Part shown: one piece after another, positions 1 through 64,000 of the stretch
How positions within the stretch are numbered: position 1 is the first letter of the stretch
Layout: every line of letters starts with the position of its first letter
NCBI RefSeq assembly: GCF_010671925.1
Contig: NZ_JAAHIH010000001.1
Location: forward strand, 677,053-741,052
Length of the DNA: 64,000 nucleotides
Reading direction: 5' to 3'
Source of the DNA: Moorena sp. SIOASIH
GTDB lineage: Bacteria; Cyanobacteriota; Cyanobacteriia; Cyanobacteriales; Coleofasciculaceae
Notes under the pieces: model-generated
What the model was told of the DNA's origin: nothing
Databases searched by the model: none
The model's input: the letters and a program-made list of their open reading frames with translations, nothing else
Made by a program: the position numbers and the translations under genes

Positions 1-458
1 CAACCTGTTCTTTTTTACCAATCAATTACGATTGATAGATCAGGATTCTCTTCTTCTAAATCTCCATCAATCATCGCCATTTTGGACAACACCAGATTAT
101 TCCCCCCTTGTCCCTAGTTGACTGACAAACCTGTAAAACTTGAAACACTCTCAGTAAAGACTATTTTGAACCAAGCTTTATGAAAATTTTGTTCAGATTT
201 TGTTCAGATTTTGATCAGATTTTGTGAAAAGACTGTGAAATCCTTTATCCACAGGGAATCCATGACCGTGCTCAATGCTACCTCTGAGCATAAATTTCCA
301 TAACTGGGCAAAGCCCACGACTTGTCAGTCAATCCATTTCCCTCTCTTGTACTCCTCTTCCCTGGCTGGTTATGCCACCAGGGTTAATCGACCTGGATTT
401 AGTACCACTCCCATTACCCTACAGGCAGTATGTCGATGGCTAACTTGGGTTAGTCCTG

Positions 459-2093
459 CTATAGATTGACACCACCTTTTTGCAGCTGTCGGATCGGATC
501 TAACAAGAAATCCACAATCCGACGGCGGCGGATAATGATGTCAGCTTTGGCTGTCTGACCAGCTTTGAATCGGATCATTTGATCGTCTTCTGTGACGTAG
601 TCACGGTTTAGGGAAACTTCTACCTCATAAACCGAACCAAGTTGTTGATCAGTTTTGGCATCGGCAGAAAGGGAGGTGACTTTCCCTTTGATGATGCCGT
701 ATTCCTGATAGGGATAGGCATCAAGCTTGATTTGCACCGGCATTCCTTCTTTGATAAAGCCTGCCTCCTGATTAGGTAAACTAGCTGATAACACCAGGGG
801 CACATCTTGGGGCGCTACTTCGGCAATGGTTTGACCGGGTTGAAAGACTTCACCAATATTGGCAACGTTGAGGGAGGAAACTACTCCATCCACCGGTGCA
901 TAGAGAAACTTTTGTTTGAGCCTGGCTTTCGCACTAGTCAGCAGATTGCGGTTTTCAGCAATTTTGGCATTTAGTTGAGTCAGTTCGATCTCCAACTGCT
1001 GAAGTTTCTGCTTGGTCTCGAGCTGAGTCCGATGGACTTCTGCTTGCTTCTGAGTTAGACCTGCCTGAAGTCGTTGGATTTCTGCTAAGGTCTGGTTGAG
1101 ATCGCTCTGAGTGAGAGTGATCGCGCTGTTGCGATCGCGTATACTCTGCTGGGCTTGATAAATTTGGTCTTGGTTACTGGCTGCTTCTTGCAGTTGGGTT
1201 TGGGTAATCACCCGCTGACTCGCTCGTAGGCTATGTTCTGCTTGAAATACTTGTTCTTTTGAGATTGCCCCTGATGCTAACAGGGGTTTGAGATTCTCTA
1301 GGCGTTCTTTCAGGGCAAATGCATCATCCTCTCGTTGCTGGAGCAGTGCTTGGGTAGTCGCCTTGAGCCGTTTTAGCCGTTCTAGTCTGTCCTGACTGGC
1401 GACTTTTGCCTCCTGATGTTGGATCAGTTGTTCTCGTAAGGCGGCTACTTTAGTCTGTGCCTGAGCGATAGCGGCCTGTTGTGCGTCAATGTCCGCTTTG
1501 GCAATTTGCTTACGGGTTTGGGCTTCTTGGCGGATGTTTTCAATCAGCCCTTGCATCTGAATTAATTTGATTTGGTCAGCATTGATCAGTTGCTCCAAAC
1601 GCTCTACTTCCGTAGCGCCAAGTTCTGTATCCAGTTCCACCAAGACTTGCCCAGCGGTAACCGATTCCCCTTCTTTGACCGCAATCTTGGCCACCTTGCC
1701 GGATTGGATCGGGTGAATTTTATAAACTTCTCCTTTTGGCACTAACTTGCCTGTGGCTTTACCCACTTCGTCAATTTGCCCAAAGGTTGCCCAAACCCCA
1801 CAGACCATACAGAAGGCAAATCCGCCCAAAAGCAGTCTCTGGGGCAGTACCGATGGGGGCTGATCTAGTAGATTTTGTAGGGCTGTTGACCAGTTTTCAG
1901 TGTTGGTAGCTCCTAGTGATGATGTTGGTGTGACCGGATTTCGAACATGATTAGGTGATTGGGGGAGTGGTGGTGCTGATACCGCTGTCCCCCCATAGAT
2001 CGATCTAATCTCAGCTGAAGTTAGATTAGGGTGAGGGGTTTGTCCCTTAGGGAGTCCCCCTCTAGACGGGATAGATGCTTGTGGTTTCTTCAT
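459..2093 (-). CDS. HlyD-family periplasmic adaptor (membrane fusion protein) of a type I / peptide-export ABC system, paralog 1
   Basis: 544 aa. Single N-terminal TM segment (LLLGGFAFCMVCGVWATFG), a long coiled-coil, and a C-terminal beta-barrel ending IIIRRRRIVDFLLDP. Lies 170 bp downstream of the C39-ABC gene on the same strand. About 60% identical to the ORF at 18288-19892. Confidence 0.85.
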   Translation of the reverse strand: MKKPQASIPSRGGLPKGQTPHPNLTSAEIRSIYGGTAVSAPPLPQSPNHVRNPVTPTSSLGATNTENWSTALQNLLDQPPSVLPQRLLLGGFAFCMVCGVWATFGQIDEVGKATGKLVPKGEVYKIHPIQSGKVAKIAVKEGESVTAGQVLVELDTELGATEVERLEQLINADQIKLIQMQGLIENIRQEAQTRKQIAKADIDAQQAAIAQAQTKVAALREQLIQHQEAKVASQDRLERLKRLKATTQALLQQREDDAFALKERLENLKPLLASGAISKEQVFQAEHSLRASQRVITQTQLQEAASNQDQIYQAQQSIRDRNSAITLTQSDLNQTLAEIQRLQAGLTQKQAEVHRTQLETKQKLQQLEIELTQLNAKIAENRNLLTSAKARLKQKFLYAPVDGVVSSLNVANIGEVFQPGQTIAEVAPQDVPLVLSASLPNQEAGFIKEGMPVQIKLDAYPYQEYGIIKGKVTSLSADAKTDQQLGSVYEVEVSLNRDYVTEDDQMIRFKAGQTAKADIIIRRRRIVDFLLDPIRQLQKGGVNL

Positions 2094-2263
2094 GGTAGCT
2101 CACCCATAATCACTGGTAGTTTTGTGTGTATTGATTTGAACTGAGAACACGAAGGTTGGCGAAAGTCAATCTTGAACACAGTGGGCGATATACTGATCAC
2201 CCCTGATCACCCCAAGAGCGATTTTTTACGCAAAACATTTACAAACTTTCATAAATGCCAGAG

Positions 2264-5200
2264 TTAAAGATCTAGCTGTTGCTGGGCTAGGTGGTAGTAC
2301 AGACCTTTCTCAGCCATGAGTTCGGAGTGGGTACCGCGCTCTGCGATCAGACCTTGGTCGAGGACCAGTATAGAGTCAGCATTGCGCACCGTAGAAAGAC
2401 GGTGGGCAATTATGAAGGTAGTGCGATCGCGACTAATGCGAGCTAAATTTTGTTGAAAACGTCGCTCTGATTCTGTATCTAGGGAGCTAGTCGCTTCATC
2501 GAGAATCAGAATCTTGGGGTTACCCAGCAAGGCTCGGGCGATCGCAATCCGTTGCCGTTGTCCCCCAGACAGGTTAGACCCTCGCTCCCCAACCTTGGTG
2601 TTGTATCCCAGGGGCAGGTTTTGAATAAACACATGAGCTTCAGCCAATTTGGCAACTTCTACCCCTTGTTCGAGACTATACTCAGGTTTGTATAAGGTGA
2701 TGTTCTCTAAAATCGTCCCTGAAAACAAAAAGCATTCTTGAGGTACCACACCTAATTGAGAGCGCAAAGACTGGGGAGAAACATGTCGGATGTCGTGGCT
2801 ATCAATCAAAATACGGCCTGTAGTTGGCTGATAGAGTCCTTGGAGCAGCTTTACCAAGGTACTTTTGCCCGAGCCACTGCGTCCGACAATGGCTATGGTC
2901 TTTCCAGGGGCAACCTCGAAGGAAATGTTTTGAAGGGTGTATTGTTCATCATCCTCACTATAGCGAAAGCTGACATTGTCAAACTGGACATGCCCCGCGA
3001 TCGCAGGCAATGGCATCAAGGGTTTTTGGGTATTCTCTTCTGGCTGGGTGGTCAAGACATCATCGAGCCGTTCCACCGATACCAATATTTCTTGGAACTC
3101 ATCCCAAAGTCCCACCAAAGACAAAATCGGGCTAATCACCCGACCAATGAGCATATTAAATGCCACAAACTGACCAATCGTGAGCTGTTCCTGAATTACC
3201 AGACTTGCTCCCAACCACAGTAAAGCCGTGCCGCTGAGGTTATTAATCAAGCCACTCACTGACCCTAAGCCGTTGGCCAAGTTCTGTCCTTTGAATTCCA
3301 TATTCAACTGACCCGTGAGGCGGTCTTCCCAGCGCCAGCGCACCTCTTGTTCAGAGGCTGCTGCTTTGACAGTTGCTACTCCCGACATCATTTCTACTAA
3401 CAGGGAGTTTTGTGCTGCTGCTTCTTTAAAGATTTCCCTGGACACTTGGCGTAGAAATGGACTGGCAAGTATGGTCAAAATCGCAATCGGTACAATCGTT
3501 GCCAGCACCAGCAAGGTTAGGTACCAGTTGTAGTAGAGCATCAGCCCCACATAGACAAACATCATTACCACATCCAGCCAAGTGGCAATAGCTTGCTGAG
3601 TGAGGAACGCCTGAATTTTCCCAGTTTCCTGGACTCGGGTTAGGATGTCCCCCACCTGGCGGGATTCAAAAAACTTCAGGGGTAGTGTGAGGGTATGCTT
3701 AATAAAGCCACTGACAAAGGTAAGACTGAGTCGATTGGAAAAGTAATCCAGCAGGTAGCGTCTGGTGACACTCAAGCCTATGCTCCAAAGGCCAAAGATG
3801 ACTAGACCAATTGCAAACACATTGAGGGTAACAACACTTTTGTTAACCACCACCTGATCCAAAATGATTTGGGTAAACAGGGGGGTAATCAGACCAAACA
3901 CCTGGAGCAGTAGGGAAGCTAGGATAATTTGCAACAGGACTGTGCGATGGGGCCATAGCAATCCCCAAAAGCGATTCAGAGAAATCTTTTGATTGGGAGT
4001 CCCTGCTAGCTGGGGAGTGGGATTCAACAGCAGCGCATATCCTGTCCAACCCTCTAGAAATTGTTGTCGAGAAAGCGATCGCTTTCCCACAGCTGGATCT
4101 GCAACAAGTACCTTCTCCCCTTTGACCCAATAGACAACTATATAATGATCACCTTGCCAGTGAGCAATCCAGGGGTTACTCCGATCCGCTAGGCGAGCTA
4201 AAGACGCTCTAACTGGAGTAGCTTGAAATCCTAAGGTTTCTGATGCTCTGGCTAACCCTTTCAGGGATGACCCAGAACGCCCCACTCCAGCCAGATTCCG
4301 TAGGGAATTCAAGCTAAATCGTTTGCCCCAGTAGCGTCCAATCATTGCCAAGCAAGCAGCGCCACAATCTGAAGAGGATTGCTGTTCAATGAAGGGATAG
4401 CGTTGCCACAACCCCTGAAGAAAAGGCCGCTTCGTCGGTACGGGAAATGGGATCAGTTTAGACTCAGCCTGGGTCGAGTTACTTTGTGTTTCACCATTTC
4501 CATCAGGGAGCTTAGATGGAATTAGCGGTACTCTGTGACCCGACTGAGTACGGACTTGGTGAACTATGGCGCTAGTGGCTTCTGATTTCTGGTGTCCATT
4601 TTCAGAGCTTTGACCCTTCTGTGGACTCAACTTTGCCAGCACCGGTGCCAGGAGTTGGGCAGTGTCCCAATGTTCCTGAGGTAGATGGGTTACCCATAAA
4701 TCGCTTTGGGCAATCCAATCTTCCGGTACTGGCTGAGGATAGCCCCAACTTTCGCCAATGGCAATGGTTAGTGGGCAATTCTCTTCAACTCCACCCCTTT
4801 CAATCTGACCACTACGTAGCCAGTAACGACCGACTTGGCCAGACTCAACTAAGGACTCCCCAGCGGAAATCCGTGTGTCTAGCAGGTAGGGCAACAATTG
4901 CTGTAGGGTGATGCTGTCAAGGGTACGCAATTCTGTCAAGGTCTTGAAGAAAATCAAGCGTTGCCGGTGCTGAGCTTGTTGCTGTAGGTGTTCGAGCCAC
5001 TCCGGTAGCCGTTCTAACCAAGATTGGAGTTCAGCTAAGGACATCCGAGCCATCTGTCCTGAACTCGCTGCGATCGCTTGGTAAGGATAAGATAGGTTGC
5101 ACAACAGTGCCTCAGCCCCAAAGGTTGCCCCCTCTTCAAGAACCTGTACGGATACGTCCCGCTGCTTTTCCCCATCAAAGCTTAGCAGCCGCACCCGCCC

Positions 5201-5473
5201 GCCACAGACGACGTAAAAATACTTATTTGGTTCATTTTGAACAGAATTTTGGCTTAACTCCCGTCTAGGATAGGGTATAATTTCATCACCTAGCTCAAAG
5301 TTATGAATTTGGAAGGATTGACTAAATTCTGGTAATAGTGTCTTTGATAGCGTCTTATCCAACCAGTTCGCGATTAGGTGTTCAATAACCTCGGAAGATT
5401 TCTGGGTCGGGTATTGGCCAAGGTAATCTGGTGGTTGCCCTGATTTTTCTAAACCGACCGTTTTCTGATGCAT
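2264..5473 (-). CDS. Peptidase-containing ABC transporter (N-terminal cNMP-binding-like domain + C39 cysteine peptidase + 6-TM + ABC ATPase); HetC-like bacteriocin/peptide exporter, paralog 1
   Basis: 1069 aa. C39 motif QQSSSDCGAACLAMIGRYWGKRF has the catalytic Cys. Walker A GRSGSGKST, ABC signature LSGGQRQRIAIARAL, Walker B ILILDEATSSLD. The N-terminal region shows a Crp-like beta-roll pattern (FELGDEI...VVCGGRVRLL...EEGATFGAEALL). Confidence 0.9.
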   Translation of the reverse strand: MHQKTVGLEKSGQPPDYLGQYPTQKSSEVIEHLIANWLDKTLSKTLLPEFSQSFQIHNFELGDEIIPYPRRELSQNSVQNEPNKYFYVVCGGRVRLLSFDGEKQRDVSVQVLEEGATFGAEALLCNLSYPYQAIAASSGQMARMSLAELQSWLERLPEWLEHLQQQAQHRQRLIFFKTLTELRTLDSITLQQLLPYLLDTRISAGESLVESGQVGRYWLRSGQIERGGVEENCPLTIAIGESWGYPQPVPEDWIAQSDLWVTHLPQEHWDTAQLLAPVLAKLSPQKGQSSENGHQKSEATSAIVHQVRTQSGHRVPLIPSKLPDGNGETQSNSTQAESKLIPFPVPTKRPFLQGLWQRYPFIEQQSSSDCGAACLAMIGRYWGKRFSLNSLRNLAGVGRSGSSLKGLARASETLGFQATPVRASLARLADRSNPWIAHWQGDHYIVVYWVKGEKVLVADPAVGKRSLSRQQFLEGWTGYALLLNPTPQLAGTPNQKISLNRFWGLLWPHRTVLLQIILASLLLQVFGLITPLFTQIILDQVVVNKSVVTLNVFAIGLVIFGLWSIGLSVTRRYLLDYFSNRLSLTFVSGFIKHTLTLPLKFFESRQVGDILTRVQETGKIQAFLTQQAIATWLDVVMMFVYVGLMLYYNWYLTLLVLATIVPIAILTILASPFLRQVSREIFKEAAAQNSLLVEMMSGVATVKAAASEQEVRWRWEDRLTGQLNMEFKGQNLANGLGSVSGLINNLSGTALLWLGASLVIQEQLTIGQFVAFNMLIGRVISPILSLVGLWDEFQEILVSVERLDDVLTTQPEENTQKPLMPLPAIAGHVQFDNVSFRYSEDDEQYTLQNISFEVAPGKTIAIVGRSGSGKSTLVKLLQGLYQPTTGRILIDSHDIRHVSPQSLRSQLGVVPQECFLFSGTILENITLYKPEYSLEQGVEVAKLAEAHVFIQNLPLGYNTKVGERGSNLSGGQRQRIAIARALLGNPKILILDEATSSLDTESERRFQQNLARISRDRTTFIIAHRLSTVRNADSILVLDQGLIAERGTHSELMAEKGLYYHLAQQQLDL

Positions 5474-6912
5474 TAGCTAGAACCCCTTCGTTAGTGAGTT
5501 TTGCCATGTCTTGACTAGCGCCATGGTTAGCTGGAGTCTTTGACCCCATTTGATTGGCACAAGTCCTGATTGTTGAAACAGTACTCTGGGTAGTCACATA
5601 GACTCTGCTCCCTCCCTTTCCCGAGTGATAGTCCCAGTAGTGTTCCCTGGGGTTGACTTAGGAGTTGACTTAGGAGTACTGTGGCATTCAACAAGTGTTT
5701 GCCGTTTTATGCCACCTAAGCCATCCCAGCTAATCCAGGTAATAAGTAATAATTTGATGGTCACCCTTGCTCCGGGAGGCTGTTCGCCCTTTTTTAGGTA
5801 ACTTCATGAAAAGCTTGTGAAATTAATTATGAGTTTTTTCCCCTGAAAACTCAACATCCTTACATATTTCTTAAAACTTCAAATCTTTTCTACATATTCC
5901 TTACCAGTAACCCCAAGGACAATCTCCGGAATCATCCTATGTGAAGTAAATTGGTGCTGTCAAGTTGTTTTCACGATAACTTTACGGTTTTTACAATAAC
6001 TTCAAGAAAAGTTTATCAAATCTTATTGAAGTTAACCAGCCAGATTGAAGTTAACTAGCCAGATAGAGTTGTCAAGTTTTCATAACATTTTCACTAAACT
6101 AACTATTCATATAATCAGTTTAGTAGTTATCAATAGTTTTACAATTACTTTACAAATTCTTCATTAAATCTTGTTATAAACTTTAAAAAAAATTCACAAG
6201 TACAGCAATGTCTCAGCTCCTAGAGAAGCTTTGTGCTCCTTGATAGTGTGATACGGTTTGTCAATTACCCTAGGGGTTATACCCCTCAAAAATTAGCAAG
6301 CTTACAGAGCACCATACTTCCTATCTGGTCGTCATATCATCGACCCTTAAATACTAATCATTAAAACTGATCGGGAGATGGGGAGAAGTAAGGGGAGGGA
6401 AGAACGTGGATATTGTTAATCATTACTCATCCTCCGGACTTGATATAAATTAATCAACAGTTAACTTACATAGTTTTATTGATCGTTATTTTTATTTGAA
6501 AACAAAAAAATACTTCCTAGGTTTACATCTCATTCATAAACCCTATAGTCAGCTATAACTTAACGTAAACTTTACAAAAGTATCTTATCAAAAGTGACAA
6601 ATTGGCATGTCTAATACCTTCCAATTATTTATGGTTTTACTATAAATCAATTGGGTGGTAACCAAGTGTGTAATATAGCGTTTCGTGTAGGATATGTAAA
6701 CCTATAAGGTCTTTTTTTATTGGAAAATAAAACTCCGGAGCTCTTTCCCCTCTTGCCTTACTTACCCTCCTGGGAGGGTTTAGGGGTGGGTTCCTATTGT
6801 ATGCAAGCAAATTCCTGCAAAAAGTGTGTTTACAACCCAGCTCCAAACGCTATATTCCCCATTCTCCATTCCCACTATTGATAATTAAGTGAACAAAAAA
6901 ACCTAGAATTTT

Positions 6913-8196
6913 ATGACATCAGATACTCTATTCTTACCCCTGAAATCTCAAACCTATAACCCTAAACCTAACTTTGCTAATGCTACCGGAGGCGCTCAGT
7001 TTACAGGATACAGTCACAGTCCTTCAGGGACTTTGACTGATGCCCAAGCACAGACTTTCGTCAACGATGGTTTAACTCAGGCCATTGCTAATGCTGACGC
7101 CACCTTTATCAATGACCCAACTTTTTCTGAACTCTTCACTCAAAGTGCTGGAGTTGGTCAAGAGGGCGCTTATGAAGTATTTGCTAGCAGCAAGGCTAAG
7201 GTAGTTGGTAATTTTTCCGTTGGTGCTTATCAGAAGTTTTCCTTTGATTTCTCAACGGCTTTAGAACTTAACTCAAAAGAAATTGAAAATTCCAATACTG
7301 AATATGCTTCCGCAAAGTCAGGCAGTTATTTTTTTGTATTAGATACAACTAATGGTTATACCAAACTGTTAGATTATTTTGGCCTGAAGGGGAATTTAAT
7401 CTCTTCGAGTCAAGTTGGCAAGCTGAACTTTGGTGCAAGTTATAATGTTACCGTTGACTACCCCTCTAAAAGTACAGATATTAATGGTAACAATGGCATC
7501 GACTTCCTAAAAGGCTCAACTACAGGAGAATATAAGCGTTGGTTTAACCGTGATACCAATGTAACTGTAGTAGAAGTAAATACCAGTACAATTCAGTTGT
7601 TGGGAGATAGCTTAATCTATAACTTGGGTAATGATGTCCAATATGGAAGTATTTGGAATGATAAACTTCATGGAACTGATTATGGGGACAAAATCTATAG
7701 CAGCCTAGGGGATGATACTGTCTATGGCTATGGTGGTAATGATATCCTTGAAGGAGGTAAAGGCCACGATAAGCTGTATGGTGGTAATGGTTATGATAAA
7801 CTCCATGGCAGTTTTGGTGAGGATACCTTAGTCGGTGGTTACCACAATGATACGTTATTCGGTGGTAGTGATGATGACATCCTGATTGGTGGTCGTGGTA
7901 GCGATGTGATGAGCGGTGGTAGTGGCGCTGACCAATTCGTTTTTGAGCGAAATCAGAGTTTGTTATCCGGTGAATTTGATGTGATCAAGGACTTTGAGGT
8001 TGGTGTCGATCAGATTGAATTTTGGGGCTGGGGTTATATTGATGCCTCCAATTGGTTCAGTGGGGTAATTGCTGAAGGTAGGCTCACCGATACCCAAGAT
8101 GGTGCGCTATTCCATTCAAATTATGGTGGAAAAGTCCTGTTTGAAGGGGTTAATGCACACGAGCTTAGTGACTCTGACTTCGTCTTCGCTGCTTAA
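6913..8196 (+). CDS. Secreted beta-roll (RTX-type calcium-binding repeat) protein with a conserved N-terminal domain, paralog A
   Basis: 427 aa. Tandem nonapeptide repeats GGxGxDxLx (GNDILEGGKGHDKLYGGNGYDKLHGSFGEDTLVGG...). C-terminus ends SDFVFAA. The N-terminal ~230 aa are shared with the ORFs at 8638 and 10372 (TLFLP...KPNFANATG.AQFT.YS...). Confidence 0.8.
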   Translation: MTSDTLFLPLKSQTYNPKPNFANATGGAQFTGYSHSPSGTLTDAQAQTFVNDGLTQAIANADATFINDPTFSELFTQSAGVGQEGAYEVFASSKAKVVGNFSVGAYQKFSFDFSTALELNSKEIENSNTEYASAKSGSYFFVLDTTNGYTKLLDYFGLKGNLISSSQVGKLNFGASYNVTVDYPSKSTDINGNNGIDFLKGSTTGEYKRWFNRDTNVTVVEVNTSTIQLLGDSLIYNLGNDVQYGSIWNDKLHGTDYGDKIYSSLGDDTVYGYGGNDILEGGKGHDKLYGGNGYDKLHGSFGEDTLVGGYHNDTLFGGSDDDILIGGRGSDVMSGGSGADQFVFERNQSLLSGEFDVIKDFEVGVDQIEFWGWGYIDASNWFSGVIAEGRLTDTQDGALFHSNYGGKVLFEGVNAHELSDSDFVFAA

Positions 8197-8415
8197 AACT
8201 TAATTCCAGATGGGTAATACTCTACAGGACTCACGCAGTAAATTTATACCAATTCTTAGCGCTCACACCGCTACACATCAATTTCATCTCCCCATCTCCC
8301 CATCTGCATCTTTAGTGTTACTTGTAGTGTGCGTTAATAACGCACCCTACTACTACTTATAGGGTTTAGTGCCCAATTTTTCGTAAGTCTTGCTTCAATT
8401 CATTGAAGCTAAACT

Positions 8416-8450
8416 CAAAGAGGCGTTCGCTTAGCGTGCGCCTCTTTTAT
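8416..8450 (+). terminator. Rho-independent terminator after RTX paralog A
   Basis: Inverted repeat aagaggcg...cgcctctt followed by a T-run. Confidence 0.6.
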
Positions 8451-8560
8451 CATGAGCTGATTACTGATAGCTAAATGCTTACTATCTTAACTACCAGACC
8501 ATTCGGTCACTGGTGAAGAGCTGATAGCTTAATACTTACCAATTAGGCTGTTATTGTCAT

Positions 8561-8620
8561 AAAAATCAGCCGCCAAAATGGCGCTCAGAATTGATTGATC
8601 CTATATATAATGATTCCCGG
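8561..8620 (+). promoter_or_regulatory. Candidate promoter of RTX paralog B: AAAATCAGCCGCCAAAATGGCG box plus TATAAT
   Basis: The box sits about 19 bp upstream of tatatataat and about 50 bp upstream of the ATG. The same box recurs at 10288-10306 and 12322-12346. Confidence 0.5.
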
Positions 8621-8637
8621 AATAAGTCCATATAAAA

Positions 8638-9876
8638 ATGGAGAATTTAATGGGATCAAATACTTTATTTTTGCCGATTGTTAAAACCCCTAACTCCAAA
8701 CCGAACTTTGCTGACGCTACAGGAAGCGCCAAGTTCACCAACTATAGTCAACCAGCGTCTGGGTTTTTGACTCAAGCTCAGGCGCAGACTTTAGTCAAGG
8801 ATGGTGTGGGTTTTGCCCTTGCTAATGCTGACGCCACTTTTGTCAATAACCCAACCTTCTCTACACTATTTAGTCAAGCTACCGCAGCTGGTTTTGATGG
8901 TGCTTTTGAGAGTCGTTCGCAAAGTAACACTAAAGTAGTTGCTAGTTTTTCTGTTGGAGCTAATCAACAATTCTCTTTCAATTTCTCAGCAGATTTACGA
9001 CTGACAGCTAAAGAAATTGAAAATCCTAATCGGGAATATTCTCAGGCCAAGTCAAAGATAGGTTTTCTGGTTTTAGAGACTGAGAGTCACAGTAGACCTA
9101 AGGTTAAAGGGTTTTTTGGCATTGCTGGTGATTTAATCTCTTCCCGCAAAATCGGCGACTTGGATTTTGGCTCTAGTCGCAACGTCAAACTTAACGGTCC
9201 TTTTAAAACCACTGATATTGATGGCAACAACGGCGTAGACTTCGTCAAGGGTTCAGCCCAAGGCACTTATCAGCAAACCTTTAGCCGTGATAGCAAGATC
9301 ACGATCGTAGAAGTTAATAATAATGCTGTTAGTTTGTTGGGGGATACCTTAATCAACAGCCTGGGCAAGGATGTCCGCTATGGAAGTATTTGGGATGATA
9401 AGCTTCGTGGCACTTTCCGTAATGACAAAATTTATGCTAGCCTAGGCGATGATTCGATTCAAGGACTTACTGGCGATGACATCCTGGAAGGGGGTAAAGG
9501 CAACGATAAGCTGAATGGAGGGTTTGGTGATGATAAACTCCATGGCAGTTTTGGTAACGACACTTTGGTAGGTGGCGGTGGCAATGACACCATGGTTGGT
9601 GGTAATGGCGCTGACACATTTGTTTTCAATCGGATCAATAGCTTGCTTGGAAATGACTTTGATATCATCAAAGACTTCCAAGTTGGTTTAGATAAGGTTA
9701 AATTCCAAGGTTTTGGTCGAATTGACTCCAAAACTTGGTACAACAATGGGATAAATCAGGGTTACCTTACTAATACTAGTAATGGCGCTCTCTTATCTGA
9801 CGCAAAAGGTGGAGAAGTTTTGTTTGAAGGTGTGAATCTAAACGCTCTTAAGCATTCTGACTTCCACTTCGCCTAA
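8638..9876 (+). CDS. Secreted beta-roll (RTX-type) protein, paralog B
   Basis: 412 aa. Same architecture as 6913-8196: GDDILEGGKGNDKLNGGFGDDKLHGSFGNDTLVGGGGNDTMVGG, C-terminus SDFHFA. A TATAAT is about 20 bp upstream and a hairpin terminator follows downstream. Confidence 0.8.
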   Translation: MENLMGSNTLFLPIVKTPNSKPNFADATGSAKFTNYSQPASGFLTQAQAQTLVKDGVGFALANADATFVNNPTFSTLFSQATAAGFDGAFESRSQSNTKVVASFSVGANQQFSFNFSADLRLTAKEIENPNREYSQAKSKIGFLVLETESHSRPKVKGFFGIAGDLISSRKIGDLDFGSSRNVKLNGPFKTTDIDGNNGVDFVKGSAQGTYQQTFSRDSKITIVEVNNNAVSLLGDTLINSLGKDVRYGSIWDDKLRGTFRNDKIYASLGDDSIQGLTGDDILEGGKGNDKLNGGFGDDKLHGSFGNDTLVGGGGNDTMVGGNGADTFVFNRINSLLGNDFDIIKDFQVGLDKVKFQGFGRIDSKTWYNNGINQGYLTNTSNGALLSDAKGGEVLFEGVNLNALKHSDFHFA

Positions 9877-10099
9877 CATCCAGTCCTAGGGGCGAAGTAT
9901 TTGGGAAGAAACTTGTTGGAAAAACGACGATATTTAGATCCAAATGCTTCCCCTGATCGCTATTTTGGCAAGAGGTCTAATACCGAGTTGCATTCAAAGA
10001 TAGTAGATGGGGAGATGGGGAGATGGGGAAATGGGGAGATGGGGAGATGGGGAGATTGGGGGCAGATAAAGTTGTACCTTTGATCGCAACTTAGTATAA

Positions 10100-10137
10100 A
10101 GAAAAGAGGCGCACGCTAGGCGAACGCCTCTTTTTTC
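10100..10137 (+). terminator. Rho-independent terminator after RTX paralog B
   Basis: aaaagaggcg / cgcctctttt stem followed by tttttt. Confidence 0.65.
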
Positions 10138-10287
10138 ATATCAATACCATTTTTATAGTCCGGGTAATCGGTAATTGGTAATCGGTAATCAAACCACTAT
10201 TACCAATTATAAATTAAGTACATAGCAACAAATAATGATTAGTTAACTGTGACAATATATAACATTTAGTGATAATTTGCTGTAAAA

Positions 10288-10335
10288 TAAACAGCCAAAA
10301 TGGCGTTTGAAATATATTGATTATATTTATAATTT
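10288..10335 (+). promoter_or_regulatory. Candidate promoter of RTX paralog C: CAGCCAAAATGGCG box plus TTTATAAT
   Basis: Same box-to-(-10) spacing as upstream of paralog B. Confidence 0.5.
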
Positions 10336-10371
10336 TCATCTAATATAGTTGTCCAAAAAAACGGAAAATTC

Positions 10372-12198
10372 ATGACATCAGACACTCTATTCTTAACCCC
10401 TAGAACCTCTAACTCCAAACCGAACTTTGCTAACGCTACAGGAAACGCTCAGTTTACCAACTATAGTCAAGCTCCTGCTGGTACCTTGACTAATGCCCAG
10501 GTGGAGACCTTGGTCAAGGGTGGTGTAGCTACTGCTATTGCTGATGCTAAAGCTAGCTTTATCAATGACCCAGCTTTCTCTCAACTTTTCACTCAAAGTA
10601 CTGTAGTTGGTACTGAGGGGGCTTTTCAGGGCAGTGCCAATAGCCGCACTGAAGTGGTTGGTAATTTTTCAGTGGGAGCTAATCAAAAATTCTCTTTCAA
10701 TTTTTCAGCAGCTTTAGAACTGAACGCTAAAGAAATTGAAAATTCCAATCGGGAATATTCTGAGGCTAAGTCGGGGACATTTTTTTTCCTGTTGAATACT
10801 GATCAGATGAATCAGCCCAAGATTATCGATTCGTTTGCTATCTCTGGTGATTTAATTTCTTCCCGTCGAATCGGCGATCTGGATTTTGGCTTTAGTCGCA
10901 ACATCACACTGAACTCTCCCACAAAACGCTTTGATATTAATGGGAACAATGGCATAGATTTCGTTAAGGGTTCAGTTACAGGCACTTATCAGCGCACCTT
11001 TAGTCGCAATACTAATTTGACGTTAGTGGAAATTAATCAAAGTGCCGTTAAATTATTAGGAGATACCTTAATTGGCAACTTAGGTAATGATGTTCGCTAC
11101 GGCACGATCTGGAATGATGAACTCCGTGGCACTAACAGAAATGACAAAATTTATGGCAGCCTAGGTAATGATTCCCTCTATGGATTTGATGGCAATGATA
11201 TTTTAGAAGGTGGTCAAGGTCACGATCAGCTATTTGGGAGCTATGGTAGCGACAAACTCCATGGCAGCTTTGGTAATGACACTCTTAAGGGTGGCTCGGG
11301 TAAGGACATTATGTATGGTGGCTCTGGTCGAGACATTATGTATGGTGGCTCTGGTCGAGACACAATGTATGGTGGCATTGATGATGACACCCTCAAGGGT
11401 GGCTCGGGTAACGATTTCATAGTTGGGGATGCTGGTAACCAAAACAACAATGTTAGTGTTTACCGTGGGCATCAATATCTCCTGACTTCGGTTGCTGGCA
11501 CCTGGGACGAAGCTCAAGCTGAGGCAAAGCGTTTAGGTGGTAATCTGGTAACGATTAATGATGCTGCTGAGCAAACATGGCTGTTTAACAAATTTGGTTC
11601 TAAGGAACTGTTTTGGATTGGCTTAACTGACAAGTCAAGAGAAGGTAATTGGAAGTGGGTCAGTGGTGAGTCAGCAACTTATCGCAACTGGTCTCCAGGA
11701 GAACCCAACAACGCCACAATCTATGGAACTCAACCAGAGGGTGAAGACTATGCCGTCATGGGTTGGGGCGATCGCGCCTGGAATGATTTAAGCGATCGCG
11801 ATCCTTGGCATAATAATCTGCGAGGCGTGATTGAGATCAATCAGCCCAGTAATAAAGATGCCATAATTGGTGGAGATGACGTTATTATTGGTGATCGCGG
11901 TAGTGATACTTTAGTCGGTGGCAGTGGCGCAGATAAATTTGTGTTCAAACGGAATGAGAGTTTGTTACCCGGTGAATTCGATGTCATCAAAGACTTTGAA
12001 GTGGGTGTCGATAAATTTGAATTCCAAGGCTGGGGTAATAATATTAATGCTTCCAAGTGGTTCAATAATGAAATTTCCCAACGTGGGATTATTGATACTC
12101 AAGATGGTGCTCTGTTCCGTTCTGATTATGGTGGAACTGTTCTGTTTGAAGACGTGAGTGTAGCAGATCTCAGCTACTCTGACTTTAGCTTTAGCTAA
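10372..12198 (+). CDS. Secreted beta-roll (RTX-type) protein with an inserted C-type lectin domain, paralog C
   Basis: 608 aa. Same N-terminal domain and RTX repeats. The extra ~150 aa segment carries C-type lectin hallmarks (WIGLTDKSREGNWKWVSGE...WSPGEPNN...WNDLSDRDPWHNNLRGVIEI). C-terminus SDFSFS. Confidence 0.8.
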   Translation: MTSDTLFLTPRTSNSKPNFANATGNAQFTNYSQAPAGTLTNAQVETLVKGGVATAIADAKASFINDPAFSQLFTQSTVVGTEGAFQGSANSRTEVVGNFSVGANQKFSFNFSAALELNAKEIENSNREYSEAKSGTFFFLLNTDQMNQPKIIDSFAISGDLISSRRIGDLDFGFSRNITLNSPTKRFDINGNNGIDFVKGSVTGTYQRTFSRNTNLTLVEINQSAVKLLGDTLIGNLGNDVRYGTIWNDELRGTNRNDKIYGSLGNDSLYGFDGNDILEGGQGHDQLFGSYGSDKLHGSFGNDTLKGGSGKDIMYGGSGRDIMYGGSGRDTMYGGIDDDTLKGGSGNDFIVGDAGNQNNNVSVYRGHQYLLTSVAGTWDEAQAEAKRLGGNLVTINDAAEQTWLFNKFGSKELFWIGLTDKSREGNWKWVSGESATYRNWSPGEPNNATIYGTQPEGEDYAVMGWGDRAWNDLSDRDPWHNNLRGVIEINQPSNKDAIIGGDDVIIGDRGSDTLVGGSGADKFVFKRNESLLPGEFDVIKDFEVGVDKFEFQGWGNNINASKWFNNEISQRGIIDTQDGALFRSDYGGTVLFEDVSVADLSYSDFSFS

Positions 12199-12237
12199 CC
12201 CCCAATTCTAGAAGAAGCTGAGTGCTGAGTGCGCAGG

Positions 12238-12269
<32 letters not shown>

Positions 12270-12282
12270 GTCAGTGCTGACA

Positions 12283-12314
12283 AATCAATCAAAAGAAGCG
12301 ATTGATTCTTTTCT
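12283..12314 (+). terminator. Hairpin terminator after RTX paralog C
   Basis: aatcaatc-aaaagaagcg-attgatt followed by cttttctc. Confidence 0.45.
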
Positions 12315-12539
12315 CGTCCTAAAAAAAATCAGCCAAAATGGCGATACCTTTTGAAGATAGTTATTTATGATAGTGGTGGGCTTAATGCTTTCCATCAAAA
12401 GCTCAGATCTGGCTTTGGGTGAAGAGGCTGGTAGCCCAATCCATGGTCGGTTAAGCAAGGGTCAACTGTCAAAGGAAAGGCAAGAGGCAAGAGGCAAGAG
12501 GCAAGAGTTAATCAAATATAGAAGGATTTTTGGTAGCAA

Positions 12540-12810
12540 TGCAGTGGCCTCACGGGGAGGCAGTGCCGCCAAAGGGGGTTCCCACGGGGCTTTCAAGGTG
12601 CCGACGCAGGTTCCGCACACAGACCCATGCGCCATGAGCAACTGCCGTGGTTTCCCCCACTCGCGCTTCGGATCAAGACAGTAAGCATTCAGCAGTCAGC
12701 AGTCAGCCGTTGGCCACAGAGCCAAAGCTGATAGCACCTCAAGTAGCGTGGCCATTCGCTTAGCGTGGCCATAGGCCAAGGCTCAAACCTGATAGCTAAA
12801 TGCTTACTCA
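12540..12810. repeat. Composite MITE-like small-repeat cluster (GTTCGCGTAGCGTGGCC / AATGCTTAC / CACCTCAAGTAGCGTG modules)
   Basis: The same modules recur at 41640-41950, 53880-54195 and 50400-50465. Fragments occur at 8400-8470, 13125-13170, 29190-29240, 37030-37065 and 62735-62760. Confidence 0.75.
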
Positions 12811-13192
12811 AGACAAGGTCAAAAACGGTAATTATTTTGTATAATAGATTTAGAAATGCTATATAGGTAAACTACTTACTAGAAGAAGCATGGCAAGAGG
12901 ATGAACTTCTGCTAGAAATTCTGCCACTAGAGTCTCTTTTGACAGTAACCTCTTGAATAATGGTTGCTTCATCTCCAGAGGCAGTTGCTGTACTTTCGGC
13001 TTGGACTACAACCGTACCATCTGGTGAAACTATCCATTTTCTGATTGTCTGGGAACGTCTCATGGTTACATCACTCTAGTTAGTTATTTTAGTCATGGGG
13101 TAAATTCAATTTACTTACCCCTGCTCCGAAGCTCCGTTCGCGCCCCGCGTGCCCTACGGCCTCAGTCCCTAAAACCAGTAATAGCATTGGGA

Positions 13193-13951
13193 TTATTCCC
13201 CAGTATTGATGCTACTAAGTTCACTATGGATCATATAGTTAACTTCACTATTGAGCCACTCTTGAAACATACTCTGTAAAATTTCTTTAGACTTTTCTTC
13301 GGTTAATTCAGCTGGAATAAATTCTTCAACTAAGAAAAGATGATATCCTTGTTCGGTTTGCAGGGGATGAGTCACTTCTCCTGGCTGAACACTAAAGATA
13401 ACGGCAGCTATCTCAGGCTTAAAACTCCAGCGAGGCAACTTTCCTTCATAGCCACACCGTCGCTGCCTTTCTGGGTCTATATCATAGAAATGAGCAGCTT
13501 CATAAAAACTGATTTCTCCTTCCTCAATCTGATAGAAAAGCTCCTGAGCAATTTCCTCAGAATCCACCATAATTTGATAAACCAACACTTGCTCAAAGTC
13601 CAGTCGATTTTGAGCAAAGCTTTTTTCGACATCCTTAGAAAATAAGGACTCAGCAAGCTTTTGGGCAAGCAAGCGATCGCTAATTCCCGCTTCCCAATCT
13701 TCTGCTGTCACCATCTGATCTGCCAGCCAGGCCAATGTTTCTGCTGCCTTTTCCAAACGATGGGCATAACGGATCTCATCCGCCTGAGCTTGCACGTCTT
13801 CTGGTGTGACTGTTATCCCTCTTTCCTGAGCCGCTTTATTGATAACTCGTTGATACAAAACTTTTTGACAGATGCCCTTCAGATGCATCTCCTTTTTCAA
13901 GGAGTACATAATTTCCTCTGGAGTCACCGATGCTTTGGAAAGGTCAACCAT
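13193..13951 (-). CDS. PpiC/parvulin-type peptidyl-prolyl cis-trans isomerase with an N-terminal SurA-like chaperone segment
   Basis: 252 aa. The parvulin core pattern is readable: VLVYQIMVDSEEIAQELFYQIEEGEISFYEAAHFYDID...GYEGKLPRWSFKPEIAAVIFSVQPGEVTHPLQTEQGYHLFLV. Confidence 0.65.
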   Translation of the reverse strand: MVDLSKASVTPEEIMYSLKKEMHLKGICQKVLYQRVINKAAQERGITVTPEDVQAQADEIRYAHRLEKAAETLAWLADQMVTAEDWEAGISDRLLAQKLAESLFSKDVEKSFAQNRLDFEQVLVYQIMVDSEEIAQELFYQIEEGEISFYEAAHFYDIDPERQRRCGYEGKLPRWSFKPEIAAVIFSVQPGEVTHPLQTEQGYHLFLVEEFIPAELTEEKSKEILQSMFQEWLNSEVNYMIHSELSSINTGE

Positions 13952-14342
13952 TACACCCGATTATTAACTAGAACTGGAACTACTTACAGTCTTGGTCAGA
14001 TTCAGCTGAGTCAACCCTCTGACTCTTATCATGATACAAAAAGCAATTCCTAACCTCTGCCAAGTTGCCGAATTGAGGGCGTAGTATAGCAATTATCATA
14101 GTTATGAGCGACATTGCTTATCCTTTTAAGGCAGAGGGCAGAAGGCAGAGGGCAGCAAGGCAAGAAGGTCTTAAAGGCAATCAGCACCAATAAAGACTGT
14201 ACCTCATAGGTATGAGAAACGCTATATTTGCCAGTCAAACCTAGAGTTTAGACTTATCCCTCAATCAAAACACCTCGCCCCTCAATCCCCGTTTTGAAGC
14301 CAGCACACAGAAGCTAGATTAGATTTTGTGAAGCTTATAGCT

Positions 14343-14639
14343 TCAGAAGTATCTGCTAAAGAAGTTAAATCTCATGAAAAAAGGTTCCTGAATATTAGGT
14401 GCTGAGAAGTTATCAGTACCAGCGCTAGCTTCAACAATACCCCCAGTGTTTGTGGCTTTACTAGCAGATGCTTGCACTGCACTGGTAGCCATGTTTCCAT
14501 CAGGATCGATGCTCATGGAATTAGTCATAGTACTTGCTGCCTCAGGATTTACTTCCGATACAGATATAATTGCAGAACGACTAGCCTTCATCGTTGTAAA
14601 TGAGCCAGGTAAAGCCCATAAATCAAAGCTATCAAACAT
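14343..14639 (-). CDS. Small Ser/Thr/Ala-rich precursor-like peptide (98 aa), possible exported peptide
   Basis: Strong Shine-Dalgarno (aaaggagg, 9 nt before the ATG). N-terminus MFDSFDLWAL is loosely similar to the ISDLNHLE leaders of neighbouring peptides. An internal TNTGG motif is present. An operator-like palindrome TAGTGAAAAATTCACTA lies upstream. Confidence 0.45.
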   Translation of the reverse strand: MFDSFDLWALPGSFTTMKASRSAIISVSEVNPEAASTMTNSMSIDPDGNMATSAVQASASKATNTGGIVEASAGTDNFSAPNIQEPFFMRFNFFSRYF

Positions 14640-14892
14640 AATCGTTAACCTCCTTTGTTACTAATGGAACGAGTTACAAACAATTTTAATTAGTGAAAAA
14701 TTCACTAGACTTTTTGCAGAAGTAGGGAACTTCGGATCGGGTAATTTCGGATCGGGTAACTTAGGCTCAGTGGACAATAATTGATAAAATTATTATCATA
14801 AAATCGATGCAGCGCTGTTGCCTGTTGCCTTTTGCCTTAAAAGAATAAGCAAATTACCTCACCCAAATAAGAACTGCTATATATTTGTTGAG

Positions 14893-15180
14893 TTACCCAA
14901 TGAAACCATAAATCGCAAAGGCATCGTAGACAGAATGACCCGAGTAAAAACGATCCCTAGCCCTAGCCTCAGCTCTTGCCCTAGCTTCAGAAAAGAACTC
15001 GTCTACATCGGTAAAGCCTTTTACCGATGTATCGGTATACTGACCGAAAGCATCGGCCTTACCATGAGCGGTAGCAATGCCAGGACCAGTGAAGACTTGA
15101 GCATTAGTAAAAACAAAACCACCTAAAATAGGGTGGTCTTTTACCTCTAGCTCGAAATATTCTAATTGATCAATTTTCAT
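14893..15180 (-). CDS. Double-glycine leader peptide / bacteriocin-like precursor (95 aa)
   Basis: Shine-Dalgarno aggaga 8 nt upstream. Leader MKIDQLEYFELEVKDHPILGG, then a 74-aa Gly/aromatic-rich core ending AIYGFIG. Confidence 0.55.
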   Translation of the reverse strand: MKIDQLEYFELEVKDHPILGGFVFTNAQVFTGPGIATAHGKADAFGQYTDTSVKGFTDVDEFFSEARARAEARARDRFYSGHSVYDAFAIYGFIG

Positions 15181-15788
15181 GAATGATTCTCCTGGTCAAA
15201 TTAGGTAATGGTTAATTGTGCTCGGGAGCATTTACAGCGGTTTGCAATTCAGTTAGGTACAAAGTTCTAGTTTTTTAGGGAGTAGGGAGCAGGGAGCAGG
15301 GAAAAGGGAAGTCGGAAGTGGGAAAACAATCCTGTGTACCTGATAGTTATGCAAACCGCCGTAAAAGCAACTAAAAATCAAAGCGGGAGCATGTCAGTTT
15401 TGTTAATCCCTGATTCAGAACCCCCACCTCCTTAATAAGGGGGACTTTTGAATCTAATTCCCCCCAAGGTTCACGGGGGGTTAGGGGGGATATATGTACA
15501 TAATTACAAAGGTGACATGCTTCCAATCAAAGCAACTAAAAATGATGGATTAGTCCCATCGTTTTCCGTAACTAGCAAGCCAGATGTTACTACTACTAAT
15601 TGCTTCCTCATTTTACTCACTGCTAGCAAGATGCTCCCACTACCAATTCACAAAAATGGGATGCTCCCATTGTGATTAATGCTGCGGAAAGATGTTATTG
15701 ATTTCTTCTTCATCTTTCCGCAGCATTGATACCGTTAAATCTCAACTAGTACTCTAAGCCGTTTTAGTAATGACGCTTATTAGAAGCA

Positions 15789-16061
15789 CTAGTGAGAAGA
15801 ACTAGCAGATGTTGCATTTAGGCTAGAATGAGAACTATAGTCAGTAGTTGTAGTAGTGCCATTGATGCTGGTGAAGGTATTATTACCAAAGGCTCTTGCG
15901 TCGCCGTCAACCCTAGCTACGTGCCCTTTAATGTTGGTACCGACGTTGATATATCCGTTATATACGAAAGAGTTGTAGTGAGGTGGGTAGTAGCGAGATC
16001 CACCCACAACCTTGGGGTCCTCAGCAATAGTTTCTAAATGATTTAGATCAGAAATAATCAT
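15789..16061 (-). CDS. Double-glycine leader peptide / bacteriocin-like precursor (90 aa)
   Basis: Shine-Dalgarno aaggag upstream. Leader MIISDLNHLETIAEDPKVVGG. Core is Tyr/Thr/Ser-rich (SRYYPPHYNSFVYNGY...TTTTTDYSSHSS). A GCCAATTTGGC box lies about 90 bp upstream. Confidence 0.6.
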   Translation of the reverse strand: MIISDLNHLETIAEDPKVVGGSRYYPPHYNSFVYNGYINVGTNIKGHVARVDGDARAFGNNTFTSINGTTTTTDYSSHSSLNATSASSSH

Positions 16062-16366
16062 TATTTACTTTTCTCCTTTTGACTTTTTTTGTGTTAATAA
16101 ACTTGTTGAGTTTACACTCTAATTAAACTAGCAAATTTCCAAAATGTTTGTCTCGCCAATTTGGCAAGAAACCTATTGAGTTCCGGTTTGATATAACTAT
16201 TGGCGATTTAATACCCTGAAGTAATCAAACTGAAGCAATCAAACGTAAACCTGAGTGTACTCATCCTGATATAGAACTAAATTTGCTGCATGCGCTGCAT
16301 TCTATTAGGATATGAGGACACCCAGGTTTACAAGTTACTTAATCAGAAACTTGTCCTGAATAAGTA

Positions 16367-16696
16367 TTAGTAGGGGAAGATAGCAGAGGTAGTAATACCT
16401 ACAGACTTGGAGGCAGTTCCGTCAGGACCCTCAATAGTAACGGCTACGCTTTGTTGCTTAGTACCAACATTAAAACCGCTAGCGCTAGAACCTTCACCTT
16501 GGCTAGAGCTTGAAGCGCTAATACCACTAATGTCTACATTAGCTGTAATGTCAACACTGAAAATGTCGGTTTCGGTGACGGTGCTGGTGGTGCTTAAATT
16601 GGTGACGATATCGTTGTTGAATGAGATTCCAGCAGAAGCACCTTGAACTTGGCTAGCGTCAACAGATTCTAGATGGTTTAGGTCAGAAATAAGCAT
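16367..16696 (-). CDS. GG/GA-type leader peptide / bacteriocin-like precursor (109 aa)
   Basis: Shine-Dalgarno aaggag 8 nt upstream. Leader MLISDLNHLESVDASQVQGA is nearly identical in its first 10 residues to the 15789 ORF. Core is Ser/Thr-rich. The same GCCAATTTGGC box lies about 92 bp upstream. Confidence 0.6.
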   Translation of the reverse strand: MLISDLNHLESVDASQVQGASAGISFNNDIVTNLSTTSTVTETDIFSVDITANVDISGISASSSSQGEGSSASGFNVGTKQQSVAVTIEGPDGTASKSVGITTSAIFPY

Positions 16697-17039
16697 TGAT
16701 TTTCTCCTTCTTTGTTGTTGATTTTGTTTGTTTGAATCAGCTTTGTTTGAGCTGTTGATATAACTATAGCCAGATTCCCCTAGGCATGTCTCGCCAATTT
16801 GGCTTAAACCTTTTTTTTTTTTAAATCACTGAATTTACTAAAAGTATCTAGTCACCAGTAACCGATTTTGAATTAGTTCAAAGAGATTGGTAATCTTGAT
16901 GGGGTTTTATTGAAGTAAGTTATTAGTAATGAGCGTGTTATTATATCTAATCTAATTAAAAATTTGAACGCCACTTTGGCTTGATATTGATGATTGAATT
17001 CTCCCAGAACTAAAGTAGGTACTTTCGTTCTGGGTTTTA

Positions 17040-17236
17040 GGGAGTAGGGAGTAGGGAGTAGGGAGCAGGGAACAGGGACTTCGGAGCAGGGAGTGTGGGA
17101 AGTGTGGGGAGAGGGGGGCGTGTGGGGCGTGTGGGGCGTGTGGGGAGATGGGCAGAGGGGAGAGTGTGGGAAGTGTGGGAAGAGGGGGGCGTGTGGGGCG
17201 TGTGGGGCGTGTGGGGAGATGGAGAGATGGGGAGAT
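17040..17236. repeat. STRR-like heptamer tandem arrays (GGGAGTA, GTGTGGG, GATGGGGA)
   Basis: Direct reading. Similar arrays at 10012-10062, 12217-12280, 15278-15327, 43927-44075, 44096-44172, 45095-45244, 45925-45992, 54938-54993, 59176-59250 and 63137-63378. Confidence 0.9.
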
Positions 17237-17543
17237 GAAATTATTGATGTGTAGCCGTGTGAGGGCTAAGAATTGGTATAACCTGAGTTCGATATAAGCG
17301 ATCGCTGGACGAAAGAGTAAGAAATAGAAGGCTTGCACAACTAGGGTAGATTAAGGCTTTCAGGGTTACGTCTAACTTAGGTTAACTAGGGATTAGCCAC
17401 GCTTAAACCCTTAGATTAGGCCCGCTTAACCATTAACCGTGCCACCTAGCCCTAACCCTCAAAACTAAATTGACAGAGTACTAGGGCTGTTTTTACTAGG
17501 GCTGTTTTTACTAGGGCTGTTTCATTCCGGTCTATGATCAGAT

Positions 17544-17580
17544 AAAAAAACGCCTCGTCCATCAACACGGACAAGGCGGT
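17544..17580 (-). terminator. Rho-independent terminator of the hetP-like gene
   Basis: On the minus strand: ccgccttgtccgtgttgatggacgaggcg followed by ttttttt. Confidence 0.6.
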
Positions 17581-17683
17581 TATTAATGAATTACTTTGAC
17601 CACAGGCTTAGTCTGATCTGGTGTGGTGGTAAGCAGTGGCTGGTAATGACAAGGAGGATGGGTAGGAAAATGATTATACCTGC

Positions 17684-18118
17684 TCACCACAGGGAAACCA
17701 AACAGTCTTGCCGTAAATACTCGGCTAACTTCTTGAGCATGGATTCCTCTTCTTCCAGTTCACTGATAAACCACTCTTCTTGATCGCCACCGTGGACGTG
17801 TGAGGTTTTCTTGCCAAGCTTCTCTACATAAGCCAGATCTTTGATCTGGCTCAAACGCTGCCGTGCATTCAAGGCTTTAGTGCCATTGCTCATCATACTA
17901 GCTTGCTTCTGTAAGATCATATCCCGGTTTTGTTTGAGCAAGCGGCTGTAGGTTCTAGAAGGCATGTAGTCTAGGGGGTTATGGCCCGCAAAGCGTAGCA
18001 TCAACACACAAGCCCAAGAATACTTGCCATCAAGGATGGCTTCCTCGATCTCGCTAAACTTATCGGTATCCATCACTTTTTCGAGCTTGGTATTGGCAGA
18101 AGGAATACGATAGGTCAT
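17684..18118 (-). CDS. HetP-like protein (hetC-associated family)
   Basis: 144 aa. Core [34 protein letters not shown] is shared with the ORF at 24352-24666. It lies immediately downstream of the HlyD/HetC-like pair, matching the hetC-hetP arrangement known in Anabaena. Family assignment is from recollection of the conserved SWACVL core, not a search. Confidence 0.55.
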
Positions 18119-18287
18119 GGTTATTTCTTATCCTGTAAGTCTAAAGGTCAATAGTTTATAAGCTGGGGTGCAGTTAACTTGCAGATTTCAAGGAATTACT
18201 AGCAAGTTGACTACTAAGAATTAACGGTCAACTGTTAACCGTCAACGGAAAACGATCAGTCAGTGATGAAAATGAGAGAACAGAGCA

Positions 18288-19892
18288 CTATAGATCGATG
18301 CCACTTTTTTGCAGCTGTCGCATCGGATCCAATAAGAAATCGATAATCCGACGGCGGCGGATGATGATGTCAGCATTGGCGGTCTGACCAGCCTTAAACC
18401 GGATGATTTCATCCTCTTCAATCACATAGTCACGGTCGAGGGACACTTTCACCTTATAGACTGAACCCATTTGTTGATCGGCTTTAGCATCGGAAGAGAT
18501 GGAAATCACCGTGCCTTTGATGATGCCGTAATCCTGATAGGGATAGGCATCAAATTTTACTTGCACTGGCATTCCTTCGTTAATGAACCCTGCCTCGCGA
18601 GTAGGCAAACTTGCGGATAGCACTAGGGGGGCACCTTGAGGAGCGATTTCGGCGATGCTACGTCCCGGTTGCACCACTTCACCAGCATTAGCAATGTTGA
18701 GGGAAGATATTATCCCATCCACTGGCGCTTTGAGAAACTTCTGTTTGAGCCTGGTTTTAGCAGTAGTAACCAGGGTTTCATTTTCAGCAATTCTAGCTTT
18801 GATTTGGGTCAGTTCTAGTTCTAACTGTTGAATTTTCTGCTGTGTTTCTAAGCGAGTGGTGCGTCCCGTCGCTTGCCGATGCTCTAATTCTGCTTCTAGT
18901 CGCTTGATTTCTGCTAAAGTCTGTTCTAGCTCACCTCGGCTTTGGCTAGTCGCCGCTTCGCGATCGCGTATACTTTGCTGAGCTTGAAAGATCTGTTCCC
19001 GAGTACTCAAACCTTCTTGCAGTTTGCTTTCAGTAACAGCACTTTGGCTAGCACGAAAGCTTTGTTCTGCTTGAAATACGTGTTCTTTGGAGATTGCTCC
19101 TTCTGCCAACAGAGGTTTAAGGTTATCGAGTCGTTCCTTGAGAGCCACTACATTAGCCCGCCGTTGCTGGAGCAGTTCTTTGGCTGTCGCCTGCACCAGT
19201 TTCAGCCGTTGTAATCGTTCGCGATTAGCAGCTTTAGCTAACTGATGTTGAATGATTTGTTGTCTAATCGCCGACGCACTAGCTTGTGCTCGTGCGATCG
19301 CAGCTTGTTGCCCTTGAACTTCTGCTTGGGTAATTTGCTCACGGGTTTCCGCTTCCAGACGGGTTCTGTCAATCAGTCCTTGCATCTGAACTAACTTAAT
19401 CCGGTCTGAATTAAGCACTTTCTCTAAACGCTCTACTTCCTGAGTGGCAAGGTCTGTATCCAGTTCCACCAAGACTTCCCCAGCTTTAACCGCTTGCCCT
19501 TCTTTGACCTTAATACTGGCAACCTTGCCTGGCTCAATCGGGTCAACTTTATAAACGTCCCCTTTTGGCACTAAGCTTCCATGAGCTTTACCCACTTCAT
19601 CAATCTGCCCAAACGTTGCCCAAGCCACAAATATTGTACAGAAGCTTAAGCCACCCAACATCAGCAGCCGAGGAAGGTTCGCCGGAGGCTGATCGAGGGT
19701 AGTTTGTATGGAGGTTGACCATTTGGACGTACTAGGAGCATTGGCAGTATTGGTTCCTACCTCTGTGCTGGGTGAGGCTACAGCCTCTTGGTCATAATCA
19801 GGTCTCAGGCGACCTGATGGCATTAAAACGACGTTACCCTGACGACTGGTAGCCGCTTCAGGTGGGGAGTTGATTGGTTTTGCTTGTGTCAT
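18288..19892 (-). CDS. HlyD-family periplasmic adaptor, paralog 2
   Basis: 534 aa. Collinear with the ORF at 459-2093 (same TM, coiled-coil and C-terminal IIIRRRRIIDFLLDP). Confidence 0.85.
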   Translation of the reverse strand: MTQAKPINSPPEAATSRQGNVVLMPSGRLRPDYDQEAVASPSTEVGTNTANAPSTSKWSTSIQTTLDQPPANLPRLLMLGGLSFCTIFVAWATFGQIDEVGKAHGSLVPKGDVYKVDPIEPGKVASIKVKEGQAVKAGEVLVELDTDLATQEVERLEKVLNSDRIKLVQMQGLIDRTRLEAETREQITQAEVQGQQAAIARAQASASAIRQQIIQHQLAKAANRERLQRLKLVQATAKELLQQRRANVVALKERLDNLKPLLAEGAISKEHVFQAEQSFRASQSAVTESKLQEGLSTREQIFQAQQSIRDREAATSQSRGELEQTLAEIKRLEAELEHRQATGRTTRLETQQKIQQLELELTQIKARIAENETLVTTAKTRLKQKFLKAPVDGIISSLNIANAGEVVQPGRSIAEIAPQGAPLVLSASLPTREAGFINEGMPVQVKFDAYPYQDYGIIKGTVISISSDAKADQQMGSVYKVKVSLDRDYVIEEDEIIRFKAGQTANADIIIRRRRIIDFLLDPMRQLQKSGIDL

Positions 19893-20689
19893 GGTGGTAG
19901 ATCACGCTAAATTAACATTTTAGGGAAATGACCAATGTTTTGGGAAAGTCAGCGACCAATTCTCTTGCTGCCCTTAGCTTTGCGGGGCGAGTTGGGCATT
20001 GTTGAGCAGACCGAAATCTTTGGCATTACCTGACTTCTACTTGCCCCTTTTCCAGATAGCTTAAATGCACCCCGAGATCAGAACTTAAACCCTTCCCCTT
20101 TAAGTAGCCGTCGGTCGGTCAAACCTCTTGGCTGAGCACGCTGTGAGGTGTGGACTTGAGCAGGACTGACCTTAGGGTTAGGCTCTCCAAGTTACCTCCG
20201 TCTCACCTTTGGTGGGGTGCATGGGAGTGAATTAAACAAAGGAATTGGAATTTAACTCTGCCGCAGTGTGCATCATGGGGGATTCTCAGGGGATTCTAAA
20301 CGGTTGTTACGAGATGGGTGTGGAGCCATATCTGAACACGTTTTTCTCCCCTTCTATTCTCACAGCGCTTTTCCACTTTTCTGATAAAAGATCAATTTCA
20401 TCTGAGTATGTTGCTAAATTGGCAGATTTTTGGCAGCTTTTTACAAAGCTTGACATAGTGATAGCTAGCTTCAAATTTCATTTGTCCTTAGTCATTAGTC
20501 CTTTTCACATCACTGTGTTGCCAAATTGGCAAATTTTTACATAGTTTGATATAGTGATAGGTAGCTTCAAATTTTCTTAGTCATTAGTCCTTTGTGGCTA
20601 ACCACGGTCTGTTGGTATTTACAAATGACTAATGACTAAATAACTAATAACTAATAACTAATGACTAATCAGCACTTGTTAACGATCTA

Positions 20690-23600
20690 TTAAAGATCTA
20701 GCTGCTGCTGCGCTAGATGATAGTAAAGACCTTGACGATCCATGAGTTCCTCATGGTTGCCTTTCTCGACCAGAACACCTCGGTCTAGGACAAGGATGCA
20801 GTCAGCATTGCGCACTGTAGAGAGGCGGTGGGCGATGATGAAGGTAGTGCGATCGCGACTAATGCGAGCTAAGTTTTGTTGAAAGCGGCGCTCGGATTCT
20901 GTATCTAGAGAGCTAGTCGCTTCATCCAGAATCAGAATCTTGGGGTTGCCCAATAGGGCTCGGGCTATGGCAATCCTTTGTCGTTGTCCACCAGAAAGGG
21001 TAGAGCCTCGCTCTCCTACTTTTGTATTATATCCCAAAGTCATACCTTGAATAAAGGCATGGGCTTCTGCTAGTTTGGCTACCTCTACGGCTTGATCGAG
21101 GCTGAAATCTGGTCGGTAGAGAGTGATATTTTCGACAATTGTCCCCGAGAACAAGAAACATTCTTGGGGTACCACACCCATTTGAGAACGCAAGGATTGG
21201 GGGGAAATATGGCGGATATCGTGTCCATCTATCAAAATACGACCATTAGTCGGATGATAGAGACCTTGGAGTAGCTTCACCAAGGTACTCTTGCCCGAGC
21301 CACTGCGCCCCACTAGAGCAATGGTTTCTCCAGCCCTAATATCTAGGGAAATATTCTGTAGGATATTGCGATCCTCATCCTCCGAGTATCGGAAGGTAAC
21401 ATCTTCCAATATTACATCACCCTTAATCTCAGGTAGAACCAGCATCGGTTCTTGAGGATTCTCCTCTGGCTTAGCAGATAAGACATCATTCAGCCGTTCT
21501 ACAGACACCAAGATTTCTTGAAACTCATCCCAAAGATTCACTAGAGCCAAAATTGGACCAGTCACTCGGCCAATGAGCATATTAAACGCGACATACTGAC
21601 CGATAGTAAGCTGCTCACTAATTACTAAGCTAGCGCCAAACCAAAGTAAAGCGGTGCTGCTGAGAGTATTAATTAGAGAACTAATTGACCCCAACCCGTT
21701 CGCTAGGTTTCTACCTTTAAATTGTACATTCAACTGATTGGTGAGGCGATCTTCCCAGCGCCAGCGCACTTCTTGTTCTGAAGCCGCCGTTTTTACAGTA
21801 GCAACCCCTGACATCATTTCCACTAACATAGAATTTTGTTGAGCTGCTTCTTTAAAAATTTCCCTGGACACCTGGCGTAGAAAGGGACTGGCAATCACAG
21901 TCAAGATGGCGATGGGTAAAATCGTTGCCAGCACCAGCAAGGTTAAGCGCCAATTGTAGTAGAGCATCAGTCCAATATAGACAAACACCATCACCACATC
22001 TAGCCAAGTAGCAATAGCTTGCTGAGTTATAAAACCCTGAATTTTTCCAGTTTCCTGAATTCGGGTCAGGATATCCCCCACCTGGCGGGATTCAAAAAAC
22101 TTCAGGGGTAAGGTCAGGGTATGGTTTATGAACCCACTGATGAAGGTGAGACTAAGCCGATTAGAAAAATAGTCGAGCAAGTAGCGTCTGGTTAGACTAA
22201 CCCCAATTGTCCAAAGGCCAAAGATGATTAGACCAATGGAGAAGACATTGAGAGTGACAAGGCTTCTGTTGATAATCACCCGGTCAAGAATGATCTGGGT
22301 AAATAGGGGAGTAATCAGACCAAAAACCTGAAGGATGAGGGTAGCCAGGATAATTTGCAGCAGAACTGAGCGATGGGGCCATAGCAACCCCCAAAACGGC
22401 CCTAGAGAACGTTTGTCGCTGGGAATCACTGCTAGTTGGGGAGTTGGATCCAAGAGCATGGCATACCCAGTCCAACCTTGGAGAAAGTCTTTGCGAGGAA
22501 GCGATCGCTTCCCCACTGCTGGATCAGCAACGAGTACCTTATTACCCTTTACCTGGTAGACAACAATATAGTGATCTCCTTGCCAGTGAGCAATCCAAGG
22601 ATTACTCCGATCCGCTAAGCGACCTAAAGAAGCCCTGACTGGACTAGCTTGAAACCCTAAACTTTCCGCTGCTTTAGCTAAACCTTTGAGGGATGAACCA
22701 GAACGACCCACTCCCGCCAGTTCCCGCAGGGAGTTGAGAGCAAACCTTTTGCCCCAATACTGCCCAATCATGGCTAAGCAGGCAGCACCACAATCGGAGG
22801 AAGATTGCTGCTCAATAAAAGGATAGCGCTGCCAAAACCTTAGGAATCTCCAACCTTGCTTTGCTGGTTTGGGAAAATCAAAGCTTTCTGACTGACTCGG
22901 TTCTTTTGGCGTTTGTTGCTTAGGAGGTTCTAAAACTCGCCGAGTCGGTCGTGCTCTAGTCTGGTTTGGATGTGGTGACGGAGTATGGGTCTTGTTAACT
23001 AGGCGTTGATGGGATGGAGATTTACCGTCACCATTTTTAGCAGTTTGCCTGTTCTCCTGATCCGGTGACTCGGTGGAGTTATCCAAAACTGGTGCGATCG
23101 CGCAAGCCGCTTGCCAATGCTCTTGAGGCAGCTGGTAAAGCAATACATCAGTTTGGGCAATCCAATTTGTTGGTACTGACATCGGATATCCCCAACTTTC
23201 TCCGATGCTAGGAAATGGGGCAGAGGAATTTTCCTCTGTTCCTTCTGGCGTTCCCATTTGACCACTACGTAGCCAGCAATGCCCAGCTTGGGAACAGGAC
23301 ACCAGAGACTCCCCAGCCTCAATTCGTGTTTCTACGATGTAGGGCAACAGTTGATTTAGGGTAACACCGTTAAGCGTACGCAATTTGGTCAAAGTCTTGA
23401 AGAAAATTAGGCATTGCCGGTGCTGGGCTTGTTTCCCCAGGATTTCCGACCACTTTGGCAACCGTTCCAACCAAGGCAAGAGTTGATTTAGCGAAATACG
23501 AGCAACTTGTCCTGAACTCGCTGCGATCGCTCTGTAAGGATAGGATAGACTACCTAAGAGATCATAGGCACCAAAGGTTTCCCCTTCTTCGAGTACCTGT

Positions 23601-23917
23601 ATGGAAACCTCCCGCTGTTTTTCAGCATCAAAGCCTAGTAGTCGTATCCGCCCCTGACAAACTAGGTAAAGATATTGGTGGTCTTGTTCAATCTGAACAG
23701 AATCTTGGGATAGCTCTGGTCTAGTATAGGCAAGGATTTTATCCCCTAACTGGAATTGCTCAAGGTCAAATGATTGACTAAATTCATAGTTGAGCTTTGG
23801 ATCGACTGAGTCTAGGGTCAAGCTTTGAAGCACCACTGATAAATTGCTAGCAGGGTCTGGGTTGATAGAAGACGGTGGTTTCCCAGGCTCTGCCGAATCC
23901 CTGATTATATTCTTCAT
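20690..23917 (-). CDS. Peptidase-containing ABC transporter (cNMP-binding-like + C39 + ABC), HetC-like, paralog 2
   Basis: 1075 aa. QQSSSDCGAACLAMIGQYWGKRF, GRSGSGKST, LSGGQRQRIAIARAL, ILILDEATSSLD. Its linker region between the N-terminal domain and C39 differs from paralog 1. Confidence 0.9.
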   Translation of the reverse strand: MKNIIRDSAEPGKPPSSINPDPASNLSVVLQSLTLDSVDPKLNYEFSQSFDLEQFQLGDKILAYTRPELSQDSVQIEQDHQYLYLVCQGRIRLLGFDAEKQREVSIQVLEEGETFGAYDLLGSLSYPYRAIAASSGQVARISLNQLLPWLERLPKWSEILGKQAQHRQCLIFFKTLTKLRTLNGVTLNQLLPYIVETRIEAGESLVSCSQAGHCWLRSGQMGTPEGTEENSSAPFPSIGESWGYPMSVPTNWIAQTDVLLYQLPQEHWQAACAIAPVLDNSTESPDQENRQTAKNGDGKSPSHQRLVNKTHTPSPHPNQTRARPTRRVLEPPKQQTPKEPSQSESFDFPKPAKQGWRFLRFWQRYPFIEQQSSSDCGAACLAMIGQYWGKRFALNSLRELAGVGRSGSSLKGLAKAAESLGFQASPVRASLGRLADRSNPWIAHWQGDHYIVVYQVKGNKVLVADPAVGKRSLPRKDFLQGWTGYAMLLDPTPQLAVIPSDKRSLGPFWGLLWPHRSVLLQIILATLILQVFGLITPLFTQIILDRVIINRSLVTLNVFSIGLIIFGLWTIGVSLTRRYLLDYFSNRLSLTFISGFINHTLTLPLKFFESRQVGDILTRIQETGKIQGFITQQAIATWLDVVMVFVYIGLMLYYNWRLTLLVLATILPIAILTVIASPFLRQVSREIFKEAAQQNSMLVEMMSGVATVKTAASEQEVRWRWEDRLTNQLNVQFKGRNLANGLGSISSLINTLSSTALLWFGASLVISEQLTIGQYVAFNMLIGRVTGPILALVNLWDEFQEILVSVERLNDVLSAKPEENPQEPMLVLPEIKGDVILEDVTFRYSEDEDRNILQNISLDIRAGETIALVGRSGSGKSTLVKLLQGLYHPTNGRILIDGHDIRHISPQSLRSQMGVVPQECFLFSGTIVENITLYRPDFSLDQAVEVAKLAEAHAFIQGMTLGYNTKVGERGSTLSGGQRQRIAIARALLGNPKILILDEATSSLDTESERRFQQNLARISRDRTTFIIAHRLSTVRNADCILVLDRGVLVEKGNHEELMDRQGLYYHLAQQQLDL

Positions 23918-24351
23918 ATGTTAAACATTGAAAATTGATTTTTAACAATTAACCATTTACAATTAACCATTTACAATTAACTACATTTAGTTATCTAATA
24001 GCCTAGTTTTTGTCAAGTCACTAACCGACTCTTTACCAATAATTCACAAAAACTTCACCAAAACTTTAAGTAAACTTCATTGAAACTTTAAATTCCCCCT
24101 ATAGCATCTGGTGTAAAGTAAACCCATAAGGGTTGGGGATAGGGAGATAGGAGGTCAAGTCTGAGCCAGCTCATTAAGCCAATAGATGTCAGCTGGATGT
24201 AAGCAGATAGCGCGGTTGATGCGAGTGGAGTTCAACAGATTAAACGGGAAGACGTTGAAAACTAGGCTCTGCATCAATAATCCATCAAACTGACCAAGGC
24301 AGGCGGTTAAGTTCAGACTTGATCAATCTCCCAAATTTCCCGCTTAGCTGA

Positions 24352-24666
24352 CTAGACCTTACTAACAACCTTTGATTGTGATACAGGGGTTTTGCCAACT
24401 GGATGCTTACCAGCTTGACTATTTTCTTTGATTAACCGATTGTAGGTTCGGTAAGGGATGTAATGGAGGGGGTTGTAGCCAGAAAAACGCAGAACTAACA
24501 CACAAGCCCAAGAATACTTGCCTGCGATGATAGCTTCTACGACCTGGTTAAGCTGCTCATTAGTCATGACTTGTTCAGAGCTCGTAGAGGTTGACGTTGG
24601 TTGAGATGTTCTACTAGTTGATGGTCTACTAGTTATTGAAAGCAATTTTTTTGCCATGGTAGTCAC
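24352..24666 (-). CDS. HetP-like protein, second copy
   Basis: 104 aa. [35 protein letters not shown] core after a Ser/Thr-rich N-terminal tail. Confidence 0.5.
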
Positions 24667-24935
24667 CCAGAATTAACGACATCTTGTAATGGTCTATACC
24701 CAACTGGCAAAGGGAAGTTGCCAGTTCACCGGGGTAATAATTAAGCCTTGGAACCGGTTTTGGATTATTGCAATTTATCCACATAGCTGACTATGGGCTT
24801 TTAGCTCATAGCGCTTTGTCTAAACTCTGTATAAACACGCTTTGTATAAACGCGCTTTGCGCGTACAAACTAGCGTGGGGGACAATAACAAACTCTCAAC
24901 CCAAGGATTAATCGGTGGCATCTGTTGAGGCTGAC

Positions 24936-25490
24936 TCACTCAACAGATGCCACCATGATCATTGGCCACAATGGATTTAACAACTGCTGGACTAGAACCG
25001 ACTTTAGTTTGAGATCGATTACCAATCTAAATACTTGCCAGTGGGGTTGAGTTTTCCCAATCAGCCCCATAGGAGTCCCTTGCACTGCGGGCAGCTGATT
25101 AATTGCAGTTATGTCAAAGAAGACTTTCAAGAGATTGAACATCCCTTGCAGTAAGCTGATTTGCCCCTTTTCTGCTCCCACCGAGACTGATACGTTTGAC
25201 GATAGCACATCATTCCGGAAATAGCTGCTATCCTGTTCAATGCCTTCAGTGCCAACACCAGTGTCGGAGGTGTCAGATTTAAGAACCCTCAGCAATCGGT
25301 TCGAGATAGTTAACCCACAGCACTGCCAGGGATGGCTAGGGTCCTCAGTGGGATTTAAACCTACTGCTTTCAGGTTCAATTTGCTAAGCACCCCTGAAAA
25401 GCTCTTAGTAACAAGCTGGATTAGAGAATGCGGCGATGGCTTCCGCTTTCCTAATGGTATGTTCATGAGTCTGTTGGATGATTTTTTCAA
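24936..25490 (-). CDS. Hypothetical protein (uncertain; may be a spurious ORF in a degenerate region)
   Basis: 184-aa ORF with no recognisable motifs. An overlapping plus-strand ORF exists. No clear Shine-Dalgarno. Confidence 0.2.
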   Translation of the reverse strand: MKKSSNRLMNIPLGKRKPSPHSLIQLVTKSFSGVLSKLNLKAVGLNPTEDPSHPWQCCGLTISNRLLRVLKSDTSDTGVGTEGIEQDSSYFRNDVLSSNVSVSVGAEKGQISLLQGMFNLLKVFFDITAINQLPAVQGTPMGLIGKTQPHWQVFRLVIDLKLKSVLVQQLLNPLWPMIMVASVE

Positions 25491-26608
25491 AGTTGATGCT
25501 GTTGTGACACCTAATGTGACACCTAATTTTTCACAATACCAGAGGCTTGCCTACATAGACTAAGCGCAGATGTAGTGAAAGATTGATCCTATTTCAGGCA
25601 CCCGCAACAACAAATACAAACCCTCTTTAAATTCCTCTGTCTTTAGACAGAAAGCTTTTATGTTGTCTGGAGTAAATCCCCAAACACCTAGACACCGAAA
25701 CAAATGAGCACCTGAATTTACAAATATTCTAGAGTTTTTATCTAGAGTTTCTGTGTGGCTAAATGCTGAGCTGAGCGCTTTGAGTATATCTACTCAGCCT
25801 TAGCTCCATAAAGTCTAGCCTGAAGTAGTTACAAGTTCTATTAAAAAAGCTGGCCGAGTGAGCTGAAACAATAAAATCACTACCTTGAGCATAGTTACCC
25901 TCTTTGATTCTTTCAAAAAAGACAAATCCAAAATTGGATTGGTTTGGCTGTAAGGTTGATGAAGTTATATTTCACGCCGATGATCTTGAACGTGAAACTT
26001 TGTTCATCTACAAAAGGAAATCTAGTAAATTCAAGGGGTAATTGTCAAGCGAAAACTCACATTTCTTTTCTACATTCACATTTTTTTCATATTTTTTTCA
26101 CAAAATTACCAAATTTACGCAAATTTCACACAATCTTCACGTAATCTTGAGTAAGCTGACATGGAAATCTAGGACCTATATGTCACCCTCCTCAACCTAA
26201 AGGGAACTTTAATGAAATCTTTACTATATGTTTACTAAATCTTGCTCCACCCCCAATGTAAATTTTTGTGACAAATATCATGGTCAATCTGCCCCCTCTG
26301 TCCCCTCTTCGGGTCTATTCTCCCTCTAGGGTTACTGAACTAAGGAACTCCGTCAAGTTTAGTCGGGTCAGTGACCAATTCCTAATTCCCAATTCCCAAT
26401 TACCAATTCCCCTCAATCATTGCATGAATCAGCAACGGCCTCCCTCTTGCCGATCGTCTTGGCTTTATGACGTCATAGAGATTGTGATAGTTGAACAAGG
26501 GGGGTGGCATCAGGGAAAGGCAACCACAACATTGACTCATCTGTTAGGTTAATACCCCGTCGAAGTGTTAAAATCAACCATCATCTGTCTTTTTACTAAC
26601 CTATTCCT

Positions 26609-27076
26609 ATGAGGCGGTTAAGACAACTCTTCCAAAAACTTAGAAATGCAGGCAAAGATGAGAATTTTTTATACGGGCTAAATCTGTTCGAGGGTTTTGT
26701 TTCCAAAGTTCTCTCTTTGGTGATGGTGGTGGTAATATTGGTGGCACTTAGTAGCCTAGTTATTTCACTAGTTAAAGAAATAACCAATCCAGAAGCAATA
26801 GTTTTGAGCAAAACACTTTTCAAAATATTTGGACTGTTTCTAAATATTCTCATTGCACTAGAAATTTTAGAGAATATAACCGCTTATCTGCGAAAACATG
26901 TTATTCAACTTGAGTTAGTTGTTGTTACGTCTTTAATTGCAGTTGCCCGTAAAATCATTATTCTTGACCTTAAAACAACTTCTGGAAGCCAGGTAATTGG
27001 ATTAGCAATTGCCATTATATCTCTATCAATTAGTTACTGGATTATACGGAGTACTAGCATAAGAAAACATTATTAA
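26609..27076 (+). CDS. PsiE-like small inner-membrane protein (phosphate-starvation-inducible E family), tentative
   Basis: 155 aa with 4 predicted TM segments. VVVTSLIAVARKIIILD resembles the PsiE signature region. Its stop overlaps the next start (TAATG). Confidence 0.45.
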   Translation: MRRLRQLFQKLRNAGKDENFLYGLNLFEGFVSKVLSLVMVVVILVALSSLVISLVKEITNPEAIVLSKTLFKIFGLFLNILIALEILENITAYLRKHVIQLELVVVTSLIAVARKIIILDLKTTSGSQVIGLAIAIISLSISYWIIRSTSIRKHY

Positions 27077-27561
27077 TGAATAAGTTTGAGAAGATTATGA
27101 CTAATTTTTTCCAATTTGAAGCCGATTTTGTGGATTCCTTACGCTGTATTCCTATGCAAGTCCGGATGAAATTAGACACTTGCGGCATCAAACTTAAACT
27201 GAGCCACTGGCATCAGTTTAATCAACAGGAGCGTCAGCAACTGGTAGAGATACCCTGCACTACGACCGAGTCAATCCAAAAGTATGGAGACTATGTTCAA
27301 CACCTAGTTATAAACTATACAGGAAAACCGGCTTCTAATTTACCTGTTGATCCCCAAGCTCCCTGGATGAATTCTCAGCTCATTCCAGCTACCGTGGCGG
27401 AAAAAGCTATGGAATTTGGAGTCGTAGTAACTACTCAACAGTGGGCAGCACTAACTCCTATCCAACGTTTTGCCCTGATTAAACTGACGCGCCCTAGTCA
27501 TGAAAACAAAAACTTTTTACCAGCACTCAAGGAATTCCAATTAGTTGTTGTTGACAGTTAA
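27076..27561 (+). CDS. Hypothetical conserved cyanobacterial protein (possibly the nitrate-reductase-associated family; unverified)
   Basis: 161 aa. Translationally coupled to the upstream gene. Assignment is from weak recollection only. Confidence 0.35.
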   Translation: MNKFEKIMTNFFQFEADFVDSLRCIPMQVRMKLDTCGIKLKLSHWHQFNQQERQQLVEIPCTTTESIQKYGDYVQHLVINYTGKPASNLPVDPQAPWMNSQLIPATVAEKAMEFGVVVTTQQWAALTPIQRFALIKLTRPSHENKNFLPALKEFQLVVVDS

Positions 27562-27644
27562 CCTACCCGATAAGGGAAGCATCAGGGGAACACCCTTTAA
27601 AAAACTCAGAGCAAGTCAAATATGCCGATTAAATCTCGATTACC

Positions 27645-29084
27645 TTAACTGCTAGAAGTACCTAGCTGATCTACCACGACCTGATCCCGACAAGACTGGT
27701 TTTGGGCTTTCTGTATTATCTCTCGCATTTGATCAACATTATCTAAGGCTGAATTAAGCTGGCTTTGACGTAATTCTGAGGATAGGTTAGATTGGTTAAG
27801 TAGGTTCTCTAGAATAGCTTGAATAGTGTTGAGCAGGATACACAGTTGATAATCTTGACTGGTACCCAAGTTACTTTTGGGATATTTGAAAGCCTCACAC
27901 TGTTGGGAATGATTTAATCCTTGAGCCTCTATCGGTTGTGACAAAATCACTGTTAGTTCTCTGTTTTCGTCTCTGTTTTGGTCTCTGTTGGGTGGCTCTG
28001 ATTTATGATTAAACATATCTCCTGATAAAGCGATCGCATTTTCTGGCACCTCCCCAGACTGCTCACCAGGGGTAATGGCTTTGTGGGATTTGTTAACGGA
28101 TTCTTTGGCTGGGTCTAATTGCTCAACGGTTTGCTGCAATGTCTCCACAATGCCATACATTTCCATTGGGTCAAACACTCGCAGCAGGGTGGTTTGGGTG
28201 ACAATACCGATTCCTTGACCCCAATTCCAAGACACCACCAATCGCCGCACACGACGCTTTTGCATTTCCTGATGAGCTGTCCATAGAGAATCTTCAGGAC
28301 TCAGCAGAAATAGAGGTGTACTCATGACATCCTGAGCCTGGACTTTAGACAAATTCAGCTTGAGAGACTGAAATTGGACAATATCCCGCTCTGTGACAAT
28401 CCCCACTGGCATACAGCTATCCTCTCCATGGTCGGAGGTAATGACCACACAACTAACTCGGTGCTTATTCATGAGTCGGGCTAAACTCAATACTGAGACA
28501 GTTGGAAGGGCATTAACCACCTGAGGGGTCATCACTTCTGATACCCGCCGTAACTTCAGCAGATTGGCTGGTCGCAATACCTGGCGAATTCGCTCTGGTG
28601 AAACAACACCCACGAGCTGACCGTGATCATCCACAATTGGTAAGTGGCGAATCCGATACCGACGAAATAGGAATAAGGCGGCAAAGATATCCCGACAAGC
28701 AGTTTGAGGAAACGTAATCACAGGCTGTGCCATGAATTCAGCTACTGTTACCTCTTCAAAGTTAATTCCATTAGCTGTTAGCCGGACAATATCCCGCTCA
28801 GTAAAGATTCCCAGCAACTGGTCTGAGTGCATTACCAAAACGCAGCTAGACCGTGGCTCACGAATGCTGAGCTGGTCTGATGGTGAGTATAAATTGGGCA
28901 ATGAACAACTTTTGCCTCCCTCCTTACTCATCAAAGCAATTATGTCTATTAGGAGAGTATCAGGAGCAACGATCAAAGGCTGATGGTCAATTGCTTCTTC
29001 TAGGGCTGGGGCGCAGATAAGTCGATCGTTGAGTTGCATAATTAATTTGATGGGTGAAATTCCGTGACCTACAACCGCCGCCAA
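27645..29084 (-). CDS. CBS-domain protein (four CBS motifs) with a C-terminal coiled/low-complexity tail
   Basis: 479 aa. Repeated CBS pair patterns (hxxDxxLxGIhTxxDI). Confidence 0.7.
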   Translation of the reverse strand: MAAVVGHGISPIKLIMQLNDRLICAPALEEAIDHQPLIVAPDTLLIDIIALMSKEGGKSCSLPNLYSPSDQLSIREPRSSCVLVMHSDQLLGIFTERDIVRLTANGINFEEVTVAEFMAQPVITFPQTACRDIFAALFLFRRYRIRHLPIVDDHGQLVGVVSPERIRQVLRPANLLKLRRVSEVMTPQVVNALPTVSVLSLARLMNKHRVSCVVITSDHGEDSCMPVGIVTERDIVQFQSLKLNLSKVQAQDVMSTPLFLLSPEDSLWTAHQEMQKRRVRRLVVSWNWGQGIGIVTQTTLLRVFDPMEMYGIVETLQQTVEQLDPAKESVNKSHKAITPGEQSGEVPENAIALSGDMFNHKSEPPNRDQNRDENRELTVILSQPIEAQGLNHSQQCEAFKYPKSNLGTSQDYQLCILLNTIQAILENLLNQSNLSSELRQSQLNSALDNVDQMREIIQKAQNQSCRDQVVVDQLGTSSS

Positions 29085-29089
29085 CCGCT

Positions 29090-30665
29090 ACAAACTATGG
29101 CGCTGGTGTATTTACTCAGACTGCTCAGTCAAGGATTTTTAGTCTGTCTGCGAATGGGATTGGCTTCATTCTTGCCAGCAGTTGCGCGATGAAGCGTTCG
29201 CGTAGCGTGGCCTACGGCCTCAGCTTCCGCGCTTGTGCGAACGCATATCCTTGACATCCTCCCGCCACTAAGCTACCGCGCTTTGTGGGGGATTCCCAAA
29301 CCTCACGATTTAGGTTTCTGTTTCCTTCCCGTTTCGGCAAAGCCGACACTACGCGAACGGGATTTTCGCAACTGCCCTTCAACCTTATGGTTGTCAGGTC
29401 TTATGTTCGCTCCACAGACTGACACGGCAAGTCCTGCCGCCAAAATATTCTGACTCGCGTTGATATCACGGTCATGGATAATCCCACATTCAGGACACTT
29501 CCACTCCCTAATATCCAACGGCATTTTATCAACGATATGCCCACAGTTCCCACATCTTTTAGAACTAGGAAACCATCGGTCAATCTTAATTAAGTCTCGA
29601 CCATACCACTGGCATTTGTAATCCAGTTGTCTAGTTAATTCCCCCCAACTAGCGTCGCTAATAGCAAGGGCAAGTTTATGGTTCTTAACCATGTTTTTTA
29701 TAGCTAAATCCTCAACGACAATCGTTTGGTTTTCGCGTACCAGTTGAGTAGTCAGCTTATGCAAAAAGTCTTTACGGGTATCAGTTATGTGTCCATGTAC
29801 TTTAGCTACTTTTAGTCTAGCTTTTTGTCGGTTTTTAGAACCTTTCTTCTTGCGAGACAGGACTTTTTGAACACGTCTTAATTTCTTGTGTAACCCCTTA
29901 AAGTGCTTGGGATTAGTAATCTTTTCTCCGTCACTAGTAGCGATCAAGCTATTTATTCCCACATCCAAACCGATAGACTTATCAGTTTTTGGCAAAGGCT
30001 TAATAGTATGGTCATCTACCAGAATAGATACATACCAACGTCCTCTAGCATCCAACTTGACAGTAATAGTAGAAGGAGTGCAATTTTCAGGTATTTGTCT
30101 ACTCCATCGGATTGGCAAGTGCTCAGAGCATTTAGCTAAAAATACTTGCCCATTCTTCCAACGGAAAGCCGACTTAGTAAATTCAGCACTACCGCCATTA
30201 TGTTTCTTTTTGAAATTGGGATATTTAGCACGTCCTGCCCAGAAATTCGCAAATGCTTTTTTAAGGTTCCTCAAGCCTTGTTGAAGCGGTACACAGCTAA
30301 CCTCATTAAGGAAACTAAGCTCTTCTTGCTTTTTCCAACTTGTTAGCATTGAGGATGTTTGTGCATACCCAACTCGTTCTTGATTCTCATACCAAGCTTG
30401 AGTCCTAGCAGCTAAAGCCATGTTGTAAACCAACCGAGTACAACCCAGTGTCCGTCGCAAGAGAGTTTCTTGCTCGGTCGTTGGGTAAAAGCGATAGCGA
30501 TAGGCACGTTGAATCATACTCACATTATACACCACTTATTGTGAAGTCATACAAAGCGAGCAGGGCGGCGAATCCTGCTCACCGTTAAGCTTCGCGCTTA
30601 ACGGGAGTCTCCACGCCGAAGATAGATGAACTGCTTAATCATAAAGACAAAACCCATCAAGATAC
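29090..30665 (-). mobile_element. IS200/IS605-family element carrying only tnpB (IS1341-like); boundaries approximate
   Basis: tnpB ORF plus subterminal hairpins in the left end (gagcagggcggcgaatcctgctc; gttaagcttcgcgcttaac) at 30560-30620, and a structured right end 3' of tnpB at 29100-29300. Confidence 0.6.
29303..30535 (-). CDS. tnpB: TnpB (OrfB) RuvC-like RNA-guided endonuclease/transposase accessory protein
   Basis: 410 aa. The N-terminal MIQRAYRYRFYPT suggests the true start is at about 30517. RuvC motifs (IGLDVGI..., DRD) and zinc finger CGNCG...CPECG are present. Confidence 0.9.
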   Translation of the reverse strand: MVYNVSMIQRAYRYRFYPTTEQETLLRRTLGCTRLVYNMALAARTQAWYENQERVGYAQTSSMLTSWKKQEELSFLNEVSCVPLQQGLRNLKKAFANFWAGRAKYPNFKKKHNGGSAEFTKSAFRWKNGQVFLAKCSEHLPIRWSRQIPENCTPSTITVKLDARGRWYVSILVDDHTIKPLPKTDKSIGLDVGINSLIATSDGEKITNPKHFKGLHKKLRRVQKVLSRKKKGSKNRQKARLKVAKVHGHITDTRKDFLHKLTTQLVRENQTIVVEDLAIKNMVKNHKLALAISDASWGELTRQLDYKCQWYGRDLIKIDRWFPSSKRCGNCGHIVDKMPLDIREWKCPECGIIHDRDINASQNILAAGLAVSVCGANIRPDNHKVEGQLRKSRSRSVGFAETGRKQKPKS

Positions 30666-30991
30666 TGGTAACCCTGGGTTTTGTAGAGGGATGTTACGGA
30701 CAAATCCCGCAAATCCAGAAATAATATGCACATAACTTCTATAAAGGTATATAATAAATAGATGTTACAGCAAAATCATCTTTAACCCTTATATGACATA
30801 GCTTTTGGCTTTCAGAGGTTGCCAGGGAGACTGGGACTTTCGCCATATGGGCTTAGGGGCAAATAATTAGGCATTGCTGACCTAGCTTGGCAATTGTCCG
30901 ATGGGATTGTCCTATGGAATTGTCCGATCAGCTTCCCTGGCTTATCTAACTTTCTGTTTAAGGTGTTCTAACTACTTTACCAGCTCGGAGT

Positions 30992-31357
30992 TTACTCTTT
31001 TAAGTTCCCTTGACTGGGGTTTTGAGGCAAAGTAGACACCCTAGGGGTTCTACCGTATAGCCGGTCTAAAACCCGCTTAACCGAGATCCGTTTCCACTGC
31101 TGACCACGCTTGGTTGTATAGCCCTGTTGATTGAGCCAGTTAGCAATTTGTTGTAATGACTTGCCCGATTTATGGTGACGGCGAATTAACTCAATTACAT
31201 GCTGTTCTTGGGGATCATCCACCAACTCACCATTTAGGGCCCGTTGACCGAAGGCCGGTGAACCATAACCTGCATAGCCACCCATAGTTGCCTTCGCTTG
31301 TCTACCTTGGTTTAGCCTTTCGATCAGGCTATCCCATTCCAATTCCTCAGCAGCCAT
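30992..31357 (-). pseudogene. Remnant of a large serine recombinase (recombinase domain only; catalytic domain missing)
   Basis: 121 aa with the recombinase-domain signature GGYAGYG...LVDDPQEQHVIELIRRHHKSGKSLQQIANWLNQQGYTTKRGQQWKRISVKRVL. Only about 200 bp separates it from trxA, so there is no room for a catalytic domain. Confidence 0.45.
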
Positions 31358-31565
31358 AACTTAATGCATCAAGCAACTTCATACAACCATGGTAAACCAA
31401 ACTATAGCCTTAGCCATCCTGGTTATTACAGCTATTCAAACCGATTAACCGCCCCTCTTTTTAAGGGAAGATAACAGGGGTAACCATGTTGACTGTTGTT
31501 GACTGTTTACCGTTGATCGTTGACTATAAGTTTGTGGTAGTTTTGAAAAATTTAAGGAATATATC

Positions 31566-31886
31566 ATGAGTACAGTGGCTTACATCAAAGACAGTGAATT
31601 TGATTCAATTTTAACCTCTGAAGTACCAGTAGTCGTTGATTTTACAGCCCCTTGGTGTGGTCCATGTCGTAAAATTAGTCCTTTAATGGAACAACTTGCT
31701 GAAGAATACAAAGATCGCGTTCAGGTAGTAAAAATCGATATTGACGCCGACAAAGCTACTGCAAAAAAATACAGTATCCGCAGTATTCCTGCTGTGCTTA
31801 TTTTTAAGGGCGGTGAGCTGGTAGAAAATATTGTGGGAGTTGCTCCGTATGATAAATTTACTGACGCAATTGAAAAGCAACTTTAG
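31566..31886 (+). CDS. trxA: Thioredoxin
   Basis: 106 aa, WCGPC active site, Shine-Dalgarno aaggaa. Confidence 0.92.
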   Translation: MSTVAYIKDSEFDSILTSEVPVVVDFTAPWCGPCRKISPLMEQLAEEYKDRVQVVKIDIDADKATAKKYSIRSIPAVLIFKGGELVENIVGVAPYDKFTDAIEKQL

Positions 31887-31987
31887 GTTTAATTAAAAAC
31901 CGAAAAATTTTCCAAAATTTCTGTATTCTGAGTTTAATTCTGACTTATTTCCTTCAAGCAATGACCTGTAAATGAGGAGAATCGGCA

Positions 31988-32314
31988 ATGGAGACAACTC
32001 AATCAGTCCGATGTCCCAACTGTGGGAATATGGCTCAACGTCACTACTTAATCGGTTCTCAAGCATCACATTATGCTTGTGCTGGAGACCAGGTCACCAA
32101 AACTGAATGCCCAGTTTGTGACTATTTAATGGTGATGTGTTCTGTAAGCGGTAATGTGATTGAAGCTTACGCACCAGGTAGACAAGTTATGGCTAATTCC
32201 GGCAAATTTACCGAAGTAGTGCACAGAGAAAGTCCTGCTCTTATAGAAGTAGGGATGAATCGCCGCAACAGGTTAGTGGCTAGTAGGAAATATCAATTAA
32301 CTACTGTAGGCTAA
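31988..32314 (+). CDS. Hypothetical zinc-ribbon protein
   Basis: 108 aa, CPNCG...CPVCD, Shine-Dalgarno gaggag upstream. Confidence 0.5.
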   Translation: METTQSVRCPNCGNMAQRHYLIGSQASHYACAGDQVTKTECPVCDYLMVMCSVSGNVIEAYAPGRQVMANSGKFTEVVHRESPALIEVGMNRRNRLVASRKYQLTTVG

Positions 32315-32599
32315 AAAAAGATAGACTAAAAAAGAGCTGCTATCTCCTACTAAGTACCTTTACCAGCCATCCTTCGGGAGAAAGCCGTGGGGATGAAATT
32401 CATACCTCCATTGTTGATTCACCTCACTACCTGACAATTGTTTGTTGAGTTTTATAAAAAATCAGGACTTAGGCAAAACTGGGTACCAAAATATAGAAAA
32501 TTTCTAGAAAATATATAAGTAGTAGGATGTGTTATTAACGCACCTTAAAGAGACAGTTACTGCGTAAGTCCTGGAAATATTTTCACGGAGATAGTAATT

Positions 32600-33055
32600 A
32601 TGATGAAAGCTGAACAGATTATGACCACAGACGTAGTCACCATTAGCGGCTCAGCAACAATTGCTGAAGCTGTGAAGCTAATGAAGGATAAGGGACTGCG
32701 TGCTCTGATTGTGGAACGCCGCCATGATGATGACCCCTACGGAATTGTGACCGAGACAGACATAATCTACAAAGTAGCGGCCTACGGTAAAGACCCAAAG
32801 GAAATGCGTGTCTATGAGATTATGACCAAACCCTGTATTGTGGTGAATCCTGAGTTGGGTGTGGAATATGTAGCGCGATTGTTTGCCAATACCCGTACCC
32901 GTAGAGCTCCAGTCGTAAAGAGCAAATTACTGGGTATTATTTCCATCAGCGATATCCTTAAAAAGAGTGATTTCGTGGAGAAGCCAAAAAGCAATTTTGA
33001 GCTTTACTGCGAAGAAAATCCCAGCGCACTAGAGGCGCGGATTTATGATGATTAA
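32600..33055 (+). CDS. CBS-pair domain protein
   Basis: 151 aa with two CBS motifs. Confidence 0.75.
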   Translation: MMKAEQIMTTDVVTISGSATIAEAVKLMKDKGLRALIVERRHDDDPYGIVTETDIIYKVAAYGKDPKEMRVYEIMTKPCIVVNPELGVEYVARLFANTRTRRAPVVKSKLLGIISISDILKKSDFVEKPKSNFELYCEENPSALEARIYDD

Positions 33056-33408
33056 TCTAGGTTGAAGATTCAACTATAGCGGTTCTTATATTAATGAGGT
33101 ACACAGGATTTTTTACCTATTCACTATTCTCTGTACCGAAGTTCACTAAAATCAAAAACTTGTGTACCTCAACTATTTGATAAATGCTATAATGTTAGTG
33201 AAATTAAACGAATATTATTCAAATATAGAGACTTGTTAGGCTAGATATCTACAGACGTAAATAGACAATATTTTTTTGGTGGTAATAAGTATGTGATGGA
33301 TAATCGTTAAATAATTATTAATTAATAATTACCAATTATCCATTACCAGAGAAAAACTATGATGATTAGTCAACCAGATTTGATCTGATTAACTAAAAGG
33401 TGGTTTGA

Positions 33409-35283
33409 CTATCGAGTATACTGCTGAATTTTGGCTTGAGCTCTGGGATAGGCGGAGGTACCTTCAGGAATTTGTTTCAAATAATCCAAAGCCTTAGTGT
33501 AGTTGTTCAAAACAGCTTGATTATCAGCCATCTTTAAGAGATAGTTAGCCCTAATTTCCTGCTTAGCGGTATAGTCAACAATTTTTTCCTGAGCCTTAGG
33601 ATAGGCATCGGTATGTTTAGGAACTTTTTTCAAATATACCAATGCACCGGTAAAGTCTTGCTGAGCGGCTCGATTGTAAGCCTGCTGAAGAAGAAAGTTC
33701 GCTTTGATGTTTCGCTTTTGAGTGTACTCAGGAACTTTTTCTTGAATTGTAGCGTAGGCTTTTGTTCCCTTTGGGATTTGTTTAAATGTGTTGAGTGCAC
33801 CGGTAAAGTCTCTCTCGATAGCCTGCTTATAAGCTTGCTCTAGTAACTGGTAAGCTTCCTGCTCAAGATTGGCTTGAGCTTGGCTGACCATAGGTTCTAT
33901 TTGCTGTTGCCAGAAGACAATATTAGGAATCTGGCTAGCCTGCTCAACTACCTCTAGCCACTTCTGTTGGTCAAAGGCGGTTTTGATCAGGGGGAATAGG
34001 GCTTTGGCATCTTGCCAATCTTTTTTCCACTGAGCGATCGCATTTTGAGCATCCTGATAGTCTTCACTATCTTCCGGAATCGATTTTACCAGGTTCAGTG
34101 CTGCTTCTAAATCTCCTTCCTGGTACTTTTGCTCAGCCTGTGCTAGCTTAGTTTCTGCCTGGTTGGGAGTCTTGAGTAAAAAGTAGCCTCCAGCTACGAC
34201 TAGTAAGGCTAGATATGTGGAAACTCCGATTGCGGTGAGATTAAGTCCACTAGCCCTTCTTTTAGGAATAGTAGGCACATAGGGAAAATCAGTTTCCTCT
34301 GTTTCCTCTGTTTCCTCTGTTTCCTCGGTTTGAAGAGTCTCTGGTTCAATTGGCTCAAGCAGAGTATCGTCAGTTTTTTCTTTGTAGGGGTTTGGGGATG
34401 TTGGTGGTGCTGGGGACATTGGTAAGTTTATAGATGGTTTAGAACTAGTTAAGGAATGGAGTGCCTCCAAAACCTGATCAGCAGACTGGTAACGGTCTTT
34501 GAAGTAATAGCGCACCATCTGCTGAATAATGGCAGCGAAATCTTTAGTGACTGTGGCGTAGTCCTGCCAAAGGGCTTCTCCGGTTAATGGGTCTTCTTCT
34601 AGCTGTATGGGTTTGAGTCCTGTGAGTGCCTCAATGCCAATCATCCCTACAGCATATAGGTCACTACAGGGACGAGGTTTACCCAGAACCTGCTCTGTTG
34701 GTATATACCCGAATGCTCCCAAAGCCGCTATGGCACTAAATTGAACACCAACTAATGGTGTCCGCACCTGCTTAATACCGCTAAAGTCAGTTAAAACTAA
34801 TTTGCTATCTTCTGATCGTCTGATCAGATTGTCTGGCTTGATATCACCATGAATCACCCCTTGGCGATGGACAAATGCCAAAATTTCTAAAACCTCTTGT
34901 AGCAGATTGATTACTCTGCTTTCAGTCCAAGGTTGATTGAGTTCCTCACTCAGGGGTCGTCCAGGGATGAAATCTTGAACTATGTAGAAGCTATGGTCAA
35001 TTTCTAGGCAATCTAAAATTTTGCCAACTTGGTCATGCTGACAGATAATCTCCAAAATTTTAGTTTCACGACGAAATATATCTTTTGCAGCTTGCCAGCA
35101 GTCAGGGTCATCACTAACAGGACGGAATTGTCTAACAATACATTGGGGATTTCCCGGTCGGTAAGTGTCTAGCGCAATATAAGTTTGACCCCAGCTCACA
35201 CTTTTAAGGATGTCAATAACTTGATAACGTCCATTGATTAACTGTTCTGGTCCTGCCCCTGGGCTAAACGCTAGTCTAGACAT
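33409..35283 (-). CDS. Hanks-type Ser/Thr protein kinase with a C-terminal repeat region
   Basis: 624 aa. HRQGVIHGDIKPDNLI catalytic loop, DFS motif, a TM segment (AIGVSTYLALLVVAGGYFLL), then about 3 repeats of a ~45-aa module (YxKALxYLKQIPxGTxAYPxAQxKIxxYT). Confidence 0.85.
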   Translation of the reverse strand: MSRLAFSPGAGPEQLINGRYQVIDILKSVSWGQTYIALDTYRPGNPQCIVRQFRPVSDDPDCWQAAKDIFRRETKILEIICQHDQVGKILDCLEIDHSFYIVQDFIPGRPLSEELNQPWTESRVINLLQEVLEILAFVHRQGVIHGDIKPDNLIRRSEDSKLVLTDFSGIKQVRTPLVGVQFSAIAALGAFGYIPTEQVLGKPRPCSDLYAVGMIGIEALTGLKPIQLEEDPLTGEALWQDYATVTKDFAAIIQQMVRYYFKDRYQSADQVLEALHSLTSSKPSINLPMSPAPPTSPNPYKEKTDDTLLEPIEPETLQTEETEETEETEETDFPYVPTIPKRRASGLNLTAIGVSTYLALLVVAGGYFLLKTPNQAETKLAQAEQKYQEGDLEAALNLVKSIPEDSEDYQDAQNAIAQWKKDWQDAKALFPLIKTAFDQQKWLEVVEQASQIPNIVFWQQQIEPMVSQAQANLEQEAYQLLEQAYKQAIERDFTGALNTFKQIPKGTKAYATIQEKVPEYTQKRNIKANFLLQQAYNRAAQQDFTGALVYLKKVPKHTDAYPKAQEKIVDYTAKQEIRANYLLKMADNQAVLNNYTKALDYLKQIPEGTSAYPRAQAKIQQYTR

Positions 35284-35750
35284 ACGCTTCTTACTAACCG
35301 CTTACGTTGATGTTTCCTGTGAAAGTGTTCATGGTGCTTCACAGCAAGGAGAGGAATAGGCCGAAGGTGCCGAAGAATGGAACAATGGAAGAATAAAGTA
35401 TTTCTGATCTCCGTGATCTGAGCTATTTCCCCTATCTGCCCGTCAGACTAGATACTATTGAGCAGATTAAACAGCCCTAAGGGGGGACAGAGAGTAGAGA
35501 CGGTAGAATTTGCCACCGGTGCGCTTTCCGTGATGGCGAGGGATTGCTCGCCATCACGGGTCGCACCGCATAGTTTCAGATCAGCCATCACGAATACCTC
35601 AGTACCGTTAGACACTCCTCAAGGAAAGTTACACTTAATCTATTCTTCAGGCACCAAATGCTCGATCCGGAACCTAAGAAACACTGCTGTGCAAAGGGGT
35701 GATCGGATAATAGGATAATGGGATAATGGGGTGATATGTAGTATTCTTTT

Positions 35751-36761
35751 TTGGATTTCATATTACTGTTGGTCCTTTTGCCTTTATGCTGGAGAAGGGG
35801 CGATAGTAACACAAGCATGACCATTCATCAAAAACAATCAATCCAAATTGCCGTTGTTGGGGACATTCATCAACTGTGGGAAGCGGAAGATGCTATAGCT
35901 CTTGAGCAGTTGGGTGTGGATCTGGTCTTATTTGTCGGGGATTTCGGCAATGAGGCGGTGGATATAGTCCAGATGATTGCTGCTATTGACCTACCCAAGG
36001 CAGTGATTATGGGAAACCATGATGCTTGGTATACTGCCTCGGAATGGGGGAGGAAAAAGTGTCCTTATGACCATGAAGTAGAAGATAGGGTACAGCAACA
36101 GTTGGACCTACTGGGGTCAACCCATGTGGGTTATGGTTACCTTGACTTCCCAGATTTGAATCTCTCTGTAGTTGGTGCTCGCCCTTACAGTTGGGGCGGG
36201 CAGACTTGGCGAAATAAGAAGTTTTACAGGCAACAGTATGGGATTAATAGCTTTTCTGAATCCGTTGAGCGCATTGTAGCAGCAGCGGGTAGTGCGGCTT
36301 ACGAAACGGTAATCTTGATCGGTCATAATGGTCCGACGGGACTAGGTGATCAAGCAGAAGCTCCCTGTGGTAAAGACTGGTATCCTGCTGGTGGTGATCA
36401 TGGGGACCCGGATTTGGAAGATGCGATCGCAAAAACCTATGCCTTGGGTAAAAACATTCCCTTAGTCACCTTTGGTCATATGCACCACATCCTAAAGCAC
36501 ACCAAAGACCGACTACGAACCATGATTGTTACTAGTCCGGAAGGGACTGTATACTTAAATGCAGCTAGTGTCCCTCGAATTATCCAAACCGATACAGACC
36601 GATTGCGGAATTTTTCGATAGTGTCTCTCAAAGGCGGTATAGTGGATCAAGTCTCCCTGGTCTGGGTGGGTAAGGATTACTCAGTAGTATCTGAAGAATT
36701 ACTTTACCAAAAATTTTGGTCTAAAGCCCCGTCCTTACAGGACGGGTTTGTGTTAAGATAA
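35751..36761 (+). CDS. Calcineurin-like metallophosphoesterase
   Basis: GDIH, GDFG and GNHD motifs. The likely true start is MTIHQ at about 35817. Confidence 0.75.
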   Translation: MDFILLLVLLPLCWRRGDSNTSMTIHQKQSIQIAVVGDIHQLWEAEDAIALEQLGVDLVLFVGDFGNEAVDIVQMIAAIDLPKAVIMGNHDAWYTASEWGRKKCPYDHEVEDRVQQQLDLLGSTHVGYGYLDFPDLNLSVVGARPYSWGGQTWRNKKFYRQQYGINSFSESVERIVAAAGSAAYETVILIGHNGPTGLGDQAEAPCGKDWYPAGGDHGDPDLEDAIAKTYALGKNIPLVTFGHMHHILKHTKDRLRTMIVTSPEGTVYLNAASVPRIIQTDTDRLRNFSIVSLKGGIVDQVSLVWVGKDYSVVSEELLYQKFWSKAPSLQDGFVLR

Positions 36762-37190
36762 AGACATAACGAAAAAATATTCTAGATAAACAGGATCTTG
36801 AATAAGTAGACAGTGTAAAAAACCTGTTTTGAGATAATCAGGTTGCACAATCAAGTCTAACGATTTGGGAGTCTATGAAGGTCTAAGATCCCAAAAAAAT
36901 GTTTATCTAAATTTGTTAATTAGTTTAGGTACGGTGGGGCACACCGAAACCTAGGTCATAGACCAAATACGCTTGGGTCGAGGAGACCTCTATTTTTCCT
37001 GGCTTCGGCCTGGTTAAACAAGTCCCCCCGTTGTTCGCGTAGCGTGGCCATAGGCCAAGCAAGAATCCCCGTCCTTCCAGGGCGGGGAGTGTCAACAGGC
37101 TTCTGAAGCGTTGCTGGTATAAAACAAAGTTTTTAACTGGCTAGAAATAGTCGCCATCCGAGCCCACGGATTGTTAATATAGATTTGCCT

Positions 37191-37275
37191 GGAGAGGTGG
37201 CAGAGTGGTCGATTGCACTCGACTTGAAATCGAGCGAGCCGAAAGGCTCCGGGAGTTCGAATCTCCCCCTCTCCG
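37191..37275 (+). tRNA. tRNA-Ser (anticodon UGA)
   Basis: Cloverleaf: acceptor GGAGAGG/CCTCTCC, anticodon loop CTTGAAA, long variable arm GAGCCGAAAGGCTC, T-arm GGGAGTTCGAATCTCCC. CCA is not encoded. Confidence 0.9.
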
Positions 37276-37307
37276 TTTTATAGTTTATATTTGTTCACAG
37301 TTGAGAC

Positions 37308-37342
37308 TTGAGGGTTGACGGTCAACCCTCAAATTTTTTTTC
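37308..37342 (+). terminator. Rho-independent terminator after tRNA-Ser
   Basis: Perfect 10-bp stem gagggttgac/gtcaaccctc followed by tttttttt. Confidence 0.7.
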
Positions 37343-37387
37343 TTGATGCAAAGGGCGAGTCAGAAAGTAGGTTTAAGTTGATGTAGT

Positions 37388-37605
37388 TGATGTAGGGTGG
37401 GCAGTGGATCAGACAGATAATCAAGCTTGCAAAGCACGTTGGTAGGCACTGCCCACCCTAAGATTGATGACAATGGTGCAAGTACTCAGTTGATGTAGGG
37501 TGGGCAGTGGATCAGACAGATAATCAAGCTTGCAAAGCACGTTGGTAGGCACTGCCCACCCTACGATTCTACGATTCATGATAATGGTGCAAGATCTCAG
37601 TTTAA
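37388..37605. repeat. Two tandem copies of a ~100-bp palindromic element (GTAGGGTGGGCAGTG ... CACTGCCCACCCTAC)
   Basis: 15-bp perfect inverted repeats around a ~40-nt loop. A third copy lies at 43001-43104. Confidence 0.8.
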
Positions 37606-37611
37606 GTAGGT

Positions 37612-38166
37612 TTAGTTTCCTCCATTGCCGATAAATCCCAGGACTAGGCTGTCCGGAGCAAGGAAATGACTCAAGTGATAAGCTCGCTCTTCAGTTTTGA
37701 GCAAGATTTTCTCATAGAGATAGCGGGTGCCACGATCGCCCAGGCTTTCTGCTTGAGCGGCTTGACTGCGTACTAACTGAATGATTGACTGCTCAGCTGC
37801 CAAGTCATGCTCTACCATCTGGCGAGAGTTGTAAACTCCATCAGATTCAGGAGTGAAGCAGCACAATTCAGCTAATTTGGTAAAACTAGCGGCTGGAATT
37901 CCTCCTAGTCCATTCAAACGCTCTCCTAAGTCATGGACATGATCCTCAGCATCCTCGTAGCTTTCTTCAAAGAATTTATGCAAGGAGTAAAATTCTGCTC
38001 CTTCCACAACAAAGTGGTGCTTTTGATATTGCAGGTACAACCCTTGGAAGCTGGCTAAAGCAATGTTTAATCCTTCACAAACAGGGGTGGTAACGTTTTT
38101 TTCCAGCAAAATTGGATTGTCAGCAATTTCACCAAAGGAGCGTAGTAGACCCTGAGTTGTAGACAT
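37612..38166 (-). CDS. Dps-family ferritin-like protein
   Basis: 184 aa, ferritin-like four-helix pattern ([35 protein letters not shown]). Confidence 0.8.
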
Positions 38167-38480
38167 AATAGTGTTCTCCTCTTGTTCTCATTAAGTGTGG
38201 CTTATTGCCAAGCCTTTAAGTAGGCTAACACATATCATCTTATTTAATCTAGACTCCCAAATGTCGCTAATAACACAATTTTTAACTTTTTAAGAAGCTC
38301 TATTGACGATTATTTGTGATAGATTAGTTGAGAGAGATTTTCTATTAGTCACGACTCCGTGAACTGGATTGGTTTTGGCAAAATCTGCTTAAACCCAGCA
38401 CATTATAAAGATTAAGTCCACAAAAATGGCAATTTTTAAGGTTGATTAAAGAAAAACAGTTTTCCTAGAGGTAAATAACT

Positions 38481-39038
38481 ATGTCTAAGTTGAAACAGCC
38501 AGTCTCAGAGTTTAGTGTAGTAGGACAGTTATTAGACTTTGTCATTAAGGATGGCTATAAAATCAAGTACTTAAGAATTACTGTTTCAGATATCGAATAT
38601 TGGATTAAGTTATCTAAACCTCTCAGAAAGAGCTTGGATCCAGCCATTATCCCTGGGGCATGGATTGAGGTGAGTGGCACCAGCAAACTAAAGCTCAAAA
38701 CTGGAAAACTGAAACTGAAAGCCTATGAGGTGAGCCTTGCTGCTCCCCCCCACCACCAGCCAACAACTGTTTTGGGAACCAAAACTCCCAGCCGGAAAGC
38801 GAGTATTTTAGTTTGTCAGAAATCCAGTTGTCGGAAACGCGGGGGTCAAGCGGTCTGTAATGCGATCGCATCGAGTTTAAAGGACCATGGCTTAGAAGAC
38901 CAAGTCAAGATTAAAGAAACTGGCTGCCTCAAACAGTGCAAACATGGCCCCAACCTGGTGATGATGCCAGACAAAGCTCGCTACAGCCAAGTGGCTCCCC
39001 AGCAAATTCCGACCCTGATCGAACGACACTTTGTGTGA
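38481..39038 (+). CDS. Thioredoxin-like [2Fe-2S] ferredoxin domain protein
   Basis: 185 aa. The C-terminal domain has the CxxxxC...CxxxC ligand pattern (CQKSSC...CLKQC). Confidence 0.6.
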   Translation: MSKLKQPVSEFSVVGQLLDFVIKDGYKIKYLRITVSDIEYWIKLSKPLRKSLDPAIIPGAWIEVSGTSKLKLKTGKLKLKAYEVSLAAPPHHQPTTVLGTKTPSRKASILVCQKSSCRKRGGQAVCNAIASSLKDHGLEDQVKIKETGCLKQCKHGPNLVMMPDKARYSQVAPQQIPTLIERHFV

Positions 39039-39101
39039 CATACTCCCACACTGATGCACACATTGACTGCTAACGCAGTACAGTTGGGCGACCGGGGAGT
39101 G

Positions 39102-40397
39102 TCAAATTTTTCGATAAATATCTTCTGAGTTAGCGTTCAAGTAGGGACGCCGCAACTCAATCCCAAACTGAGAAAACTGTTGTTGTATAGAGTTCATCCG
39201 ACCTTCGGGAGAATCGTTACCGTTTTGCCAAACTTCTAGTAAGCCATTAGCAACCATTTGCCAACGGTTCATCCCGAAACTTTCTTCAGCCGTAAATTTA
39301 TGGACTGGTTCCTCTGAGAGAGCCAGTCCTGGTGCTAGCTGCTTGGTAAATAGAGGTACTTCCATCTCAAAATGGGATTGGTGTTGAGCATAAACACTCT
39401 CAAGGATGGGATGGACTGTGTCATAATTGCTCTTCTCAAAGCAGAGAACCCCTGAATCGTAGCGGTCGTAGTTAGCGGGGTCATCTACCACCTTAAAGGT
39501 AAAGGGAATGGTAATTTCATTAAGTTGCTCGGTGATCCCTCTCATCACAGCAACTGCACCTTCGGGACTGAGATTAAAATAGACGTTCACTATCTGGTTG
39601 TCACGATCTCCAATCTTCTGATTGACTGGACCAGCATTGACTGAACCAGCATTACCAACTGCGACATAGAATCCGTGTTCAACTAGATTAGGAGGCATTC
39701 GGATAGTGACTAAGCTACCGACAGTAGCAGATTGAGCCGCTGGTGGTAAGTAATACTGAGGTCTGATGTGCAAGGTCAGACCATTCTTGTGTACAGCCAA
39801 CTTGCCATCACTCTCCTCCCTGATTACCAACCAACCTGGTTCAAAGTAACCAGTCCCAGTATTATTTTCGTACAGCTGCTGGTAAAACTCCAGGTTCAGC
39901 CCCATCACAGTATTGTTTTCTAAATTTGGGTGAAGCGGTAACTCAGTTGAATTGGCTTCGGCTGATTCTGTGGCTTTATCCAAACCGTTGTCATAGATGT
40001 CGTACAGAAAACTGAGCAGTTGCAGGCTCAGATACTTATTCTGGATCTCCACAGGTAGTTGCTGAACCCGGTCTAGCATCTCAGCTGAAAGTTCCAGAGG
40101 TTTGTAATCTGGATGACTAATACAGAAGTTAGGTTGAATCTGAAGGTTGCTAACGATGTCTTCTAGAATATCCAGCTCTCGCGCAACAGCAGAATCAGGA
40201 GAAGAATCAGGTAGTTGATTTCGCAGAGAATTTAGTAATGGCATCATGAACCAGTTGGGACTCAAAATACTCAGACCAATTGTCGTGTCGGCCTGCAACA
40301 AATTTTTCCTTCCTTTTGTAGGACTTACGACGTTTAGTTGGTTTTGCCCCCCTAACCCCCCAAATCTGGGGGGGACAAAGTCACGAAAGTCCCCCAA
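39102..40397 (-). CDS. Hypothetical protein partnered with the downstream kinase-like gene; family not assignable from sequence alone
   Basis: 431-aa ORF. The first ~50 codons run through a STRR-like repeat, so the true start is probably MMPLL at about 40247. Lies 14 bp downstream of the kinase-like gene on the same strand. Confidence 0.45.
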   Translation of the reverse strand: MGDFRDFVPPRFGGLGGQNQLNVVSPTKGRKNLLQADTTIGLSILSPNWFMMPLLNSLRNQLPDSSPDSAVARELDILEDIVSNLQIQPNFCISHPDYKPLELSAEMLDRVQQLPVEIQNKYLSLQLLSFLYDIYDNGLDKATESAEANSTELPLHPNLENNTVMGLNLEFYQQLYENNTGTGYFEPGWLVIREESDGKLAVHKNGLTLHIRPQYYLPPAAQSATVGSLVTIRMPPNLVEHGFYVAVGNAGSVNAGPVNQKIGDRDNQIVNVYFNLSPEGAVAVMRGITEQLNEITIPFTFKVVDDPANYDRYDSGVLCFEKSNYDTVHPILESVYAQHQSHFEMEVPLFTKQLAPGLALSEEPVHKFTAEESFGMNRWQMVANGLLEVWQNGNDSPEGRMNSIQQQFSQFGIELRRPYLNANSEDIYRKI

Positions 40398-40411
40398 TTA
40401 GAGAAAGGGGA

Positions 40412-41602
40412 TTAGGCGGGAATCGGGCTAAGACCAGTTAATTGAGAGGCTGTTGTCCCAAAAACAATGGGGATTGAATCGTCCGGATTGCATAACAAAC
40501 GCTTAGCCACCTGAACCATACAGACTCCTGTGTTACCAAAGATTTCCCGGTACTCGATCCTTGTCTGAATTTTTTCAATCAAGATAAAACCAGTAAATTG
40601 TATCACTCGTTTCAAAAAATCAGGACTACGCTGAAGTATTTCTGGAAAGTAATCAAAATAAGCGTTAGTTAGAGCAACAAGGCTTGGTTGAATTACCTCA
40701 AGGGGAATTTTAGCTAAGCGTAAAGCAGTTTGAACATCAATACTTCTGTTAACCGTTAAGCTACTTAGCCAAATGGTTAGGTAGTTAGCAATAATCGTAG
40801 CTAAATCAAATGCTGGATCTGACCAAGTGAACCTCTCCCAATCAATCATTCGCAGGATATTTGTACCTTCAGGCTGGTGGTTTGAGAGGGTTTGCTCCCA
40901 CTCAAGCTGGACTAAAACGTTGCTGAGCTTAAGGTCATTGTGGGTCAAACAGCAAGGCTGCCAAGCTCTGTTAAGTTCTGCGATCGCTTGCCCTATGCTC
41001 TCATGGCGCTGATAAAGTTTAAAGAATTCAATCCCATCTGCACAAAATATCGCAAAAATTTCTGGTCCAATTCCTTCTAGCCCATGAAGCAAGTTAGGGG
41101 CTTTGTCAAGGAACTCTTTTCCATGGGAGGCAAAGAAGTTTTTATATTCGTGACGGTCTAGAGTGGTGCGATGGATTGTAGCAATACTAGCTCCGAGCTG
41201 GGCTGCGATCCCAGTGGGAAAAACCTCCTTTTGATCATAAAAATCTGTTAAGTCGCAATAGTCATTGAGATAGTTAAAAACAATAATAGAGCAACTGGGA
41301 TCAAAATGAATTGGCTCCGATATTAGGGGACGAATGGGGCTCAGTTCTGGAAATTTTTGTAAAAATTCCTGAATTCGCCATTCGTTATGCAACTCACCTA
41401 AGGTGTTTCCTTCTCGATTATGAGGCTCTTGTTTAACCAAAAGATGGCGACCATTGGAAAAACTGACTAGCAAATTAAAGTTTTTACAGGATATTGGTTT
41501 AATCTGGATTTTATCTTGATATGTTGGCTTACAAAGCCCCTGTTCAACTAGATAATCTAAAACGTTTTGAGAGCTTAATAAAAATGTCATTATAATTCTC
41601 AA
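40412..41602 (-). CDS. Kinase-like (APH/phosphotransferase-fold) protein
   Basis: 396 aa. Catalytic loop HNDLKLSNVLV and IDWE motif typical of the aminoglycoside-phosphotransferase / protein-kinase-like fold. Confidence 0.65.
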   Translation of the reverse strand: MRIIMTFLLSSQNVLDYLVEQGLCKPTYQDKIQIKPISCKNFNLLVSFSNGRHLLVKQEPHNREGNTLGELHNEWRIQEFLQKFPELSPIRPLISEPIHFDPSCSIIVFNYLNDYCDLTDFYDQKEVFPTGIAAQLGASIATIHRTTLDRHEYKNFFASHGKEFLDKAPNLLHGLEGIGPEIFAIFCADGIEFFKLYQRHESIGQAIAELNRAWQPCCLTHNDLKLSNVLVQLEWEQTLSNHQPEGTNILRMIDWERFTWSDPAFDLATIIANYLTIWLSSLTVNRSIDVQTALRLAKIPLEVIQPSLVALTNAYFDYFPEILQRSPDFLKRVIQFTGFILIEKIQTRIEYREIFGNTGVCMVQVAKRLLCNPDDSIPIVFGTTASQLTGLSPIPA

Positions 41603-41639
41603 TATTACCGGGTGCTAAACCCAGTAATAGCCTCAACTA

Positions 41640-41950
41640 TTGCTTAGACACGGCTGATGGAATCGTAAGCTATCAGCTATCAGCGATTAGCGCTACGCGC
41701 ACGCTACTTGAGGTGCTATCAGCGATTAGCGCTACGCGCACGCTACTTGAGGTGCTATCAGCTAATGCGCGTAGCGCAATCGGTGCTTTTGAATACAAGA
41801 GGTAAGCATTCTTTTAATCTGAGTTAAGTCCCAGCGTCGTTCGCACAGCGTGGCCAAAGGCCAAAGCCTGTTCTACGCGAACGAGGTTTATTTTAAGCTG
41901 AAGGCTGACCGCTGACTGCTGAATGCTTACATGGTATCAAACCCTTATCA
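41640..41950. repeat. MITE-like small-repeat cluster including a 45-bp tandem duplication
   Basis: gctatcagcgattagcgctacgcgcacgctacttgaggt occurs twice. The taatctgagttaagtcccagcgt and gctgaatgcttac modules are shared with 54050-54195. Confidence 0.75.
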
Positions 41951-42167
41951 TCAGTTATTGTCAGGCATTTTGGGAGTCAGTAATTACGCAGTTAATCTAC
42001 CTGTAGGGTGTGTTATTAACGCACCCTACTAGTTATCGAGTTTGGTGCCCAGGTTTGCGTAAGTTTTGGGAGGAAAATGTCCCCAGCATCTGACTCCTAA
42101 AATCCCTATCCCCCAGTAATGAAAAGGACTTTATCCATTTACTCAGGGGAACTGAACTCTATAGGGA

Positions 42168-42476
42168 CTAATGCACTGGTCTACAATTGTGTGGAAAGAA
42201 ACCGGGATGTGGAAAGAAAAAGCCACCTTTGCTGGGTTTGAACCGGCTGGGTTTGAACCGGCTGGATTTGGAGCGGCTGGGTTTGAACCGGCTGGTTTTA
42301 AAACCCTTGCTACTTTTACTGCCAAAGAAAAAGCCACCCTTGTTTTTTTTGCCGCCGCCTTCTATACCCTTGAGTTCATCTTCGGTTAGATCTTTCATGA
42401 ACTCATGGAATCCTTCAGACTCCGAAAACAGAGCTGAACCAGCAGGAGGCAGATCAGAAATTGAGAAGTTACTCAT
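42168..42476 (-). CDS. Canonical double-glycine-leader peptide with a cationic repetitive core (bacteriocin-like precursor)
   Basis: Preferred start is MSNFSISDL (42476), which has a GGAG Shine-Dalgarno. The track ORF starts 8 codons earlier with no Shine-Dalgarno. The leader ends MKDLTEDELKGIEGG, matching the consensus Leu(-12)...Glu-Leu(-8/-7)...Ile(-4)-x-Gly-Gly. The core GKKNKGGFFFGSKSSKGFKTSRFKPSRSKSSRFKPSRFKPSKGGFFFPHPGFFPHNCRPVH is encoded by tandem 15-nt repeats. Confidence 0.5.
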   Translation of the reverse strand: MSNFSISDLPPAGSALFSESEGFHEFMKDLTEDELKGIEGGGKKNKGGFFFGSKSSKGFKTSRFKPSRSKSSRFKPSRFKPSKGGFFFPHPGFFPHNCRPVH

Positions 42477-43000
42477 GTTACAATCTCCAATAGTAGACAA
42501 TTGGGGAAAATAAGCACTTCTATTAATTAGCTACTATGTTGCCTGCGACTAGGTTTTGTTAATAGGTAATAGTCAATGGGACATCAGGCATCGTAATCCA
42601 ACTACCAATGACCAATTACCAATGATCAATTACCAATTAAGCATCTCATTATTTTCGCTAATTCATATTACATGCCTATTTTCCGGCGAATTCAGATCAA
42701 GTCCGGTTAATCACGTCCAGAATAGTCCTTTGATTTTTGGCTTACTGTAAGTAATAGATGATGGATAATCTTAAACTACGAATTACCAATGACGAATTCC
42801 CAATTTTCAATTGCCACCATCAGGGATCTTTATGATTATTGAACCGGACTTCCGATGATCTGTGTTTTTGGGACTTTCATAATTTAGCTAGATAAGTTAT
42901 GGCGATGTCGCCACTTTGGCGCTAATTTACAAAAATTCATCAAGATTGACGCTTTGGTAATTGGTAATTGGTAATTAGTAATTAGTAATTAGCTTGGTTC

Positions 43001-43104
43001 ATGTAGGGTGGGCAGTGCAGCAGACAGATAATGAAGCTTGCAAAGCGCGTTGGTAGGCACTGCCCACCCTACGATTAATGACAATGGTGCAAGATCTTAG
43101 TTTG
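43001..43104. repeat. Third copy of the ~100-bp palindromic element found at 37388-37605, embedded in GGTAATT heptamer arrays
   Basis: About 90% identical to the copies after tRNA-Ser. Flanked by (ggtaatt/agtaatt)n at 42961-43000 and 43101-43160. Confidence 0.8.
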
Positions 43105-43457
43105 GTAATTGGTAATTAGTAATTGGTAATTAGTAATTAGTAATTGGTAATTAGTAATTGGAATTACTCCCTCGACCTTAGAGGTTGTCTGAGAAGTCTC
43201 ATTTGCTACACCAAGCCCCCGTTAGTCCCCCAAGCGAGCAATCCCTCGCTTGGGGGACTTTTACCAGCAAATTGATTCTTGTTCCCCCCAGAATTGGGGG
43301 GCTAGGGGGGCAAAATTGAATATCAAAAAACTTTTCAGATATCCTCTTACCCATTACCAAAAAAAACAACGACAACTATAGCAAAGGGAACAGCGGATCA
43401 CCGGAACAGGTAACAGAGAACAGGTAACAGAGAATAGGGAAGTCGAACTGGTGAAGT

Positions 43458-43913
43458 TTAGCCCATCAGTGGACTGCCGTGATGATGCACCAAATACCAA
43501 GAGCCAGCCATAAGCTCAAACATATTGGTTGCTATGGATTCTGCCTCAATCCTTCTACCCTTGCTCACTTGCAACACTTTTTCTAGCACTACAACGTAGG
43601 CCAGAGTCTCCCTGACCTCAGTAGCAATAATCTCTGGTTCAATTTCCAGGTATTGGGTATTCTTAAATATCATTTCCCAAGATGAGCGAATGTCCCGCCA
43701 ACCTTTGATTACATCACGTCCAGGGTGAATACAAAGACTACCAGTGCCTTGAGACCAGACCTTACTCATGGCTTCAATGTCCTTTTTCTCAAAAGCTCGA
43801 TAAAAAGCTGTGTTGGCAGCTAAAACCTCTGTGCGATCGCTACTCATAATTTTTTGTTGACTTTCACAATTGTGAATAGATTTAATTATATATAGTGAAA
43901 TCGGATTAATCAC
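43458..43913 (-). CDS. NTF2-like/SnoaL-like (DUF4440-type) protein
   Basis: 151 aa. The likely start is MSSDRTEVLAANTAFYRAFE (about 43847). Pattern is typical of ketosteroid-isomerase-like folds. Confidence 0.55.
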   Translation of the reverse strand: MINPISLYIIKSIHNCESQQKIMSSDRTEVLAANTAFYRAFEKKDIEAMSKVWSQGTGSLCIHPGRDVIKGWRDIRSSWEMIFKNTQYLEIEPEIIATEVRETLAYVVVLEKVLQVSKGRRIEAESIATNMFELMAGSWYLVHHHGSPLMG

Positions 43914-43926
43914 ATGTAAGCATTAA

Positions 43927-44075
43927 GCGGTCAGCGGTCAGCGGTCAGCGGTCAGTAGTCAGTGGTCAGTGATCAGTAGTCAGTGGTCAGTGGTCAGTGG
44001 TCAGTGGTCAGTGGTCAGTGGTCAGTGGTCAGCGGTCAGTGGTCAGTGGTCAGTGGTCAGTGGTCAGTGGTCAGC
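43927..44075. repeat. STRR-like heptamer array (GGTCAGC/GGTCAGT)n
   Basis: About 21 tandem heptamers upstream of the Tab2-like gene. Confidence 0.9.
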
Positions 44076-44207
44076 TGATTTTATTCAAAAGCTGAAAGCT
44101 GATAGCTCATAGCTAATAACTGATAGCTAATAACTAATAGCTAATAACTGATAGCTAATAACTGATAGCTGACGGATTGCGCTCTTGGAGCCGTATCATA
44201 AATATGG

Positions 44208-45092
44208 GTGAGATTATCTTATGGTGGCATGGAAACAATTTGGGAACTCGATTTTTACTCCCGCCCAATTTTGGACGAAAATCAGAAGAAACTTTGGGAA
44301 GTCTTAATTTGCGAGAGTCCTTTGGACATCAACCTCTCACCTGAGACACTGTTTCAATACGCTAGTTGGTGTCCCAACCAGCAGGTGAATTCAATTTGGT
44401 TGGGGCAGGCTTTGGCAGATGCGATCGCAAAAGCTCAACAGCCACCAACCAAGATTCGCTTCTTTCGGCGTCAGATGAACAATATGATTACCAAAGCCTG
44501 TAATGAGCTTAATATTCCAGCTCAACCCAGCCGTCGCACCTATGCTTTGGAGCGATGGTTAAAACAAAGGATAGAGGACTTTTATCCCAATCAACCAGGC
44601 TATGACCCCGCAGCCGCTGCTTCCTCATTTGTCCGTTATCAATCCCCCATCCCGAAACCATTACCCGATGCCTTGCAGGGACAGAAGTGGGCAGTTGTAA
44701 GTCTACAAGCCGCTGCCTTTGAGGAAATGAATGAGTGGGAGATTGACTTTGGTGAAGCCTTCCCGGTCTCGATCATGGACATTGCCCAAGAAACCCCCAT
44801 TCCCGGTCTGATTATATTTTCCCAACGAGCCAAACCCCTAGCCGCATGGATGTCAGGCTTGGAGCTATCCTTTGTCAGACTTGACACTAGCGATGATACG
44901 CCAAGGTTGTTACTGGAAACTGGTGCCAATGATAGCTGGATTATCGCTAACCTGACCAAATCCCAAATTCTGGCAGAGGCAAAAAGCTTTGAAGAAGCAA
45001 AGCAGAAAGCTAATCTTGTCCATTTTCTGGCCGTACAATCGAGTCCAACTTCAGAACGGTTTGCTGGATTTTGGCTATGCCGGGAGTTATAA
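44208..45092 (+). CDS. Tab2/ATAB2-family (DUF1092) RNA-binding protein
   Basis: 294 aa. The N-terminal WELDFYSRPILDENQKKLWEVLICES matches the conserved cyanobacterial/chloroplast Tab2 motif as I recall it. Confidence 0.6.
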   Translation: MRLSYGGMETIWELDFYSRPILDENQKKLWEVLICESPLDINLSPETLFQYASWCPNQQVNSIWLGQALADAIAKAQQPPTKIRFFRRQMNNMITKACNELNIPAQPSRRTYALERWLKQRIEDFYPNQPGYDPAAAASSFVRYQSPIPKPLPDALQGQKWAVVSLQAAAFEEMNEWEIDFGEAFPVSIMDIAQETPIPGLIIFSQRAKPLAAWMSGLELSFVRLDTSDDTPRLLLETGANDSWIIANLTKSQILAEAKSFEEAKQKANLVHFLAVQSSPTSERFAGFWLCREL

Positions 45093-45362
45093 GACAAGGC
45101 AAAAGGCAACAGGCAACAGGCAACAGGCAACAGGCAAAAGGCAACAGGCAACAGGCAACAGGCAAAAGGCAAAAGGCAAAAGGCAAAAGGCAAAAATGAA
45201 TTGTGAGAATTTTGGTTCCCTACTCCCTACTCCCTACTCCCTACAAAAGAACCCGTAGAACAATAACCTGTTCTACGGGTCCTGAAAGTACTGGCGCAGC
45301 TGCCCAGTCAAAGCTACCAGCAGCATTACTCGTATTACACTAGGCTGCCCCAGGCTGGAGTG

Positions 45363-45776
45363 TTACCCAGCCAATGGCAGCACGCACTGACCAAATAACT
45401 GATTGTATTCGCTTATAGCCGGGCACAGGCACGCGCTGGGATAACCAAGGGGATTGATATCCTTTGTACATGGACCCAGAGGTATTGCTTGAATTGAACA
45501 TGAACTTTTAACCGAGATAGCGTCAAATCCCCGGCTAGTTGCCTGATAAATGTCGTCGATCAAGCAATACCCGACATTTGCGTCATATTCATATCCATCC
45601 GGGCACGCGCAAATACTACTATTGCCGCAGGGGTTGTAATCCTGAGTACAAATGCTATCAGGAGCTATAACGGCTGGCATCTCTTGGGCGATTGCTGCAG
45701 GGGAGACCATCAAAAATAGCTGCACTGCCATCAAGAATGCGAAGATCGCTTTTAAGGGTCTGAAAAATCTTTTCAT
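45363..45776 (-). CDS. Secreted cysteine-rich hypothetical protein
   Basis: 137 aa. Signal peptide MKRFFRPLKAIFAFLMAVQLFLMVSPAAIAQE. Twelve Cys. Confidence 0.6.
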   Translation of the reverse strand: MKRFFRPLKAIFAFLMAVQLFLMVSPAAIAQEMPAVIAPDSICTQDYNPCGNSSICACPDGYEYDANVGYCLIDDIYQATSRGFDAISVKSSCSIQAIPLGPCTKDINPLGYPSACLCPAISEYNQLFGQCVLPLAG

Positions 45777-45999
45777 GTTTTTTCGTTTTTTATCTCAACT
45801 ATATATAGATATATCAGATATATCTATATCTATATAGATTCTTCGACGTTTTGGAGGGGTGCAAATTAATGCAATATTGGTAGATGATCACCTACCTAAG
45901 CTGTTGGGCATTTAAGTTGGATATTCCCTGTTCCCTGTTCCCTGTTCCCTGTTCCCTGTTCCCTGTTCCCTGTTCCCTGTTCCCTACTCCCTTTGCAAT

Positions 46000-47334
46000 A
46001 TGAGTGCTGAAACTATACCGCAAGAGCTGCAAGCTGAACAACTGTTAGACTTAGCAGCTAAATCAGGAGCGACTAGTGCAGAGGTTTATCAGTCGCGGAC
46101 GCTTTCTCGTCCTGTGTTTTTTGAAGCTAATCGGCTCAAACAAATCGAAAGTAGTCAATCGGAAGGGACAGCGCTACGGTTATGGCGAGACGGACGTCCG
46201 GGACTAGCAGTGGGCTATGGAGCAGTGGCAGCCCAAGATTTAGTAGACCGGGCAATGGCCATGACTGGACTCAATGAACCGGAATCCATAGAACTGGCTG
46301 ATGGTCCTAGCGCTAACTATCCCGACTCACCAGAAACTATACCGATAGAAGAACTAGTAGCAATCGGCTCGGATGCGATCGCATTAATGCGCGATGCCTA
46401 CCCAGAAGTGTTGTGTAGCGCTGAGTCGGAATGGGAGTCAGAAACGACTAGCCTAATTAACTCTGAAGGATTACATTGCTCTTACACTGACACAACCCTC
46501 AGTTATTTCCTTGGGGTAGAATGGGTCAGGGGTGAAGACTTTTTAAGTGTCGGTGATGGTACACAAATTCGATTAAGCCCATCTTCAAGCAAGGAAACCC
46601 TAAACACCAACAAAGTCCTAGACCAAATCTTACAACGCCTCAACTGGGCAACGGAAAATGTCTCTACTCCCAGTGGTCGTGTGCCAATTTTGTTGACCTG
46701 TAAAGCAGCGGATTTGCTATGGGGCACTGTGGAAGCAGCTTTAAATGGAAAACGGGTACTTGAAAAAGCCACCCCCTGGAGTGATAGTCTAGGTCAGGTG
46801 GTTACCTCAAAAAACCTGACCCTGTTTCAACAACCCAATCCTGAATTTCCCTACAGTTGCCCCTTTGATGATGAAGGCACCCCTACCCAATCCCTAGTAT
46901 TTATCAGTGAAGGGCAATTGCAACAGTTTTTTTGCGATCGCACTACCGGTCGCTTACTGGGAACTGGTACAACTGGCAATGGATTTCGCCCTAGCCTAGG
47001 CAGCTACCCAACCCCTGATCTAGTCAACTTACTGATTAAACCAGGCCAAGGGTCACTCAATGACTTAATTCGACAATTAGACCAAGGATTAGTCATAGAC
47101 CAGATTCTTGGCGGTAGTGCTGGCATCTCCGGTGACTTTTCCGTCAATGTTGAGTTAGGGTATCGAGTGCAACAAGGAAAGATTATTGGTAGAGTCAAAG
47201 ACACCATGGTAGCTGGGAATGTCTACAATACCCTTAAGCAATTAGTACTACTGGGTGATGATGCTGACTGGCAGGATAGCATCTACACACCCTCTCTAAT
47301 TGTGGAAGGACTATCGGTAACCTCTAGTCATTAG
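46000..47334 (+). CDS. TldD/PmbA-family metallopeptidase
   Basis: 444 aa with typical PmbA/TldD N- and C-terminal blocks (GGSAGISGDFSVNVELGY...). Confidence 0.75.
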   Translation: MSAETIPQELQAEQLLDLAAKSGATSAEVYQSRTLSRPVFFEANRLKQIESSQSEGTALRLWRDGRPGLAVGYGAVAAQDLVDRAMAMTGLNEPESIELADGPSANYPDSPETIPIEELVAIGSDAIALMRDAYPEVLCSAESEWESETTSLINSEGLHCSYTDTTLSYFLGVEWVRGEDFLSVGDGTQIRLSPSSSKETLNTNKVLDQILQRLNWATENVSTPSGRVPILLTCKAADLLWGTVEAALNGKRVLEKATPWSDSLGQVVTSKNLTLFQQPNPEFPYSCPFDDEGTPTQSLVFISEGQLQQFFCDRTTGRLLGTGTTGNGFRPSLGSYPTPDLVNLLIKPGQGSLNDLIRQLDQGLVIDQILGGSAGISGDFSVNVELGYRVQQGKIIGRVKDTMVAGNVYNTLKQLVLLGDDADWQDSIYTPSLIVEGLSVTSSH

Positions 47335-47737
47335 TGCGTCAGATACATTTAACCCGGTAATTCCCGGCAGATGCTGGAATCCGTGTATAGCACGTCAATT
47401 AACAATTGACGAGGAGGTATCTCTTTTGGCTTTGCAGGAAAATCCCAAAAGCGCTTTTGCTTACAGTCAATGCATTTACTACAGAACAACTTAAGTGTTG
47501 TTTGATACTTCAATGACTCTCAGCTCGATTATTGCTTCTGGAGTCTTTATCTGAGACTCCCAAATCTCAAGCTTCTGTGGCTGTTAAGGGAATTATACCA
47601 GATAAACTTGACGAAAAACCGGAAACTTCCCGCAGAATCATTGATTAGGACTTAACAGTTGTAACTACAGAAATTCTCCTGGTATTTACAAAGTACCTAG
47701 GAAGAATCAATAATGAAAATTAACCCATGATCAATCA

Positions 47738-50365
47738 ATGATCAATCCCATTACCCAATGGCTGATCCCTAAAAGAAGTCTTGCCCTTGCCGAAGCCTGT
47801 CTGATTGGATTCGTCTCAGGACTCTCAGCAGTATTACTCAAACAAAGTATTGGCTGGTTAGGGAGTTGGCGACTTCAAGCGGCTCTAATCCTACCCCCTA
47901 GCTTTGCCCTACCCGCTTTTGGACTCTGCTTAGGATTACTGTGCGGATTCCTGATTGAGTTTGTAGCATCAGAAGCAACAGGTAGTGGCGTACCTCAGAT
48001 CAAAGGTGCCCTTGCTCGGTTTCCTATCGCGATGAATTTACGGGTGGCTGCGGTCAAGTTGGTCAGTACTATCCTATCTCTGGCGGCGGGAATGACCATG
48101 GGACGGCAAGGCCCAACCGTTCATATTGGGGCAGCTTTGGCAGCTCAATTGACTCGCTGGGTACCCACCTCTCCTGATCACCGACGTCAAATGATTGCTG
48201 CTGGGGCTGGGGCTGGATTAGCCGCTGGGTTTAATGCTCCCCTGGCTAGTGTAGCCTTTATCTTTGAGGAACTGTTACCAGATTTATCTAGTATAACTCT
48301 GGGTAGTGCTATTCTAGCATCCTTTATTGGTGCGGTGGTTTCCCGGCTCTTGGGTGGAGGTACCCTAGAGCTGAATCGGGAACTAAGCAATTTTTCCAGC
48401 ACCTTTTCCGCTCTTGAGATTCCCTTCTATTTATTGTTGGGGGTGTTGGCTGGATTGCTAGCAGCTTTGTTTAATCAGGGAATTCTCTCCAGTCTGAATT
48501 TTTACGACCGCCTCAAGCTCAGCTTACCATTGCGGATTGGTATAGCTGGGATGCTTGGTGGGTGTATTGTAGCACTGCTACCGGATGAGTTCCATAACAA
48601 CAGTGGTTTGCGGGAGTTGTTGCTCACTGGTCATGTCGGCTGGGAATTTACTTGCCTCGCTTTTGTAATCTACTTCTTACTAACCATAATTGCCTATGGT
48701 TCTGGAGCACCAGGGGGGTTATTTCATCCTTCCCTAGTTTTGGGTTCCGCATTAGGCTATTTAGTTGGCATCGGTGAGTATCACCTGCTCGGATTAGGTT
48801 CTCCGATTACCTACGCCTTGGCAGGGATGGGAGCATTTTTTAGTGCCGTTTCTAAGGTACCCATCACCGCCATTGTGATCGTGTTTGAGATGACAACGGA
48901 CTTTAATTTAGTCCTACCGTTAATGATCACCTGTGTGGTTTCCTACCTAGTTGCCGATCAATTAGCCAAAGGGTCTCTCTATCAACGTTTGTTGGATAGG
49001 AAAGGCTACAGCTTGCCTAAAGTAAAGGTGGACAAAAGAACTTTAGCTGGTTTGAAAGCATCTGACATCATGCAGCGCCGGGTAGAAACCCTAGGGAGTC
49101 AGATGACTTTAGATCAAGCCATTCAGACCTTTAGTAACTCTAGTCATCGGGGCTTTCCAGTAGTTGCTCACGGTAAATTGGTCGGGATAATTACTCAAGA
49201 AGATATTGCCAAGAACCGAGACCGACTGCCAGGGAATACCCCTATCAAAGAGGTGATGACTCCACAACCGATAACAGTTAGACACAATGACACCTTAAGC
49301 CACGTTCTATACATTCTTAATCGTTATCACCTCAATCGCTTACCTGTTCTAGAAAACAGGAAGTTAGTTGGAATCATTACCTTTAGTGATATTATTCGTG
49401 CTGAAGCTAACCAACTTAGTGGGGAAAAAGAGCAACTAGGACCAAGTCCTGATCCCTCCTATGGCGTGTATTATACTCGCGCTCCAGCTACCGGCAGTGG
49501 ACGGATGTTGGTTCCCCTAGCTAATCCCCAATCAGCACCAGTATTGTTGGAAATAGCTACTGCTATTGGCCGCGATCGCGACTATGAACTTGAGTGTTTG
49601 CAGGTAATACCTATCTCCCGCAGCAATAGTCCTGCTCAGACAGCAGTTGATACTACTAAAAGTCGCAGATTGCTAAGGCAAGCGGAAAGGCTAGGGCGAC
49701 GGTGGGAAATGCCAGTTCACACCCAAATCCGGATATCCCACGATACCGCTCAAGCAATTCTAGAAACTATTAAACAACGACATATTAATCTGATTTTGAT
49801 GGGATGGAAAGGAGGACCATCTAATAGTCCTAATCAGATTTTTGGTAATATTATTGATACCTTGATTCGACAAGCTCCCTGTGATTTAGTCTTGCTGAAA
49901 TTACCCCAAGGCAAGGAAGTAGTAGATCATGTTAAATCTGCTAAGTACGGTTCACTAGCTAAGACCTGGAAGCGTTGGTTAATCCCCATTGCTGGTGGAC
50001 CCAACTCTAGCCGTGCCCTACAATTAATTCCGATACTAGCAACCCTTGCTAAAGCAGAGCAAATCGTAGTAGCTCAGGTTTTTAACCCTCAAGCTGGGGA
50101 ACCTGTAATGACTAGCTTAGAAAAAGCTACCTATTTCCTCCAACAGCAAGTCAAAGGTATTTGTGATGTGCTACCAATTGCGATCCGTTCCTATTCTGTT
50201 TCTGAGGCTTTGATTCGTTTAGTAAATGCTCAAAAGTATGATGTAGTCGTGATCGGAGCTAGTCGAGAGGGATTATTGCAGCAGGTGATTAATGGGAATA
50301 TTCCCGAAGCGATCGCACGGGGTGTAGATAGTACTGTGATTTTGGTTAGGGAAGCGCTTCATTAA
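47738..50365 (+). CDS. ClC-family chloride channel fused to a CBS pair and tandem universal-stress-protein (UspA) domains
   Basis: 875 aa. ClC selectivity motifs GSGVPQ, GRQGP, GLFHP; CBS pair at about 440-560; USP-like domains in the C-terminal 300 aa. Confidence 0.85.
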   Translation: MINPITQWLIPKRSLALAEACLIGFVSGLSAVLLKQSIGWLGSWRLQAALILPPSFALPAFGLCLGLLCGFLIEFVASEATGSGVPQIKGALARFPIAMNLRVAAVKLVSTILSLAAGMTMGRQGPTVHIGAALAAQLTRWVPTSPDHRRQMIAAGAGAGLAAGFNAPLASVAFIFEELLPDLSSITLGSAILASFIGAVVSRLLGGGTLELNRELSNFSSTFSALEIPFYLLLGVLAGLLAALFNQGILSSLNFYDRLKLSLPLRIGIAGMLGGCIVALLPDEFHNNSGLRELLLTGHVGWEFTCLAFVIYFLLTIIAYGSGAPGGLFHPSLVLGSALGYLVGIGEYHLLGLGSPITYALAGMGAFFSAVSKVPITAIVIVFEMTTDFNLVLPLMITCVVSYLVADQLAKGSLYQRLLDRKGYSLPKVKVDKRTLAGLKASDIMQRRVETLGSQMTLDQAIQTFSNSSHRGFPVVAHGKLVGIITQEDIAKNRDRLPGNTPIKEVMTPQPITVRHNDTLSHVLYILNRYHLNRLPVLENRKLVGIITFSDIIRAEANQLSGEKEQLGPSPDPSYGVYYTRAPATGSGRMLVPLANPQSAPVLLEIATAIGRDRDYELECLQVIPISRSNSPAQTAVDTTKSRRLLRQAERLGRRWEMPVHTQIRISHDTAQAILETIKQRHINLILMGWKGGPSNSPNQIFGNIIDTLIRQAPCDLVLLKLPQGKEVVDHVKSAKYGSLAKTWKRWLIPIAGGPNSSRALQLIPILATLAKAEQIVVAQVFNPQAGEPVMTSLEKATYFLQQQVKGICDVLPIAIRSYSVSEALIRLVNAQKYDVVVIGASREGLLQQVINGNIPEAIARGVDSTVILVREALH

Positions 50366-50673
50366 TTAGGGAGTCGGGAACAGGGAACAGGGAACAGTGG
50401 TAAGTATTCAGCTATCAGCTTATGCGCTACGCGCACGCTACGCGAACAGCTATCAGCAGGAAATAGCTGCAAGTAGCCTCTAATATTATCACAAATTGGG
50501 ATTGAGTTTTATAGCAATTCTAAATATAGAATGAACAATCTTGCTGATTTATCATAACATCAAAAACTCTTGGGATTTCTTTTATACTACTCCCTATTAC
50601 CTGCTTCGATGCTCCCTAAAACCCAGAACGAAAGTACTTCAACGAATTTGAAATCGCTGTGACAACTGCTGTC

Positions 50674-52041
50674 TTATTCTTCATAAAAATTCAAAGCAAA
50701 ATCCAAAACTTGAATAATAAAATCAACATCTGCTTTTGTAATACAAAGGGGTGGTTTAATACGTATAACATTACGATGTAAACCACCTTTACCAATGAGT
50801 AGTCCTAAATTTTTGGATAGTTCATGAATTTGGGCAACCAGCTCAGAGTTTGGCTCTTTTGTTTGACGATTTTTAACTAAATCAACACCAATCATTAGTC
50901 CGCAACCACGAACATCACCAATACATTCATGGGTTTCTTGTAAATGCTGAATAGATTTGAGTAAATAATCCCCAACTATGGCACAATTTTGTTGTATATT
51001 GTCCCTTTCAATTGTCTCTAAAACTGCTTTACCTGCTGCACAAGAAACAGGGTTACCCGCAAATGTATTAAAGTGGAGCTTTTGAGTAAATGCTTGGGCA
51101 ATTTCCGGTGTTGTCACCACAGCAGCAAGAGGTACTCCATTACCAATACCCTTAGCTAAGGTGACAATATCAGGTTTGACATCGTGAAGTTCAAAACCCC
51201 AAAAAGCTTTACCCGTTCTACAAAATCCAGTTTGTACTTCATCCGCAATAAATAATCCATCTGCTTGATGAACATAATCATAGACTTTTTTGAGGTAGCC
51301 ATCTGGATAAACAATTGTTCCCCCTACTCCTTGAATAGACTCTGCAATAAAACCAGCAATCTTGCCAGAGGTTGCATATTGAATTAGATTCTTAACTTCA
51401 TTTGCATATTTATCAGCAACATTATTTTCATGGTTATTCCAAGCACCTCTGTAAACATCGGCATTCATAGCATGATGAATACCAAAATTATGAGGAGTAT
51501 GATATTTCCAAGTACTATGAGATGTTAATCCCATGGAATTACCACTCATACCATGATATCCATTCTGGAGGGTAATGATATCAAAATTTTCCGTATAAAC
51601 CCTCGCCATCAGCATTGCTAAATCATTCGCTTCTGAACCCGAATTAACAAAATAAACCATTGATAAATGATCGGGCATTTTATCTACTAACATTTTGCTA
51701 TATTGAGAAATAGTGGGGTGTAGATAAAGTGTCGTCGCGTGTTGCAATTTTGCTGATTGTTCTTGTACAGCTTTAACCACATGAGGATGGCAATGACCCA
51801 CACTGATTGTCGCAATTCCAGCAAAACCATCTAAATAGCGTTTTCCCGTTTCATCGAACACATATTGCATCGAACCCTCAACAATCATGAGCGGTTGCTG
51901 ATAGTAAGTGTCAACCACTGGGTTCACATATTGTTGTCTTAAATCAATAACTTGTTGTTTTGAAAGTCCTACATAAGGATGGGGATGATAATCGTATGGG
52001 GGAATAGAGGGTCTATCCTGGGAAAGTTTTTTATTCTGCAT
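50674..52041 (-). CDS. Class-III (AGXT2/GABA-AT-like) PLP-dependent aminotransferase
   Basis: 455 aa. Shows the SGSEANDLA, ADEVQTGFCRTG and TLAKGIGNG blocks with the Lys of the PLP site. Confidence 0.85.
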   Translation of the reverse strand: MQNKKLSQDRPSIPPYDYHPHPYVGLSKQQVIDLRQQYVNPVVDTYYQQPLMIVEGSMQYVFDETGKRYLDGFAGIATISVGHCHPHVVKAVQEQSAKLQHATTLYLHPTISQYSKMLVDKMPDHLSMVYFVNSGSEANDLAMLMARVYTENFDIITLQNGYHGMSGNSMGLTSHSTWKYHTPHNFGIHHAMNADVYRGAWNNHENNVADKYANEVKNLIQYATSGKIAGFIAESIQGVGGTIVYPDGYLKKVYDYVHQADGLFIADEVQTGFCRTGKAFWGFELHDVKPDIVTLAKGIGNGVPLAAVVTTPEIAQAFTQKLHFNTFAGNPVSCAAGKAVLETIERDNIQQNCAIVGDYLLKSIQHLQETHECIGDVRGCGLMIGVDLVKNRQTKEPNSELVAQIHELSKNLGLLIGKGGLHRNVIRIKPPLCITKADVDFIIQVLDFALNFYEE

Positions 52042-52060
52042 GATTATAGAAAGATCAGCT

Positions 52061-52786
52061 TTAAATTTTTCGGTAGATGAAATATGTTTCAGCTTTGATA
52101 CTTTCTTCTACAAAGTTGGCTTGACTAAGCATCGTTGTTGTAGTTTGATAGCTGATTAATCTTAGTTTTAGTTTTTGTTCTGCCAATAATTTTTCATTTT
52201 GATAGAAAAGATAATCGAGAATCGTATAACGTTCATCTTCGTTTCCTTCAGTATGAGCAATTCTCTTATGAACAATTCCATTTTCCAATTCTACCAAGTT
52301 ATCACCATAGGCATTAGATGAACTAATAATCAATAGACCGTCTGGTTTGAGATGTTTTGCAACCCGATCAAAACTTTTTTGAATCTCCGTTAAACCTAAA
52401 ATATGGCTGGCGAGCATTGTTTCAACTTGATCGTTAACAAATGTCCAAGCACCCCCACGGGAATACACAACATCGAACTGTTTACCCAGATCAAGTTCGG
52501 AGACATTTTGACAATGTAAATCAACTGTTTTTCCTAATTTATTCTCCGCCTGTTCTAATAGAGATTCACTGGTATCAATTCCAGTAATTTTGTAAGCGGG
52601 TTGAATTTGCAGTAAATGTTCTACAACTATACCCGTACCTATCCCTATATCTAAGATATCTCTAGCCTCTCCTATGAGTTTAGCAAGTTCAGTGGCAATT
52701 TTATGGTAGTTCCTATTCTTTTGAACAAAATCATCATAAAATTGGGCAAGTTTATGATATTGGTCGTTCATATATTGGTCGCTCAT
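52061..52786 (-). CDS. Class I SAM-dependent methyltransferase
   Basis: 241 aa. Motif I ILDIGIGTG; post-I acidic residue. Confidence 0.75.
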   Translation of the reverse strand: MSDQYMNDQYHKLAQFYDDFVQKNRNYHKIATELAKLIGEARDILDIGIGTGIVVEHLLQIQPAYKITGIDTSESLLEQAENKLGKTVDLHCQNVSELDLGKQFDVVYSRGGAWTFVNDQVETMLASHILGLTEIQKSFDRVAKHLKPDGLLIISSSNAYGDNLVELENGIVHKRIAHTEGNEDERYTILDYLFYQNEKLLAEQKLKLRLISYQTTTTMLSQANFVEESIKAETYFIYRKI

Positions 52787-52848
52787 ATATTAAATTAATA
52801 CTCTTGAATATTTATTTTGTAAAAGTTCTATTGTTTGTCTTATATTCA

Positions 52849-53385
52849 TCAATTCAATTCTTTCGTCCATCGATTAAATTTATTTTTAGTAGGTGTATGA
52901 ATATAACCATATTTCTTTGCCAAAAATTTCGCGCCCGCTTCTGTGCCCATTTCGGTAATTATTTTTTCAAAGCCCGCATTTTTAGTGACTTCATGTACTT
53001 TATCAATAATAGCACTCATTATCTCATGGCGGAATTTTGGATATAATTCAATTGTAAACATCCATCCTAGATCGCAGTCTTCTTTACCTTCTGGTTTATA
53101 AGATGGAATTACAAAAAATGCACCCAAGATATTTTCACATAAATCTAGTGCGATAATATGCACTAAACCTTCTTGATAAGGGTCGGTAATATTTTTGAAA
53201 GTATGTTCTGCTGGACGAGTCCTCAAAAAGTTGTCATTAAAGTTTGAATCTCCAAAAACTCGATATAAAATGGCTTTTATCTCTTTCCAGCGATTGAGAA
53301 TATATTGATGATCGACAACTTCTATTGTATAGTCTCTTTTTTGTTTATTTAAATCAAGTTGTTTGTTAGTTTTTTCTAATTTCAT
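52849..53385 (-). CDS. GNAT-family N-acetyltransferase (tentative)
   Basis: 178 aa. Motif A-like segment EIMSAIIDKVHEVTKNAGFEKIITEMGTEAGAKFLAKKYGY. Confidence 0.5.
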   Translation of the reverse strand: MKLEKTNKQLDLNKQKRDYTIEVVDHQYILNRWKEIKAILYRVFGDSNFNDNFLRTRPAEHTFKNITDPYQEGLVHIIALDLCENILGAFFVIPSYKPEGKEDCDLGWMFTIELYPKFRHEIMSAIIDKVHEVTKNAGFEKIITEMGTEAGAKFLAKKYGYIHTPTKNKFNRWTKELN

Positions 53386-53879
53386 CTAGTTTTTATTCCT
53401 GATAATTAACTTTGTCAACAACATCAAATAACGTGACTTCAATGAACCTCTCCCCAACCGCTCCTAAAAACTTGAACAAAACTAAATTTGTTTAACAACG
53501 TTATACCTCTTCAAGACCCATGTCAACTAGTGCTACCTACTTGCGGGGAGGATTCTCGCTTCCGGTCTGGAAGGGAATATAAGACGAAATAGTTTTCTAC
53601 AATCCCCCAGTAACTTCAGGGGTGTCGATTTCTATTGTCTATCCTCTACTATAAATCGAGCGTATCTGATTAGGTAAAAGTTAAACTCCTATCCAATAAT
53701 ACCTTTTATATTTTGCAATCAAAAATAATATTATTTAAGTTTTGTGTAGCTTTTGTTATACCAAATCCTGGCAATAAATCAGGCATAAGCTCAAGATGAG
53801 TTAATTTAAATTAATAGGATATCGCTTCAATATTAGCTTTTAAACCCCGAATGTTGTATAAAACATATCATCTAAATTT

Positions 53880-54195
53880 GTGTAAGTATTCAGCTCTCAG
53901 CTATCAGCTCTCAGCTATCAGCTTAAGCGCTACGCGCACGCTTGGCCTTTGGCCACGCTTCGCGAACGCGAACAGCTCTCAGCTCTCAGCTTTTGAATAA
54001 GCGATGCAGCAAGGGAACAGGGGGTTTCCCCCACTCGCTATTGCATCAAGACAACAAGTAAGCATTGGTTTAATCTGAGTGAAGTCCCAGCGTAGAAGCC
54101 TGTGCCAAAAAGCACCTCAAGTAGCGTGAGCCTTTAGCTCACGGCTGTTCGCGTAGCGTGGCCTACGGCCAACGGCTGACGGCTGAATGCTTACA
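53880..54195. repeat. MITE-like small-repeat cluster
   Basis: Shares the cagctatcagc, gcgctacgcgcacgc, gtttcccccactcgc, taatctgagtgaagtcccagcgt and aatgcttac modules with 12540-12810 and 41640-41950. Confidence 0.75.
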
Positions 54196-54455
54196 AATTT
54201 GTTTTTTTTACAGGGTAAATTTATAATTATGTGTTCCAAATTCCAGCTATTAGCTAAACCAGTAACCATTCTAACCCTTGAATTGTAACTAATTATTACA
54301 CATTTTACAAATTGCCTTGACTTTTTTTGGTTTTAGGTTGACAATAAAGTTACCCAATGATTATACTATAATCATGAAAAAAAAGCCGCGCTTTCTGCCG
54401 ACCAAGCGCCAAGCGCGGCTTTCTACCCAATTACAATTGAGGTAATTCTATAATA

Positions 54456-54866
54456 ATGCGAAAAAAACGATTTGTTTATCTTCCCATCGATTACCACGAA
54501 GCGATAGAGCGTCTTGAGCAGCTTGCACAGCTTGCCCAGAGGGAGTCTCAGGAGGAAAATTGCTATCCCTACCCCATCACCGAGCGCGAGCAAATCCTAA
54601 TCCGACTGTACAGTTACTGGGAATTGGGCATGACACCGCAACGGTTCTACCAGAAGTGGGACTTGACGAGGGAAGATATGGCCTTGATCTGCTCCTGTTC
54701 CGTTCAAACCGTTAACGGCTGGTTTAACACCAGTCGTCGCTGTTACCCTCCCACTGCTGGTCACTTGCGCCATCTGGCCATTATGGATTTTTTATTGGAG
54801 GATTTTGAGACAATTCCGAAACCGTTATTGGAGCGATTGTTCTCGAAGGGAGAATTAAGCATGTAG
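54456..54866 (+). CDS. Small helix-turn-helix protein (putative transcriptional regulator)
   Basis: 136 aa. HTH-like LTREDMALICSCSVQTVNGWFN. A 10-bp palindrome catgattata-ct-tataatcatg and a GC hairpin lie upstream. Confidence 0.5.
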   Translation: MRKKRFVYLPIDYHEAIERLEQLAQLAQRESQEENCYPYPITEREQILIRLYSYWELGMTPQRFYQKWDLTREDMALICSCSVQTVNGWFNTSRRCYPPTAGHLRHLAIMDFLLEDFETIPKPLLERLFSKGELSM

Positions 54867-54996
54867 AACTTAGAATTTAGAATGAAGAATGAAGAAGGCA
54901 GAATTCTAAATTCTTCATTCTAAATTTCCAACTATAACTTCTAACTTCTAACTTCTAACTTCTAACTTCTAACTTCTAACTTCTAACTTCTAAACT

Positions 54997-55851
54997 ATGG
55001 TTTTCCCCTTACCCGATAAATACATTGACCTGCTCACGGATTTCGGTTTTAAGCGCGTCTTTGGCACTGAGCCCAACAAGGCACTGTTGATCGATTTCTT
55101 GAATACGCTGTTGCCTCCCCACCATCAGATTCAGGATGTCACTATTAAGAATCCCGAGTTTTTGGGTAACACTTTAGTGGATAGAAGAGCGATTTTCGAT
55201 ATTTATTGTCAGAGCACAACCGGTGAACGCTTCATTGTGGAAATGCAAAAGGCAAAACAAAATTTCTTCAAAGACCGGAGTGTTTACTATTCCACTTTCC
55301 CCATCCAAGAACAGGCGCAACAGGGAGATTGGAATTATAAGCTAAAGGCAGTCTACACCGTTGGTATTTTAGATTTCATTTTTAATGACCATAAGCAGGA
55401 TTCAGAACTGTTGCATGTGGTAGAGCTAAAAAATCAGCGGTGTGAAGTGTTCTACGATAAGTTGAAATTCATCTATGTCGAGCTACCGAAATTTACTAAA
55501 TCTGTTGATCAACTAGAAACCCATTTTGACAAGTGGTTATTTTTATTCAGGCATCTTGCCCAATGTAATGCTCCCCCTGAACCCTTGCAAGAGGATGTGT
55601 TTGCTCAGCTGTTTGAAGTAGCTGAGATTGCCAACTTTTCCTCCGAGGAGCAAGGCCTGTATCAGGATAGCCTCAAAGTCTACCGGGATATGTATAGTGT
55701 TAATCAAACCTTGATTCAAGAAAGTCTCGAACAAGGTAGACAACAAGGTATAGAACAGGTTGCTAAACAGATGAAGGCAGCAGGATTACCCCTGAAGGAT
55801 ATTGCTCAGTATACGGGGTTGAGTGTGGATGAGATTAATCGGTTGTCGTAA
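54997..55851 (+). CDS. Rpn-family recombination-promoting nuclease / putative transposase (PD-(D/E)XK, YhgA-like)
   Basis: 284 aa. The N-terminal DLLTDFGFKRVFG...RAIFDIYCQ...ERFIVEMQ block is characteristic of this family. Confidence 0.8.
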   Translation: MVFPLPDKYIDLLTDFGFKRVFGTEPNKALLIDFLNTLLPPHHQIQDVTIKNPEFLGNTLVDRRAIFDIYCQSTTGERFIVEMQKAKQNFFKDRSVYYSTFPIQEQAQQGDWNYKLKAVYTVGILDFIFNDHKQDSELLHVVELKNQRCEVFYDKLKFIYVELPKFTKSVDQLETHFDKWLFLFRHLAQCNAPPEPLQEDVFAQLFEVAEIANFSSEEQGLYQDSLKVYRDMYSVNQTLIQESLEQGRQQGIEQVAKQMKAAGLPLKDIAQYTGLSVDEINRLS

Positions 55852-55984
55852 GAATGGAGAATTAAGAATTAAGAATGTAGAATGTAGAATGTAGGGAGAA
55901 TGCATAATAATTACAAATTATAACTTCTAAATTAGAAATTTGCAATTCCCAATTCTCAATTCTCAATTCTTAATTCTTAATTCA

Positions 55985-58951
55985 CTATTCTAATTGCTCC
56001 TGAGCAAACTCCCGCAGTTCAGGATCCGAGTCATGCTCTGCTCTATCCTGCAATAAGAATCGGGTTTGGGAATGGTTAGGATAATATTCGAGGATGGCCT
56101 TAAGGGCTACTTGTCGAGGATTGTCTATTATCCAGTTTTGCTTACGTTCAAAGCGGTCATGGAGAGTGCGATCGCATAAAAATTTAAATAACCAAGGCTG
56201 ATCCTGCCAACCTTGAGCTAACTGTTCAATTGCTGTACCTCGCACAGTCAAATTTTTATCAGAGCGAGCCGATTGTTGAAGTAGGGCTAAGGTATCTCGG
56301 TGGTCTTTGTAACCTTGAGCTAACTTTTCAATTACTCTACATCGCACATACCAATCTTTATCAGAGCGAGCGGATTCTTGAAATAAGGCTAAGGTATCTG
56401 GGTGGTCTGGCCAACCTTGAGCTAACTGTCCAATTGCTGTAACTCGCACATCCAAATCAGTATCAGAGCGAGCCGATGCTTGAAGTAGAGCTAAGGTATC
56501 TTGATGGTCTTGGTAACCTTGAGCTAACTGTTCAATTGCTTTACCTCGCACATTCCAATCAGGATCAGAGCGAGCCCATTCTTGAAGTAGGGCTAAGGTA
56601 TCTGGGTGGTCTTTGTAACCTTGAGCTAACTGTTCAATTGCTTTACCTCGCACCGACAAATCAGGATCAGATCGAGCCCATTTTTGAAGTAGGGCTAAGG
56701 TATCTCCATGGTCTTGCCAATGGGTTGCTACTGCTACAACAGCTTTAGCGCGAATATCACTATCACTGAATCTTTTTCTATTTTGATCATAATGAATTAA
56801 GTCTTTGACCCGATTCAGTAATCGAGTATCCGTTAATTTAATCTCATAGCGATTCCTAACCTCAGACAAACAATTCGCTGCCAGAAATAAATTATTAAAC
56901 TTATATCCTTCTCCATCTTGTGCCATCAAATAATCAATAATCTCGCCAGCTTTCTTAGAATCAATCATTCCTACAATCAACCTCAGCACTTCATGCCAAG
57001 ATTCATCCCGCCAGTGCTGACCAAATACTTCATTTTTCAACTGTTCTAGGTCAATCTCCTGTTTTTTCTCAAATTTCCTGACAAATTCCCAGGCACAGAA
57101 ATATTCCAAAAATGTCCGATGCACAAAGGCGTAATAATCGGCTCCCATGAAACACAAGATAAAATTGCGGGTGCGCAACTGATTAATCATTACCTTAGCA
57201 ACGGTTCTCGGGTCATTAATTTCCCGTAATTTAAGCTCCTTTTTGATAATTGTTTCTAAATCCTCGCCACTAATCAGATTTCCCGCTAATCCGGCTTGAT
57301 TGCCCTGCATGAAATCTGCTACTTTTCCTAGCATCTGTTGCTTATCTTGATAATCAATAGTCTTCGGGTCAACACGATTATCTTCTAGTAATGCTCGTTC
57401 TACATCCCATTGATGGAGCAGTAATCGAGACGATTGGTTATAGAGTTCAGAGCGGTCACGAGGCAATTCTTGATTGCGATTCAGGATTGCCATCATGGTT
57501 AGTAATAGGGGATTTTGCGCCAGTTGTCGAATCGGGGAGGATGTCTCAATTGCGTTTTGTAAGCGCTCCCGTTTCCTAACTTTATCCCCTTGATCAGTAA
57601 AGGTTAACTCATGCCACTGCTCGATAAAGGTTTGAATTTGTTCTGAGTCCAAGTCTTGGAGCATAACATGACGAAATTCAGCATCCCGTAGCCGTTGGGG
57701 TTTATAACCAATTACCCGAGATGTTACAATTACTCGTACCTTAGGATACTTATTCGTAAAGCGATGAATATCCGTAATTACATCCTCTCGTTTCCCTGGC
57801 TCAAACACTTCATCCAAGCCATCAAACATCACTAATGCCTTACCATCTTTTAACTGCTGATCAAGGTGATGTTGATTCAGATGACATATCGCTCCACTGC
57901 TTTGATGGCAGAATTCCAAGAAACTATTACACTGTCCGTTATCGCGATTCCGGATATAAGTGCGTAATTCAATCAGTAACGGAATCCGTAGAGAAGGTTC
58001 AGTAGTTAGATCGGTTCTTGCCCAATTTAATGCTAAATATTGCAGCAAGGTAGATTTACCAGAGCCTGGGTCTCCTAAAACCACCAAATACCGATAGTCT
58101 TGAGAGTCCTTAATCACATCCAATACGGATTTTATCGGCTGTTGATAATAATCCTTTTTAGCTCGTTGCAACTCCTTTTGGTCAATTTCCTGATCTAGTT
58201 GACCACTCTCTCGCAGTTTTTGATAATAATCCTTAGGCAGTTCATGAATCGCCTCTGGCATCAAGTCATGAACCTCTCGCACATTTTGAGGGATAAATAT
58301 TTTCCATAGTTTTAGTTCATTATAGGCACAGCCACTGGTATCTAAACTATCTAATTTGACATTACCGTAGCTCTCTAGGAGTGCTTCTTGATATTCCCTT
58401 AAGTCAAAATCTGGGGTAATTCCTGGTTTAGTGTTTTCTGCGATCGCTTCCAAAGTTTGGGAATCTTGGATAGGCCGTAAATCATCGGATTCCTGAATAA
58501 TCGTTCTTACTTCCTTGAGATACCGTTTACCAATATAGTGCCAATCAAATCCTTCCGGTAATGCTAATAAGTCAAGCTCAATCCAAGTCTTATCTAATTT
58601 TTCGGTATCTATTCGTTTACAGCCATACTTAAAGGCACTGCCCAGGATAGCTTTAATGGATTTATGTTTAATATATTGCTTGAGGGGTTTAGTATACTGT
58701 TTTACGTCTTGCTTAGATAAATCAGCATCTTCCAACTCTTCTTCCACTAAAGCCACGAATTCTTTTAAGGCTTTACCGAAGAGTTTTTTCTGGGTAGTTT
58801 GATCCGATAGTCCGGTATACTCTTTGATAGACTCTTTGAAAAACTCTTTAGTGTAGTCTTCTAGAGCGCCTTTGGCCAACGGACCAATTACTTCTTTGGC
58901 CAGATAGCCACCGGCACTATAAATTCCCCAAACTGCTAACCAATCCAGCAT
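55985..58951 (-). CDS. STAND NTPase: unknown N-terminal domain + NACHT + C-terminal HEAT-like repeats, paralog 1
   Basis: 988 aa. Walker A VVLGDPGSGKSTLLQYLA, Walker B LVMFDGLDEV, and about 8 HEAT-like repeats of ~34 aa (DxDxxVRxxAIEQLAQGYKDHPDTLALLQ). Confidence 0.85.
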   Translation of the reverse strand: MLDWLAVWGIYSAGGYLAKEVIGPLAKGALEDYTKEFFKESIKEYTGLSDQTTQKKLFGKALKEFVALVEEELEDADLSKQDVKQYTKPLKQYIKHKSIKAILGSAFKYGCKRIDTEKLDKTWIELDLLALPEGFDWHYIGKRYLKEVRTIIQESDDLRPIQDSQTLEAIAENTKPGITPDFDLREYQEALLESYGNVKLDSLDTSGCAYNELKLWKIFIPQNVREVHDLMPEAIHELPKDYYQKLRESGQLDQEIDQKELQRAKKDYYQQPIKSVLDVIKDSQDYRYLVVLGDPGSGKSTLLQYLALNWARTDLTTEPSLRIPLLIELRTYIRNRDNGQCNSFLEFCHQSSGAICHLNQHHLDQQLKDGKALVMFDGLDEVFEPGKREDVITDIHRFTNKYPKVRVIVTSRVIGYKPQRLRDAEFRHVMLQDLDSEQIQTFIEQWHELTFTDQGDKVRKRERLQNAIETSSPIRQLAQNPLLLTMMAILNRNQELPRDRSELYNQSSRLLLHQWDVERALLEDNRVDPKTIDYQDKQQMLGKVADFMQGNQAGLAGNLISGEDLETIIKKELKLREINDPRTVAKVMINQLRTRNFILCFMGADYYAFVHRTFLEYFCAWEFVRKFEKKQEIDLEQLKNEVFGQHWRDESWHEVLRLIVGMIDSKKAGEIIDYLMAQDGEGYKFNNLFLAANCLSEVRNRYEIKLTDTRLLNRVKDLIHYDQNRKRFSDSDIRAKAVVAVATHWQDHGDTLALLQKWARSDPDLSVRGKAIEQLAQGYKDHPDTLALLQEWARSDPDWNVRGKAIEQLAQGYQDHQDTLALLQASARSDTDLDVRVTAIGQLAQGWPDHPDTLALFQESARSDKDWYVRCRVIEKLAQGYKDHRDTLALLQQSARSDKNLTVRGTAIEQLAQGWQDQPWLFKFLCDRTLHDRFERKQNWIIDNPRQVALKAILEYYPNHSQTRFLLQDRAEHDSDPELREFAQEQLE

Positions 58952-59232
58952 CTTATTGGTAGTTGTTTTTTGCTTTATCTATCATTATAGACGAAAGGCA
59001 ATCAGTTTGACCTGATGGTGCGTTACGGGACGGACTGTCTCAACACTGGCTACGCATAACATGAGGGCGAGCCCGGTGCATCTCAATGCATGCTATTTGA
59101 CGCGGTGGTGCGTTACGGGCAGCAACCTAACACTTGCTATGGCTTGCGTCTTGGCGAGCCCGTCCCTAACACACCCTACGCCTTAATTTTAAATTCTAAA
59201 TTCTAAATTCTAAATTCTTCATTCTAAATTCT

Positions 59233-62200
59233 TCATTCTAAATTCTCCTTAGCAAACTTCCGCAGTTCAGGATCGGGGTCATGCTTTGCTCTATCCTGTA
59301 ATAAGGATCGGGTTTCGGAATGCTTAGGATAATATTCCAGGATGGCATTAAGAGCTACTTGTCGAGGATTGTCATCCCAGTCTTCCTTACCCTCAAAGGG
59401 TTCATGGAGAGTGCCATCCCATAAAAATTCAAATAACCAAGGCTGGTCTTTCCAACCTTGAGCTAAATGTTTAATTGCTGTACATCGCACATCCGAATCA
59501 GTATCACAGCGAGCCGATTCTTGAAGTAGGGCCAAGGTATCTTGGTGGTCTTGGTAACCTTTAGCTAACTGTTCAATTGCTGTAACTCGCACCTGCCAAT
59601 CAGTATCACAGCGAGCCCATTGTTGAAGTAGGGCTAAGGTATCTTGGTGGTCTTGGTAACCTTTAGCTAACTGTTCAATTGCTGTAACTCGCACACTCGA
59701 ATCAGTATCAGAGCGAGCCCATCGTTGAAGTAGGGCTAAGGTATCTGGGTGGTCTTTGTAAGCTTTAGCTAACTGTTTAATTGCTGTAACTCGTACCCAC
59801 GAATCAGTATCAGAATCAGAGCAAGCCCATTGTTGAAGTAGGGCTAAGGTATCTCGGTGGTCTTTGTAAGCTTTAGCTAACTGTTGAATTGCTGTAATTC
59901 GTACCCACGAATCATAATCAGAGCGAGCCCATTGTTGAATTAGGGCTAAGGTATCTTGGTGGTCTTTGTAAGCTTTAGCTAACTGTTCAATTGCTTTACA
60001 TCGGACATCCGAATCAGTATTAGACCGAGCCAATTCTTGAAGTATGGCTAAGGTATCTTGGTGGTCTTTGTAACCTTTAGCTAACTGTTCAATTGCTCTA
60101 ACTCGCACCTGCCAATCAGTATCACAGCGAGCCAATTCTTGAAGTAAGGCTAAGGTATCTCGGTGGTCTTTGTAAGCTTTAACTAACTGTTCAATTGCTG
60201 TAGCTCGCACCCACGAATCAGTATCAGAGCGAGCCAATTCTTGAAGTATGTCTAAGGTATCTATGTGGTCTTTGTAAGCTTTAACTAACTCTTCAATTGC
60301 TCTAACTCGCACCTCCGAATCAGTATCACAGCGAGCCGATTGTTCAAGTAGGGCTAAGGTATATTGGTGGTCTTTGTAACCTTGAGCTAACTGTTCAATT
60401 GCTCTAACTCGCACCTCCGAATCAGTATCACAGCGAGCCGATTGTTTAAGTATGGCTAAGGTCTCTTTGTGGTCTTTGTAACCTTGAACTAACTGTTCAA
60501 TTGCTCTACATCGCACCCACAAATCAGTATCAGAGCGAGCCAATTCTTGAAGTAGGGCTAAGGTATCTGGGTGGTCTTTGTAACCTTTAGCTAACTGTTC
60601 AATTGCTGTAGCTCGCACCCACAAATCAGTATCAGAGCGAGCCAATTTTTTAAGTAGGGCTAAGGTATCTGGGTGGTCTTTGCAACTTTTAGCTAACTGT
60701 TCAATTGCTCTAACTCGCACCCACAAATCAGTATCAGAGCGAGCCAATTTTTTAAGTAGGGCTAAGGTATCTCGGTGGTCTTGCCAATGGGTGGCTACTG
60801 CTACAACAGCTTTAGTGCGAAGATCACGGACTAAGTTGGCCTCATCTCTATACTTTTTATCAGTATAATTTAGATCATAATGAATTAAGTCTTTGACGCG
60901 ATTCAGTAATCCAATATTCGTTGATTTAATCTCATACCGATTCCTAACCTCAGATAAACAATCCCCTGCCAGAAATAAATTCTTAAACTCATCCTCTACT
61001 CCACCTTGTGCCATCAAATACTCAATAATCTCTCCACCTTTCTTAGAATCAATCATGCCCACAATCAACTGCAGCGCTTCATGCCAATATTCATCTCGCC
61101 AGTGCTTACCAAATACCTCAGTTTTCAACTGTGCTAGGGAAATCTCCTGCTTTTTCTCAAATTTCCTGACAAATTCCCGAGCACAGAAATATTCCAAAAA
61201 TGTCCGATGCACAAAAGCGTAGTAATCTGCTCCCATTAAACAAAAGATAAAATTGCGGGTACACAACTGATTAATCATTACCTTAGCAACAGCTTTAGGA
61301 TTAGTAATCTCCCGTAATTTCAGCTCCTCTTTGATAATTCTTTCTAAATCTTCCCCACTAATCAGATTTCCCGCTAATCCGGCTTGATTACCCTGCATGA
61401 AATCTGCCACTTTTCCCAATATCTGTTGCTTATCTTGATAATCAATCGTCTTTGGGTCAACAGGATTATCTTCTAGTAATGCTAGTTCCACATCCCATTG
61501 ATGGAGCAGTAAGCGAGAAGATTGGTTATAGAGTTCAGAGCGGTCACGAGGCAATTCTTGATTGTGGTTCAGGATTGCCATCATCGTTAGTAATAGGGGA
61601 TTTTGCGCCAGTTGTCGAATCCGAGAGCATGTCTTAATGGCTTTTTGTAAGCGCTCCTGTTTCCTAACTTTATCGGCTTGATCAGTATAGGTTAACTCAT
61701 GCCACTGCTCGATAAACGTTTGAATTTGTTCCGACTCCAAGTCTTGGAGCATAACATGACGAAATTCAGCATCCCGTAGCCGTTGGGGTTTATAACCAAT
61801 TACCCGAGATGTCACAATTACTCTTACCTTAGGATACTTATTCGTAAAGCGATGAATATCAGTAATCACATCTTCTCGTTTCCCTGGCTCAAACACTTCA
61901 TCCAAGCCATCAAACATCACTAATACTTTACCAGCCTTTAACTGATCATCAAGTTTATTTTGATTCAGATGACATATCGCTCCACTACTTTGATGGCAGA
62001 ATTCCAAGAAATTCTGACACTGTCCACTATCGCGATTCCGGATATAAGTGGGTAAGTCAATCAGTAACGGAATCCGTAGAGAACGTTCAGTAGTTAGATC
62101 GGTTCTTGCCCACTCCAATGCTAAATACTGGAGCAACGTAGATTTACCAGAGCCTGGGTCTCCTAAAACCACCAAATAGCGATAGCCTTGAGAGTTCTTG

Positions 62201-62667
62201 ATCACATCCAATATGGATTGAATTGGCTGTTGATAATAAACCTCTTTAGCTCGTTTCAACTCCTCTTGGTCAATTTTCTGATCTAGTTGACCACTCTCTC
62301 GAAGTTTTCGATAATCATCCTTAGGCAGTTCATGAATCGCCTCTGGCATCAAGTCATGAACCTCTCGCACATTTTGGGGGATAAATATATTCCAGAGTTT
62401 TAGTTCATTATAAGCACAGCCACTAGTATCAAAACTATCCAATTTGACATTACCGTAGCTCTCTAGGAGTGCTTCCTGATATTTCCTTAAGTCAACATCT
62501 GGGGTAATTTCTGGTTTAGTGTTTTCTGCGATCGCTTCCAAGGTTTGGGAATCTCGGATAGGCCGTAACTTATCGGATTCCCGAATAATATTTTTTACTT
62601 TATTATTGTTCTTCTTTTTTACTTTCTTAAGATAGTTTTTACCAATATAGTACATAGTGCCAATCAA
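59233..62667 (-). pseudogene. STAND NTPase NACHT + ~17 HEAT-like repeats, paralog 2, separated from its N-terminal domain by a small-repeat insertion
   Basis: 1144-aa body ORF collinear with paralog 1 from residue ~140 onward. The N-terminal domain is encoded by a separate ORF (62728-63282). The junction (62600-62760) carries a 3-bp insertion, an inserted A/T-rich stretch and a GGCCGTTGGCCACGCTACGCGAAC repeat, relative to paralog 1 at 58500-58660. Confidence 0.6.
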
Positions 62668-62727
62668 ATCCTTCCGGTAATTCTAATAAGTCAAGCTCAA
62701 TCTAAGTCTTCGCTAATATATCGGTAT

Positions 62728-63282
62728 CTATTCCTTGGCCGTTGGCCACGCTACGCGAACACAGCCATACTTTAACGCACTGCCCAGGATAGCTTTAATG
62801 GATTTATGTCTAATAAACTGCTTGAGAGGTTTACTATACTGTTTTAATTCTTGCTTAGATAAATCAGCATCTTCCAATTCTTCTTCCACTAAAGCCATAA
62901 ATTCTTTTAAGGCTTTACCCAAGAGTTTTTTCTGGATATTTTGATCCGATAGTCCGGTATACTCTTTGATAGACTCTTTGAAAAAATCTTTCGTGTAGTC
63001 TTCTAGAGCTTCTTTGGCCAAGGGACTAATCACATCTTTGGCGAGATAGCCACCAGAACTATACATTCCCCAAACTGCTAACCAATCCAGCATGATATTG
63101 GTAGTGTTTTTTGGTTCATCTATCATTATAGAGCAAAGGGAGTAGGGAGTAGGGAGTAGGGAGTAGGGAACAGCGGATCTGGGAGTCGGGAATCGGGAGT
63201 CGGGAATCGGGAATCGGGAGTCGGGAATCGGGAGTCGGGAATCGGGAGTCGGAACAGCGTTTTTCATAAGTATGAGGTACAC
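62728..63282 (-). pseudogene. Detached N-terminal domain fragment of NACHT paralog 2
   Basis: MLDWLAVWGMYSSGGYLAKDVISPLAKEALEDYTKDFF... is about 85% identical to residues 1-135 of paralog 1. Both ends of the ORF run into repeats. Confidence 0.55.
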
Positions 63283-63378
63283 AGGATTTTTTTCCTGTTC
63301 CCTGATCCGAAGTTCCCTGATCCGAAGTTTCCTGTTCCCTACTCCCTACTCCCTACTCCCTACTCCCTACTCCCTACT
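63137..63378. repeat. STRR-like heptamer arrays (GGGAGTA)n, (GGGAATC/GGGAGTC)n and complementary (CCCTACT)n arranged as a large inverted structure
   Basis: Left arrays 63137-63250 and right arrays 63300-63378 are reverse complements around a central ttttcataagtatgaggtacacaggattttttt. Confidence 0.85.
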
Positions 63379-63465
63379 GGCTGACAGCTGACGGCATTAG
63401 GCTAAATGCTTAGCAACAGTTGCTAAAATCAAAGTCATGAGTCGGACAAAAATTGAGGTAATCTC

Positions 63466-64000
63466 ATGTCTGTTGCCAAACCCTTATTTGAGCAGGTTAT
63501 TCTCCCTCATCCGGCCAAAGAAACCCTGCCCACCATGTATGATTTACCCAGTGAAGATCCGGAGGAACCGGGTTTGCCTGACGAATGTCATCTTTGGCAA
63601 CCACAACTGTGTAGTGAAACATTTCGCCCTCCCAATTATGACAGCGAAAGGGTGTTTGTCGCCAGTGACTTAAATTTATATTATGACCCCAACCATACCG
63701 CTTGGTACAAACGACCGGATTGGTTTGCCGTAGTAGGGATTTCCCGATTCTACCAGGGACGAGAGCTGAGAATGAGTTATGTGATCTGGCAAGAAGAAGT
63801 CAGACCAATTGTGGCGATAGAGTTTCTCTCTGCCAGTACCAAGGATCAAGACCTCGGTTACAGCGAACGAACGGGAGAACCACCGACGAAATGGGAAGTG
63901 TACGAGCAGATTTTAGCAATTCCCTACTATATCACCTTTGAGCGAGTCACCAACGAATTAAAAATCTTTCACTTAGATGGCGGCAGCTATCAACTCCAAA
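63466..64000 (+). CDS. Uma2-family (DUF820) endonuclease, 3'-partial (runs off the window)
   Basis: Manual translation gives MSVAKPLFEQVILPHPAKETLPTMYDLPSEDPEEPGLPDECHLWQPQLCSETFRPPNYDSERVFVASDLNLYYDP... This matches the common cyanobacterial Uma2 pattern. It is absent from the ORF track because no stop falls inside the window. Confidence 0.75.
   Translation, partial: MSVAKPLFEQVILPHPAKETLPTMYDLPSEDPEEPGLPDECHLWQPQLCSETFRPPNYDSERVFVASDLNLYYDPNHTAWYKRPDWFAVVGISRFYQGRELRMSYVIWQEEVRPIVAIEFLSASTKDQDLGYSERTGEPPTKWEVYEQILAIPYYITFERVTNELKIFHLDGGSYQLQ

What the first reader, a model, noticed from the sequence alone, without database searches (positions are those of the whole stretch)
8572..42920. 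Recurrent palindromic GCCA-N3-TGGC box next to the secreted-protein/peptide/transporter genes
Nine occurrences were read directly. GCCAAAATGGC lies at 8572-8582, 10294-10304 and 12332-12342; the first two sit about 19 bp upstream of the TATAAT of RTX paralogs B and C. GCCAATTTGGC lies at 16155-16165 and 16793-16803, 89-92 bp upstream of two leader-peptide genes. GCCACTTTGGC lies at 16970-16980 and 42910-42920. GCCAAATTGGC lies at 20520-20530 and a degenerate GCTAAATTGGC at 20413-20423, between the HetC-like and HlyD genes of module 2. An 8-position palindrome is expected about once per 64 kb by chance. The enrichment and the positions suggest a dimeric regulator coordinating cargo and transporter expression.
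Basis: seen in the sequence. Interest (0 to 1): 0.7.

Follow-up and report, generated by a model that had tools for sequence, protein, structure and literature searches.

The report
Shared promoter box of peptide-export genes
A short palindromic DNA box (GCCA-N3-TGGC, more fully TGCCA-N3-TGGCA) sits a fixed 23-24 bases upstream of the -10 promoter element in front of secreted-peptide, RTX-protein and exporter genes in this Moorena genome and in many other cyanobacteria; I found no description of it in the searchable literature, and it probably marks a common on-switch for a peptide-secretion system related to the heterocyst genes hetC and hetP.

Summary
GCCA-N3-TGGC occurs 9 times in the window against 0.85 expected. 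Eight of the nine have a TAnnnT -10 hexamer 23-24 nt downstream in one orientation (0.05 expected). The flanks are unrelated, so this is not a MITE.

The window is from Moorena. The box recurs beside related cNMP-C39-ABC exporters in about 25 other cyanobacterial loci from several orders. There it extends to TGCCA-N3-TGGCA and keeps the 23-nt spacing. It precedes double-glycine (CTB-like) peptide genes, RTX homologs, HlyD, the ABC gene and a HetP-like gene. It is absent from cyanobacterial loci with a distant ABC paralog, and at chance level in non-cyanobacterial loci.

These promoters have no -35 hexamer, and the box centre lies near -41. That is the geometry of NtcA/FNR-type class II activation.

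The best reading is a binding site for a dimeric activator that co-regulates exporter and cargo. The regulator is unknown. The only conserved locus-encoded candidate is the HetP-family protein, which has a confidently predicted three-helix, HTH-like fold and is reported in the literature to bind DNA.

- The peptide genes are on the minus strand.
- The spacing to the -10 is 23 nt, not 19.

I found no published description of the motif.

The parts
6596..6606 (+). Degenerate box GACAAATTGGC with -10 TATGGT at 6630-6635. Putative promoter of RTX paralog A (6913-8196), with a long 5' UTR of about 270 nt.
   Evidence: PWM score 15.6; -10 at offset 23.
8572..8582 (+). Box GCCAAAATGGC with -10 TATAAT at 8606-8611. 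Promoter of RTX paralog B (ATG at 8638).
   Evidence: Pfam HemolysinCabind.
10294..10304 (+). Box GCCAAAATGGC with -10 TATAAT at 10328-10333. Promoter of RTX paralog C (ATG at 10372; RTX repeats plus a C-type lectin domain).
12332..12342 (+). Box GCCAAAATGGC with -10 TATGAT at 12366-12371. Orphan promoter: there is no convincing gene downstream. The site is conserved in M. bouillonii (L003 21742).
   Evidence: (no Rfam match).
14059..14069 (-). Weak candidate. GGCAACTTGGC on the minus strand (1 mismatch), then 22 nt, then TATCAT (14031-14036), upstream of the SurA-like PPIase gene 13193-13951(-).
   Evidence: It is at the level of chance 1-mismatch hits, so it is tentative.
16155..16165 (-). 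Box GCCAAATTGGC (minus strand) with -10 TAGTTT at 16125-16130. Promoter of the CTB-like double-glycine peptide gene 15789-16061(-).
16793..16803 (-). Box GCCAAATTGGC (minus strand) with -10 TATAGT at 16763-16768. Proximal promoter of the CTB-like peptide gene 16367-16696(-).
16970..16980 (-). Box GCCAAAGTGGC (minus strand) with -10 TATAAT at 16940-16945. Distal tandem promoter for the same peptide gene. One to four such distal copies occur in other Moorena loci.
   Evidence: L001, L002, L005.
20520..20530 (-). Box tGCCAATTTGGCaac between the ABC gene (20690-23917) and the HlyD gene (18288-19892). The PWM orients it toward HlyD. The -10 is weak (TAATGA, 20492-20497). The same position holds a box promoter of HlyD in six other cyanobacteria.
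   Evidence: (L011, L014, L016, L019, L033, L038).
20413..20423 (-). Degenerate copy of the preceding unit (GCCAATTTAGC on the minus strand), about 107 bp away, with similar flanks as read by eye. No recognisable -10.
42910..42920 (-). Box GCCAAAGTGGC (minus strand) with -10 TAAATT at 42881-42886, about 400 nt upstream of an unlinked double-glycine peptide gene at 42168-42476(-).
2643..2653 (.). Exact box inside the module-1 ABC gene. It encodes A-K-L-A of the nucleotide-binding domain. Probably not a regulatory site.
   Evidence: paralogous position 21069 is GCTAGTTTGGC; L034 12660 is near the same end of its ABC gene.
17684..18118 (-). HetP-family gene downstream of HlyD. It carries an internal double-glycine leader, [20 protein letters not shown]. 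Candidate regulator, or exporter substrate.
   Evidence: (NF037966, E = 4e-28).
24352..24666 (-). Second HetP-family gene, upstream of the module-2 ABC gene.
   Evidence: (E = 5.5e-35).
20690..23917 (-). HetC-like exporter of module 2 (cNMP-binding domain, C39 peptidase, ABC). It served as the anchor for the cross-species comparison.
2264..5473 (-). HetC-like exporter of module 1. HlyD lies at 459-2093(-).

Best explanation
The box is the operator of a promoter class that serves one secretion regulon. Its general form is A-rich tract, TGCCA-N3-TGGCA, 22 nt, TAnnnT. In Moorena cargo promoters it reads GCCAAA(A/T/G)TGGCG.

If the TAnnnT is the -10 hexamer, the box centre lies 29 nt upstream of it, at about -41 relative to the start site. 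There is no -35 hexamer. RNA polymerase with a housekeeping-type sigma factor would therefore need a protein bound to the box to initiate. That protein is most likely a symmetric dimer that contacts the outer TGC/GCA triplets, which are 10 bp apart. This is the same geometry as NtcA, whose canonical promoter form (recalled from my own knowledge) is GTA-N8-TAC-N22-TAN3T, and as FNR/CRP class II promoters.

One factor would thereby switch on together:
- the double-glycine (CTB-like) peptide genes;
- the RTX cargo proteins;
- HlyD and the genes behind it;
- in some species, the ABC/C39 exporter gene and a HetP-like gene.

Tandem duplication of the whole 80-160 bp promoter unit in front of some peptide genes would raise output.

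Shown here: the motif, its enrichment, its fixed register with the -10, the missing -35, its conservation across cyanobacterial orders, and the gene classes behind it.

Inferred: transcription starts, activation rather than repression, and the dimer.

The regulator is not identified. The best locus-encoded candidate is the HetP-family protein, at about 0.25-0.3 probability. An unlinked CRP/FNR-type or other helix-turn-helix dimer is equally possible.
For: Window counts:
- 9 boxes against 0.85 expected.
- The composite with a -10 occurs 8 times against 0.05 expected.
- Each such site has a TAnnnT at offset 23-24 in one orientation only.

Conservation across species:
- Relatives of the ABC exporter place the window in Moorena (96-97% identity) and gave 39 cyanobacterial and 41 non-cyanobacterial loci.
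- Box density is 1.54 per 10 kb in loci with an ABC of at least 52% identity. It is 0.11 in cyanobacterial loci with a distant ABC and 0.35 in non-cyanobacterial loci. The TAnnnT offset histogram has a single sharp peak at 23 (30 of 59 boxes). It peaks at 23-24 in Moorena (28 of 33) and is flat in the controls.
- In the logo of 44 unique non-Moorena sites, the unselected positions are conserved: -1 is T in 41/44, +11 is A in 36/44, +12 is A in 29/44, and A is favoured at -8, -5 and -4. The 22-nt spacer carries no information.

Genes behind the box:
- In non-Moorena loci: 18 double-glycine peptide, 7 HlyD, 5 RTX, 2 ABC, 1 HetP-like and 11 other or none. In Moorena: 18 double-glycine peptide, 2 RTX and 9 other.
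- Boxes co-occur locus by locus with HetP-like genes and CTB-type leaders.
- The distance from the -10 to the peptide ATG has a median of 66 nt with a tight mode at 53-76.
- In a motif-first scan of metagenomes, 9 of the 80 loci returned have a double-glycine peptide gene as the first ORF downstream.

Promoter type and repeat status:
- The best -35 match averages 2.43 of 6, against 2.47 at random TAnnnT sites.
- Flank identity among the window sites is 19-52%.

Literature: in Nodularia, four adjacent CTB bacteriocin genes are separate transcription units and are co-induced by long phosphate starvation (PMC9846622).

HetP-like as candidate:
- It is present in 25 of 29 sequences compared (the window plus 28 related loci), and no classical transcription-factor family is conserved there.
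- It matches NCBIfam HetP.
- HetP is described as a DNA-binding protein that promotes sigma-HetZ promoter occupancy (PMC13342950).
Against: - No transcription start site, binding assay or expression data exist for any of these sites. The -41 position rests on the assumption that the TAnnnT is the -10.
- The HlyD-side boxes in Moorena (20520 and 20413) lack a good -10.
- One promoter (12332) has no recognisable gene behind it.
- About a quarter of oriented sites in other species have no classifiable gene within 450 nt. Contributing causes are contig ends, distal tandem copies, the wrong orientation of a palindrome, and peptide leaders the regular expression missed.
- Most hits of the motif-first metagenome scan were chance matches in unrelated DNA. 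That test is therefore qualitative only.
Confidence: 0.75

Rival explanations
1. The box is an operator for a repressor, not an activator. A dimer bound at -46 to -36 would block RNA polymerase until a signal releases it.
For: The position overlaps the region polymerase must contact. Palindromic operators are typical of repressors. Co-regulation of cargo and exporter would follow equally well.
Against: These promoters have no -35 element at all, so they should be weak without help. The box sits in the rigid register, centre 29 nt from the -10, that characterises NtcA/FNR class II activation. Repressor operators tolerate variable positions.
Confidence: 0.1
2. The box is the upstream recognition element of a dedicated alternative sigma factor rather than a separate transcription factor. 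The cyanobacterial precedent is sigma-HetZ, which reads the palindromic DIF1 hexamer at -35.
For: A palindromic promoter element read by an unusual sigma factor exists in cyanobacteria, and HetP assists it (PMC13342950). The HetP domain model resembles sigma region 4 among other HTH domains.
Against: The spacing from the box to the -10 is 22-24 nt, against 16-17 nt for -35 elements. The -10 is an ordinary TAnnnT, not the TGnA of sigma-HetZ. The two-fold symmetry of the 13-bp site is not expected for a single sigma domain.
Confidence: 0.07
3. The recurrence is a by-product of duplication or of a mobile repeat (paralogous promoters or a MITE), without function of its own.
For: Several window sites belong to paralogous genes (RTX A/B/C, the two CTB genes). 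20413 and 20520 are duplicated units. Tandem promoter arrays exist.
Against: Flanks are at random-level identity, 19-52%, while the 11 bp are invariant. The same box, with the same spacing, occurs in front of non-homologous genes (peptides, RTX, HlyD, ABC, HetP-like) in distantly related cyanobacteria whose spacers share no sequence.
Confidence: 0.03
4. It is a target of a restriction-modification or methylation system, or a generally abundant cyanobacterial palindrome like HIP1.
For: Interrupted palindromes are typical recognition sites, and cyanobacteria carry many such systems (my own knowledge; not tested here).
Against: Density is at chance in cyanobacterial DNA outside these clusters (0.11 per 10 kb). 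The central N3 is constrained to A/T. The site has a fixed orientation and distance to a -10.
Confidence: 0.02

Closest known systems
NtcA-activated class II promoters of cyanobacteria (GTA-N8-TAC-N22-TAN3T), and FNR/CRP class II promoters generally. The promoter form is recalled from my own knowledge, not from a tool result.
   Same: A palindromic site whose centre lies about 29 nt upstream of a TAnnnT -10 (about -41.5). There is no -35 hexamer. One factor serves many promoters. The outer conserved triplets are 10-11 bp apart, as expected for a helix-turn-helix dimer.
   Different: The sequence is TGCCA-N3-TGGCA rather than GTA-N8-TAC. The site has an odd length of 13 bp, with the dyad on a base pair. 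The regulon is secretion (exporter and cargo), not nitrogen assimilation. The binding protein is unknown.
Cyanobacterial group I/II 'bacteriocin' gene clusters (Wang, Fewer and Sivonen 2011, PMC3140520): long-type C39-ABC with a CAP_ED domain, HlyD, SurA-like rotamase, double-glycine precursors and HetP-like proteins carrying KIxDLxYLEx10GG.
   Same: The window holds two such modules with every listed component. The association with HetP-like genes and their internal Gly-Gly motif were seen again here.
   Different: That paper contains no promoter analysis: the word 'promoter' occurs 0 times. The shared promoter box, its geometry and the inclusion of RTX proteins as box-controlled cargo are new here.
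Regulon promoters of Gram-positive double-glycine peptide systems (ComE, PlnC/D and BlpR boxes read by LytTR response regulators). Recalled from my own knowledge.
   Same: One cis-element repeated in front of the peptide genes, the C39-ABC exporter and its accessory protein, giving coordinated and often autoinduced expression.
   Different: Those boxes are direct 9-bp repeats spaced 12 bp apart, further upstream, and read by phosphorylated LytTR regulators. Here there is a single 13-bp palindrome at about -41, and no two-component genes are in the locus.
DIF1 / sigma-HetZ promoters of heterocyst-forming cyanobacteria (TCCGGA-N16-17-TGNA; PMC13342950).
   Same: A cyanobacterial promoter class defined by a short palindrome upstream of the -10. 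HetP is functionally involved.
   Different: A different sequence, a different position (-35 against -41) and a different -10 type.
hetC-hetP of Anabaena/Nostoc PCC 7120 (PMC10986499, PMC4133259).
   Same: The exporter has the same domain architecture, with a cNMP domain that in HetC binds ppGpp. A HetP-family gene lies next to it.
   Different: In PCC 7120 no HlyD or double-glycine substrate gene lies nearby, and the substrate is unknown. Here cargo genes are adjacent and share the box. The hetC-hetP locus of PCC 7120 itself could not be examined.

Membership tests
Class II (about -41.5) activator-dependent sigma-70-type promoter (NtcA/FNR/CRP type) | A dyad-symmetric site at a fixed distance from the -10 hexamer, with its centre about 29-30 nt upstream of the first base of the hexamer | tested here: met
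   The offset histogram peaks at 23 nt between the box end and TAnnnT: 30 of 59 boxes in non-Moorena loci and 28 of 33 in Moorena at 23-24. The dyad extends to 13 bp at unselected positions.
Class II (about -41.5) activator-dependent sigma-70-type promoter (NtcA/FNR/CRP type) | Absence of a functional -35 hexamer | tested here: met
   The best match to TTGACA at 16-18 bp averages 2.43 of 6 in 70 box promoters, against 2.47 at random TAnnnT sites.
Class II (about -41.5) activator-dependent sigma-70-type promoter (NtcA/FNR/CRP type) | Transcription starts 6-9 nt downstream of the -10, and initiation depends on the bound protein | not testable with these tools
   No start-site or expression data are available for Moorena or the related loci. 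The Nodularia RNA-seq shows only that adjacent CTB genes are separate transcription units.
NtcA box | GTA-N8-TAC consensus | tested here: not met
   The site sequences read (T)GCCA-N3-TGGC(A). None contains GTA-N8-TAC.
DIF1 / sigma-HetZ promoter | TCCGGA at -35, then 16-17 nt, then TGNA | tested here: not met
   The consensus from PMC13342950 was compared with the logo. The sequence, the spacing and the -10 type all differ.
MITE or dispersed repeat | Sequence similarity extending well beyond the short core, with terminal inverted repeats | tested here: not met
   Identity of the 62-nt flanks among the 10 window sites is 19-52%. The spacer and upstream columns of the cross-species logo carry about 0-0.3 bits.
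LytTR-type bacteriocin or competence promoter | Two direct 9-bp repeats 12 bp apart, plus a linked histidine kinase and LytTR response regulator | tested here: not met
   The box is a single inverted repeat. No two-component or LytTR gene is among the window ORFs or among the gene families conserved across loci.
Cyanobacterial group I/II bacteriocin (HetC-like PCAT) gene cluster (gene-cluster context) | Long-type ABC exporter with an N-terminal cNMP/CAP_ED domain and a C39 peptidase | tested here: met
   Pfam cNMP_binding, Peptidase_C39, ABC_membrane and ABC_tran in both 2264-5473 and 20690-23917.
Cyanobacterial group I/II bacteriocin (HetC-like PCAT) gene cluster (gene-cluster context) | HlyD adaptor, SurA-like rotamase, double-glycine precursor genes and a HetP-like gene nearby | tested here: met
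   HlyD at 459-2093 and 18288-19892, and the PPIase at 13193-13951. Peptides beginning MxISDLNHLE, two of which have a Gly-Gly or Gly-Ala site. NCBIfam HetP family matches with E = 4e-28 and 5.5e-35.
HetP family as a sequence-specific regulator of the box (candidate only) | A DNA-binding fold | tested here: inconclusive
HetP family as a sequence-specific regulator of the box (candidate only) | Specific binding to TGCCA-N3-TGGCA | not testable with these tools
   The literature reports only non-specific DNA binding for Anabaena HetP (PMC13342950).

The most novel reading that the evidence does not exclude
The cluster-linked HetP-family proteins are the box-binding activators, and the exporter itself controls them.

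Their N-terminal HTH-like domain is joined to an internal double-glycine leader of the same type as the cargo leaders, IxDLxYLE...GG. The C39 domain of the HetC-like exporter would therefore dock and cut them. That would either release or inactivate the DNA-binding domain while exporting the short C-terminal tail.

This would be a transporter-coupled proteolytic switch. It would tie promoter activity of the whole regulon (cargo, HlyD, hetP-like) to exporter activity, possibly gated by ppGpp through the cNMP domain. It would also give a mechanistic ancestry for the hetC-hetP pair in heterocyst commitment.
Probability: 0.18. Interest if true: 0.85.

Novelty: new member of a known kind. Interest (0 to 1): 0.6.

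Why it matters
Cyanobacteria carry many HetC-like peptidase-ABC exporters with double-glycine peptides. One of them, HetC with its neighbour HetP, is needed for heterocyst differentiation. Neither the signals that switch these systems on nor, for HetC, the substrates are known (PMC10986499).

A conserved and easily recognisable promoter signature gives three practical handles:
- It predicts the regulon in any genome, including unlinked cargo genes such as the one at 42168-42476. It could therefore nominate HetC substrates.
- It provides a bait for identifying the regulator by DNA-affinity capture.
- It gives a rule for heterologous activation of silent peptide clusters in natural-product producers such as Moorena: the promoters need an activator, and tandem units raise output.

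It also links RTX-type proteins to the same regulon as the small peptides.

Tried and rejected
- **Literature search for the motif.** Two searches for the motif as literal strings, 12 variants in all, returned only primers and unrelated eukaryotic sequences and nothing cyanobacterial.
- **A regulator gene in the window.** Pfam or NCBIfam scans of 47 of the 48 ORFs of at least 80 aa, plus several shorter ones, found no classical transcription factor.
- **A DNA-binding domain in the exporter's N-terminal 366 residues.** Only the cNMP domain matches Pfam and PDB. There is no HTH.
- **First AlphaFold2 model of the full HetP-like protein.** Confidence was low (pLDDT 59) and Foldseek against the PDB gave nothing. 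A profile search against PDB sequences also gave nothing. The domain-only model with a deeper alignment worked.
- **True hetC-hetP loci.** The one HetP-family contig fetched (L201, Mastigocladus) ends at the gene and has no ABC gene on it, so it was uninformative. Two papers on HetP were not held in the library.
- **Rfam scan of the window.** Only a tRNA was found. Nothing lies downstream of the orphan promoter at 12332.
- **RNA hairpin reading.** Rejected. The stem is only 4 bp, and the box lies upstream of the predicted start.
- **MITE, HIP1-like and restriction-site readings.** Rejected.
- **Site 2643.** Rejected as regulatory because it encodes a conserved A-K-L-A motif.
- **Motif-first metagenome scan.** It is used only qualitatively.

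Full report
**1. Observation**

GCCANNNTGGC occurs 9 times in the 64-kb window. Dinucleotide-preserving shuffles give a mean of 0.85 and never more than 4.

**2. Gene context**

Pfam and NCBIfam scans and translations show two secretion modules.
- Each module has a HetC-like exporter (cNMP-binding domain, C39 peptidase, ABC; 2264-5473 and 20690-23917, minus strand) and a HlyD adaptor (459-2093 and 18288-19892).
- Between the modules lie:
  - three RTX paralogs on the plus strand (6913, 8638, 10372; the third carries a C-type lectin domain);
  - a SurA-like PPIase (13193-13951, minus strand);
  - four small minus-strand genes. Two begin MxISDLNHLE and have a Gly-Gly or Gly-Ala site, the double-glycine leader of 'CTB-like' peptides.
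- Two HetP-family genes (17684-18118 and 24352-24666; NF037966, E = 4e-28 and 5.5e-35) flank module 2.
- A further double-glycine peptide gene lies far away at 42168-42476 (minus strand).
- The peptide genes are therefore on the minus strand, so boxes 16155, 16793, 16970 and 42910 must be read on that strand.

**3. Anatomy**

When each box is read in both orientations, eight of the nine exact sites have a TAnnnT hexamer 23 or 24 nt after the box in exactly one orientation. In that orientation seven of the eight read GCCAAA(A/T/G)TGGCG.
- The composite (box, 22-24 nt, TAnnnT) occurs 8 times against 0.05 expected.
- The gap to the TATAAT of RTX B and C is 23 nt, not 19.
- The degenerate site at 6596 has TATGGT at the same offset.
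- Flanks of the ten sites are 19-52% identical, close to random for this AT-rich DNA. Only the paralogous RTX promoters reach 50-52%. The box is therefore not part of a MITE or a longer repeat.
- The site at 2643 lies in the ABC coding sequence, and its codons read A-K-L-A. The paralogous position in the second ABC gene is GCTAGTTTGGC. A related species has a box near the same end of its ABC gene (L034 12660). I regard 2643 as a coding coincidence.

**4. Relatives**

A scan of one genome per species with the module-2 exporter returned 80 loci.
- Five are Moorena at 96-97% identity, so the window is Moorena.
- Thirty-four are other cyanobacteria, among them Coleofasciculaceae, Stenomitos, Leptolyngbya, Oscillatoria, Nostoc, Xenococcaceae and Mastigocoleus.
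- Forty-one are Firmicutes, Bacteroidota and others, which serve as controls.

Box density depends on the kind of locus:

| Loci | Boxes | DNA | Per 10 kb |
|---|---|---|---|
| Cyanobacterial, ABC at least 52% identical | 57 | 370 kb | 1.54 |
| Cyanobacterial, more distant ABC paralog | 2 | 175 kb | 0.11 |
| Non-cyanobacterial | 27 | 779 kb | 0.35 |

- In the related cyanobacterial loci the central N3 is nearly always A/T-rich. In the non-cyanobacterial loci only 7 of the 27 boxes have an A/T-rich centre.
- Locus by locus, boxes co-occur with HetP-like genes and CTB-type leaders. All ten cyanobacterial loci without either have no box.

**5. Register and symmetry**

- For all boxes in non-Moorena cyanobacteria, the frequency of TAnnnT against offset shows one sharp peak at 23 nt: 30 of 59 boxes, against a background of about 3 per offset. 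In Moorena the peak is at 23-24 (28 of 33). In the non-cyanobacterial controls it is flat.
- A logo of 44 unique non-Moorena sites shows conservation at positions that were not used to select them. Position -1 is T in 41/44, +11 is A in 36/44, +12 is A in 29/44, and A is preferred at -8, -5 and -4. The 22-nt spacer is uninformative.
- The general element is therefore a 13-bp palindrome, TGCCA-N3-TGGCA, preceded by an A-rich tract. In Moorena cargo promoters +11 is G and -1 is variable, whereas the HlyD-side sites keep T and A.
- A -35 hexamer is absent. The best TTGACA match at 16-18 bp averages 2.43 of 6 in 70 box promoters and 2.47 at random TAnnnT sites.

**6. Genes behind the box**

- In non-Moorena loci the first classifiable ORF within 450 nt is a double-glycine peptide in 18 cases, HlyD in 7, an RTX homolog in 5, the ABC exporter in 2 and a HetP-like gene in 1. 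Eleven are unclassified (examples).
- The unclassified ones include contig ends, distal tandem copies and leaders missed by the regular expression.
- In one Nostoc locus (L018) HlyD, a CTB peptide, the ABC gene and the HetP-like gene each have their own box.
- The box between the ABC gene and HlyD, which is the position of 20520 and 20413 in the window, is a HlyD promoter in six other genera. The position-weight matrix orients the two window sites toward HlyD, although their -10 is poor (TAATGA).
- The distance from the -10 to the peptide start codon has a median of 66 nt and a tight mode at 53-76 nt. Larger values belong to distal tandem copies.
- Whole promoter units are tandemly amplified in some species: 79 bp × 4.3 copies at 98% identity in L033, and about 162 bp × 3 in a Moorena MAG. 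The window's 16970/16793 pair is the same arrangement.

**7. Motif-first test**

One scan of metagenome contigs was made with TGCCAAAATGGCAA-N20-22-TAnnnT.
- Most are evident chance matches in unrelated DNA, as expected for 17 specified bases in a collection of that size.
- In nine loci (L099, L107, L115, L116, L129, L138, L143, L144, L146) the first ORF downstream is a double-glycine leader peptide. One has three tandem promoter copies. Chance would not be expected to give this.

**8. Mechanism**

- The centre of the box lies 29 nt upstream of the first base of the -10. In canonical NtcA promoters (GTA-N8-TAC-N22-TAN3T, recalled from my own knowledge) the figure is 29.5.
- With no -35 element, the most economical reading is a class II-type promoter that needs a dimeric activator bound at about -41.
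- The outer conserved triplets (TGC and GCA) are 10 bp apart, which suits two recognition helices in successive major grooves.
- The activator model, the start sites and the dimer are inferences.
- Indirect support comes from Nodularia. Four adjacent CTB bacteriocin genes are separate transcription units, and they rise together after prolonged phosphate starvation (PMC9846622).

**9. The regulator**

- No classical transcription factor is encoded in the window.
- Across the window and 28 related loci, the conserved families are the ABC exporter, the HetP-like protein (25 of the 29 sequences, 33 copies), HlyD, the peptides, the PPIase and a protein of about 300 residues. None is a classical transcription factor.
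- The exporter's N-terminal region matches only cNMP-binding domains.
- A 2026 paper calls Anabaena HetP a non-specific DNA-binding protein that is required for sigma-HetZ to occupy its promoters (PMC13342950). Those promoters (TCCGGA-N16-17-TGNA) are a different class.
- Most HetP-family members carry an internal IxDLxYLE...GG motif followed by a short tail. This is the same leader type as the cargo peptides. Wang et al. described it in 2011 and treated HetP-like proteins as possible precursors (PMC3140520).
- HetP-like protein is therefore a plausible but unproven regulator. I put it at about 0.25-0.3.

**10. Comparison and novelty**

- The gene cluster is a member of the known group I/II cyanobacterial bacteriocin clusters.
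- The promoter works like an NtcA/FNR class II promoter but is not an NtcA box, a DIF1 promoter or a LytTR-type bacteriocin promoter.
- Neither literal-string searches nor the cluster papers mention the motif. As far as the searchable literature shows, it is undescribed.
- I class it as a new member of a known kind: a new cis-regulatory motif that defines a conserved secretion regulon. It bears directly on the open questions of what HetC-type exporters export and what HetP-type proteins do.

**11. Verdict**

- Confidence in the main explanation is 0.75.
- Interest is 0.6.

Noticed in passing
window 17684-18118(-); HetP-family alignments A1 and A2: About two thirds of HetP-family proteins have an internal double-glycine leader-like motif (IxDLxYLE-N7-12-GG) at about residues 85-122, followed by a 6-33 residue tail. 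This is the same leader type as the N-terminus of the CTB-like peptides. The window copy reads [20 protein letters not shown]|DQEEWF...; the second copy (24352-24666) lacks the motif. Wang et al. 2011 (PMC3140520) already noted it.
   Followed up: partly
L033 6718-7059; L005 15877-16201; window 16793 and 16970: Complete box promoters (A-tract, box, spacer, -10) are tandemly amplified in front of single peptide genes: 79 bp x 4.3 copies at 98% identity in L033, and about 162 bp x 3 in a Moorena MAG.
   Followed up: partly
window 12332-12900: A perfect box promoter, conserved in M. bouillonii, has no recognisable gene or Rfam RNA behind it. The downstream DNA holds short tandem repeats and a GC-rich stretch. 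It could be a remnant promoter or could drive an unannotated transcript.
   Followed up: partly
window 10372-12198: RTX paralog C carries a C-type lectin domain inserted between its RTX repeat blocks. Paralogs A and B lack it. All three share a conserved N-terminal region (MTSDTLFL...NSKPNFANATG).
   Followed up: no
window 42168-42476(-): This is an unlinked double-glycine peptide with a highly basic, repetitive core (KPSRFKPSR...GGFFF). The box promoter lies about 400 nt upstream, across a region of short repeats.
   Followed up: no
window 17038-17235, 12215-12275 and 42940-43160: There are dense arrays of short tandem repeats in the intergenic regions around the box promoters. TRF reports heptamer TAGGGAG and nonamer GGGAGTGTG arrays at 17038-17235. 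By eye there are CAGTGCT-type repeats near 12215-12275 and TAATTAC/CAATTAC-type repeats near 42940-43160.
   Followed up: no
window 29303-30535(-) and 54997-55851(+): Mobile-element genes are present: an IS605-family OrfB/TnpB (Cas12f-like TNB domain) and a PD-(D/E)XK family transposase. A recombinase fragment lies at 30992-31357(-).
   Followed up: no
window 55985-63282(-): Two large paralogous NACHT-HEAT repeat (STAND NTPase) genes with NNH2 N-terminal domains lie here, plus an NNH2 fragment.
   Followed up: no
window 39102-41602(-): A HopA1 effector-family protein (E = 2e-54) lies next to an APH/choline-kinase-like phosphotransferase. This is unusual in a cyanobacterium.
   Followed up: no
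window box sites compared with non-Moorena loci: In Moorena cargo promoters the flanking positions of the palindrome differ from the general consensus: +11 is G instead of A, and -1 is not T. The HlyD-side sites keep T and A. This may reflect a lineage-specific shift in recognition, or two site classes.
   Followed up: no

What the first reader, a model, noticed from the sequence alone, without database searches (positions are those of the whole stretch)
14343..16696. Cluster of four small precursor-like genes with strong Shine-Dalgarno sites and GG/GA leaders
All four are on the minus strand and each has an AAGGAG-type Shine-Dalgarno. The ORFs at 15789 and 16367 start with near-identical leaders: MIISDLNHLETIAEDPKVVGG and MLISDLNHLESVDASQVQGA. 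The ORF at 14893 has MKIDQLEYFELEVKDHPILGG. The cores are Ser/Thr/Tyr/Gly-rich and unrelated to one another, as expected for leader-directed export substrates of the flanking C39 transporters. The ISDLNxLE leader resembles cyanobacterial bacteriocin-like precursors as I remember them (unverified). The 14343 ORF is the weakest member.
Basis: partly seen in the sequence, partly recalled or inferred. Interest (0 to 1): 0.8.

Follow-up and report, generated by a model that had tools for sequence, protein, structure and literature searches.

The report
Leader-tagged small proteins beside HetC-like exporter
Four small, strongly translated genes in a Moorena cyanobacterium are real. Three carry a cleavable double-glycine export tag and sit in an already catalogued kind of peptidase-ABC export cluster; the one less ordinary point is that the tag is the same motif found inside the heterocyst regulator HetP.

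Summary
The four minus-strand ORFs exist as described. All have AGGAG-type ribosome-binding sites, against 1 of 32 large ORFs in the window. All are intact in other Moorena genomes.

- **ORFs 15789 and 16367:** they start with a leader (MIISDLNHLE…GG/GA) that matches a model built only from other genera, at E=3e-11 and 4e-8.
- **ORF 14893:** it has a divergent GG leader.
- **ORF 14343:** it has no recognisable leader.

The locus reads cNMP+C39 ABC exporter, HlyD, HetP-family gene, small genes, PpiC rotamase. This order recurs across many cyanobacteria. It corresponds to the "group II bacteriocin clusters" of Wang et al. 2011, so it is a new member of a known kind.

- **Cores are not all unrelated.** 15789, and weakly 14893, belong to an uncurated core family of about 274 sequence clusters.
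- **Cores evolve fast.** Within Moorena the cores have dN/dS above 1, while the ISDLN leaders (15789, 16367) are conserved.
- **The leader is also inside HetP.** It is the same motif found internally in most HetP homologues, including the one next door.

The most likely mechanism is cleavage after GG/GA and export by the adjacent HetC-like transporter. This is inferred, not shown. The extracellular role is open: microcin-like, matrix-forming or signalling.

The parts
16367..16696 (-). Small precursor-type gene A, 109 aa. The leader is residues 1-20, MLISDLNHLESVDASQVQGA, with predicted cleavage after Gly-Ala. The 89-aa core is acidic and Ser/Thr-rich.
   Evidence: ORF and AAGGAG site. Leader matches a model built without Moorena at E=4e-8. 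Homologues of 54-100% identity occur only in Moorena, where the leader ends in GG and the gene is present in 3-4 copies.
15789..16061 (-). Small precursor-type gene B, 90 aa. The leader is residues 1-21, MIISDLNHLETIAEDPKVVGG. The 69-aa core belongs to a widespread conserved core family.
   Evidence: Leader model E=3e-11 and core model E=1e-13, both built without Moorena. The profile finds 274 sequence clusters at E<=1e-3. Leader dN is 0-0.02, against core dN of 0.03-0.30, between Moorena genomes.
14893..15180 (-). Small precursor-type gene C, 95 aa. It has a divergent leader, MKIDQLEYFELEVKDHPILGG, and its core carries the same A-x-A-x-A-x-A-x-G-x-x-T motif.
   Evidence: ORF and CAGGAG site. 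It fits the loose leader pattern but not the leader model. Core model E=0.007. 36% identity over 36 aa with the core of gene B. Moorena-only homologues of 64-91% identity.
14343..14639 (-). Small conserved gene D, 98 aa, with no recognisable GG leader. Its role is unknown.
   Evidence: AAGGAGG site. Intact in three other Moorena genomes: 98, 98 and 96 aa at 98%, 81% and 57% identity. No hit to the leader or core models. No homologue in the 78 non-Moorena HetP loci.
16763..16803 (-). Promoter-like element of gene A. The palindrome GCCAAATTGGC runs into GAGACA, followed by 18 nt and then TATAGT.
   Evidence: It is conserved in position in other Moorena genomes.
16149..16165 (-). Second exact copy of GCCAAATTGGCGAGACA, upstream of gene B.
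   Evidence: two exact copies; five matches at up to 3 mismatches against 0.16 expected. repeat D4.
16245..16331 (-). Hairpin with 20-nt arms (90% complementary), just downstream of gene A.
   Evidence: inverted repeat I4.
15675..15730 (-). Hairpin with 20-nt arms (95% complementary), just downstream of gene B.
   Evidence: inverted repeat I3.
17684..18118 (-). HetP-family gene, 144 aa: an N-terminal HetP domain, an internal leader-like motif, and a 33-aa C-terminal tail.
   Evidence: NF037966 HetP_family, E=4e-28. Motif.
17786..17845 (-). Internal motif [20 protein letters not shown] of the HetP-family protein (residues 92-111).
   Evidence: The same motif is present in 76 of 90 HetP homologues. 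Described as KIxDLxYLEx10GG by Wang et al. 2011.
17551..17578 (-). Intrinsic-terminator-like hairpin (12 pairs plus a T run) after the HetP-family gene. It separates that gene from the small genes.
18288..19892 (-). HlyD-family type I secretion adaptor, 534 aa.
   Evidence: TIGR01843, 253.9 bits, above its cut-off of 208.65.
20690..23917 (-). HetC-like peptidase-containing ABC exporter, 1075 aa: cNMP-binding domain, C39 peptidase, transmembrane domain and ATPase.
   Evidence: Pfam C39 5e-41, cNMP 1e-9, ABC_membrane, ABC_tran. Cys376/His449/Asp465. Full-length match of residues 361-1071 to PCAT1, 4ry2, at 7.5e-132. 50.6% identical to the ABC gene upstream of hetP in a Nostoc genome.
24352..24666 (-). 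Second, short HetP-family gene upstream of the exporter. It ends after the HetP domain and has no leader-like motif.
   Evidence: NF037966, E=5.5e-35. Alignment.
13193..13951 (-). PpiC-type peptidyl-prolyl isomerase, 252 aa. This is the conserved last gene of the module.
   Evidence: PF00639, 8.8e-12. Weak similarity to TIGR04500, a peptide-maturation PpiC relative, at 46.6 bits against a cut-off of 180. Conserved position in other genera.
459..5473 (-). Second exporter pair: a cNMP+C39 ABC gene (2264-5473, 72% identical to the first) and a HlyD gene (459-2093).

Best explanation
Genes A, B and probably C encode precursors of small secreted proteins.

**Proposed mechanism**
- The N-terminal 20-21 residues (M-I/L-I-S-D-L-N-H-L-E, then 8-9 residues, then V-x-G-G/A) form a double-glycine-type leader.
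- The C39 cysteine-peptidase domain of the adjacent HetC-like ABC exporter binds the leader and cuts after GG/GA.
- The 69-89-residue cores then leave the cell through the ABC/HlyD type I secretion conduit. An outer-membrane partner must be encoded elsewhere.
- The cores have no cysteine and are rich in Ala, Ser, Thr, Gly and Asn.
- The cytoplasmic PpiC-type isomerase that always closes the module probably assists the precursors.
- The exporter's cNMP-type domain probably gates export. In Anabaena HetC this domain binds ppGpp.

**Gene organisation**
- Genes A and B each form a separate unit: palindrome-bearing promoter, 5'UTR, strong ribosome-binding site, ORF, hairpin.
- This layout suggests high and regulated expression.

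**What is shown and what is inferred**
- Shown here: the genes, leader-family membership, conserved gene order, an intact catalytic pattern in the peptidase, and selection patterns.
- Inferred: cleavage, export and extracellular role.
- The locus is a member of the group II cyanobacterial "bacteriocin" clusters.
- Gene D travels with the cluster in Moorena but is not demonstrably a substrate.
For: **Genes are real**
- ORFs and leaders. Ribosome-binding sites far above chance.
- All four ORFs are called as genes and are intact in other Moorena genomes.

**Leader family**
- The leader model built only from other genera hits B at E=3e-11 and A at E=4e-8.
- Of 149 family representatives, 139 have a 19-24-residue leader ending GG (120), GA (11) or GS (8), with Val/Ile at position -4.

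**Conserved context**
- The order ABC(cNMP+C39), HlyD, HetP, leader ORFs, PpiC recurs in Phormidiaceae, Coleofasciculaceae, Chroococcidiopsidaceae, Aliterella, Kastovskya and Leptolyngbyaceae. In Scytonema, Stigonema and Brasilonema the leader ORFs lie about 9 kb downstream of HetP, behind a second ABC/HlyD/PpiC set.
- Leader ORFs go with an HlyD gene next to HetP: 13 of 29 loci against 4 of 40, Fisher p=0.0015.

**Exporter is functional by sequence**
- Both exporters keep the catalytic Cys/His/Asp pattern.
- The first aligns end to end with the solved transporters PCAT1 and ComA.

**Selection**
- The ISDLN leaders of A and B are conserved (dN 0-0.065, against 0.08-0.13 for the divergent leader of C), while core dN is 0.16-0.44 between species (window against L002 or L007).
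- Neighbouring genes have dN of 0.01-0.02.

**Precedent**
- In Synechococcus elongatus, four tandem GG/GA small proteins need the C39 cysteine of PteB for secretion. Their mature N-termini were seen by mass spectrometry (PMC4997328).
- Group II clusters were catalogued with HetP plus arrays of 73-95-aa acidic precursors (PMC3140520).
Against: - No curated double-glycine leader or bacteriocin model matches any of the four ORFs at E<=1. A canonical GG-leader ORF elsewhere in the window does get a weak hit.
- In 21-residue leaders the hydrophobic spacing is -4, -10, -13, -16. The classical spacing is -4, -7, -12, -15.
- Gene C's leader is not recognised by the leader model, and gene D has no leader.
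- Core dN/dS of about 1 or more is also what non-coding sequence would give. The case for coding therefore rests on ORF integrity, conservation of the ISDLN leaders and family conservation.
- The structure model is of low confidence: pLDDT 61, with only a C-terminal hairpin.
- No expression, peptide or cleavage data were available. No outer-membrane component was identified in the window.
Confidence: 0.7

Rival explanations
1. Role rival 1: the exported cores are microcin-like toxins (class II microcin type), used against related cyanobacteria or other competitors. The cores would be diversifying in an arms race.
For: - Core dN/dS is 1.3-1.9 between Moorena species, with conserved ISDLN leaders (A, B), and core dN is about 10-20 times that of neighbouring genes.
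- Gene copy number varies between strains, from 4 to 7 small genes.
- Size, absence of cysteine, Gly/Ala/Ser richness and neutral-to-acidic charge resemble class II microcins exported by a C39-ABC/HlyD-type pair. The microcin comparison rests on my own knowledge; composition is.
- Wang et al. classed such clusters as bacteriocin clusters.
Against: - No candidate immunity gene (a small membrane protein) lies next to the precursors.
- The core of gene B is conserved across many genera, which is unusual for a strain-level weapon.
- No homology to any named bacteriocin or microcin model.
Confidence: 0.3
2. Role rival 2: the exported cores are structural proteins of the cell surface, sheath or matrix. 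They would self-assemble into beta-rich (amyloid-like) material, as EbfG1-3 do in Synechococcus elongatus biofilms.
For: - The layout is the same as ebfG1-4/pteB: four tandem GG/GA small proteins next to a C39 exporter and HlyD.
- EbfG1-3 form amyloids, according to the paper read.
- The mature N-terminus of gene B (SRYYPPHYNSFVY) is Tyr/Pro-rich, like EbfG1 (TTYNPPSYPYPSYPK) and EbfG2 (SGYSIPTYPK).
- The very strong ribosome-binding sites suggest bulk production.
- The core family is conserved, has alternating polar and hydrophobic stretches, and has a predicted beta-hairpin in an otherwise disordered monomer.
Against: - EbfG cores are reported to have no homologues in other cyanobacteria.
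- PteB belongs to the short exporter type without a cNMP domain. Its best Anabaena homologues include Alr5147, which lies next to alr5148, the hlyD of Wang's group III example.
- Amyloid propensity was not computed here.
- Fast core evolution is not typical of structural proteins.
Confidence: 0.3
3. Role rival 3: together with the HetP-family protein, the small proteins are signalling cargo of a HetC/HetP-type developmental module. They would act in filament cell-cell communication rather than as weapons or matrix.
For: - The small genes directly follow a HetP-family gene that carries the same motif internally.
- Cross-searches link the two motifs. The leader model finds 56 HetP ORFs among 137 hits in 8,262 ORFs. 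The HetP-motif model finds 38 leader ORFs and only 7 others besides HetP.
- The exporter is 50.6% identical over its full length to the ABC gene upstream of hetP in Nostoc.
- HetC's substrate is still unknown (PMC10986499).
Against: - As far as I know, Moorena forms no heterocysts.
- The window's own leaders match the HetP-motif model only weakly: E=1.3 for gene A and no hit at E<=10 for gene B.
- Cores of 70-90 residues are large for diffusible signals.
- The hetC-hetP loci of heterocyst formers that lack an adjacent HlyD mostly lack leader ORFs.
Confidence: 0.15
4. Mechanism rival: the ORFs are translated but not exported. The leader-like segment would be a cytoplasmic interaction motif, for example for binding the exporter's peptidase domain or HetP as a regulator. 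Alternatively, some of the ORFs (14343 above all) are not functional genes.
For: - No cleavage or secretion data exist.
- Core dN/dS is about 1 or more.
- No curated family matches.
- ORF 14343 has no leader, and its dN/dS is about 1.3.
Against: - All four ORFs stay open at nearly constant length through up to 43-47% amino-acid divergence.
- Ribosome-binding sites are far above chance.
- The ISDLN leaders of A and B are under purifying selection while synonymous sites change.
- The family has about 274 sequence clusters, nearly all matched from residue 1.
- GG/GA/GS lies at a fixed distance from the start in 139 of 149 members.
- Leader ORFs associate with complete ABC+HlyD sets.
Confidence: 0.08

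Closest known systems
Group II (and I) cyanobacterial "bacteriocin" gene clusters of Wang, Fewer and Sivonen 2011 (PMC3140520)
   Same: - Long-type ABC exporter with an N-terminal nucleotide-binding (CAP_ED/cNMP) domain plus C39 peptidase.
- HlyD and a SurA/rotamase-domain protein.
- An adjacent HetP-like gene.
- Tandem arrays of 73-95-aa, mostly acidic, unclassified GG precursors, for example cce_2673-2676 next to HetP cce_2677.
   Different: - No M16 peptidase or other modification enzyme was found in the 64-kb window.
- Moorena was not in that survey.
- The paper reports the KIxDLxYLEx10GG motif only for HetP and tentatively assigns it to an M16 peptidase.
- It does not describe the shared N-terminal leader or the conserved core family of the small precursors.
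EbfG1-4 / PteB of Synechococcus elongatus PCC 7942 (PMC4997328)
   Same: - Four tandem small genes of 9-10 kDa with GG or GA leaders, next to a C39 ABC exporter and HlyD.
- Secretion depends on the peptidase cysteine.
- Mature N-termini are Tyr/Pro-rich.
   Different: - PteB is of the short type without a cNMP domain. This is inferred from Alr5147, one of its best Anabaena homologues, lying next to alr5148, the hlyD of Wang's group III example.
- There is no HetP gene there.
- EbfG cores are reported to lack homologues in other cyanobacteria.
HetC-HetP of Anabaena/Nostoc PCC 7120 (PMC10986499, PMC4133259)
   Same: - An exporter with the same domain order (cNMP, C39, transmembrane domain, ATPase) and 50.6% identity to the ABC gene upstream of hetP in a Nostoc genome.
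- A HetP-family gene follows, with the internal I-K-D-L-A-Y-L/V-E-x10-GG motif.
   Different: - The Anabaena locus has no adjacent HlyD and no GG-leader genes, as the authors themselves state. The gene downstream there is patC.
- The Nostoc locus L013, used here as a proxy, carries no GG-leader ORF downstream of hetP.
- The Moorena locus has HlyD and three or four small genes.
- Moorena is not known to make heterocysts (my own knowledge).
Class II microcins with CvaB/CvaA-type export (for example microcin V), from my own knowledge
   Same: - Gram-negative producers.
- A 15-20-residue GG/GA leader.
- Mature proteins of about 60-90 residues, rich in Gly, Ala and Ser, neutral to acidic.
- Export by a C39 ABC protein plus an HlyD-type adaptor plus an outer-membrane channel.
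   Different: - No sequence similarity detected.
- No immunity gene seen.
- The exporter carries an extra cNMP domain.
- The cluster includes HetP and PpiC genes.
NHLP and Nif11 (N11P) leader families of cyanobacterial RiPP precursors
   Same: GG-terminated leaders processed by C39 ABC exporters, in tandem arrays in cyanobacteria.
   Different: - Those leaders are long, folded domains of about 60-80 residues, and the cores are Cys-rich and modified.
- Here the leader has 20-21 residues and the cores have no cysteine.
- No match to TIGR03793/TIGR03798-type models in NCBIfam at E<=1.

Membership tests
Double-glycine leader / PCAT substrate (general class) | N-terminal leader of about 15-30 residues ending in GG, GA or GS | tested here: met
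   Gene A: 20 residues ending GA. Genes B and C: 21 residues ending GG. Gene D: not met. Family-wide: 139 of 149 members, of 19-24 residues.
Double-glycine leader / PCAT substrate (general class) | Conserved hydrophobic residues at -4, -7, -12 and -15 of the leader | tested here: inconclusive
   Position -4 is Val/Ile in 44 of 45 leaders of 21 residues. The other hydrophobic positions fall at -10, -13 and -16. In 20-residue leaders such as gene A they fall at -4, -9, -12 and -15.
Double-glycine leader / PCAT substrate (general class) | Match to a curated leader or bacteriocin model | tested here: not met
   No NCBIfam or Pfam family at E<=1 for the three leader-bearing ORFs; 14343 has only a sub-threshold match to an unrelated domain, NF033768, E=0.04. 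None for 19 family members either.
Double-glycine leader / PCAT substrate (general class) | Adjacent ABC exporter with a catalytically intact C39 domain | tested here: met
   PF03412 at 5e-41 and 5e-40. Cys376/His449/Asp465 in the first exporter and Cys370/His443/Asp459 in the second.
Double-glycine leader / PCAT substrate (general class) | Leader is cut after GG and the core is exported | not testable with these tools
   Needs an in vitro cleavage assay or exoproteomics.
Group II cyanobacterial bacteriocin cluster (Wang et al. 2011) | Long-type exporter (nucleotide-binding domain plus C39 plus ABC) | tested here: met
Group II cyanobacterial bacteriocin cluster (Wang et al. 2011) | HlyD and a rotamase (SurA/PpiC) gene in the cluster | tested here: met
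   Same positions in other genera.
Group II cyanobacterial bacteriocin cluster (Wang et al. 2011) | HetP-like gene and several tandem GG precursors | tested here: met
Group II cyanobacterial bacteriocin cluster (Wang et al. 2011) | Additional modification genes, such as an M16 peptidase, that separate group II from group I | tested here: not met
   No M16 or other modification enzyme among the large ORFs of the window. By this criterion the locus lies between groups I and II.
ISDLNxLE-leader / A-x-A-x-A-x-A-x-G core family (uncurated, defined here) | Leader matches a model built from other genera | tested here: met
   Gene B E=3e-11, gene A E=4e-8. Genes C and D give no hit.
ISDLNxLE-leader / A-x-A-x-A-x-A-x-G core family (uncurated, defined here) | Core matches a model built from other genera | tested here: met
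   Gene B E=1e-13. Gene C is marginal at E=0.007. Genes A and D give no hit.
EbfG proteins | Sequence homology of the mature part to EbfG1-4 | not tested
The authors report no homologues in other cyanobacteria.
HetP family | N-terminal HetP domain (GKYSWACVL…NPL.YIPYRTY) | tested here: not met
   The small ORFs lack it. They share only the leader-like motif.

The most novel reading that the evidence does not exclude
The I-x-D-L-x-Y-L-E-x(9-10)-GG segment inside HetP-family proteins may be the same export and cleavage signal as the N-terminal leader of the small proteins encoded next to them.

If so:
- HetP proteins would be genuine substrates of HetC-type peptidase-ABC exporters.
- They would be cut after GG into a cytoplasmic HetP domain and an exported C-terminal tail.
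- The Moorena-type module (exporter, HlyD, HetP, small cargo genes, PpiC) would be the complete form of the secretion system from which the heterocyst hetC-hetP pair derives.

This would name a candidate for the still unknown HetC substrate.
Probability: 0.3. Interest if true: 0.75.

Novelty: new member of a known kind. Interest (0 to 1): 0.4.

Why it matters
In kind this is a catalogued cluster type, so the cluster itself is no surprise. It gains some value in four ways.

- **Family definition.** The "other" group II precursors can now be defined as a family. They share a sharply conserved 19-22-residue leader and, for many members, a conserved cysteine-free core. There are about 274 sequence clusters, all annotated as hypothetical, and no Pfam or NCBIfam model covers them.
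- **Selection pattern.** Within Moorena the cores change at about 10-20 times the protein-level rate of their neighbours, while the ISDLN leaders (genes A and B) stay nearly fixed. This points to an extracellular role under diversifying selection.
- **Link to HetP.** The same leader sits inside HetP next to HetC-type exporters. A 2024 study states that the HetC substrate is unknown and that no leader-bearing gene lies near hetC. The comparison gives a directly testable candidate: HetP cut after its GG.
- **Natural-product mining.** For work on Moorena, these are ribosomal secreted proteins rather than modified peptides.

Tried and rejected
- **Curated families.** NCBIfam and Pfam scans of the four ORFs and of 19 family members found nothing meaningful.
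- **Word-index homologue searches.** For three ORFs these returned only Moorena proteins and one JGI protein. The family looked genus-restricted until the exhaustive profile search and the HetP-anchored locus scan.
- **Literature search for the motif strings.** DLNYLE, DLAYLE and similar strings gave no paper.
- **Solved structures.** The PDB sequence search with the family profile gave only a chance hit.
- **Structure prediction.** AlphaFold2 with 103 sequences gave a low-confidence model (pLDDT 61, pTM 0.35), so no fold search was run.
- **RNA families.** An Rfam scan of 12000-20800 found nothing.
- **PatC (asr2819).** This is the small gene downstream of hetP in Anabaena, and I considered it as a relative. 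The corresponding Nostoc locus has no GG-leader ORF there, so I rejected it.
- **Gene D with a short leader.** I considered MF..F.LW.LPGS as a short leader, since it has hydrophobic residues at -4, -7, -9 and -12 before GS. At 13 residues it is too short, and nothing supports it beyond the pattern.
- **M16 peptidase.** Wang et al. proposed one for the HetP motif. None is present in the window.

Full report
**1. What is there**

The window comes from a Moorena (formerly Moorea) cyanobacterium. The 109-aa ORF is 100% identical to a protein of Moorea sp. SIOASIH, and the 90-aa ORF is 96% identical to one of M. producens JHB.

All four ORFs lie at the stated coordinates on the minus strand, and the quoted leaders are exact. 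The ribosome-binding sites are AAGGAG for 16367, 15789 and 14343, and CAGGAG for 14893.

This is a strong signal in this genome:
- AGGAG lies 5-18 nt upstream of only 0.86% of all ATGs in the window.
- Only 1 of 32 large ORFs has such a site.
- All four small ORFs having one would occur by chance at about 5e-9.

**2. Are they genes?**

In M. producens JHB all four are called as genes of identical length (109, 90, 95, 98 aa). Other Moorena genomes have the same gene order. There the 109-aa type ends its leader in GG and occurs in three or four copies. ORF 14343, the weakest, is intact at 98, 98 and 96 aa with 98%, 81% and 57% identity.

Selection is unusual between the window and other Moorena species (L002, L007):

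| Region | dN | dS | dN/dS |
|---|---|---|---|
| Leaders of A and B (ISDLN type) | 0-0.065 | 0-0.25 | – |
| Leader of C (divergent) | 0.083-0.129 | 0.086 | – |
| Cores of A, B, C | 0.18-0.44 | 0.10-0.28 | 0.75-2.9 |
| Whole genes, including D | 0.11-0.35 | 0.085-0.27 | 0.6-1.9 |
| Neighbouring ABC, HlyD, PpiC genes | 0.01-0.02 | – | 0.15-0.25 |

So the cores change about 10-20 times faster at the protein level than the surrounding genes. The ORFs stay open, and the ISDLN leaders of A and B stay nearly fixed.

**3. Surroundings**

Reading along the minus strand, the locus contains:
- a short HetP-family gene (24352-24666);
- a 1075-aa ABC exporter with cNMP-binding, C39 peptidase, membrane and ATPase domains (20690-23917);
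- an HlyD-family adaptor (18288-19892);
- a 144-aa HetP-family gene (17684-18118), followed by a strong terminator-like hairpin;
- the four small genes;
- a cytoplasmic PpiC-type isomerase (13193-13951).

A second exporter/HlyD pair, 72% identical to the first, lies at 459-5473. Three RTX-repeat proteins lie between the two sets.

Both exporters keep the catalytic Cys/His/Asp pattern. The first aligns over residues 361-1071 with the solved transporters PCAT1 and ComA.

Genes A and B each have their own unit:
- an exact 17-nt element, GCCAAATTGGCGAGACA, with a palindrome running into a -35-like hexamer;
- a -10-like hexamer: TATAGT after 18 nt for gene A, and by eye a weaker TAGTTT for gene B;
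- a leader of roughly 60-70 nt;
- the ribosome-binding site and the ORF;
- a hairpin with 20-nt arms.

**4. The leader is a family trait well beyond Moorena**

Word-index searches returned only Moorena relatives. I therefore fetched 80 loci around HetP homologues from species-representative genomes.

- 75 of the 80 loci have a C39 ABC gene within 10 kb.
- About 20 loci outside Moorena carry one to five short ORFs that begin M-[IVL]-I-[SNT]-D-L-[NS]-[YH]-L-E and reach GG some 9 residues later.
- These ORFs usually sit directly downstream of HetP, in the order ABC, HlyD, HetP, small ORFs, PpiC.
- They go with an HlyD gene next to HetP: 13 of 29 loci against 4 of 40, p=0.0015.

A leader model built only from sequences outside Moorena scores gene B at E=3e-11 and gene A at E=4e-8 in a space of 8,262 ORFs. 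Genes C and D do not score.

An exhaustive profile search of 1.84 billion representatives finds 274 sequence clusters at E<=1e-3 and 56 at E<=1e-10. Almost all are 85-105 aa and match from residue 1. The ten I looked up are named "hypothetical protein" or carry no name; those with an organism name are cyanobacterial.

Among 149 of these representatives, 139 have a 19-24-residue leader. It ends GG in 120, GA in 11 and GS in 8, with Val/Ile at -4.

**5. The cores are not all unrelated**

Many family members share a conserved core of the form G-N-x-A-x-A-E-A-x-A-x-A-x-G-x-N-T-x-T … T-T-P-Y-S-S-x-S.

Against a core model built without Moorena:
- gene B scores E=1e-13;
- gene C scores E=0.007, over the stretch IATAHGKADAFGQYTDTSV;
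- genes A and D do not score.

Genes B and C are 36% identical over 36 residues. The cores have no cysteine and are neutral to acidic. They therefore look like unmodified small secreted proteins rather than lanthipeptide-type products.

No Pfam, NCBIfam or PDB entry covers the family. The structure model is of low confidence, with only a C-terminal hairpin.

**6. Link to HetP**

Wang et al. 2011 reported a motif KIxDLxYLEx10GG inside HetP proteins. The HetP-family protein directly upstream of the small genes has it: [20 protein letters not shown], followed by a 33-residue tail. So do 76 of 90 HetP homologues in the fetched loci, each followed by a tail of about 6-65 residues, mostly under 45.

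The N-terminal leader of the small proteins is the same motif with a spacer one residue shorter. Cross-searches bear this out at the family level:
- The small-protein leader model picks 56 HetP ORFs among its 137 hits at E<=10.
- The HetP-motif model picks 38 leader ORFs and only 7 unrelated ORFs besides HetP, with best cross hits at E=4e-4.

For the window's own leaders the cross-match is weak: E=1.3 for gene A and none for gene B.

I found no paper that mentions these motif strings. Wang et al. do not connect the HetP motif with the leaders of the small precursors.

**7. Comparison with what is known**

The locus fits the group II (or I) cyanobacterial "bacteriocin" clusters of Wang et al. 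These have a long-type exporter, HlyD, a rotamase, HetP and arrays of 73-95-aa acidic precursors of unclassified family. The exception is that no M16 peptidase or other modifying enzyme is present in the window.

The nearest experimentally studied analogue is ebfG1-4/pteB of Synechococcus elongatus:
- Four tandem GG/GA small proteins need the peptidase cysteine for secretion.
- They enable biofilm formation.
- Their mature ends are Tyr/Pro-rich, as in gene B.

That exporter is of the short type.

The exporter here is HetC-like. It has the same domain order as HetC and is 50.6% identical to the ABC gene upstream of hetP in a Nostoc genome. For HetC, protease activity and ppGpp binding by the cNMP domain have been shown. 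Its substrate is explicitly unknown, and the authors state that no leader-bearing gene lies near hetC.

**8. Verdict**

The interpretation as substrates of the C39 exporters is the best-supported reading for genes A and B, probable for C and unsupported for D.

The thing is a new member of a known kind of cluster. Three results go beyond the catalogue:
- the definition of the leader and core family;
- fast core evolution within Moorena;
- the identity of the leader with the internal HetP motif.

The third gives a testable candidate for the HetC substrate. Cleavage, export and extracellular role are all inferred.

Noticed in passing
window 39102-42476 (-): A 102-aa ORF (42168-42476) has a canonical double-glycine leader (…MKDLTEDELKGIEGG) and a Lys/Ser/Phe/Gly-rich core with one Cys. 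It matches a lactococcin G-beta leader model weakly (E=0.0055). Next to it lie an LxmK-like kinase (40412-41602, NF038156, E=4e-19) and a HopA1-family protein (39102-40397). This may be a class V lanthipeptide-like cluster.
   Followed up: partly
window 6913-12198 (+): Three paralogous RTX calcium-binding-repeat proteins, one with a C-type lectin domain, lie between the two C39-ABC/HlyD pairs. Their N-termini share …KPNFA[ND]ATG[GSN]A[QK]F. Whether they are also cargo of these exporters was not examined.
   Followed up: no
window 16787-16803 and 16149-16165 (-); also L050 and L065: The palindrome GCCAA-N-TTGGC sits 94-115 nt upstream of the start codon of ISDLN-leader genes in Moorena. It also does so in a Coleofasciculaceae MAG and in Aliterella. 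Background is 0.03 per 300 nt. It is probably a shared operator or promoter element for an unknown regulator.
   Followed up: partly
window 14085-14147 and 14819-14881: 63-nt inverted repeats, 73% complementary and built partly of short G-rich tandem units, flank ORF 14343 on both sides.
   Followed up: no
window 12872-13063 (-): A 63-aa ORF lies just downstream of the PpiC gene and is called as a gene in M. producens JHB. It has no leader, but it matches the core-family model weakly (E=0.09) through VVVQAESTATASGDEAT.
   Followed up: no
window 24352-24666 (-): A second HetP-family gene upstream of the exporter stops right after the HetP domain and lacks the GG motif. The locus therefore holds both a tagged and an untagged HetP paralogue.
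   Followed up: partly
window 17035-17243: Long G-rich tandem repeats (9-nt units such as GCGTGTGGG, and heptamers such as GGGAGTA) lie between the HetP-family gene and gene A. A related block lies at 15273-15323.
   Followed up: no
window 29303-30535 (-) and 55985-62667 (-): An IS605 OrfB/TnpB-type gene, and two large NACHT-HEAT STAND NTPase genes in tandem.
   Followed up: no

Follow-up and report, generated by a model that had tools for sequence, protein, structure and literature searches.

The window, which is the whole stretch of 64,000 nucleotides of Moorena sp. SIOASIH DNA that was analysed, contains on its minus strand an open reading frame starting with ATG and encoding 102 aa plus stop (42168..42476). 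Is this frame a gene, and does it specify a bare cationic peptide or the precursor of a modified one? A sequence-only reading had favoured an isolated, presumably unmodified antimicrobial-like peptide. This view was not upheld. The frame heads a precursor-kinase-lyase cassette, and peptides with its leader are found specifically beside genes for an aminoglycoside-phosphotransferase-type (APH) kinase and a HopA1-type lyase. Therefore, a modified peptide is expected rather than a bare cationic sequence. We consider it probable that the frame is the LanA-like precursor gene of a cyanobacterial RiPP kinase-lyase cassette, with a product that would be modified and exported along the route described below.

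The translation consists of a 41-aa leader, MSNFSISDLPPAGSALFSESEGFHEFMKDLTEDELKGIEGG (codons 1-41, 42354-42476), followed by a 61-aa core, GKKNKGGFFFGSKSSKGFKTSRFKPSRSKSSRFKPSRFKPSKGGFFFPHPGFFPHNCRPVH (42171-42353). The leader terminates in ...MKDLTEDELKGIEGG, with Gly-1, Gly-2, Ile-4, Leu-7, Glu-8, Leu-12 and Met-15. The defining features of a double-glycine leader were taken to be GG (or GA/GS) at -2/-1, together with hydrophobic side chains at -4, -7, -12 (and -15) and an acidic one at -8. The precursor shows all of these, in the GG form and including position -15, and all the residues that the sequence-only reading had placed at the C39 consensus positions were found there. A Shine-Dalgarno sequence, GGAG (42485-42488, minus strand), is located 8 nt 5′ of the ATG. 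It is kept in one orthologous locus (L001) and reads GGGG at the same position in another (L004). We then used a leader HMM built from 120 family members, the Moorena orthologs being left out. Of the window's 986 six-frame segments, this HMM matched the precursor ORF alone (E=5e-13, positions 1-38 of 38), with an alignment that begins exactly at the ATG and ends at the GG. Neither a regex screen for GG-leader peptides nor the leader HMM revealed a second member of the family within the window. As compared to leaders from other genera, the precursor leader has 37-53% identity, and it carries a 3-residue insertion with respect to the family. Overall, the precursor ORF is confirmed as a genuine gene with a double-glycine leader.

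Two genes that the sequence-only reading did not mention lie directly downstream of the precursor, on the same strand. The first one (40412..41590, minus strand) encodes a LanK-like Ser/Thr kinase of 392 aa belonging to the aminoglycoside-phosphotransferase family (PF01636 APH, 1.4e-9). Its best NCBIfam match is NF038156, 'class V lanthionine synthetase subunit LxmK' (E=3.7e-19, positions 22-342 of 347), with a score of 69 bits that is far below the 315-bit cutoff. The motifs VKQE, HNDLKLSN and IDWE are present in its translation. A single-sequence PDB search with the kinase gave nothing useful. The other gene (39102..40244, minus strand) encodes a LanY-like phospho-Ser/Thr lyase of the HopA1 family, about 380 aa long (PF17914, 2.1e-54, positions 1-170 of 170). 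Its start is uncertain, as the open frame extends to a TTG at 40397 across a repeat element. A profile match was obtained with PDB 9dk1_B, 'Lyase' (E=3.3e-9). With pN/pS values of 0.34-0.43 for the kinase and 0.33-0.48 for the lyase, all below 0.5, and with intact ORFs, both enzymes are under purifying selection.

Alignment of the junctions delimits a 4.4-kb accessory cassette (39039..43457, strand not assigned) that comprises the lyase, the kinase, the precursor and an upstream region of ~980 nt. The cassette sits exactly between the convergent stop codons of a 2Fe-2S ferredoxin-like gene and a SnoaL-like gene. In M. producens 3L and in three other Moorena assemblies, only 2 bp separate these two flanking genes and no other gene lies in between; in 3L the cassette is wholly absent and the junction is clean. 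Carriers are SIOASIH, PAL-8-15-08-1, SIO4G3, a further M. producens assembly and metagenomes. The 4.4-kb block is thus either present or absent as a whole, and therefore the three genes travel as one unit. The gene order precursor-APH-HopA1 is identical in all Moorena orthologs. In SIOASIH, the gap between the precursor and the kinase is 577 nt as compared to about 300 nt in other strains, with a 270-nt repeat-rich insertion between the two genes. No Rfam match was obtained over the cassette at E<=1. An attenuator following the precursor stop codon was considered but not called: the RNA folds better than shuffles (z=-3.2) but a U-tract is absent.

The leader connects this locus to a family that has already been mined from genomes. 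In Fischerella (L007) and two uncultured cyanobacteria (L005, L013), peptides carrying the leader of the precursor adjoin APH-HopA1 pairs. A profile made of 11 such leaders retrieved 319 proteins, and every named one is cyanobacterial. Small peptides encoded close to HopA1 proteins were previously mined by Eyles et al. 2021 (PMC8153245). Their Family 1A gathers 570 peptides in 183 clusters, found in Cyanobacteria only, with a conserved double-glycine leader and variable cores (PMC8153245). The PAL-8-15-08-1 ortholog of our precursor (bait WP_070396421) is part of network 1 in file 2 of the ESI dataset of that study, and RiPPER chose the precursor's frame in this strain (PMC8153245). Liang et al. 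2022 named the cyanobacterial group 'type-B' putative LanA, defined by a length of <110 aa and by the presence of Cys and Ser/Thr in the C-terminal region (PMC9486802). The precursor is 102 aa long and its core has 10 Ser, 1 Thr and 1 Cys. On sequence grounds, the precursor belongs to this genome-mined Family 1A / type-B LanA group, in which it is atypical in having a long, repeat-expanded, polycationic core. The resemblance also includes the co-linear APH and HopA1 genes beside the precursor and the hypervariable core. In contrast, multiple non-identical precursors are typical of Family 1A (PMC8153245) whereas each Moorena cassette has one, and no exporter is adjacent to it in the Moorena window. 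Our literature searches found no paper characterising a product of the cyanobacterial Family 1A / type-B LanA group, and searches on the leader motifs, on PF27893 and on HopA1 in Nostoc found nothing.

The core itself is unusual. It contains 12 Phe, 11 Lys and 5 Arg in addition to the Ser, Thr and Cys residues mentioned above. Its length of 61 aa compares with a median of 24 and a maximum of 35 in family cores (n=119), and its net charge of +16 with a median of +1 and a maximum of +6 in the same cores. Ser or Thr is present in all 119 of these family cores; Cys is lacking in 80. At the DNA level, TRF identified a 15-nt tandem repeat array on the minus strand (42231..42299; period 15, 4.6 copies, 87% matches), and a second repeat search recovered the identical array. 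Read on the plus strand, the array has three exact GGGTTTGAACCGGCT units, one diverged unit (GGATTTGGAGCGGCT) and one partial unit, so that the 'four tandem copies' given by the sequence-only reading is a fair description. The coding-strand unit AGCCGGTTCAAACCC is translated as SRFKP, and the array encodes SRFKP-SRSKS-SRFKP-SRFKP. It is bracketed by a 28-nt duplication, 82% identical, also detected by the repeat search (42213-42240 and 42324-42351, minus strand), which encodes both KGGFFF segments. The tandem-repeat score of the core is higher than those of all 200 shuffles of its own residues. Other repetitive cores exist in the family, such as (TV)n(TW)n and (IT)n; among the sampled family cores, the pentapeptide repeat is confined to Moorena. 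The unusual length of the core is the result of an in-frame expansion of the 15-nt SRFKP unit together with the flanking 28-nt duplication. The proposal that a short DNA repeat had generated a new peptide is therefore partly retained: the middle of the core does derive from the 15-nt repeat, but what was lengthened is the core of an existing family rather than a peptide created anew.

The sequence-only reading had pointed to repeat number in orthologous loci as the comparison to make. A direct protein search gave only two close homologs, of 103 and 108 aa. We examined seven loci: the SIOASIH window, PAL-8-15-08-1, SIO4G3, another M. producens assembly, GCA_020357715 and two metagenomes. Six have 4 repeat units and one (L004) has 5, and the reading frame is open in every one of them, with 102 aa in the window, 103 aa in five loci and 108 aa in L004. 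All the changes in length are explained by an additional 15-nt unit in L004 and by the lack of one codon in the window. Hence, the repeat-unit number is still varying between strains. Because the unit is 15 nt long, the frame is automatically kept when units are gained or lost; the independent 3-nt indel says more about constraint. Across Moorena orthologs the leader hardly varies, and the PAL-8-15-08-1 ortholog is near-identical to the window precursor. The pN/pS of the precursor ranges from 0.18 to 0.79, but this value is uninformative because there is so little divergence. The recurrence of the leader in other genera is better evidence that the ORF is a gene.

The active site of the lyase was compared with that of CaoY. 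In the characterised system, the phosphate that CaoK places on the precursor is eliminated by CaoY, leading to 8 dehydrations in vitro, and elimination is nearly abolished in CaoY-R187A (PMC9486802). CaoY residues were mapped onto the window lyase via the profile alignment to PDB 9dk1_B, the numbering of which is offset by +2 from CaoY. K219 and R229 correspond to Lys245 and Arg255, whereas R187 and Y236 correspond to Asn214 and Cys262. Among 150 representative lyase homologs, the K219-equivalent Lys and the R229-equivalent Arg are mostly kept (103 and 117 sequences, respectively); the R187-equivalent Arg and the Y236-equivalent Tyr are poorly conserved (42 and 47). Asn214 and Cys262 were at one stage taken as evidence of lyase inactivation. 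This argument was downgraded, as both positions vary across the representative homologs.

Three other explanations of the locus have to be weighed against a modified precursor. The peptide might be an unmodified class II-like GG bacteriocin, cationic and membrane-active, exported by a distant C39 transporter, with the kinase and lyase being its neighbours by coincidence. The canonical GG leader agrees with this idea, as do a +16 core with 12 Phe, of a composition typical of cationic antimicrobial peptides, and a lyase without two CaoY-type residues. Pfam and NCBIfam searches with the precursor peptide also returned Bacteriocin_IIc (PF10439, E=0.04, 14.3 bits) and the lactococcin G-beta family (NF038034, E=0.0055, 16.9 bits). 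However, these weak matches are below the curated cutoffs of 27.1 and 37 bits, respectively, and, like all those obtained in these searches, are confined to the leader. The likeness to class II double-glycine bacteriocins resides in the leader consensus at -1, -2, -4, -7, -8 and -12, whereas the Moorena core is unrelated and modification enzymes accompany the Moorena gene. Coincidence also agrees poorly with three genes that are gained and lost together, with a leader family lying beside APH-HopA1 pairs across genera and with purifying selection on both enzymes. We regard an unmodified bacteriocin as quite unlikely. It is barely credible that the ORF is a spurious product of a low-complexity repeat, with an antisense ORF or non-coding DNA as the true feature. 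In four Moorena assemblies, an opposite-strand ORF of 73-89 aa is annotated instead of the precursor, ORFs in other frames overlap the locus, and the exact 102-aa sequence has no copy in the protein collection searched. Nevertheless, the leader lies outside the repeat and matches the family profile end to end, a Shine-Dalgarno sequence is present, the antisense ORFs have neither homologs nor family signal, and RiPPER picked the precursor's frame in PAL-8-15-08-1.

Decay of the locus is the third explanation: repeat expansion and the lost lyase residues would reflect relaxed selection, the locus being a non-functional family member that yields no product. The length and charge of the core are indeed far outside the family range, the precursor pN/pS is 0.65-0.79 in two of three comparisons, the lyase has the R187-to-N and Y236-to-C equivalents, an insertion separates the precursor from the kinase in the window strain and the cassette is missing from several Moorena genomes. 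In contrast, the precursor ORF is intact in all seven loci with indels that are all multiples of three, its leader is almost invariant, the ORFs of both enzymes are intact with pN/pS <0.5, and the N and C substitutions occur at positions that are variable across the whole clade. We judge decay to be very unlikely. Some observations do count against a modified and exported precursor. The core is such an extreme outlier that it may be a poor or decaying substrate, and to this are added the Asn and Cys residues at the CaoY R187 and Y236 equivalents, the kinase score below the LxmK cutoff and the insertion before the kinase.

The kinase-lyase pair resembles those of several known RiPP systems. With class V lanthipeptides (CaoA/CaoK/CaoY; LxmA/K/Y/X/D; pristinin), the Moorena cassette shares a split dehydratase, formed by a stand-alone APH-type kinase and a HopA1-type lyase and directed at a precursor with a leader. 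These systems are however actinobacterial with an unrelated leader devoid of a GG site, whereas the Moorena system is cyanobacterial with a GG leader. Two catalytic-site residues of CaoY are substituted in the Moorena lyase, and the kinase stays far below the LxmK cutoff. In class V, the ring machinery is LanC (class Vb) or LanX + LanD (class Va) (PMC12291118), which form rings and AviMeCys. No LanC, LanX or LanD was found in the cassette or in the window ORFs of at least 120 aa (Pfam; the second exporter pair by tblastn). By homology, the Moorena system corresponds to the dehydration half of class V lanthipeptide biosynthesis, and it is not to be filed as a lanthipeptide. The thioamitide pair TvaC/TvaD (TsaC/TsaD) is another kinase and HopA1-lyase couple that dehydrates Ser/Thr in a RiPP precursor. 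The YcaO/TfuA thioamidation machinery and the cysteine decarboxylase of thioamitides are absent here, and leader and core differ. A further comparison is with prochlorosins and other GG-leader RiPPs of cyanobacteria for which C39 LanT-type transporters are the exporters. Prochlorosins are made by a single LanM synthetase from precursors with an NHLP-type leader. Here the likeness concerns a conserved leader with hypervariable cores, cleavage at Gly-Gly by a C39-ABC transporter and precursors possibly located away from the other genes; in contrast, Moorena has a split kinase and lyase in place of the single LanM, and the leader family is different.

No exporter gene belongs to the cassette, but two candidates are encoded elsewhere in the window. 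A cNMP-binding / C39 peptidase / ABC exporter of 1075 aa is encoded at 20690..23917 on the minus strand (Pfam Peptidase_C39, ABC_membrane and ABC_tran; TIGR01193, 'peptide cleavage/export ABC transporter', passed). Its partner is a HlyD-family adaptor at 18288..19892 on the same strand (Pfam HlyD_3; TIGR01843 passed). By tblastn, a second pair was located at 459..5473 on the minus strand, with HlyD at 459-2093 and C39-ABC at 2264-5473, which are 63% and 72% identical to their counterparts in the first pair. The sequence-only reading did not mention this second pair. The distance from the precursor to the nearest C39 transporter is 18.25 kb, in agreement with the 18 kb previously given, and that to the second pair is 37 kb. 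The motif QSSSDCGAACL with the C39 catalytic Cys is present in both exporters. Export in trans, as put forward earlier, is plausible; the assignment of the exporter is circumstantial.

Related clusters offer a comparison. In L005, L006 and L013, an AKR-like gene and a PPIC rotamase come next after the kinase-lyase pair, and HlyD and/or a C39-ABC of the same architecture is found within 6 kb of the pair. Exporter homologs are at this distance in L013 and L006, HlyD homologs adjoin the clusters in L005 and L006, and RTX proteins are also neighbours of the L005 cluster. For the rotamase, homologs linked to the kinase-lyase clusters occur in L005, L006, L007 and L013. In the window, a PPIC-type peptidyl-prolyl isomerase (13193..13951, minus strand; Pfam Rotamase) shows 31-36% identity to these cluster-linked rotamases (tblastn, E 1e-33 to 1e-47). 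The window has this accessory set too, but the isomerase gene and the RTX genes (6913-12198) are apart from the cassette. The N-terminal ATGG/ATGS/ATGN motif of the RTX proteins was considered as a GG leader and rejected, the hydrophobic positions being wrong. A lead towards the Dha reductase NpnJ was also dropped: the AKR-like gene of L005, L006 and L013 has no homolog in the window. The NpnJ cluster uses LanM.

The upstream region of the precursor carries a box, GCCACTTTGGC, at 42910-42920. It is 434 nt 5′ of the precursor ATG, which agrees with the value of about 430 bp in the sequence-only reading. In the form GCCAAAGTGGCG (42909-42920), and with a -10-like TAAATT (42881-42886) 24 nt further on, it makes up a candidate promoter on the minus strand (42881..42920). 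A transcript start is predicted near 42874, which would leave a 5′ UTR of about 400 nt. The pattern GCCAnnnTGGC occurs 9 times in the window versus 0.5 expected from base composition; with one mismatch allowed in the box, 10 matches were counted versus 1.2 in shuffles. In 8 of the 9 boxes, one orientation only reads GCCAAnnTGGC and is followed by TAnnnT 24-25 nt on, and 7 of these 8 hexamer-paired boxes are intergenic. The exception is the box at 20520, with its hexamer at 20 nt. Besides the precursor, boxes precede two RTX genes (8638, 10372) and the genes of two small proteins with MxISDLNHLE...GG/GA leaders (15789-16061, 16367-16696). The precursor box is conserved in L001 and L004, within a 47-nt stretch of 100% identity, and it is absent from the cassette-less 3L locus. 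The GCCAAAnTGGCG box common to the precursor and secretion genes suggests co-regulation, and would offer a route to it for a precursor separated from its exporter. In a consensus scan for promoters and terminators, the counts were no better than those of shuffles, and on the minus strand no terminator was found 3′ of the precursor.

These data lead us to propose the following route for a modified precursor. Transcription would start at the promoter marked by the GCCAAAGTGGCG box, and translation, as indicated by the sequence, at the ATG at 42476 behind GGAG. By analogy with the homologous CaoK and CaoY, the 41-aa leader would recruit the LanK-like kinase and the LanY-like lyase. The kinase may then phosphorylate some of the 10 Ser and the single Thr of the core, and the lyase may eliminate the phosphate to give dehydroalanine or dehydrobutyrine, both activities being deduced from homology. 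Because no LanC, LanX or LanD was found and because the core has a single Cys, the product is probably a mostly linear dehydropeptide, polycationic (+16) and rich in Phe, in which no more than one thioether would form spontaneously. Finally, the cNMP-C39-ABC/HlyD exporter 18 kb away (or the one 37 kb away) would cleave after Gly-Gly41 and export the peptide.

A more far-reaching version can be envisaged, although we think it unlikely. The product would be unlike any known RiPP: a linear, Phe-rich peptide of 61 residues and +16 charge having dehydroalanines at regular intervals, one per SRFKP, or a multiply phosphorylated one if Asn and Cys cripple the lyase. The shared GCCAAAnTGGCG box would couple its expression to a regulon that comprises RTX proteins and small GG-leader proteins, both secreted by C39 exporters gated by cyclic nucleotides. 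If true, this would for the first time open a way into the chemistry and regulation of Family 1A with its 570 peptides, and give a live example of core evolution via in-frame microsatellite expansion.

The family is large, with the 570 peptides and 183 clusters counted by 2021 and the 319 leader-profile matches obtained here, and a cassette of three genes, compact and gained or lost as a block, is a tractable candidate for heterologous reconstitution. The core is a concrete case of a RiPP core growing by in-frame tandem duplication next to a fixed leader. On the practical side, gene callers annotate the antisense frame in several Moorena genomes and miss the precursor.

The precursor gene went uncalled in four Moorena assemblies (L018–L021), where the gene callers had placed an antisense ORF of 73–89 aa instead (around 1928–2198 of these loci, minus strand). 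The corresponding ORF of the window lies at 42171–42389 on the plus strand, opposite to the precursor. A collection of 15 billion proteins held no entry with the exact 102-aa precursor sequence of the window. On some members of the cyanobacterial leader family to which the precursor belongs, a precomputed Pfam tag, PF27893.1, was found. Therefore, a curated model for this leader/peptide family may already exist.

Between the precursor and kinase genes lies a strain-specific insertion (about 270 nt, window ~41667–41936), which is missing from PAL-8-15-08-1 and from the Moorena ortholog L004. The insertion contains a perfect 39-nt tandem duplication (41676–41753), heptamer repeats and a CGTTCGC...GCGAACG palindrome, and could influence co-transcription. 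Two inverted copies of a 37-nt G/C-run element (TTTTGCCCCCCTAACCCCCCAAATCTGGGGGGGACAA), 92% complementary to each other, were also observed, one between the kinase and lyase genes (40342–40378) and the other in the upstream part of the cassette (43279–43315). Because of this element, the lyase ORF is spuriously extended at its N-terminus. Dense heptamer tandem repeats occupy intergenic positions around the cassette (42598–42639, 42954–43165, 43929–44170 and 45096–45195), with CCAATTA/TTGGTAA, GGTCAGT (21 copies) and AAGGCAA (14 copies) as units. The length of the heptamer array located upstream of the palindromic box differs from strain to strain.

This box, GCCAAnnTGGC, is about 18-fold over-represented in the window. 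Eight sites were located at 8572, 10294, 12332, 16155, 16793, 16970, 20520 and 42910, and a further one, at 2643, is intragenic. A TAnnnT hexamer follows the palindrome at a fixed distance of 24–25 nt, box 20520 being exceptional with 20 nt. The palindrome precedes the precursor gene as well as genes for RTX proteins and for small GG-leader proteins, and resembles a site at which a regulator would act as an activator, with its centre near –40.

Two paralogous pairs, each consisting of a cNMP-binding/C39/ABC protein and an HlyD protein (72% and 63% identical), are encoded within 459–23917. Between them lie a PPIC rotamase gene and the genes for three RTX-repeat proteins, one of which carries a C-type lectin domain. 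A cluster of small ORFs of 90–109 aa (14343–16696, minus strand) encodes short GG/GA leaders of the type MxISDLNHLE...VVGG, ...VQGA or ...PILGG followed by Ser/Thr-rich bodies. Pfam and NCBIfam searches returned no match for these ORFs. Their products are probably secreted substrates of the neighbouring C39 exporters.

Further observations concern kinase-lyase clusters of other cyanobacteria. In two uncultured cyanobacteria (L005, 7065–8081; L013, 7137–8150) and in Microcoleus (L006, 7110–8123), a conserved 338-aa gene, 71–87% identical among the three loci, is translationally coupled directly after the lyase gene. It gives a weak aldo/keto-reductase match (E = 1.9e-5) and is a candidate for an additional tailoring enzyme, possibly a dehydroamino-acid reductase. 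These clusters are fuller than the Moorena cassette, which lacks the gene. At the Microcoleus locus, GG-leader peptides with longer and different leaders adjoin the same kinase-lyase pair (3495–4275, plus strand, and 1929–3038, minus strand). One of their cores, KILPFGRIIPFGRIFPIGRLMKP, is also a pentapeptide repeat, devoid of Ser, Thr and Cys. In a sub-branch of APH-HopA1 pairs from Nostocaceae/Dolichospermum (L009, L011, L012), the catalytic Lys is replaced by Gln or His, a 4HBT thioesterase is encoded downstream and no GG-leader peptide is recognisable upstream. The function of these pairs may be a different one. Several representatives, among which P0181, P0194, P0229 and P0230, are homologs of about 770–830 aa with a C-terminal HopA1 domain, and are probably kinase-lyase fusions. 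In further homologs of about 770 aa, the HopA1 domain is N-terminal.

Elsewhere in the window, an IS605-type OrfB/TnpB gene is found together with a truncated recombinase gene (29303–31357), and a PD-(D/E)XK transposase-family gene with two paralogous NACHT-HEAT STAND NTPase genes (54997–62667). The HEAT blocks of these NTPases are repeated internally.

Follow-up and report, generated by a model that had tools for sequence, protein, structure and literature searches.

The 64-kb window analysed here belongs to the metagenome-assembled genome of Moorena sp. SIOASIH and carries two paralogs of the NNH2-NACHT-HEAT family, which is widespread in filamentous cyanobacteria. Paralog 1 combines NNH2 (PF22734), NACHT (PF05729) and HEAT repeats in one polypeptide, with NNH2 at residues 25-205 (E = 9e-59), NACHT at 287-448 and HEAT from residue 790 (Pfam). 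Paralog 2 consists of two ORFs, at 62728-63282 and 59233-62667, as the initial annotation had reported, and its NNH2 domain is divided between them: profile positions 1-88 are found in the upstream ORF and 115-181 in the downstream one (Pfam). The latter, here called par2C, contains the C-terminal third of NNH2, followed by NACHT and by about 13 HEAT repeats, each 102 nt long. The features of the locus are the following:

55985..58951, minus strand: paralog 1, intact NNH2-NACHT-HEAT protein of 988 aa, used as the empty-site reference
59233..62667 (open frame), minus strand: par2C, the downstream ORF of paralog 2; from its ATG, 59233..62655, 1140 aa
62603..62626, minus strand: A-rich in-frame insertion of 24 nt, encoding KKKNNNKV, in the C-terminal part of NNH2
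62646..62659, minus strand: frameshifting 7-nt tandem duplication, GCACTAT followed by GTACTAT on the coding strand
62702..62704, minus strand: TGG>TAG nonsense codon in the original frame, between the inserted module and the 7-nt duplication
62737..62760, minus strand: inserted small dispersed repeat, net +23 nt; filled here, empty in M. bouillonii (L001) and in all paralogs
62728..63282 (open frame), minus strand: remnant ORF with the N-terminal part of paralog 2; 121 aa when counted from its ATG at 63093 (62728..63093), with NNH2 profile positions 1-88

The coding (minus) strands of paralog 1 (58400-58760) and paralog 2 (62490-62880) were aligned with MAFFT, which confirmed the extra pieces previously seen by eye in paralog 2 and resolved them into three, of net +23 nt, 7 nt and 24 nt. 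What had been described as an extra tac is the 7-nt tandem duplication at about 62646-62659, whose junction creates the ATG (62655-62653) used by par2C. The A/T-rich insertion is present as described, but it is not part of the repeat family to which the 23-nt piece belongs: it has no similarity to that family and is found across species, and we rejected it as a member of the mobile family. The break, formerly placed at the junction between the N-terminal domain and NACHT, lies in the middle of NNH2, about 175 codons ahead of NACHT. The nonsense codon at 62702-62704 did not appear in the earlier description.

The two ORFs of paralog 2 lie in the same absolute frame (23 + 7 = 30) and are separated by three TAG codons. 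A programmed recoding or compensation based on this 30-nt frame restoration was considered and rejected, on account of the three in-frame TAGs between the ORFs and of a duplication that is older than the module. Scanning 62500-63400 for promoters and terminators gave nothing beyond chance, with no T-run after the module. Among bacterial NLR-like STAND NTPases with NNH2, paralog 1 shows the full architecture, whereas NNH2 is interrupted in paralog 2. Neither paralog matched a PADLOC defence model, and a role in defence may be suggested for these NACHT proteins by analogy.

The inserted module reads GTTCGCGTAGCGTGGCCAACGGCC on the coding (minus) strand and GGCCGTTGGCCACGCTACGCGAAC on the plus strand, with the layout GTTCGC-GTAG-CG-T[GGCC-AAC-GGCC] on the coding strand; translated, it forms the tail VRVAWPTAKE, followed by the stop codon, of the remnant ORF. 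It is flanked at the orthologous insertion site by AAGTATGGCTGT … GAATAGATACCGAT. The old stop codon follows 24 nt downstream and the par2C start about 80 nt downstream; the module causes a +2 frameshift that leads to a TAG stop 9 nt beyond it. M. bouillonii geneB has TGTG directly joined to AAGG; on the assumption that the ancestral site was like this, TTCGCGTAGCGTGGCCAACGGCC is the inserted unit. The empty site is one base off (TGTA joined to AAGG, against TGTG[..]AAGG in the filled one), which leaves the exact ends of the unit ambiguous; either 23 nt were inserted and one base was substituted, or 24 nt took the place of 1 nt.

The module had been called MITE-like. Bacterial MITEs measure from 70 to more than 300 bp, have terminal inverted repeats of 15-30 bp and target-site duplications, and derive from identifiable IS. 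The Moorena module is, like MITEs (e.g., the cyanobacterial Nezha), non-coding, dispersed, repeated and able to interrupt genes, but size, inverted repeats and target duplication do not apply to it, and the term is not appropriate: the modules are 23-26 nt long and conservation is at background just outside them. Nothing is duplicated when the filled site, TGTG[23 nt]AAGG, is compared with the empty one, TGT(A/G)AAGG, and the ends of the module (TTCGCG… and …GGCC(A)) do not form inverted repeats, there being only two adjacent internal mini-hairpins. The folding energy of the single module hairpin, -6.3 kcal/mol, corresponds to z = -0.9, which alone is not significant; thus, the structural argument rests on the comparison of the family members.

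The orthologous locus and the state of par2C

The syntenic ortholog in M. bouillonii (L001) is 90.9% identical across 6.5 kb. The DNA at the site was compared in M. bouillonii only, the M. producens ortholog being seen as a protein, and metagenome scans for the filled or empty site and for the junction of the 7-nt duplication gave no match in either case. The M. bouillonii ortholog lacks the 23-nt module, yet the TAG codon is there, as are the duplication of 7 nt and the insertion of 24 nt, the latter two being also common to M. producens. Nor is the module present in paralog 1, in two further M. bouillonii paralogs or in any of the outgroup proteins that were compared. The TAG codon was the stop of the N-terminal fragment before the module arrived; since M. 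bouillonii without the module already has TAG, duplication and insertion, the split predates the module. MYYIGK, at the ATG made by the duplication, is the start of the gene annotated in M. bouillonii (L001 6247-9684) and of the M. producens protein P0130.

The two parts of paralog 2 differ in their decay. In M. bouillonii the N-terminal stub has accumulated one ATG>ATC change, two GAA>TAA changes and one frameshifting 1-nt deletion, and its divergence of 0.058 is close to dS (0.053-0.065). On the other hand, par2C is stop-free over 3.4 kb in both SIOASIH and M. bouillonii, with every indel a multiple of 3, and omega is 0.44 over its first 650 codons (NNH2 tail, NACHT and the following region), to be compared with 0.34-0.38 in the intact paralogs. 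In neutral simulations with 117 random substitutions the frame stayed free of stops in 0.16% of the runs (P = 0.0016). Thus, par2C appears to be retained and constrained, although part of this signal could be due to gene conversion from the intact paralogs or to too little elapsed time.

A minority possibility, to be taken seriously, is that par2C is a young pseudogene that has so far escaped stop codons, and that paralog 2 is dead in its entirety. The ORF has lost half of NNH2, omega rises to 0.76 over the entire par2C and to 1.47 in its HEAT half, NCBI annotators picked differing start codons and P0130 carries a partial flag. By contrast, the ORF is open in three lineages, which neutral evolution would rarely allow according to the simulations, the neighbouring 414-nt stub took four disabling lesions in the same period, and the first 650 codons show the low omega reported above. 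Keeping to the reading of par2C as a retained gene, the truncated NACHT-HEAT protein, with its start from the 7-nt duplication, might, as a secondary reading, be a functional partner or decoy of the intact tandem paralog.

A family of small repeats in Moorena

At up to 3 mismatches, the 24-mer has 6 copies in the 64-kb window against 0 expected, and the 14-nt 3' half of the module has 11 sites, so that the previous estimate of about 10 dispersed copies was a fair one. Besides the copy in paralog 2, the following were found:

29196..29219, plus strand (on which GTAG is read): intergenic, 85 nt downstream of a tnpB gene
37033..37056, plus strand: intergenic, 135 nt from a tRNA gene
41839..41862, plus strand: intergenic, 3 mismatches
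53944..53967, minus strand: intergenic, in AGCTCTC/AGCTATC heptamer repeats beside partial modules
54147..54170, plus strand: intergenic, between CAGCCGT heptamers

A further copy, at the Moorena locus L089, also lies in a heptamer array. The 17-mer core of the module occurs at 120 loci or more, at least 109 of them in five Moorena species-level genomes, and among the matches listed the exact core is confined to Moorena. The information content computed from 186 copies is at background outside about -9 to +20 around this core. A perfect hairpin directly follows the head in 86% of 253 head modules, compared with 6.5% in controls. Changes in one arm of the stem are compensated in the other (TGGCC/GGCCA, TGACC/GGTCA, TGCGC/GCGCA, TAGCCC/GGGCTA, TCGGC/GCCGA) around a loop of 3 or 4 nt. 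The arrangement GTAG-CG-T[GGCC-N3-4-GGCC]A is kept in more than 200 copies. On sequence evidence, the modules are a Moorena-wide family of 23-26 nt, made, on one strand, of a (T/A)TCGC-GTAG-CG head and a GC-rich hairpin of 4-6 bp closed by a T-A pair.

The copies mostly occur singly or in head-to-tail arrays, such as the 13 copies with a 39-nt period at L039, with occasional inverted pairs; others are nested in the hairpin loops of other copies, as GGCC[G/A TTCGCGTAGCGTGGCC...]. They are frequently found within or beside the 3' ends of tnpB genes, and no IS with these termini was defined. Rfam has no family for the module.

Filled and empty sites and the movement of the modules

The empty site of M. 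bouillonii supports the earlier suggestion that the module is a true insertion of a mobile family, and so do four more filled/empty pairs between Moorena genomes (L089 vs L039, L084 vs L056, L060 vs L098, L002 vs L001). Clean equivalent insertions are present in the isolate genomes of M. producens 3L, M. producens PAL and M. bouillonii. One subfamily is embedded in HIP1 sites as GCG[ATCGCGTAGCGT-hairpin-A]ATCGC (L025, L047, L071, L089, L002 and L129; inverted in L128), and its repeated ATCGC is ambiguous as a target duplication. The copy at 62737 is not of this HIP1 type: its head is TTCGC, and its flanks are TG and AAGG. Other NACHT paralogs, from M. producens PAL and two metagenome contigs, are split by a 26-nt relative that sits within HIP1 and is found in both orientations. 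The claim that the small repeat inactivated the gene is not supported for paralog 2, but modules of this kind do split genes elsewhere. HIP1-embedded look-alikes of the ATCGCGTAGCGT-hairpin-A type were also seen on Nostoc/Fischerella plasmids, with E-values of 0.7-9 that are not significant. Module look-alikes occur on Chondrocystis plasmids as well.

A crude scan for the HUH…Y motif found none among 1292 ORF segments from about 930 kb of Moorena DNA, and Pfam detected no Y1_Tnp domain among the ORFs of the window. We infer that the modules are moved in trans by an activity that recognises hairpins on single-stranded nucleic acid; they would persist where they are harmless, that is in intergenic DNA, repeats and remnants of dead genes, and would occasionally split live genes. 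A bolder version, which we put forward with little confidence, is that they are among the smallest mobile DNA units, moved by a trans-acting, structure-specific activity, with the 5-nt head setting the target: ATCGC for the centre of HIP1, TTCGC for the site between TG and AAGG.

Alternatively, dedicated machinery might not be needed at all, and template switching or microhomology-mediated repair might copy the module from other copies. This is consistent with the absence of target-site duplications, with the recurring flanks (…YGT before and AAGG after the unit), which might act as microhomology, with the copies found within slippage-prone heptamer repeats and with the failure to find an HUH/Y1 transposase motif in the approximately 930 kb of Moorena DNA. 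Against repair stand the sharp and uniform unit ends in more than 140 different contexts, the precise insertion in the centre region of HIP1 in either orientation and the nesting in the hairpin loops of other copies. These three properties point to a recognition that is both site-specific and structure-specific, and we consider the copying by repair rather improbable.

Order of events at paralog 2

The comparison with M. bouillonii leads us to conclude that, very probably, paralog 2, one copy of an NNH2-NACHT-HEAT gene duplicated in tandem, was split long ago and the repeat arrived later, in the stub only and in the SIOASIH lineage only. Before the divergence of SIOASIH, M. bouillonii and M. 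producens, three changes would have affected NNH2: the 24-nt A-rich insertion, the TGG>TAG mutation and the 7-nt duplication. The junction of the duplication would have provided a new in-frame ATG, leaving the N-terminal 110 codons as a dead stub, while the 1140-aa NACHT-HEAT ORF starting from the new ATG would have remained open and apparently constrained. Later, in the SIOASIH lineage only, the 23-nt small dispersed repeat would have entered the neutrally decaying stub, shifting its stop codon 24 nt upstream and leaving the integrity of the gene unaffected. Sequence comparison establishes in what order these events took place, that the insertion is polymorphic, and that the hairpins keep their architecture through compensatory variants.

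Alternatively, the module might be ancestral at this site, M. bouillonii having lost it precisely, either through excision or because a paralog converted a short tract. The site in that species is, in fact, one base from a perfect 'module removed' sequence, and potential conversion donors are adjacent. Against such a loss, which we judge very unlikely, all four of the other homologous sequences (4/4) lack the module, paralog-2-specific bases reach the site on both sides (GATATATTAGCG, TTCAAGTATGGCTGT) with no conversion tract visible, and an insertion is the more parsimonious event.

The initial annotation had proposed that a small repeat hit an intact paralog 2 and split it into two ORFs, thereby inactivating it. 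The +2 frameshift caused by the module, with TAG 9 nt later, would fit this view, as would the related 26-nt modules that split other NACHT paralogs. On the other hand, the module-free ortholog is already split by the same nonsense codon and 7-nt duplication and is already on the new ATG, and the module lies upstream of a pre-existing stop, in a neutrally evolving remnant; this proposal is scarcely tenable. The least credible explanation is that the 23 nt, read from the assembly, are an artefact of the building of a metagenome-assembled genome: the source and the high copy number of the repeat would invite it, but mis-joins at repeats link different loci without placing one exact unit in colinear unique sequence, the flanks are colinear with M. 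bouillonii for 6.5 kb, and equivalent clean insertions exist in isolate genomes.

Relation to known elements and significance

The small dispersed repeats SDR1-8 of Nostoc punctiforme and relatives were reportedly described by Elhai et al. in 2008, in Genome Res 18:1484. In the literature on SDRs, and especially on SDR5 and the SDR4-6 structural group, these elements share with the Moorena modules a length of 21-27 nt, many dispersed copies, a hairpin with compensatory changes, embedding in heptamer repeats, self-nesting and presence/absence differences between related genomes. SDR5 is 21 nt long and sits between nucleotides 3 and 4 of HIP1 (PMC4390886; bioRxiv 10.64898/2026.06.24.733823), and the same insertion, GCG^ATCGC, is seen in a Moorena subfamily, not in the 62737 copy. 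SDR-like repeats were not found outside Nostocaceae according to PMC5861425, whereas Moorena is marine, non-heterocystous and outside this family. By these descriptions, the Moorena modules resemble a local equivalent of the Nostocaceae SDRs, SDR5-like in their architecture; neither the module sequence nor that of SDR5 was found printed in the literature searched.

A second comparison concerns the REP/REPIN sequences, which are moved by RAYT (Y1 HUH) transposases and include GTAG-tagged families in cyanobacteria (PMC3733652; PMC3116915). The modules have, as REPs do, a GTAG 2-3 nt 5' of a short GC-rich stem-loop, are mostly extragenic and occasionally intragenic, and occur as singletons, dimers and tandem clusters. 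However, their stems of 4-6 bp are shorter than the usual 6-13 bp (PMC3733652), inverted doublets do not predominate among them, a RAYT/Y1 gene was not detected in the sampled Moorena DNA, and the additional TTCGC/ATCGC head and the HIP1 targeting are not REP features.

These observations correct the causal story of paralog 2: the gene was broken by other lesions, and the repeat marks a remnant that was already dead. For the annotation, 62656-63093 is best treated as a fragment of a pseudogene, and 59233-62655 as a NACHT-HEAT gene in its own right, which is probably live. Moreover, mini-elements of the SDR type, reported only from Nostocaceae, are also present in Moorena, a marine genus rich in natural products, at roughly one copy per 6-8 kb, as extrapolated from the window, and have been recently active. 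Their HIP1-targeted relatives have repeatedly split NLR-like genes, which calls for caution in gene calling in such genomes. The exact filled/empty pairs provide a starting data set on the mechanism of insertion and include one HIP1 site that was entered in opposite orientations in two NACHT paralogs. If the modules were indeed among the smallest mobile units, the question raised in 2008 of how SDRs move would be directly testable through the filled/empty pairs of Moorena.

Two NACHT paralogs and the lesions in paralog 2

The window carries two tandem NNH2-NACHT-HEAT genes. When their coding strands (58400-58760 and 62490-62880) were aligned, the paralogs were about 87% identical and three additional pieces were found in paralog 2, among them the module, a small repeat, and an A-rich insertion, both reported in the initial annotation; the "tac" described there is really a 7-nt duplication.

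Features of the two paralogs and of the disrupted region (window positions).
55985-58951, minus: paralog 1, one ORF of 988 aa
62728-63282, minus: upstream ORF of paralog 2, the first of two (the stub)
59233-62667, minus: downstream ORF of paralog 2, the second of two (the retained ORF)
62737-62760 (plus-strand coordinates): module, reading GTTCGCGTAGCGTGGCCAACGGCC, net +23 nt relative to paralog 1
62702-62704: TGG>TAG in the original frame, between module and duplication
Paralog 2: 24-nt A-rich piece, in-frame, extra relative to paralog 1
Paralog 2: 7-nt tandem duplication, GCACTAT followed by GTACTAT, extra relative to paralog 1

Paralog 2 does consist of two ORFs, as annotated. They lie in one absolute frame, because 23 + 7 = 30, with three TAG codons in between, and the ATG at 62655-62653, which opens the long downstream ORF, is made by the junction of the 7-nt duplication. 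The TGG>TAG change had been missed. In paralog 1, Pfam detects NNH2 (residues 25-205) and NACHT (287-448), and in paralog 2 NNH2 profile positions 1-88 are found in the upstream ORF and 115-181 in the downstream one; therefore, the lesions are within NNH2 and not at the N-domain/NACHT junction, where they had been placed.

The seeming N-terminal extension of the upstream ORF at 63138-63252 (…PIPDSRFPIPDSRF…) is a translated array of GGGAGTC-type heptamers, 29-36 nt different in length in M. bouillonii, and the true start is the ATG at 63093. Tandem units of 102 nt make up the HEAT region; paralog 1 has 5 of them (56209-56716) and paralog 2 has 13 (59444-60782). In the comparison between species, dN/dS was 1.47 in the HEAT half of paralog 2, where 204-nt (two-unit) indels were also seen; diversifying selection or a shuffling of repeats in this presumed sensor region may be the reason.

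Order of events

The upstream ORF of paralog 2 matches a protein from the metagenome-assembled genome of Moorena sp. SIOASIH at 100% identity, and the closest relatives of the NACHT proteins are all from Moorena. In M. bouillonii PNG5-198 (locus L001) a 21-kb syntenic stretch holds three tandem paralogs beside the same CLC-channel and PmbA genes, and 57534-64000 is colinear with it at 90.9% identity. Six homologous sequences were aligned over the disrupted region. In M. bouillonii, the ortholog of paralog 2 shares the 7-nt duplication, the 24-nt A-rich insertion and the TAG nonsense codon but not the 23-nt module (site GGCTGTAAAGGAATAG, versus GGCTGT[GTTCGCGTAGCGTGGCCAACGGCC]AAGGAATAG in the window), so the module did not produce the two ORFs, contrary to what had been proposed. 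In the same alignment, the module was not present in paralog 1, in the other tandem paralogs of M. bouillonii (genes B and C) or in a metagenome paralog. The first codon of the annotated M. bouillonii gene is the duplication-made ATG (MYYIGKNYIKKGKK…), and the M. producens protein P0130, 93% identical to the window ORF, starts at the same ATG (MYYIGKSYLKKGKKKNNKKVKN…). The split of paralog 2 is thus older than the divergence of the three Moorena lineages, and the module came in later, as an insertion restricted to the SIOASIH lineage.

In the comparison of 55985-58951 with L001 10001-15025, paralog 1 matches gene B (there a truncated 477-aa ORF) in its N-half and gene C at its C-terminus. This match, together with the count of two tandem NACHT paralogs in the window and three in M. 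bouillonii, suggests a recombinational fusion or a deletion between paralogs.

Fate of the stub and of the retained ORF

The M. bouillonii stub carries a start ATG>ATC change, two GAA>TAA nonsense codons and a 1-nt deletion. Stub plus linker diverge by 0.058, as much as the synonymous sites of the downstream ORF (dS 0.053 for the whole ORF and 0.065 for its first 650 codons), so the stub evolves neutrally. The retained ORF has zero stop codons over 3.4 kb in both species and all its indels are in-frame; omega was 0.44 in its first 650 codons (NNH2 tail, NACHT and the region after) and 0.34-0.38 in intact paralog pairs. With the 117 substitutions seen distributed randomly along the ORF, only 0.16% of the simulations remained stop-free. 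We infer that the NACHT-HEAT ORF has been held open since the split, with the caveat of gene conversion from neighbouring paralogs. The module, 24 nt upstream of the old stop codon of the stub and ~80 nt upstream of the start of the retained ORF, landed in dead DNA, and its sole coding effect was to change the last 11 stub codons to VRVAWPTAKE*. The initial annotation was, thus, largely correct as an observation, but not in its causal interpretation.

The module family in Moorena

The module is a dispersed repeat, and the annotated number of about ten copies holds: the 24-mer with up to 3 mismatches occurs 6 times in the window versus 0 expected, and looser searches gave ~11 sites with its 3' half. 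The other 5 full copies are intergenic, several within heptamer repeat arrays. The 17-mer core, scanned in one genome per species, was found at at least 120 loci; among the matches listed, 109 were from five Moorena genomes and 11 were single matches in unrelated bacteria. Over 186 copies, conservation is at background level beyond about -9..+20; therefore, the unit measures 23-26 nt and does not form one end of a longer MITE.

On one strand the layout is (T/A)TCGC-GTAG-CG-T, stem, 3-4-nt loop, complementary stem, A. In ~930 kb of Moorena DNA, a perfect hairpin directly follows the head CGCGTAGCGT in 217 of 253 cases (86%), versus 6.5% at random positions, and the stems vary in a compensatory manner (TGGCC/GGCCA, 154 copies; TGACC/GGTCA; TGCGC/GCGCA; TAGCCC/GGGCTA; TCGGC/GCCGA). 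A single copy, taken alone, has an unremarkable folding energy. Copies of the GGCC type are usually preceded by …YGT and followed by AAGG…, and some copies are nested in the loops of others. The all-against-all comparison of fetched loci gave more filled/empty pairs (L089/L039, L084/L056, L060/L098, L002/L001); neither there nor in the six-sequence alignment was a target-site duplication seen.

One subfamily lies within the cyanobacterial octamer HIP1, as GCG[ATCGCGTAGCGT-hairpin-A]ATCGC.

Sites of the 26-nt HIP1-embedded module (ATCGCGTAGCGTAGCCCTTCGGGCTA).
L129 (M. producens PAL), 3505-3540: HIP1 site of the NNH2 coding region; another NACHT paralog split into 171-aa and 750-aa ORFs
L002 (metagenome contig), 2380-2415: HIP1 site of the NNH2 coding region; another NACHT paralog split into 171-aa and 733-aa ORFs
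L128 (metagenome contig), 2790-2825: same element in the homologous HIP1 site of a different NACHT paralog, opposite orientation

As the homologous HIP1 site is occupied in both orientations, the L128 insertion is an independent event. Because of the filled/empty pairs and of these split paralogs, the general idea that the repeats are mobile and break genes was right, although not at 62737. Look-alike HIP1-embedded units (ATCGCGTAGCGT-hairpin-A) were found on Nostoc, Fischerella and Chondrocystis plasmids, as short matches that are individually not significant. In Chondrocystis sp. NIES-4102 plasmid2 (L127, 26137-26170) one such module (ATCGCGTAGCGTAGCCCTTCAGGCTA) separates two adjacent 'aldo/keto reductase' CDSs, apparently a further gene that an element of this type has split, outside Nostocales and Moorena.

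Tandem arrays were also observed: M. bouillonii L039 4094-4420 holds 13 head-to-tail copies with an exact 39-nt period (module + AACCTCCGAACCTT), and in other loci the period is 30, 37 or 41-45 nt. In the window, two RTX-repeat genes are followed by terminator-like hairpins (AAAAGAGGCG…CGCCTCTTTT; 8411-8452 and 10098-10140) with variants of the 14-nt half of the module as loops (CACGCTAAGCGAAC, CACGCTAGGCGAAC). Three RTX-repeat proteins, one with a C-type lectin domain, are encoded at 6913-12198, between near-duplicate secretion modules (459-5473 and 18288-23917), each with an HlyD-family protein and a C39-peptidase ABC exporter with an N-terminal cyclic-nucleotide-binding domain. A 3.8-kb block (50379-54220) with genes for a class-III aminotransferase and a methyltransferase and an unknown ORF of 178 aa is missing from the syntenic M. 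bouillonii region, which has ~230 bp instead; at its borders the block has heptamer repeats and copies of the module (50434, 53944 and 54147). Also missing from the M. bouillonii stretch is a PD-(D/E)XK nuclease 'transposase' family gene (PDDEXK_2, Rpn-like; 54997-55851, plus), located between paralog 1 and a conserved 136-aa ORF with perfect arrays of heptamers on its flanks (TAACTTC x8; AGAATGT x6).

Relation to known elements and movement

The module had been called MITE-like; we rejected this assignment, as it differs from MITEs in size, terminal inverted repeats and target duplication. In its layout of GTAG and hairpin it resembles the GTAG-tagged REPs that RAYT transposases mobilise (PMC3733652), but it has shorter stems, and inverted doublets are not its usual form. 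A crude motif search through 930 kb of Moorena DNA gave no Y1/HUH gene, and none was found in the window.

Small dispersed repeats (SDRs) are described jointly by PMC4390886, PMC5861425, bioRxiv 10.64898/2026.06.24.733823 and, reportedly, the abstract of Elhai et al. 2008. They are 21-27 nt long, form hairpins with compensatory changes, are set in heptamer repeats and are self-nesting; SDR5, of 21 nt, is inserted between HIP1 nucleotides 3 and 4 (PMC4390886; bioRxiv 10.64898/2026.06.24.733823), and SDRs have been reported only in Nostocaceae (PMC5861425). The Moorena family agrees with them, at the level of description, in every structural and behavioural feature compared. The module is, thus, a known kind of element, newly documented in Moorena.

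Modules frequently lie inside the 3' ends of tnpB genes or next to them, both in other Moorena loci and at 29303-30535 in the window, which may reflect tolerance, targeting or a mechanistic link. This TnpB (OrfB_IS605/Cas12f-like) gene, on the minus strand, contains an SDR-like module in its last ~25 codons (29345-29370, GTTCGCGTAGTGTCGGCTTTGCCGAA); 85 nt downstream there is a second module in inverted orientation (29196-29219), and upstream a serine-recombinase fragment (30992-31357).

The family displays insertion polymorphism, uniform ends, structure-conserving variation, self-nesting and HIP1-centre specificity in both orientations. A purely repair or template-switch origin of the modules seems unlikely to us. 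Tentatively, and still short of an even chance, the modules could be moved in trans by an activity recognising the hairpin on single-stranded DNA or RNA. The Moorena family is of value for its clean filled/empty pairs and for the long-standing question of how SDRs move.
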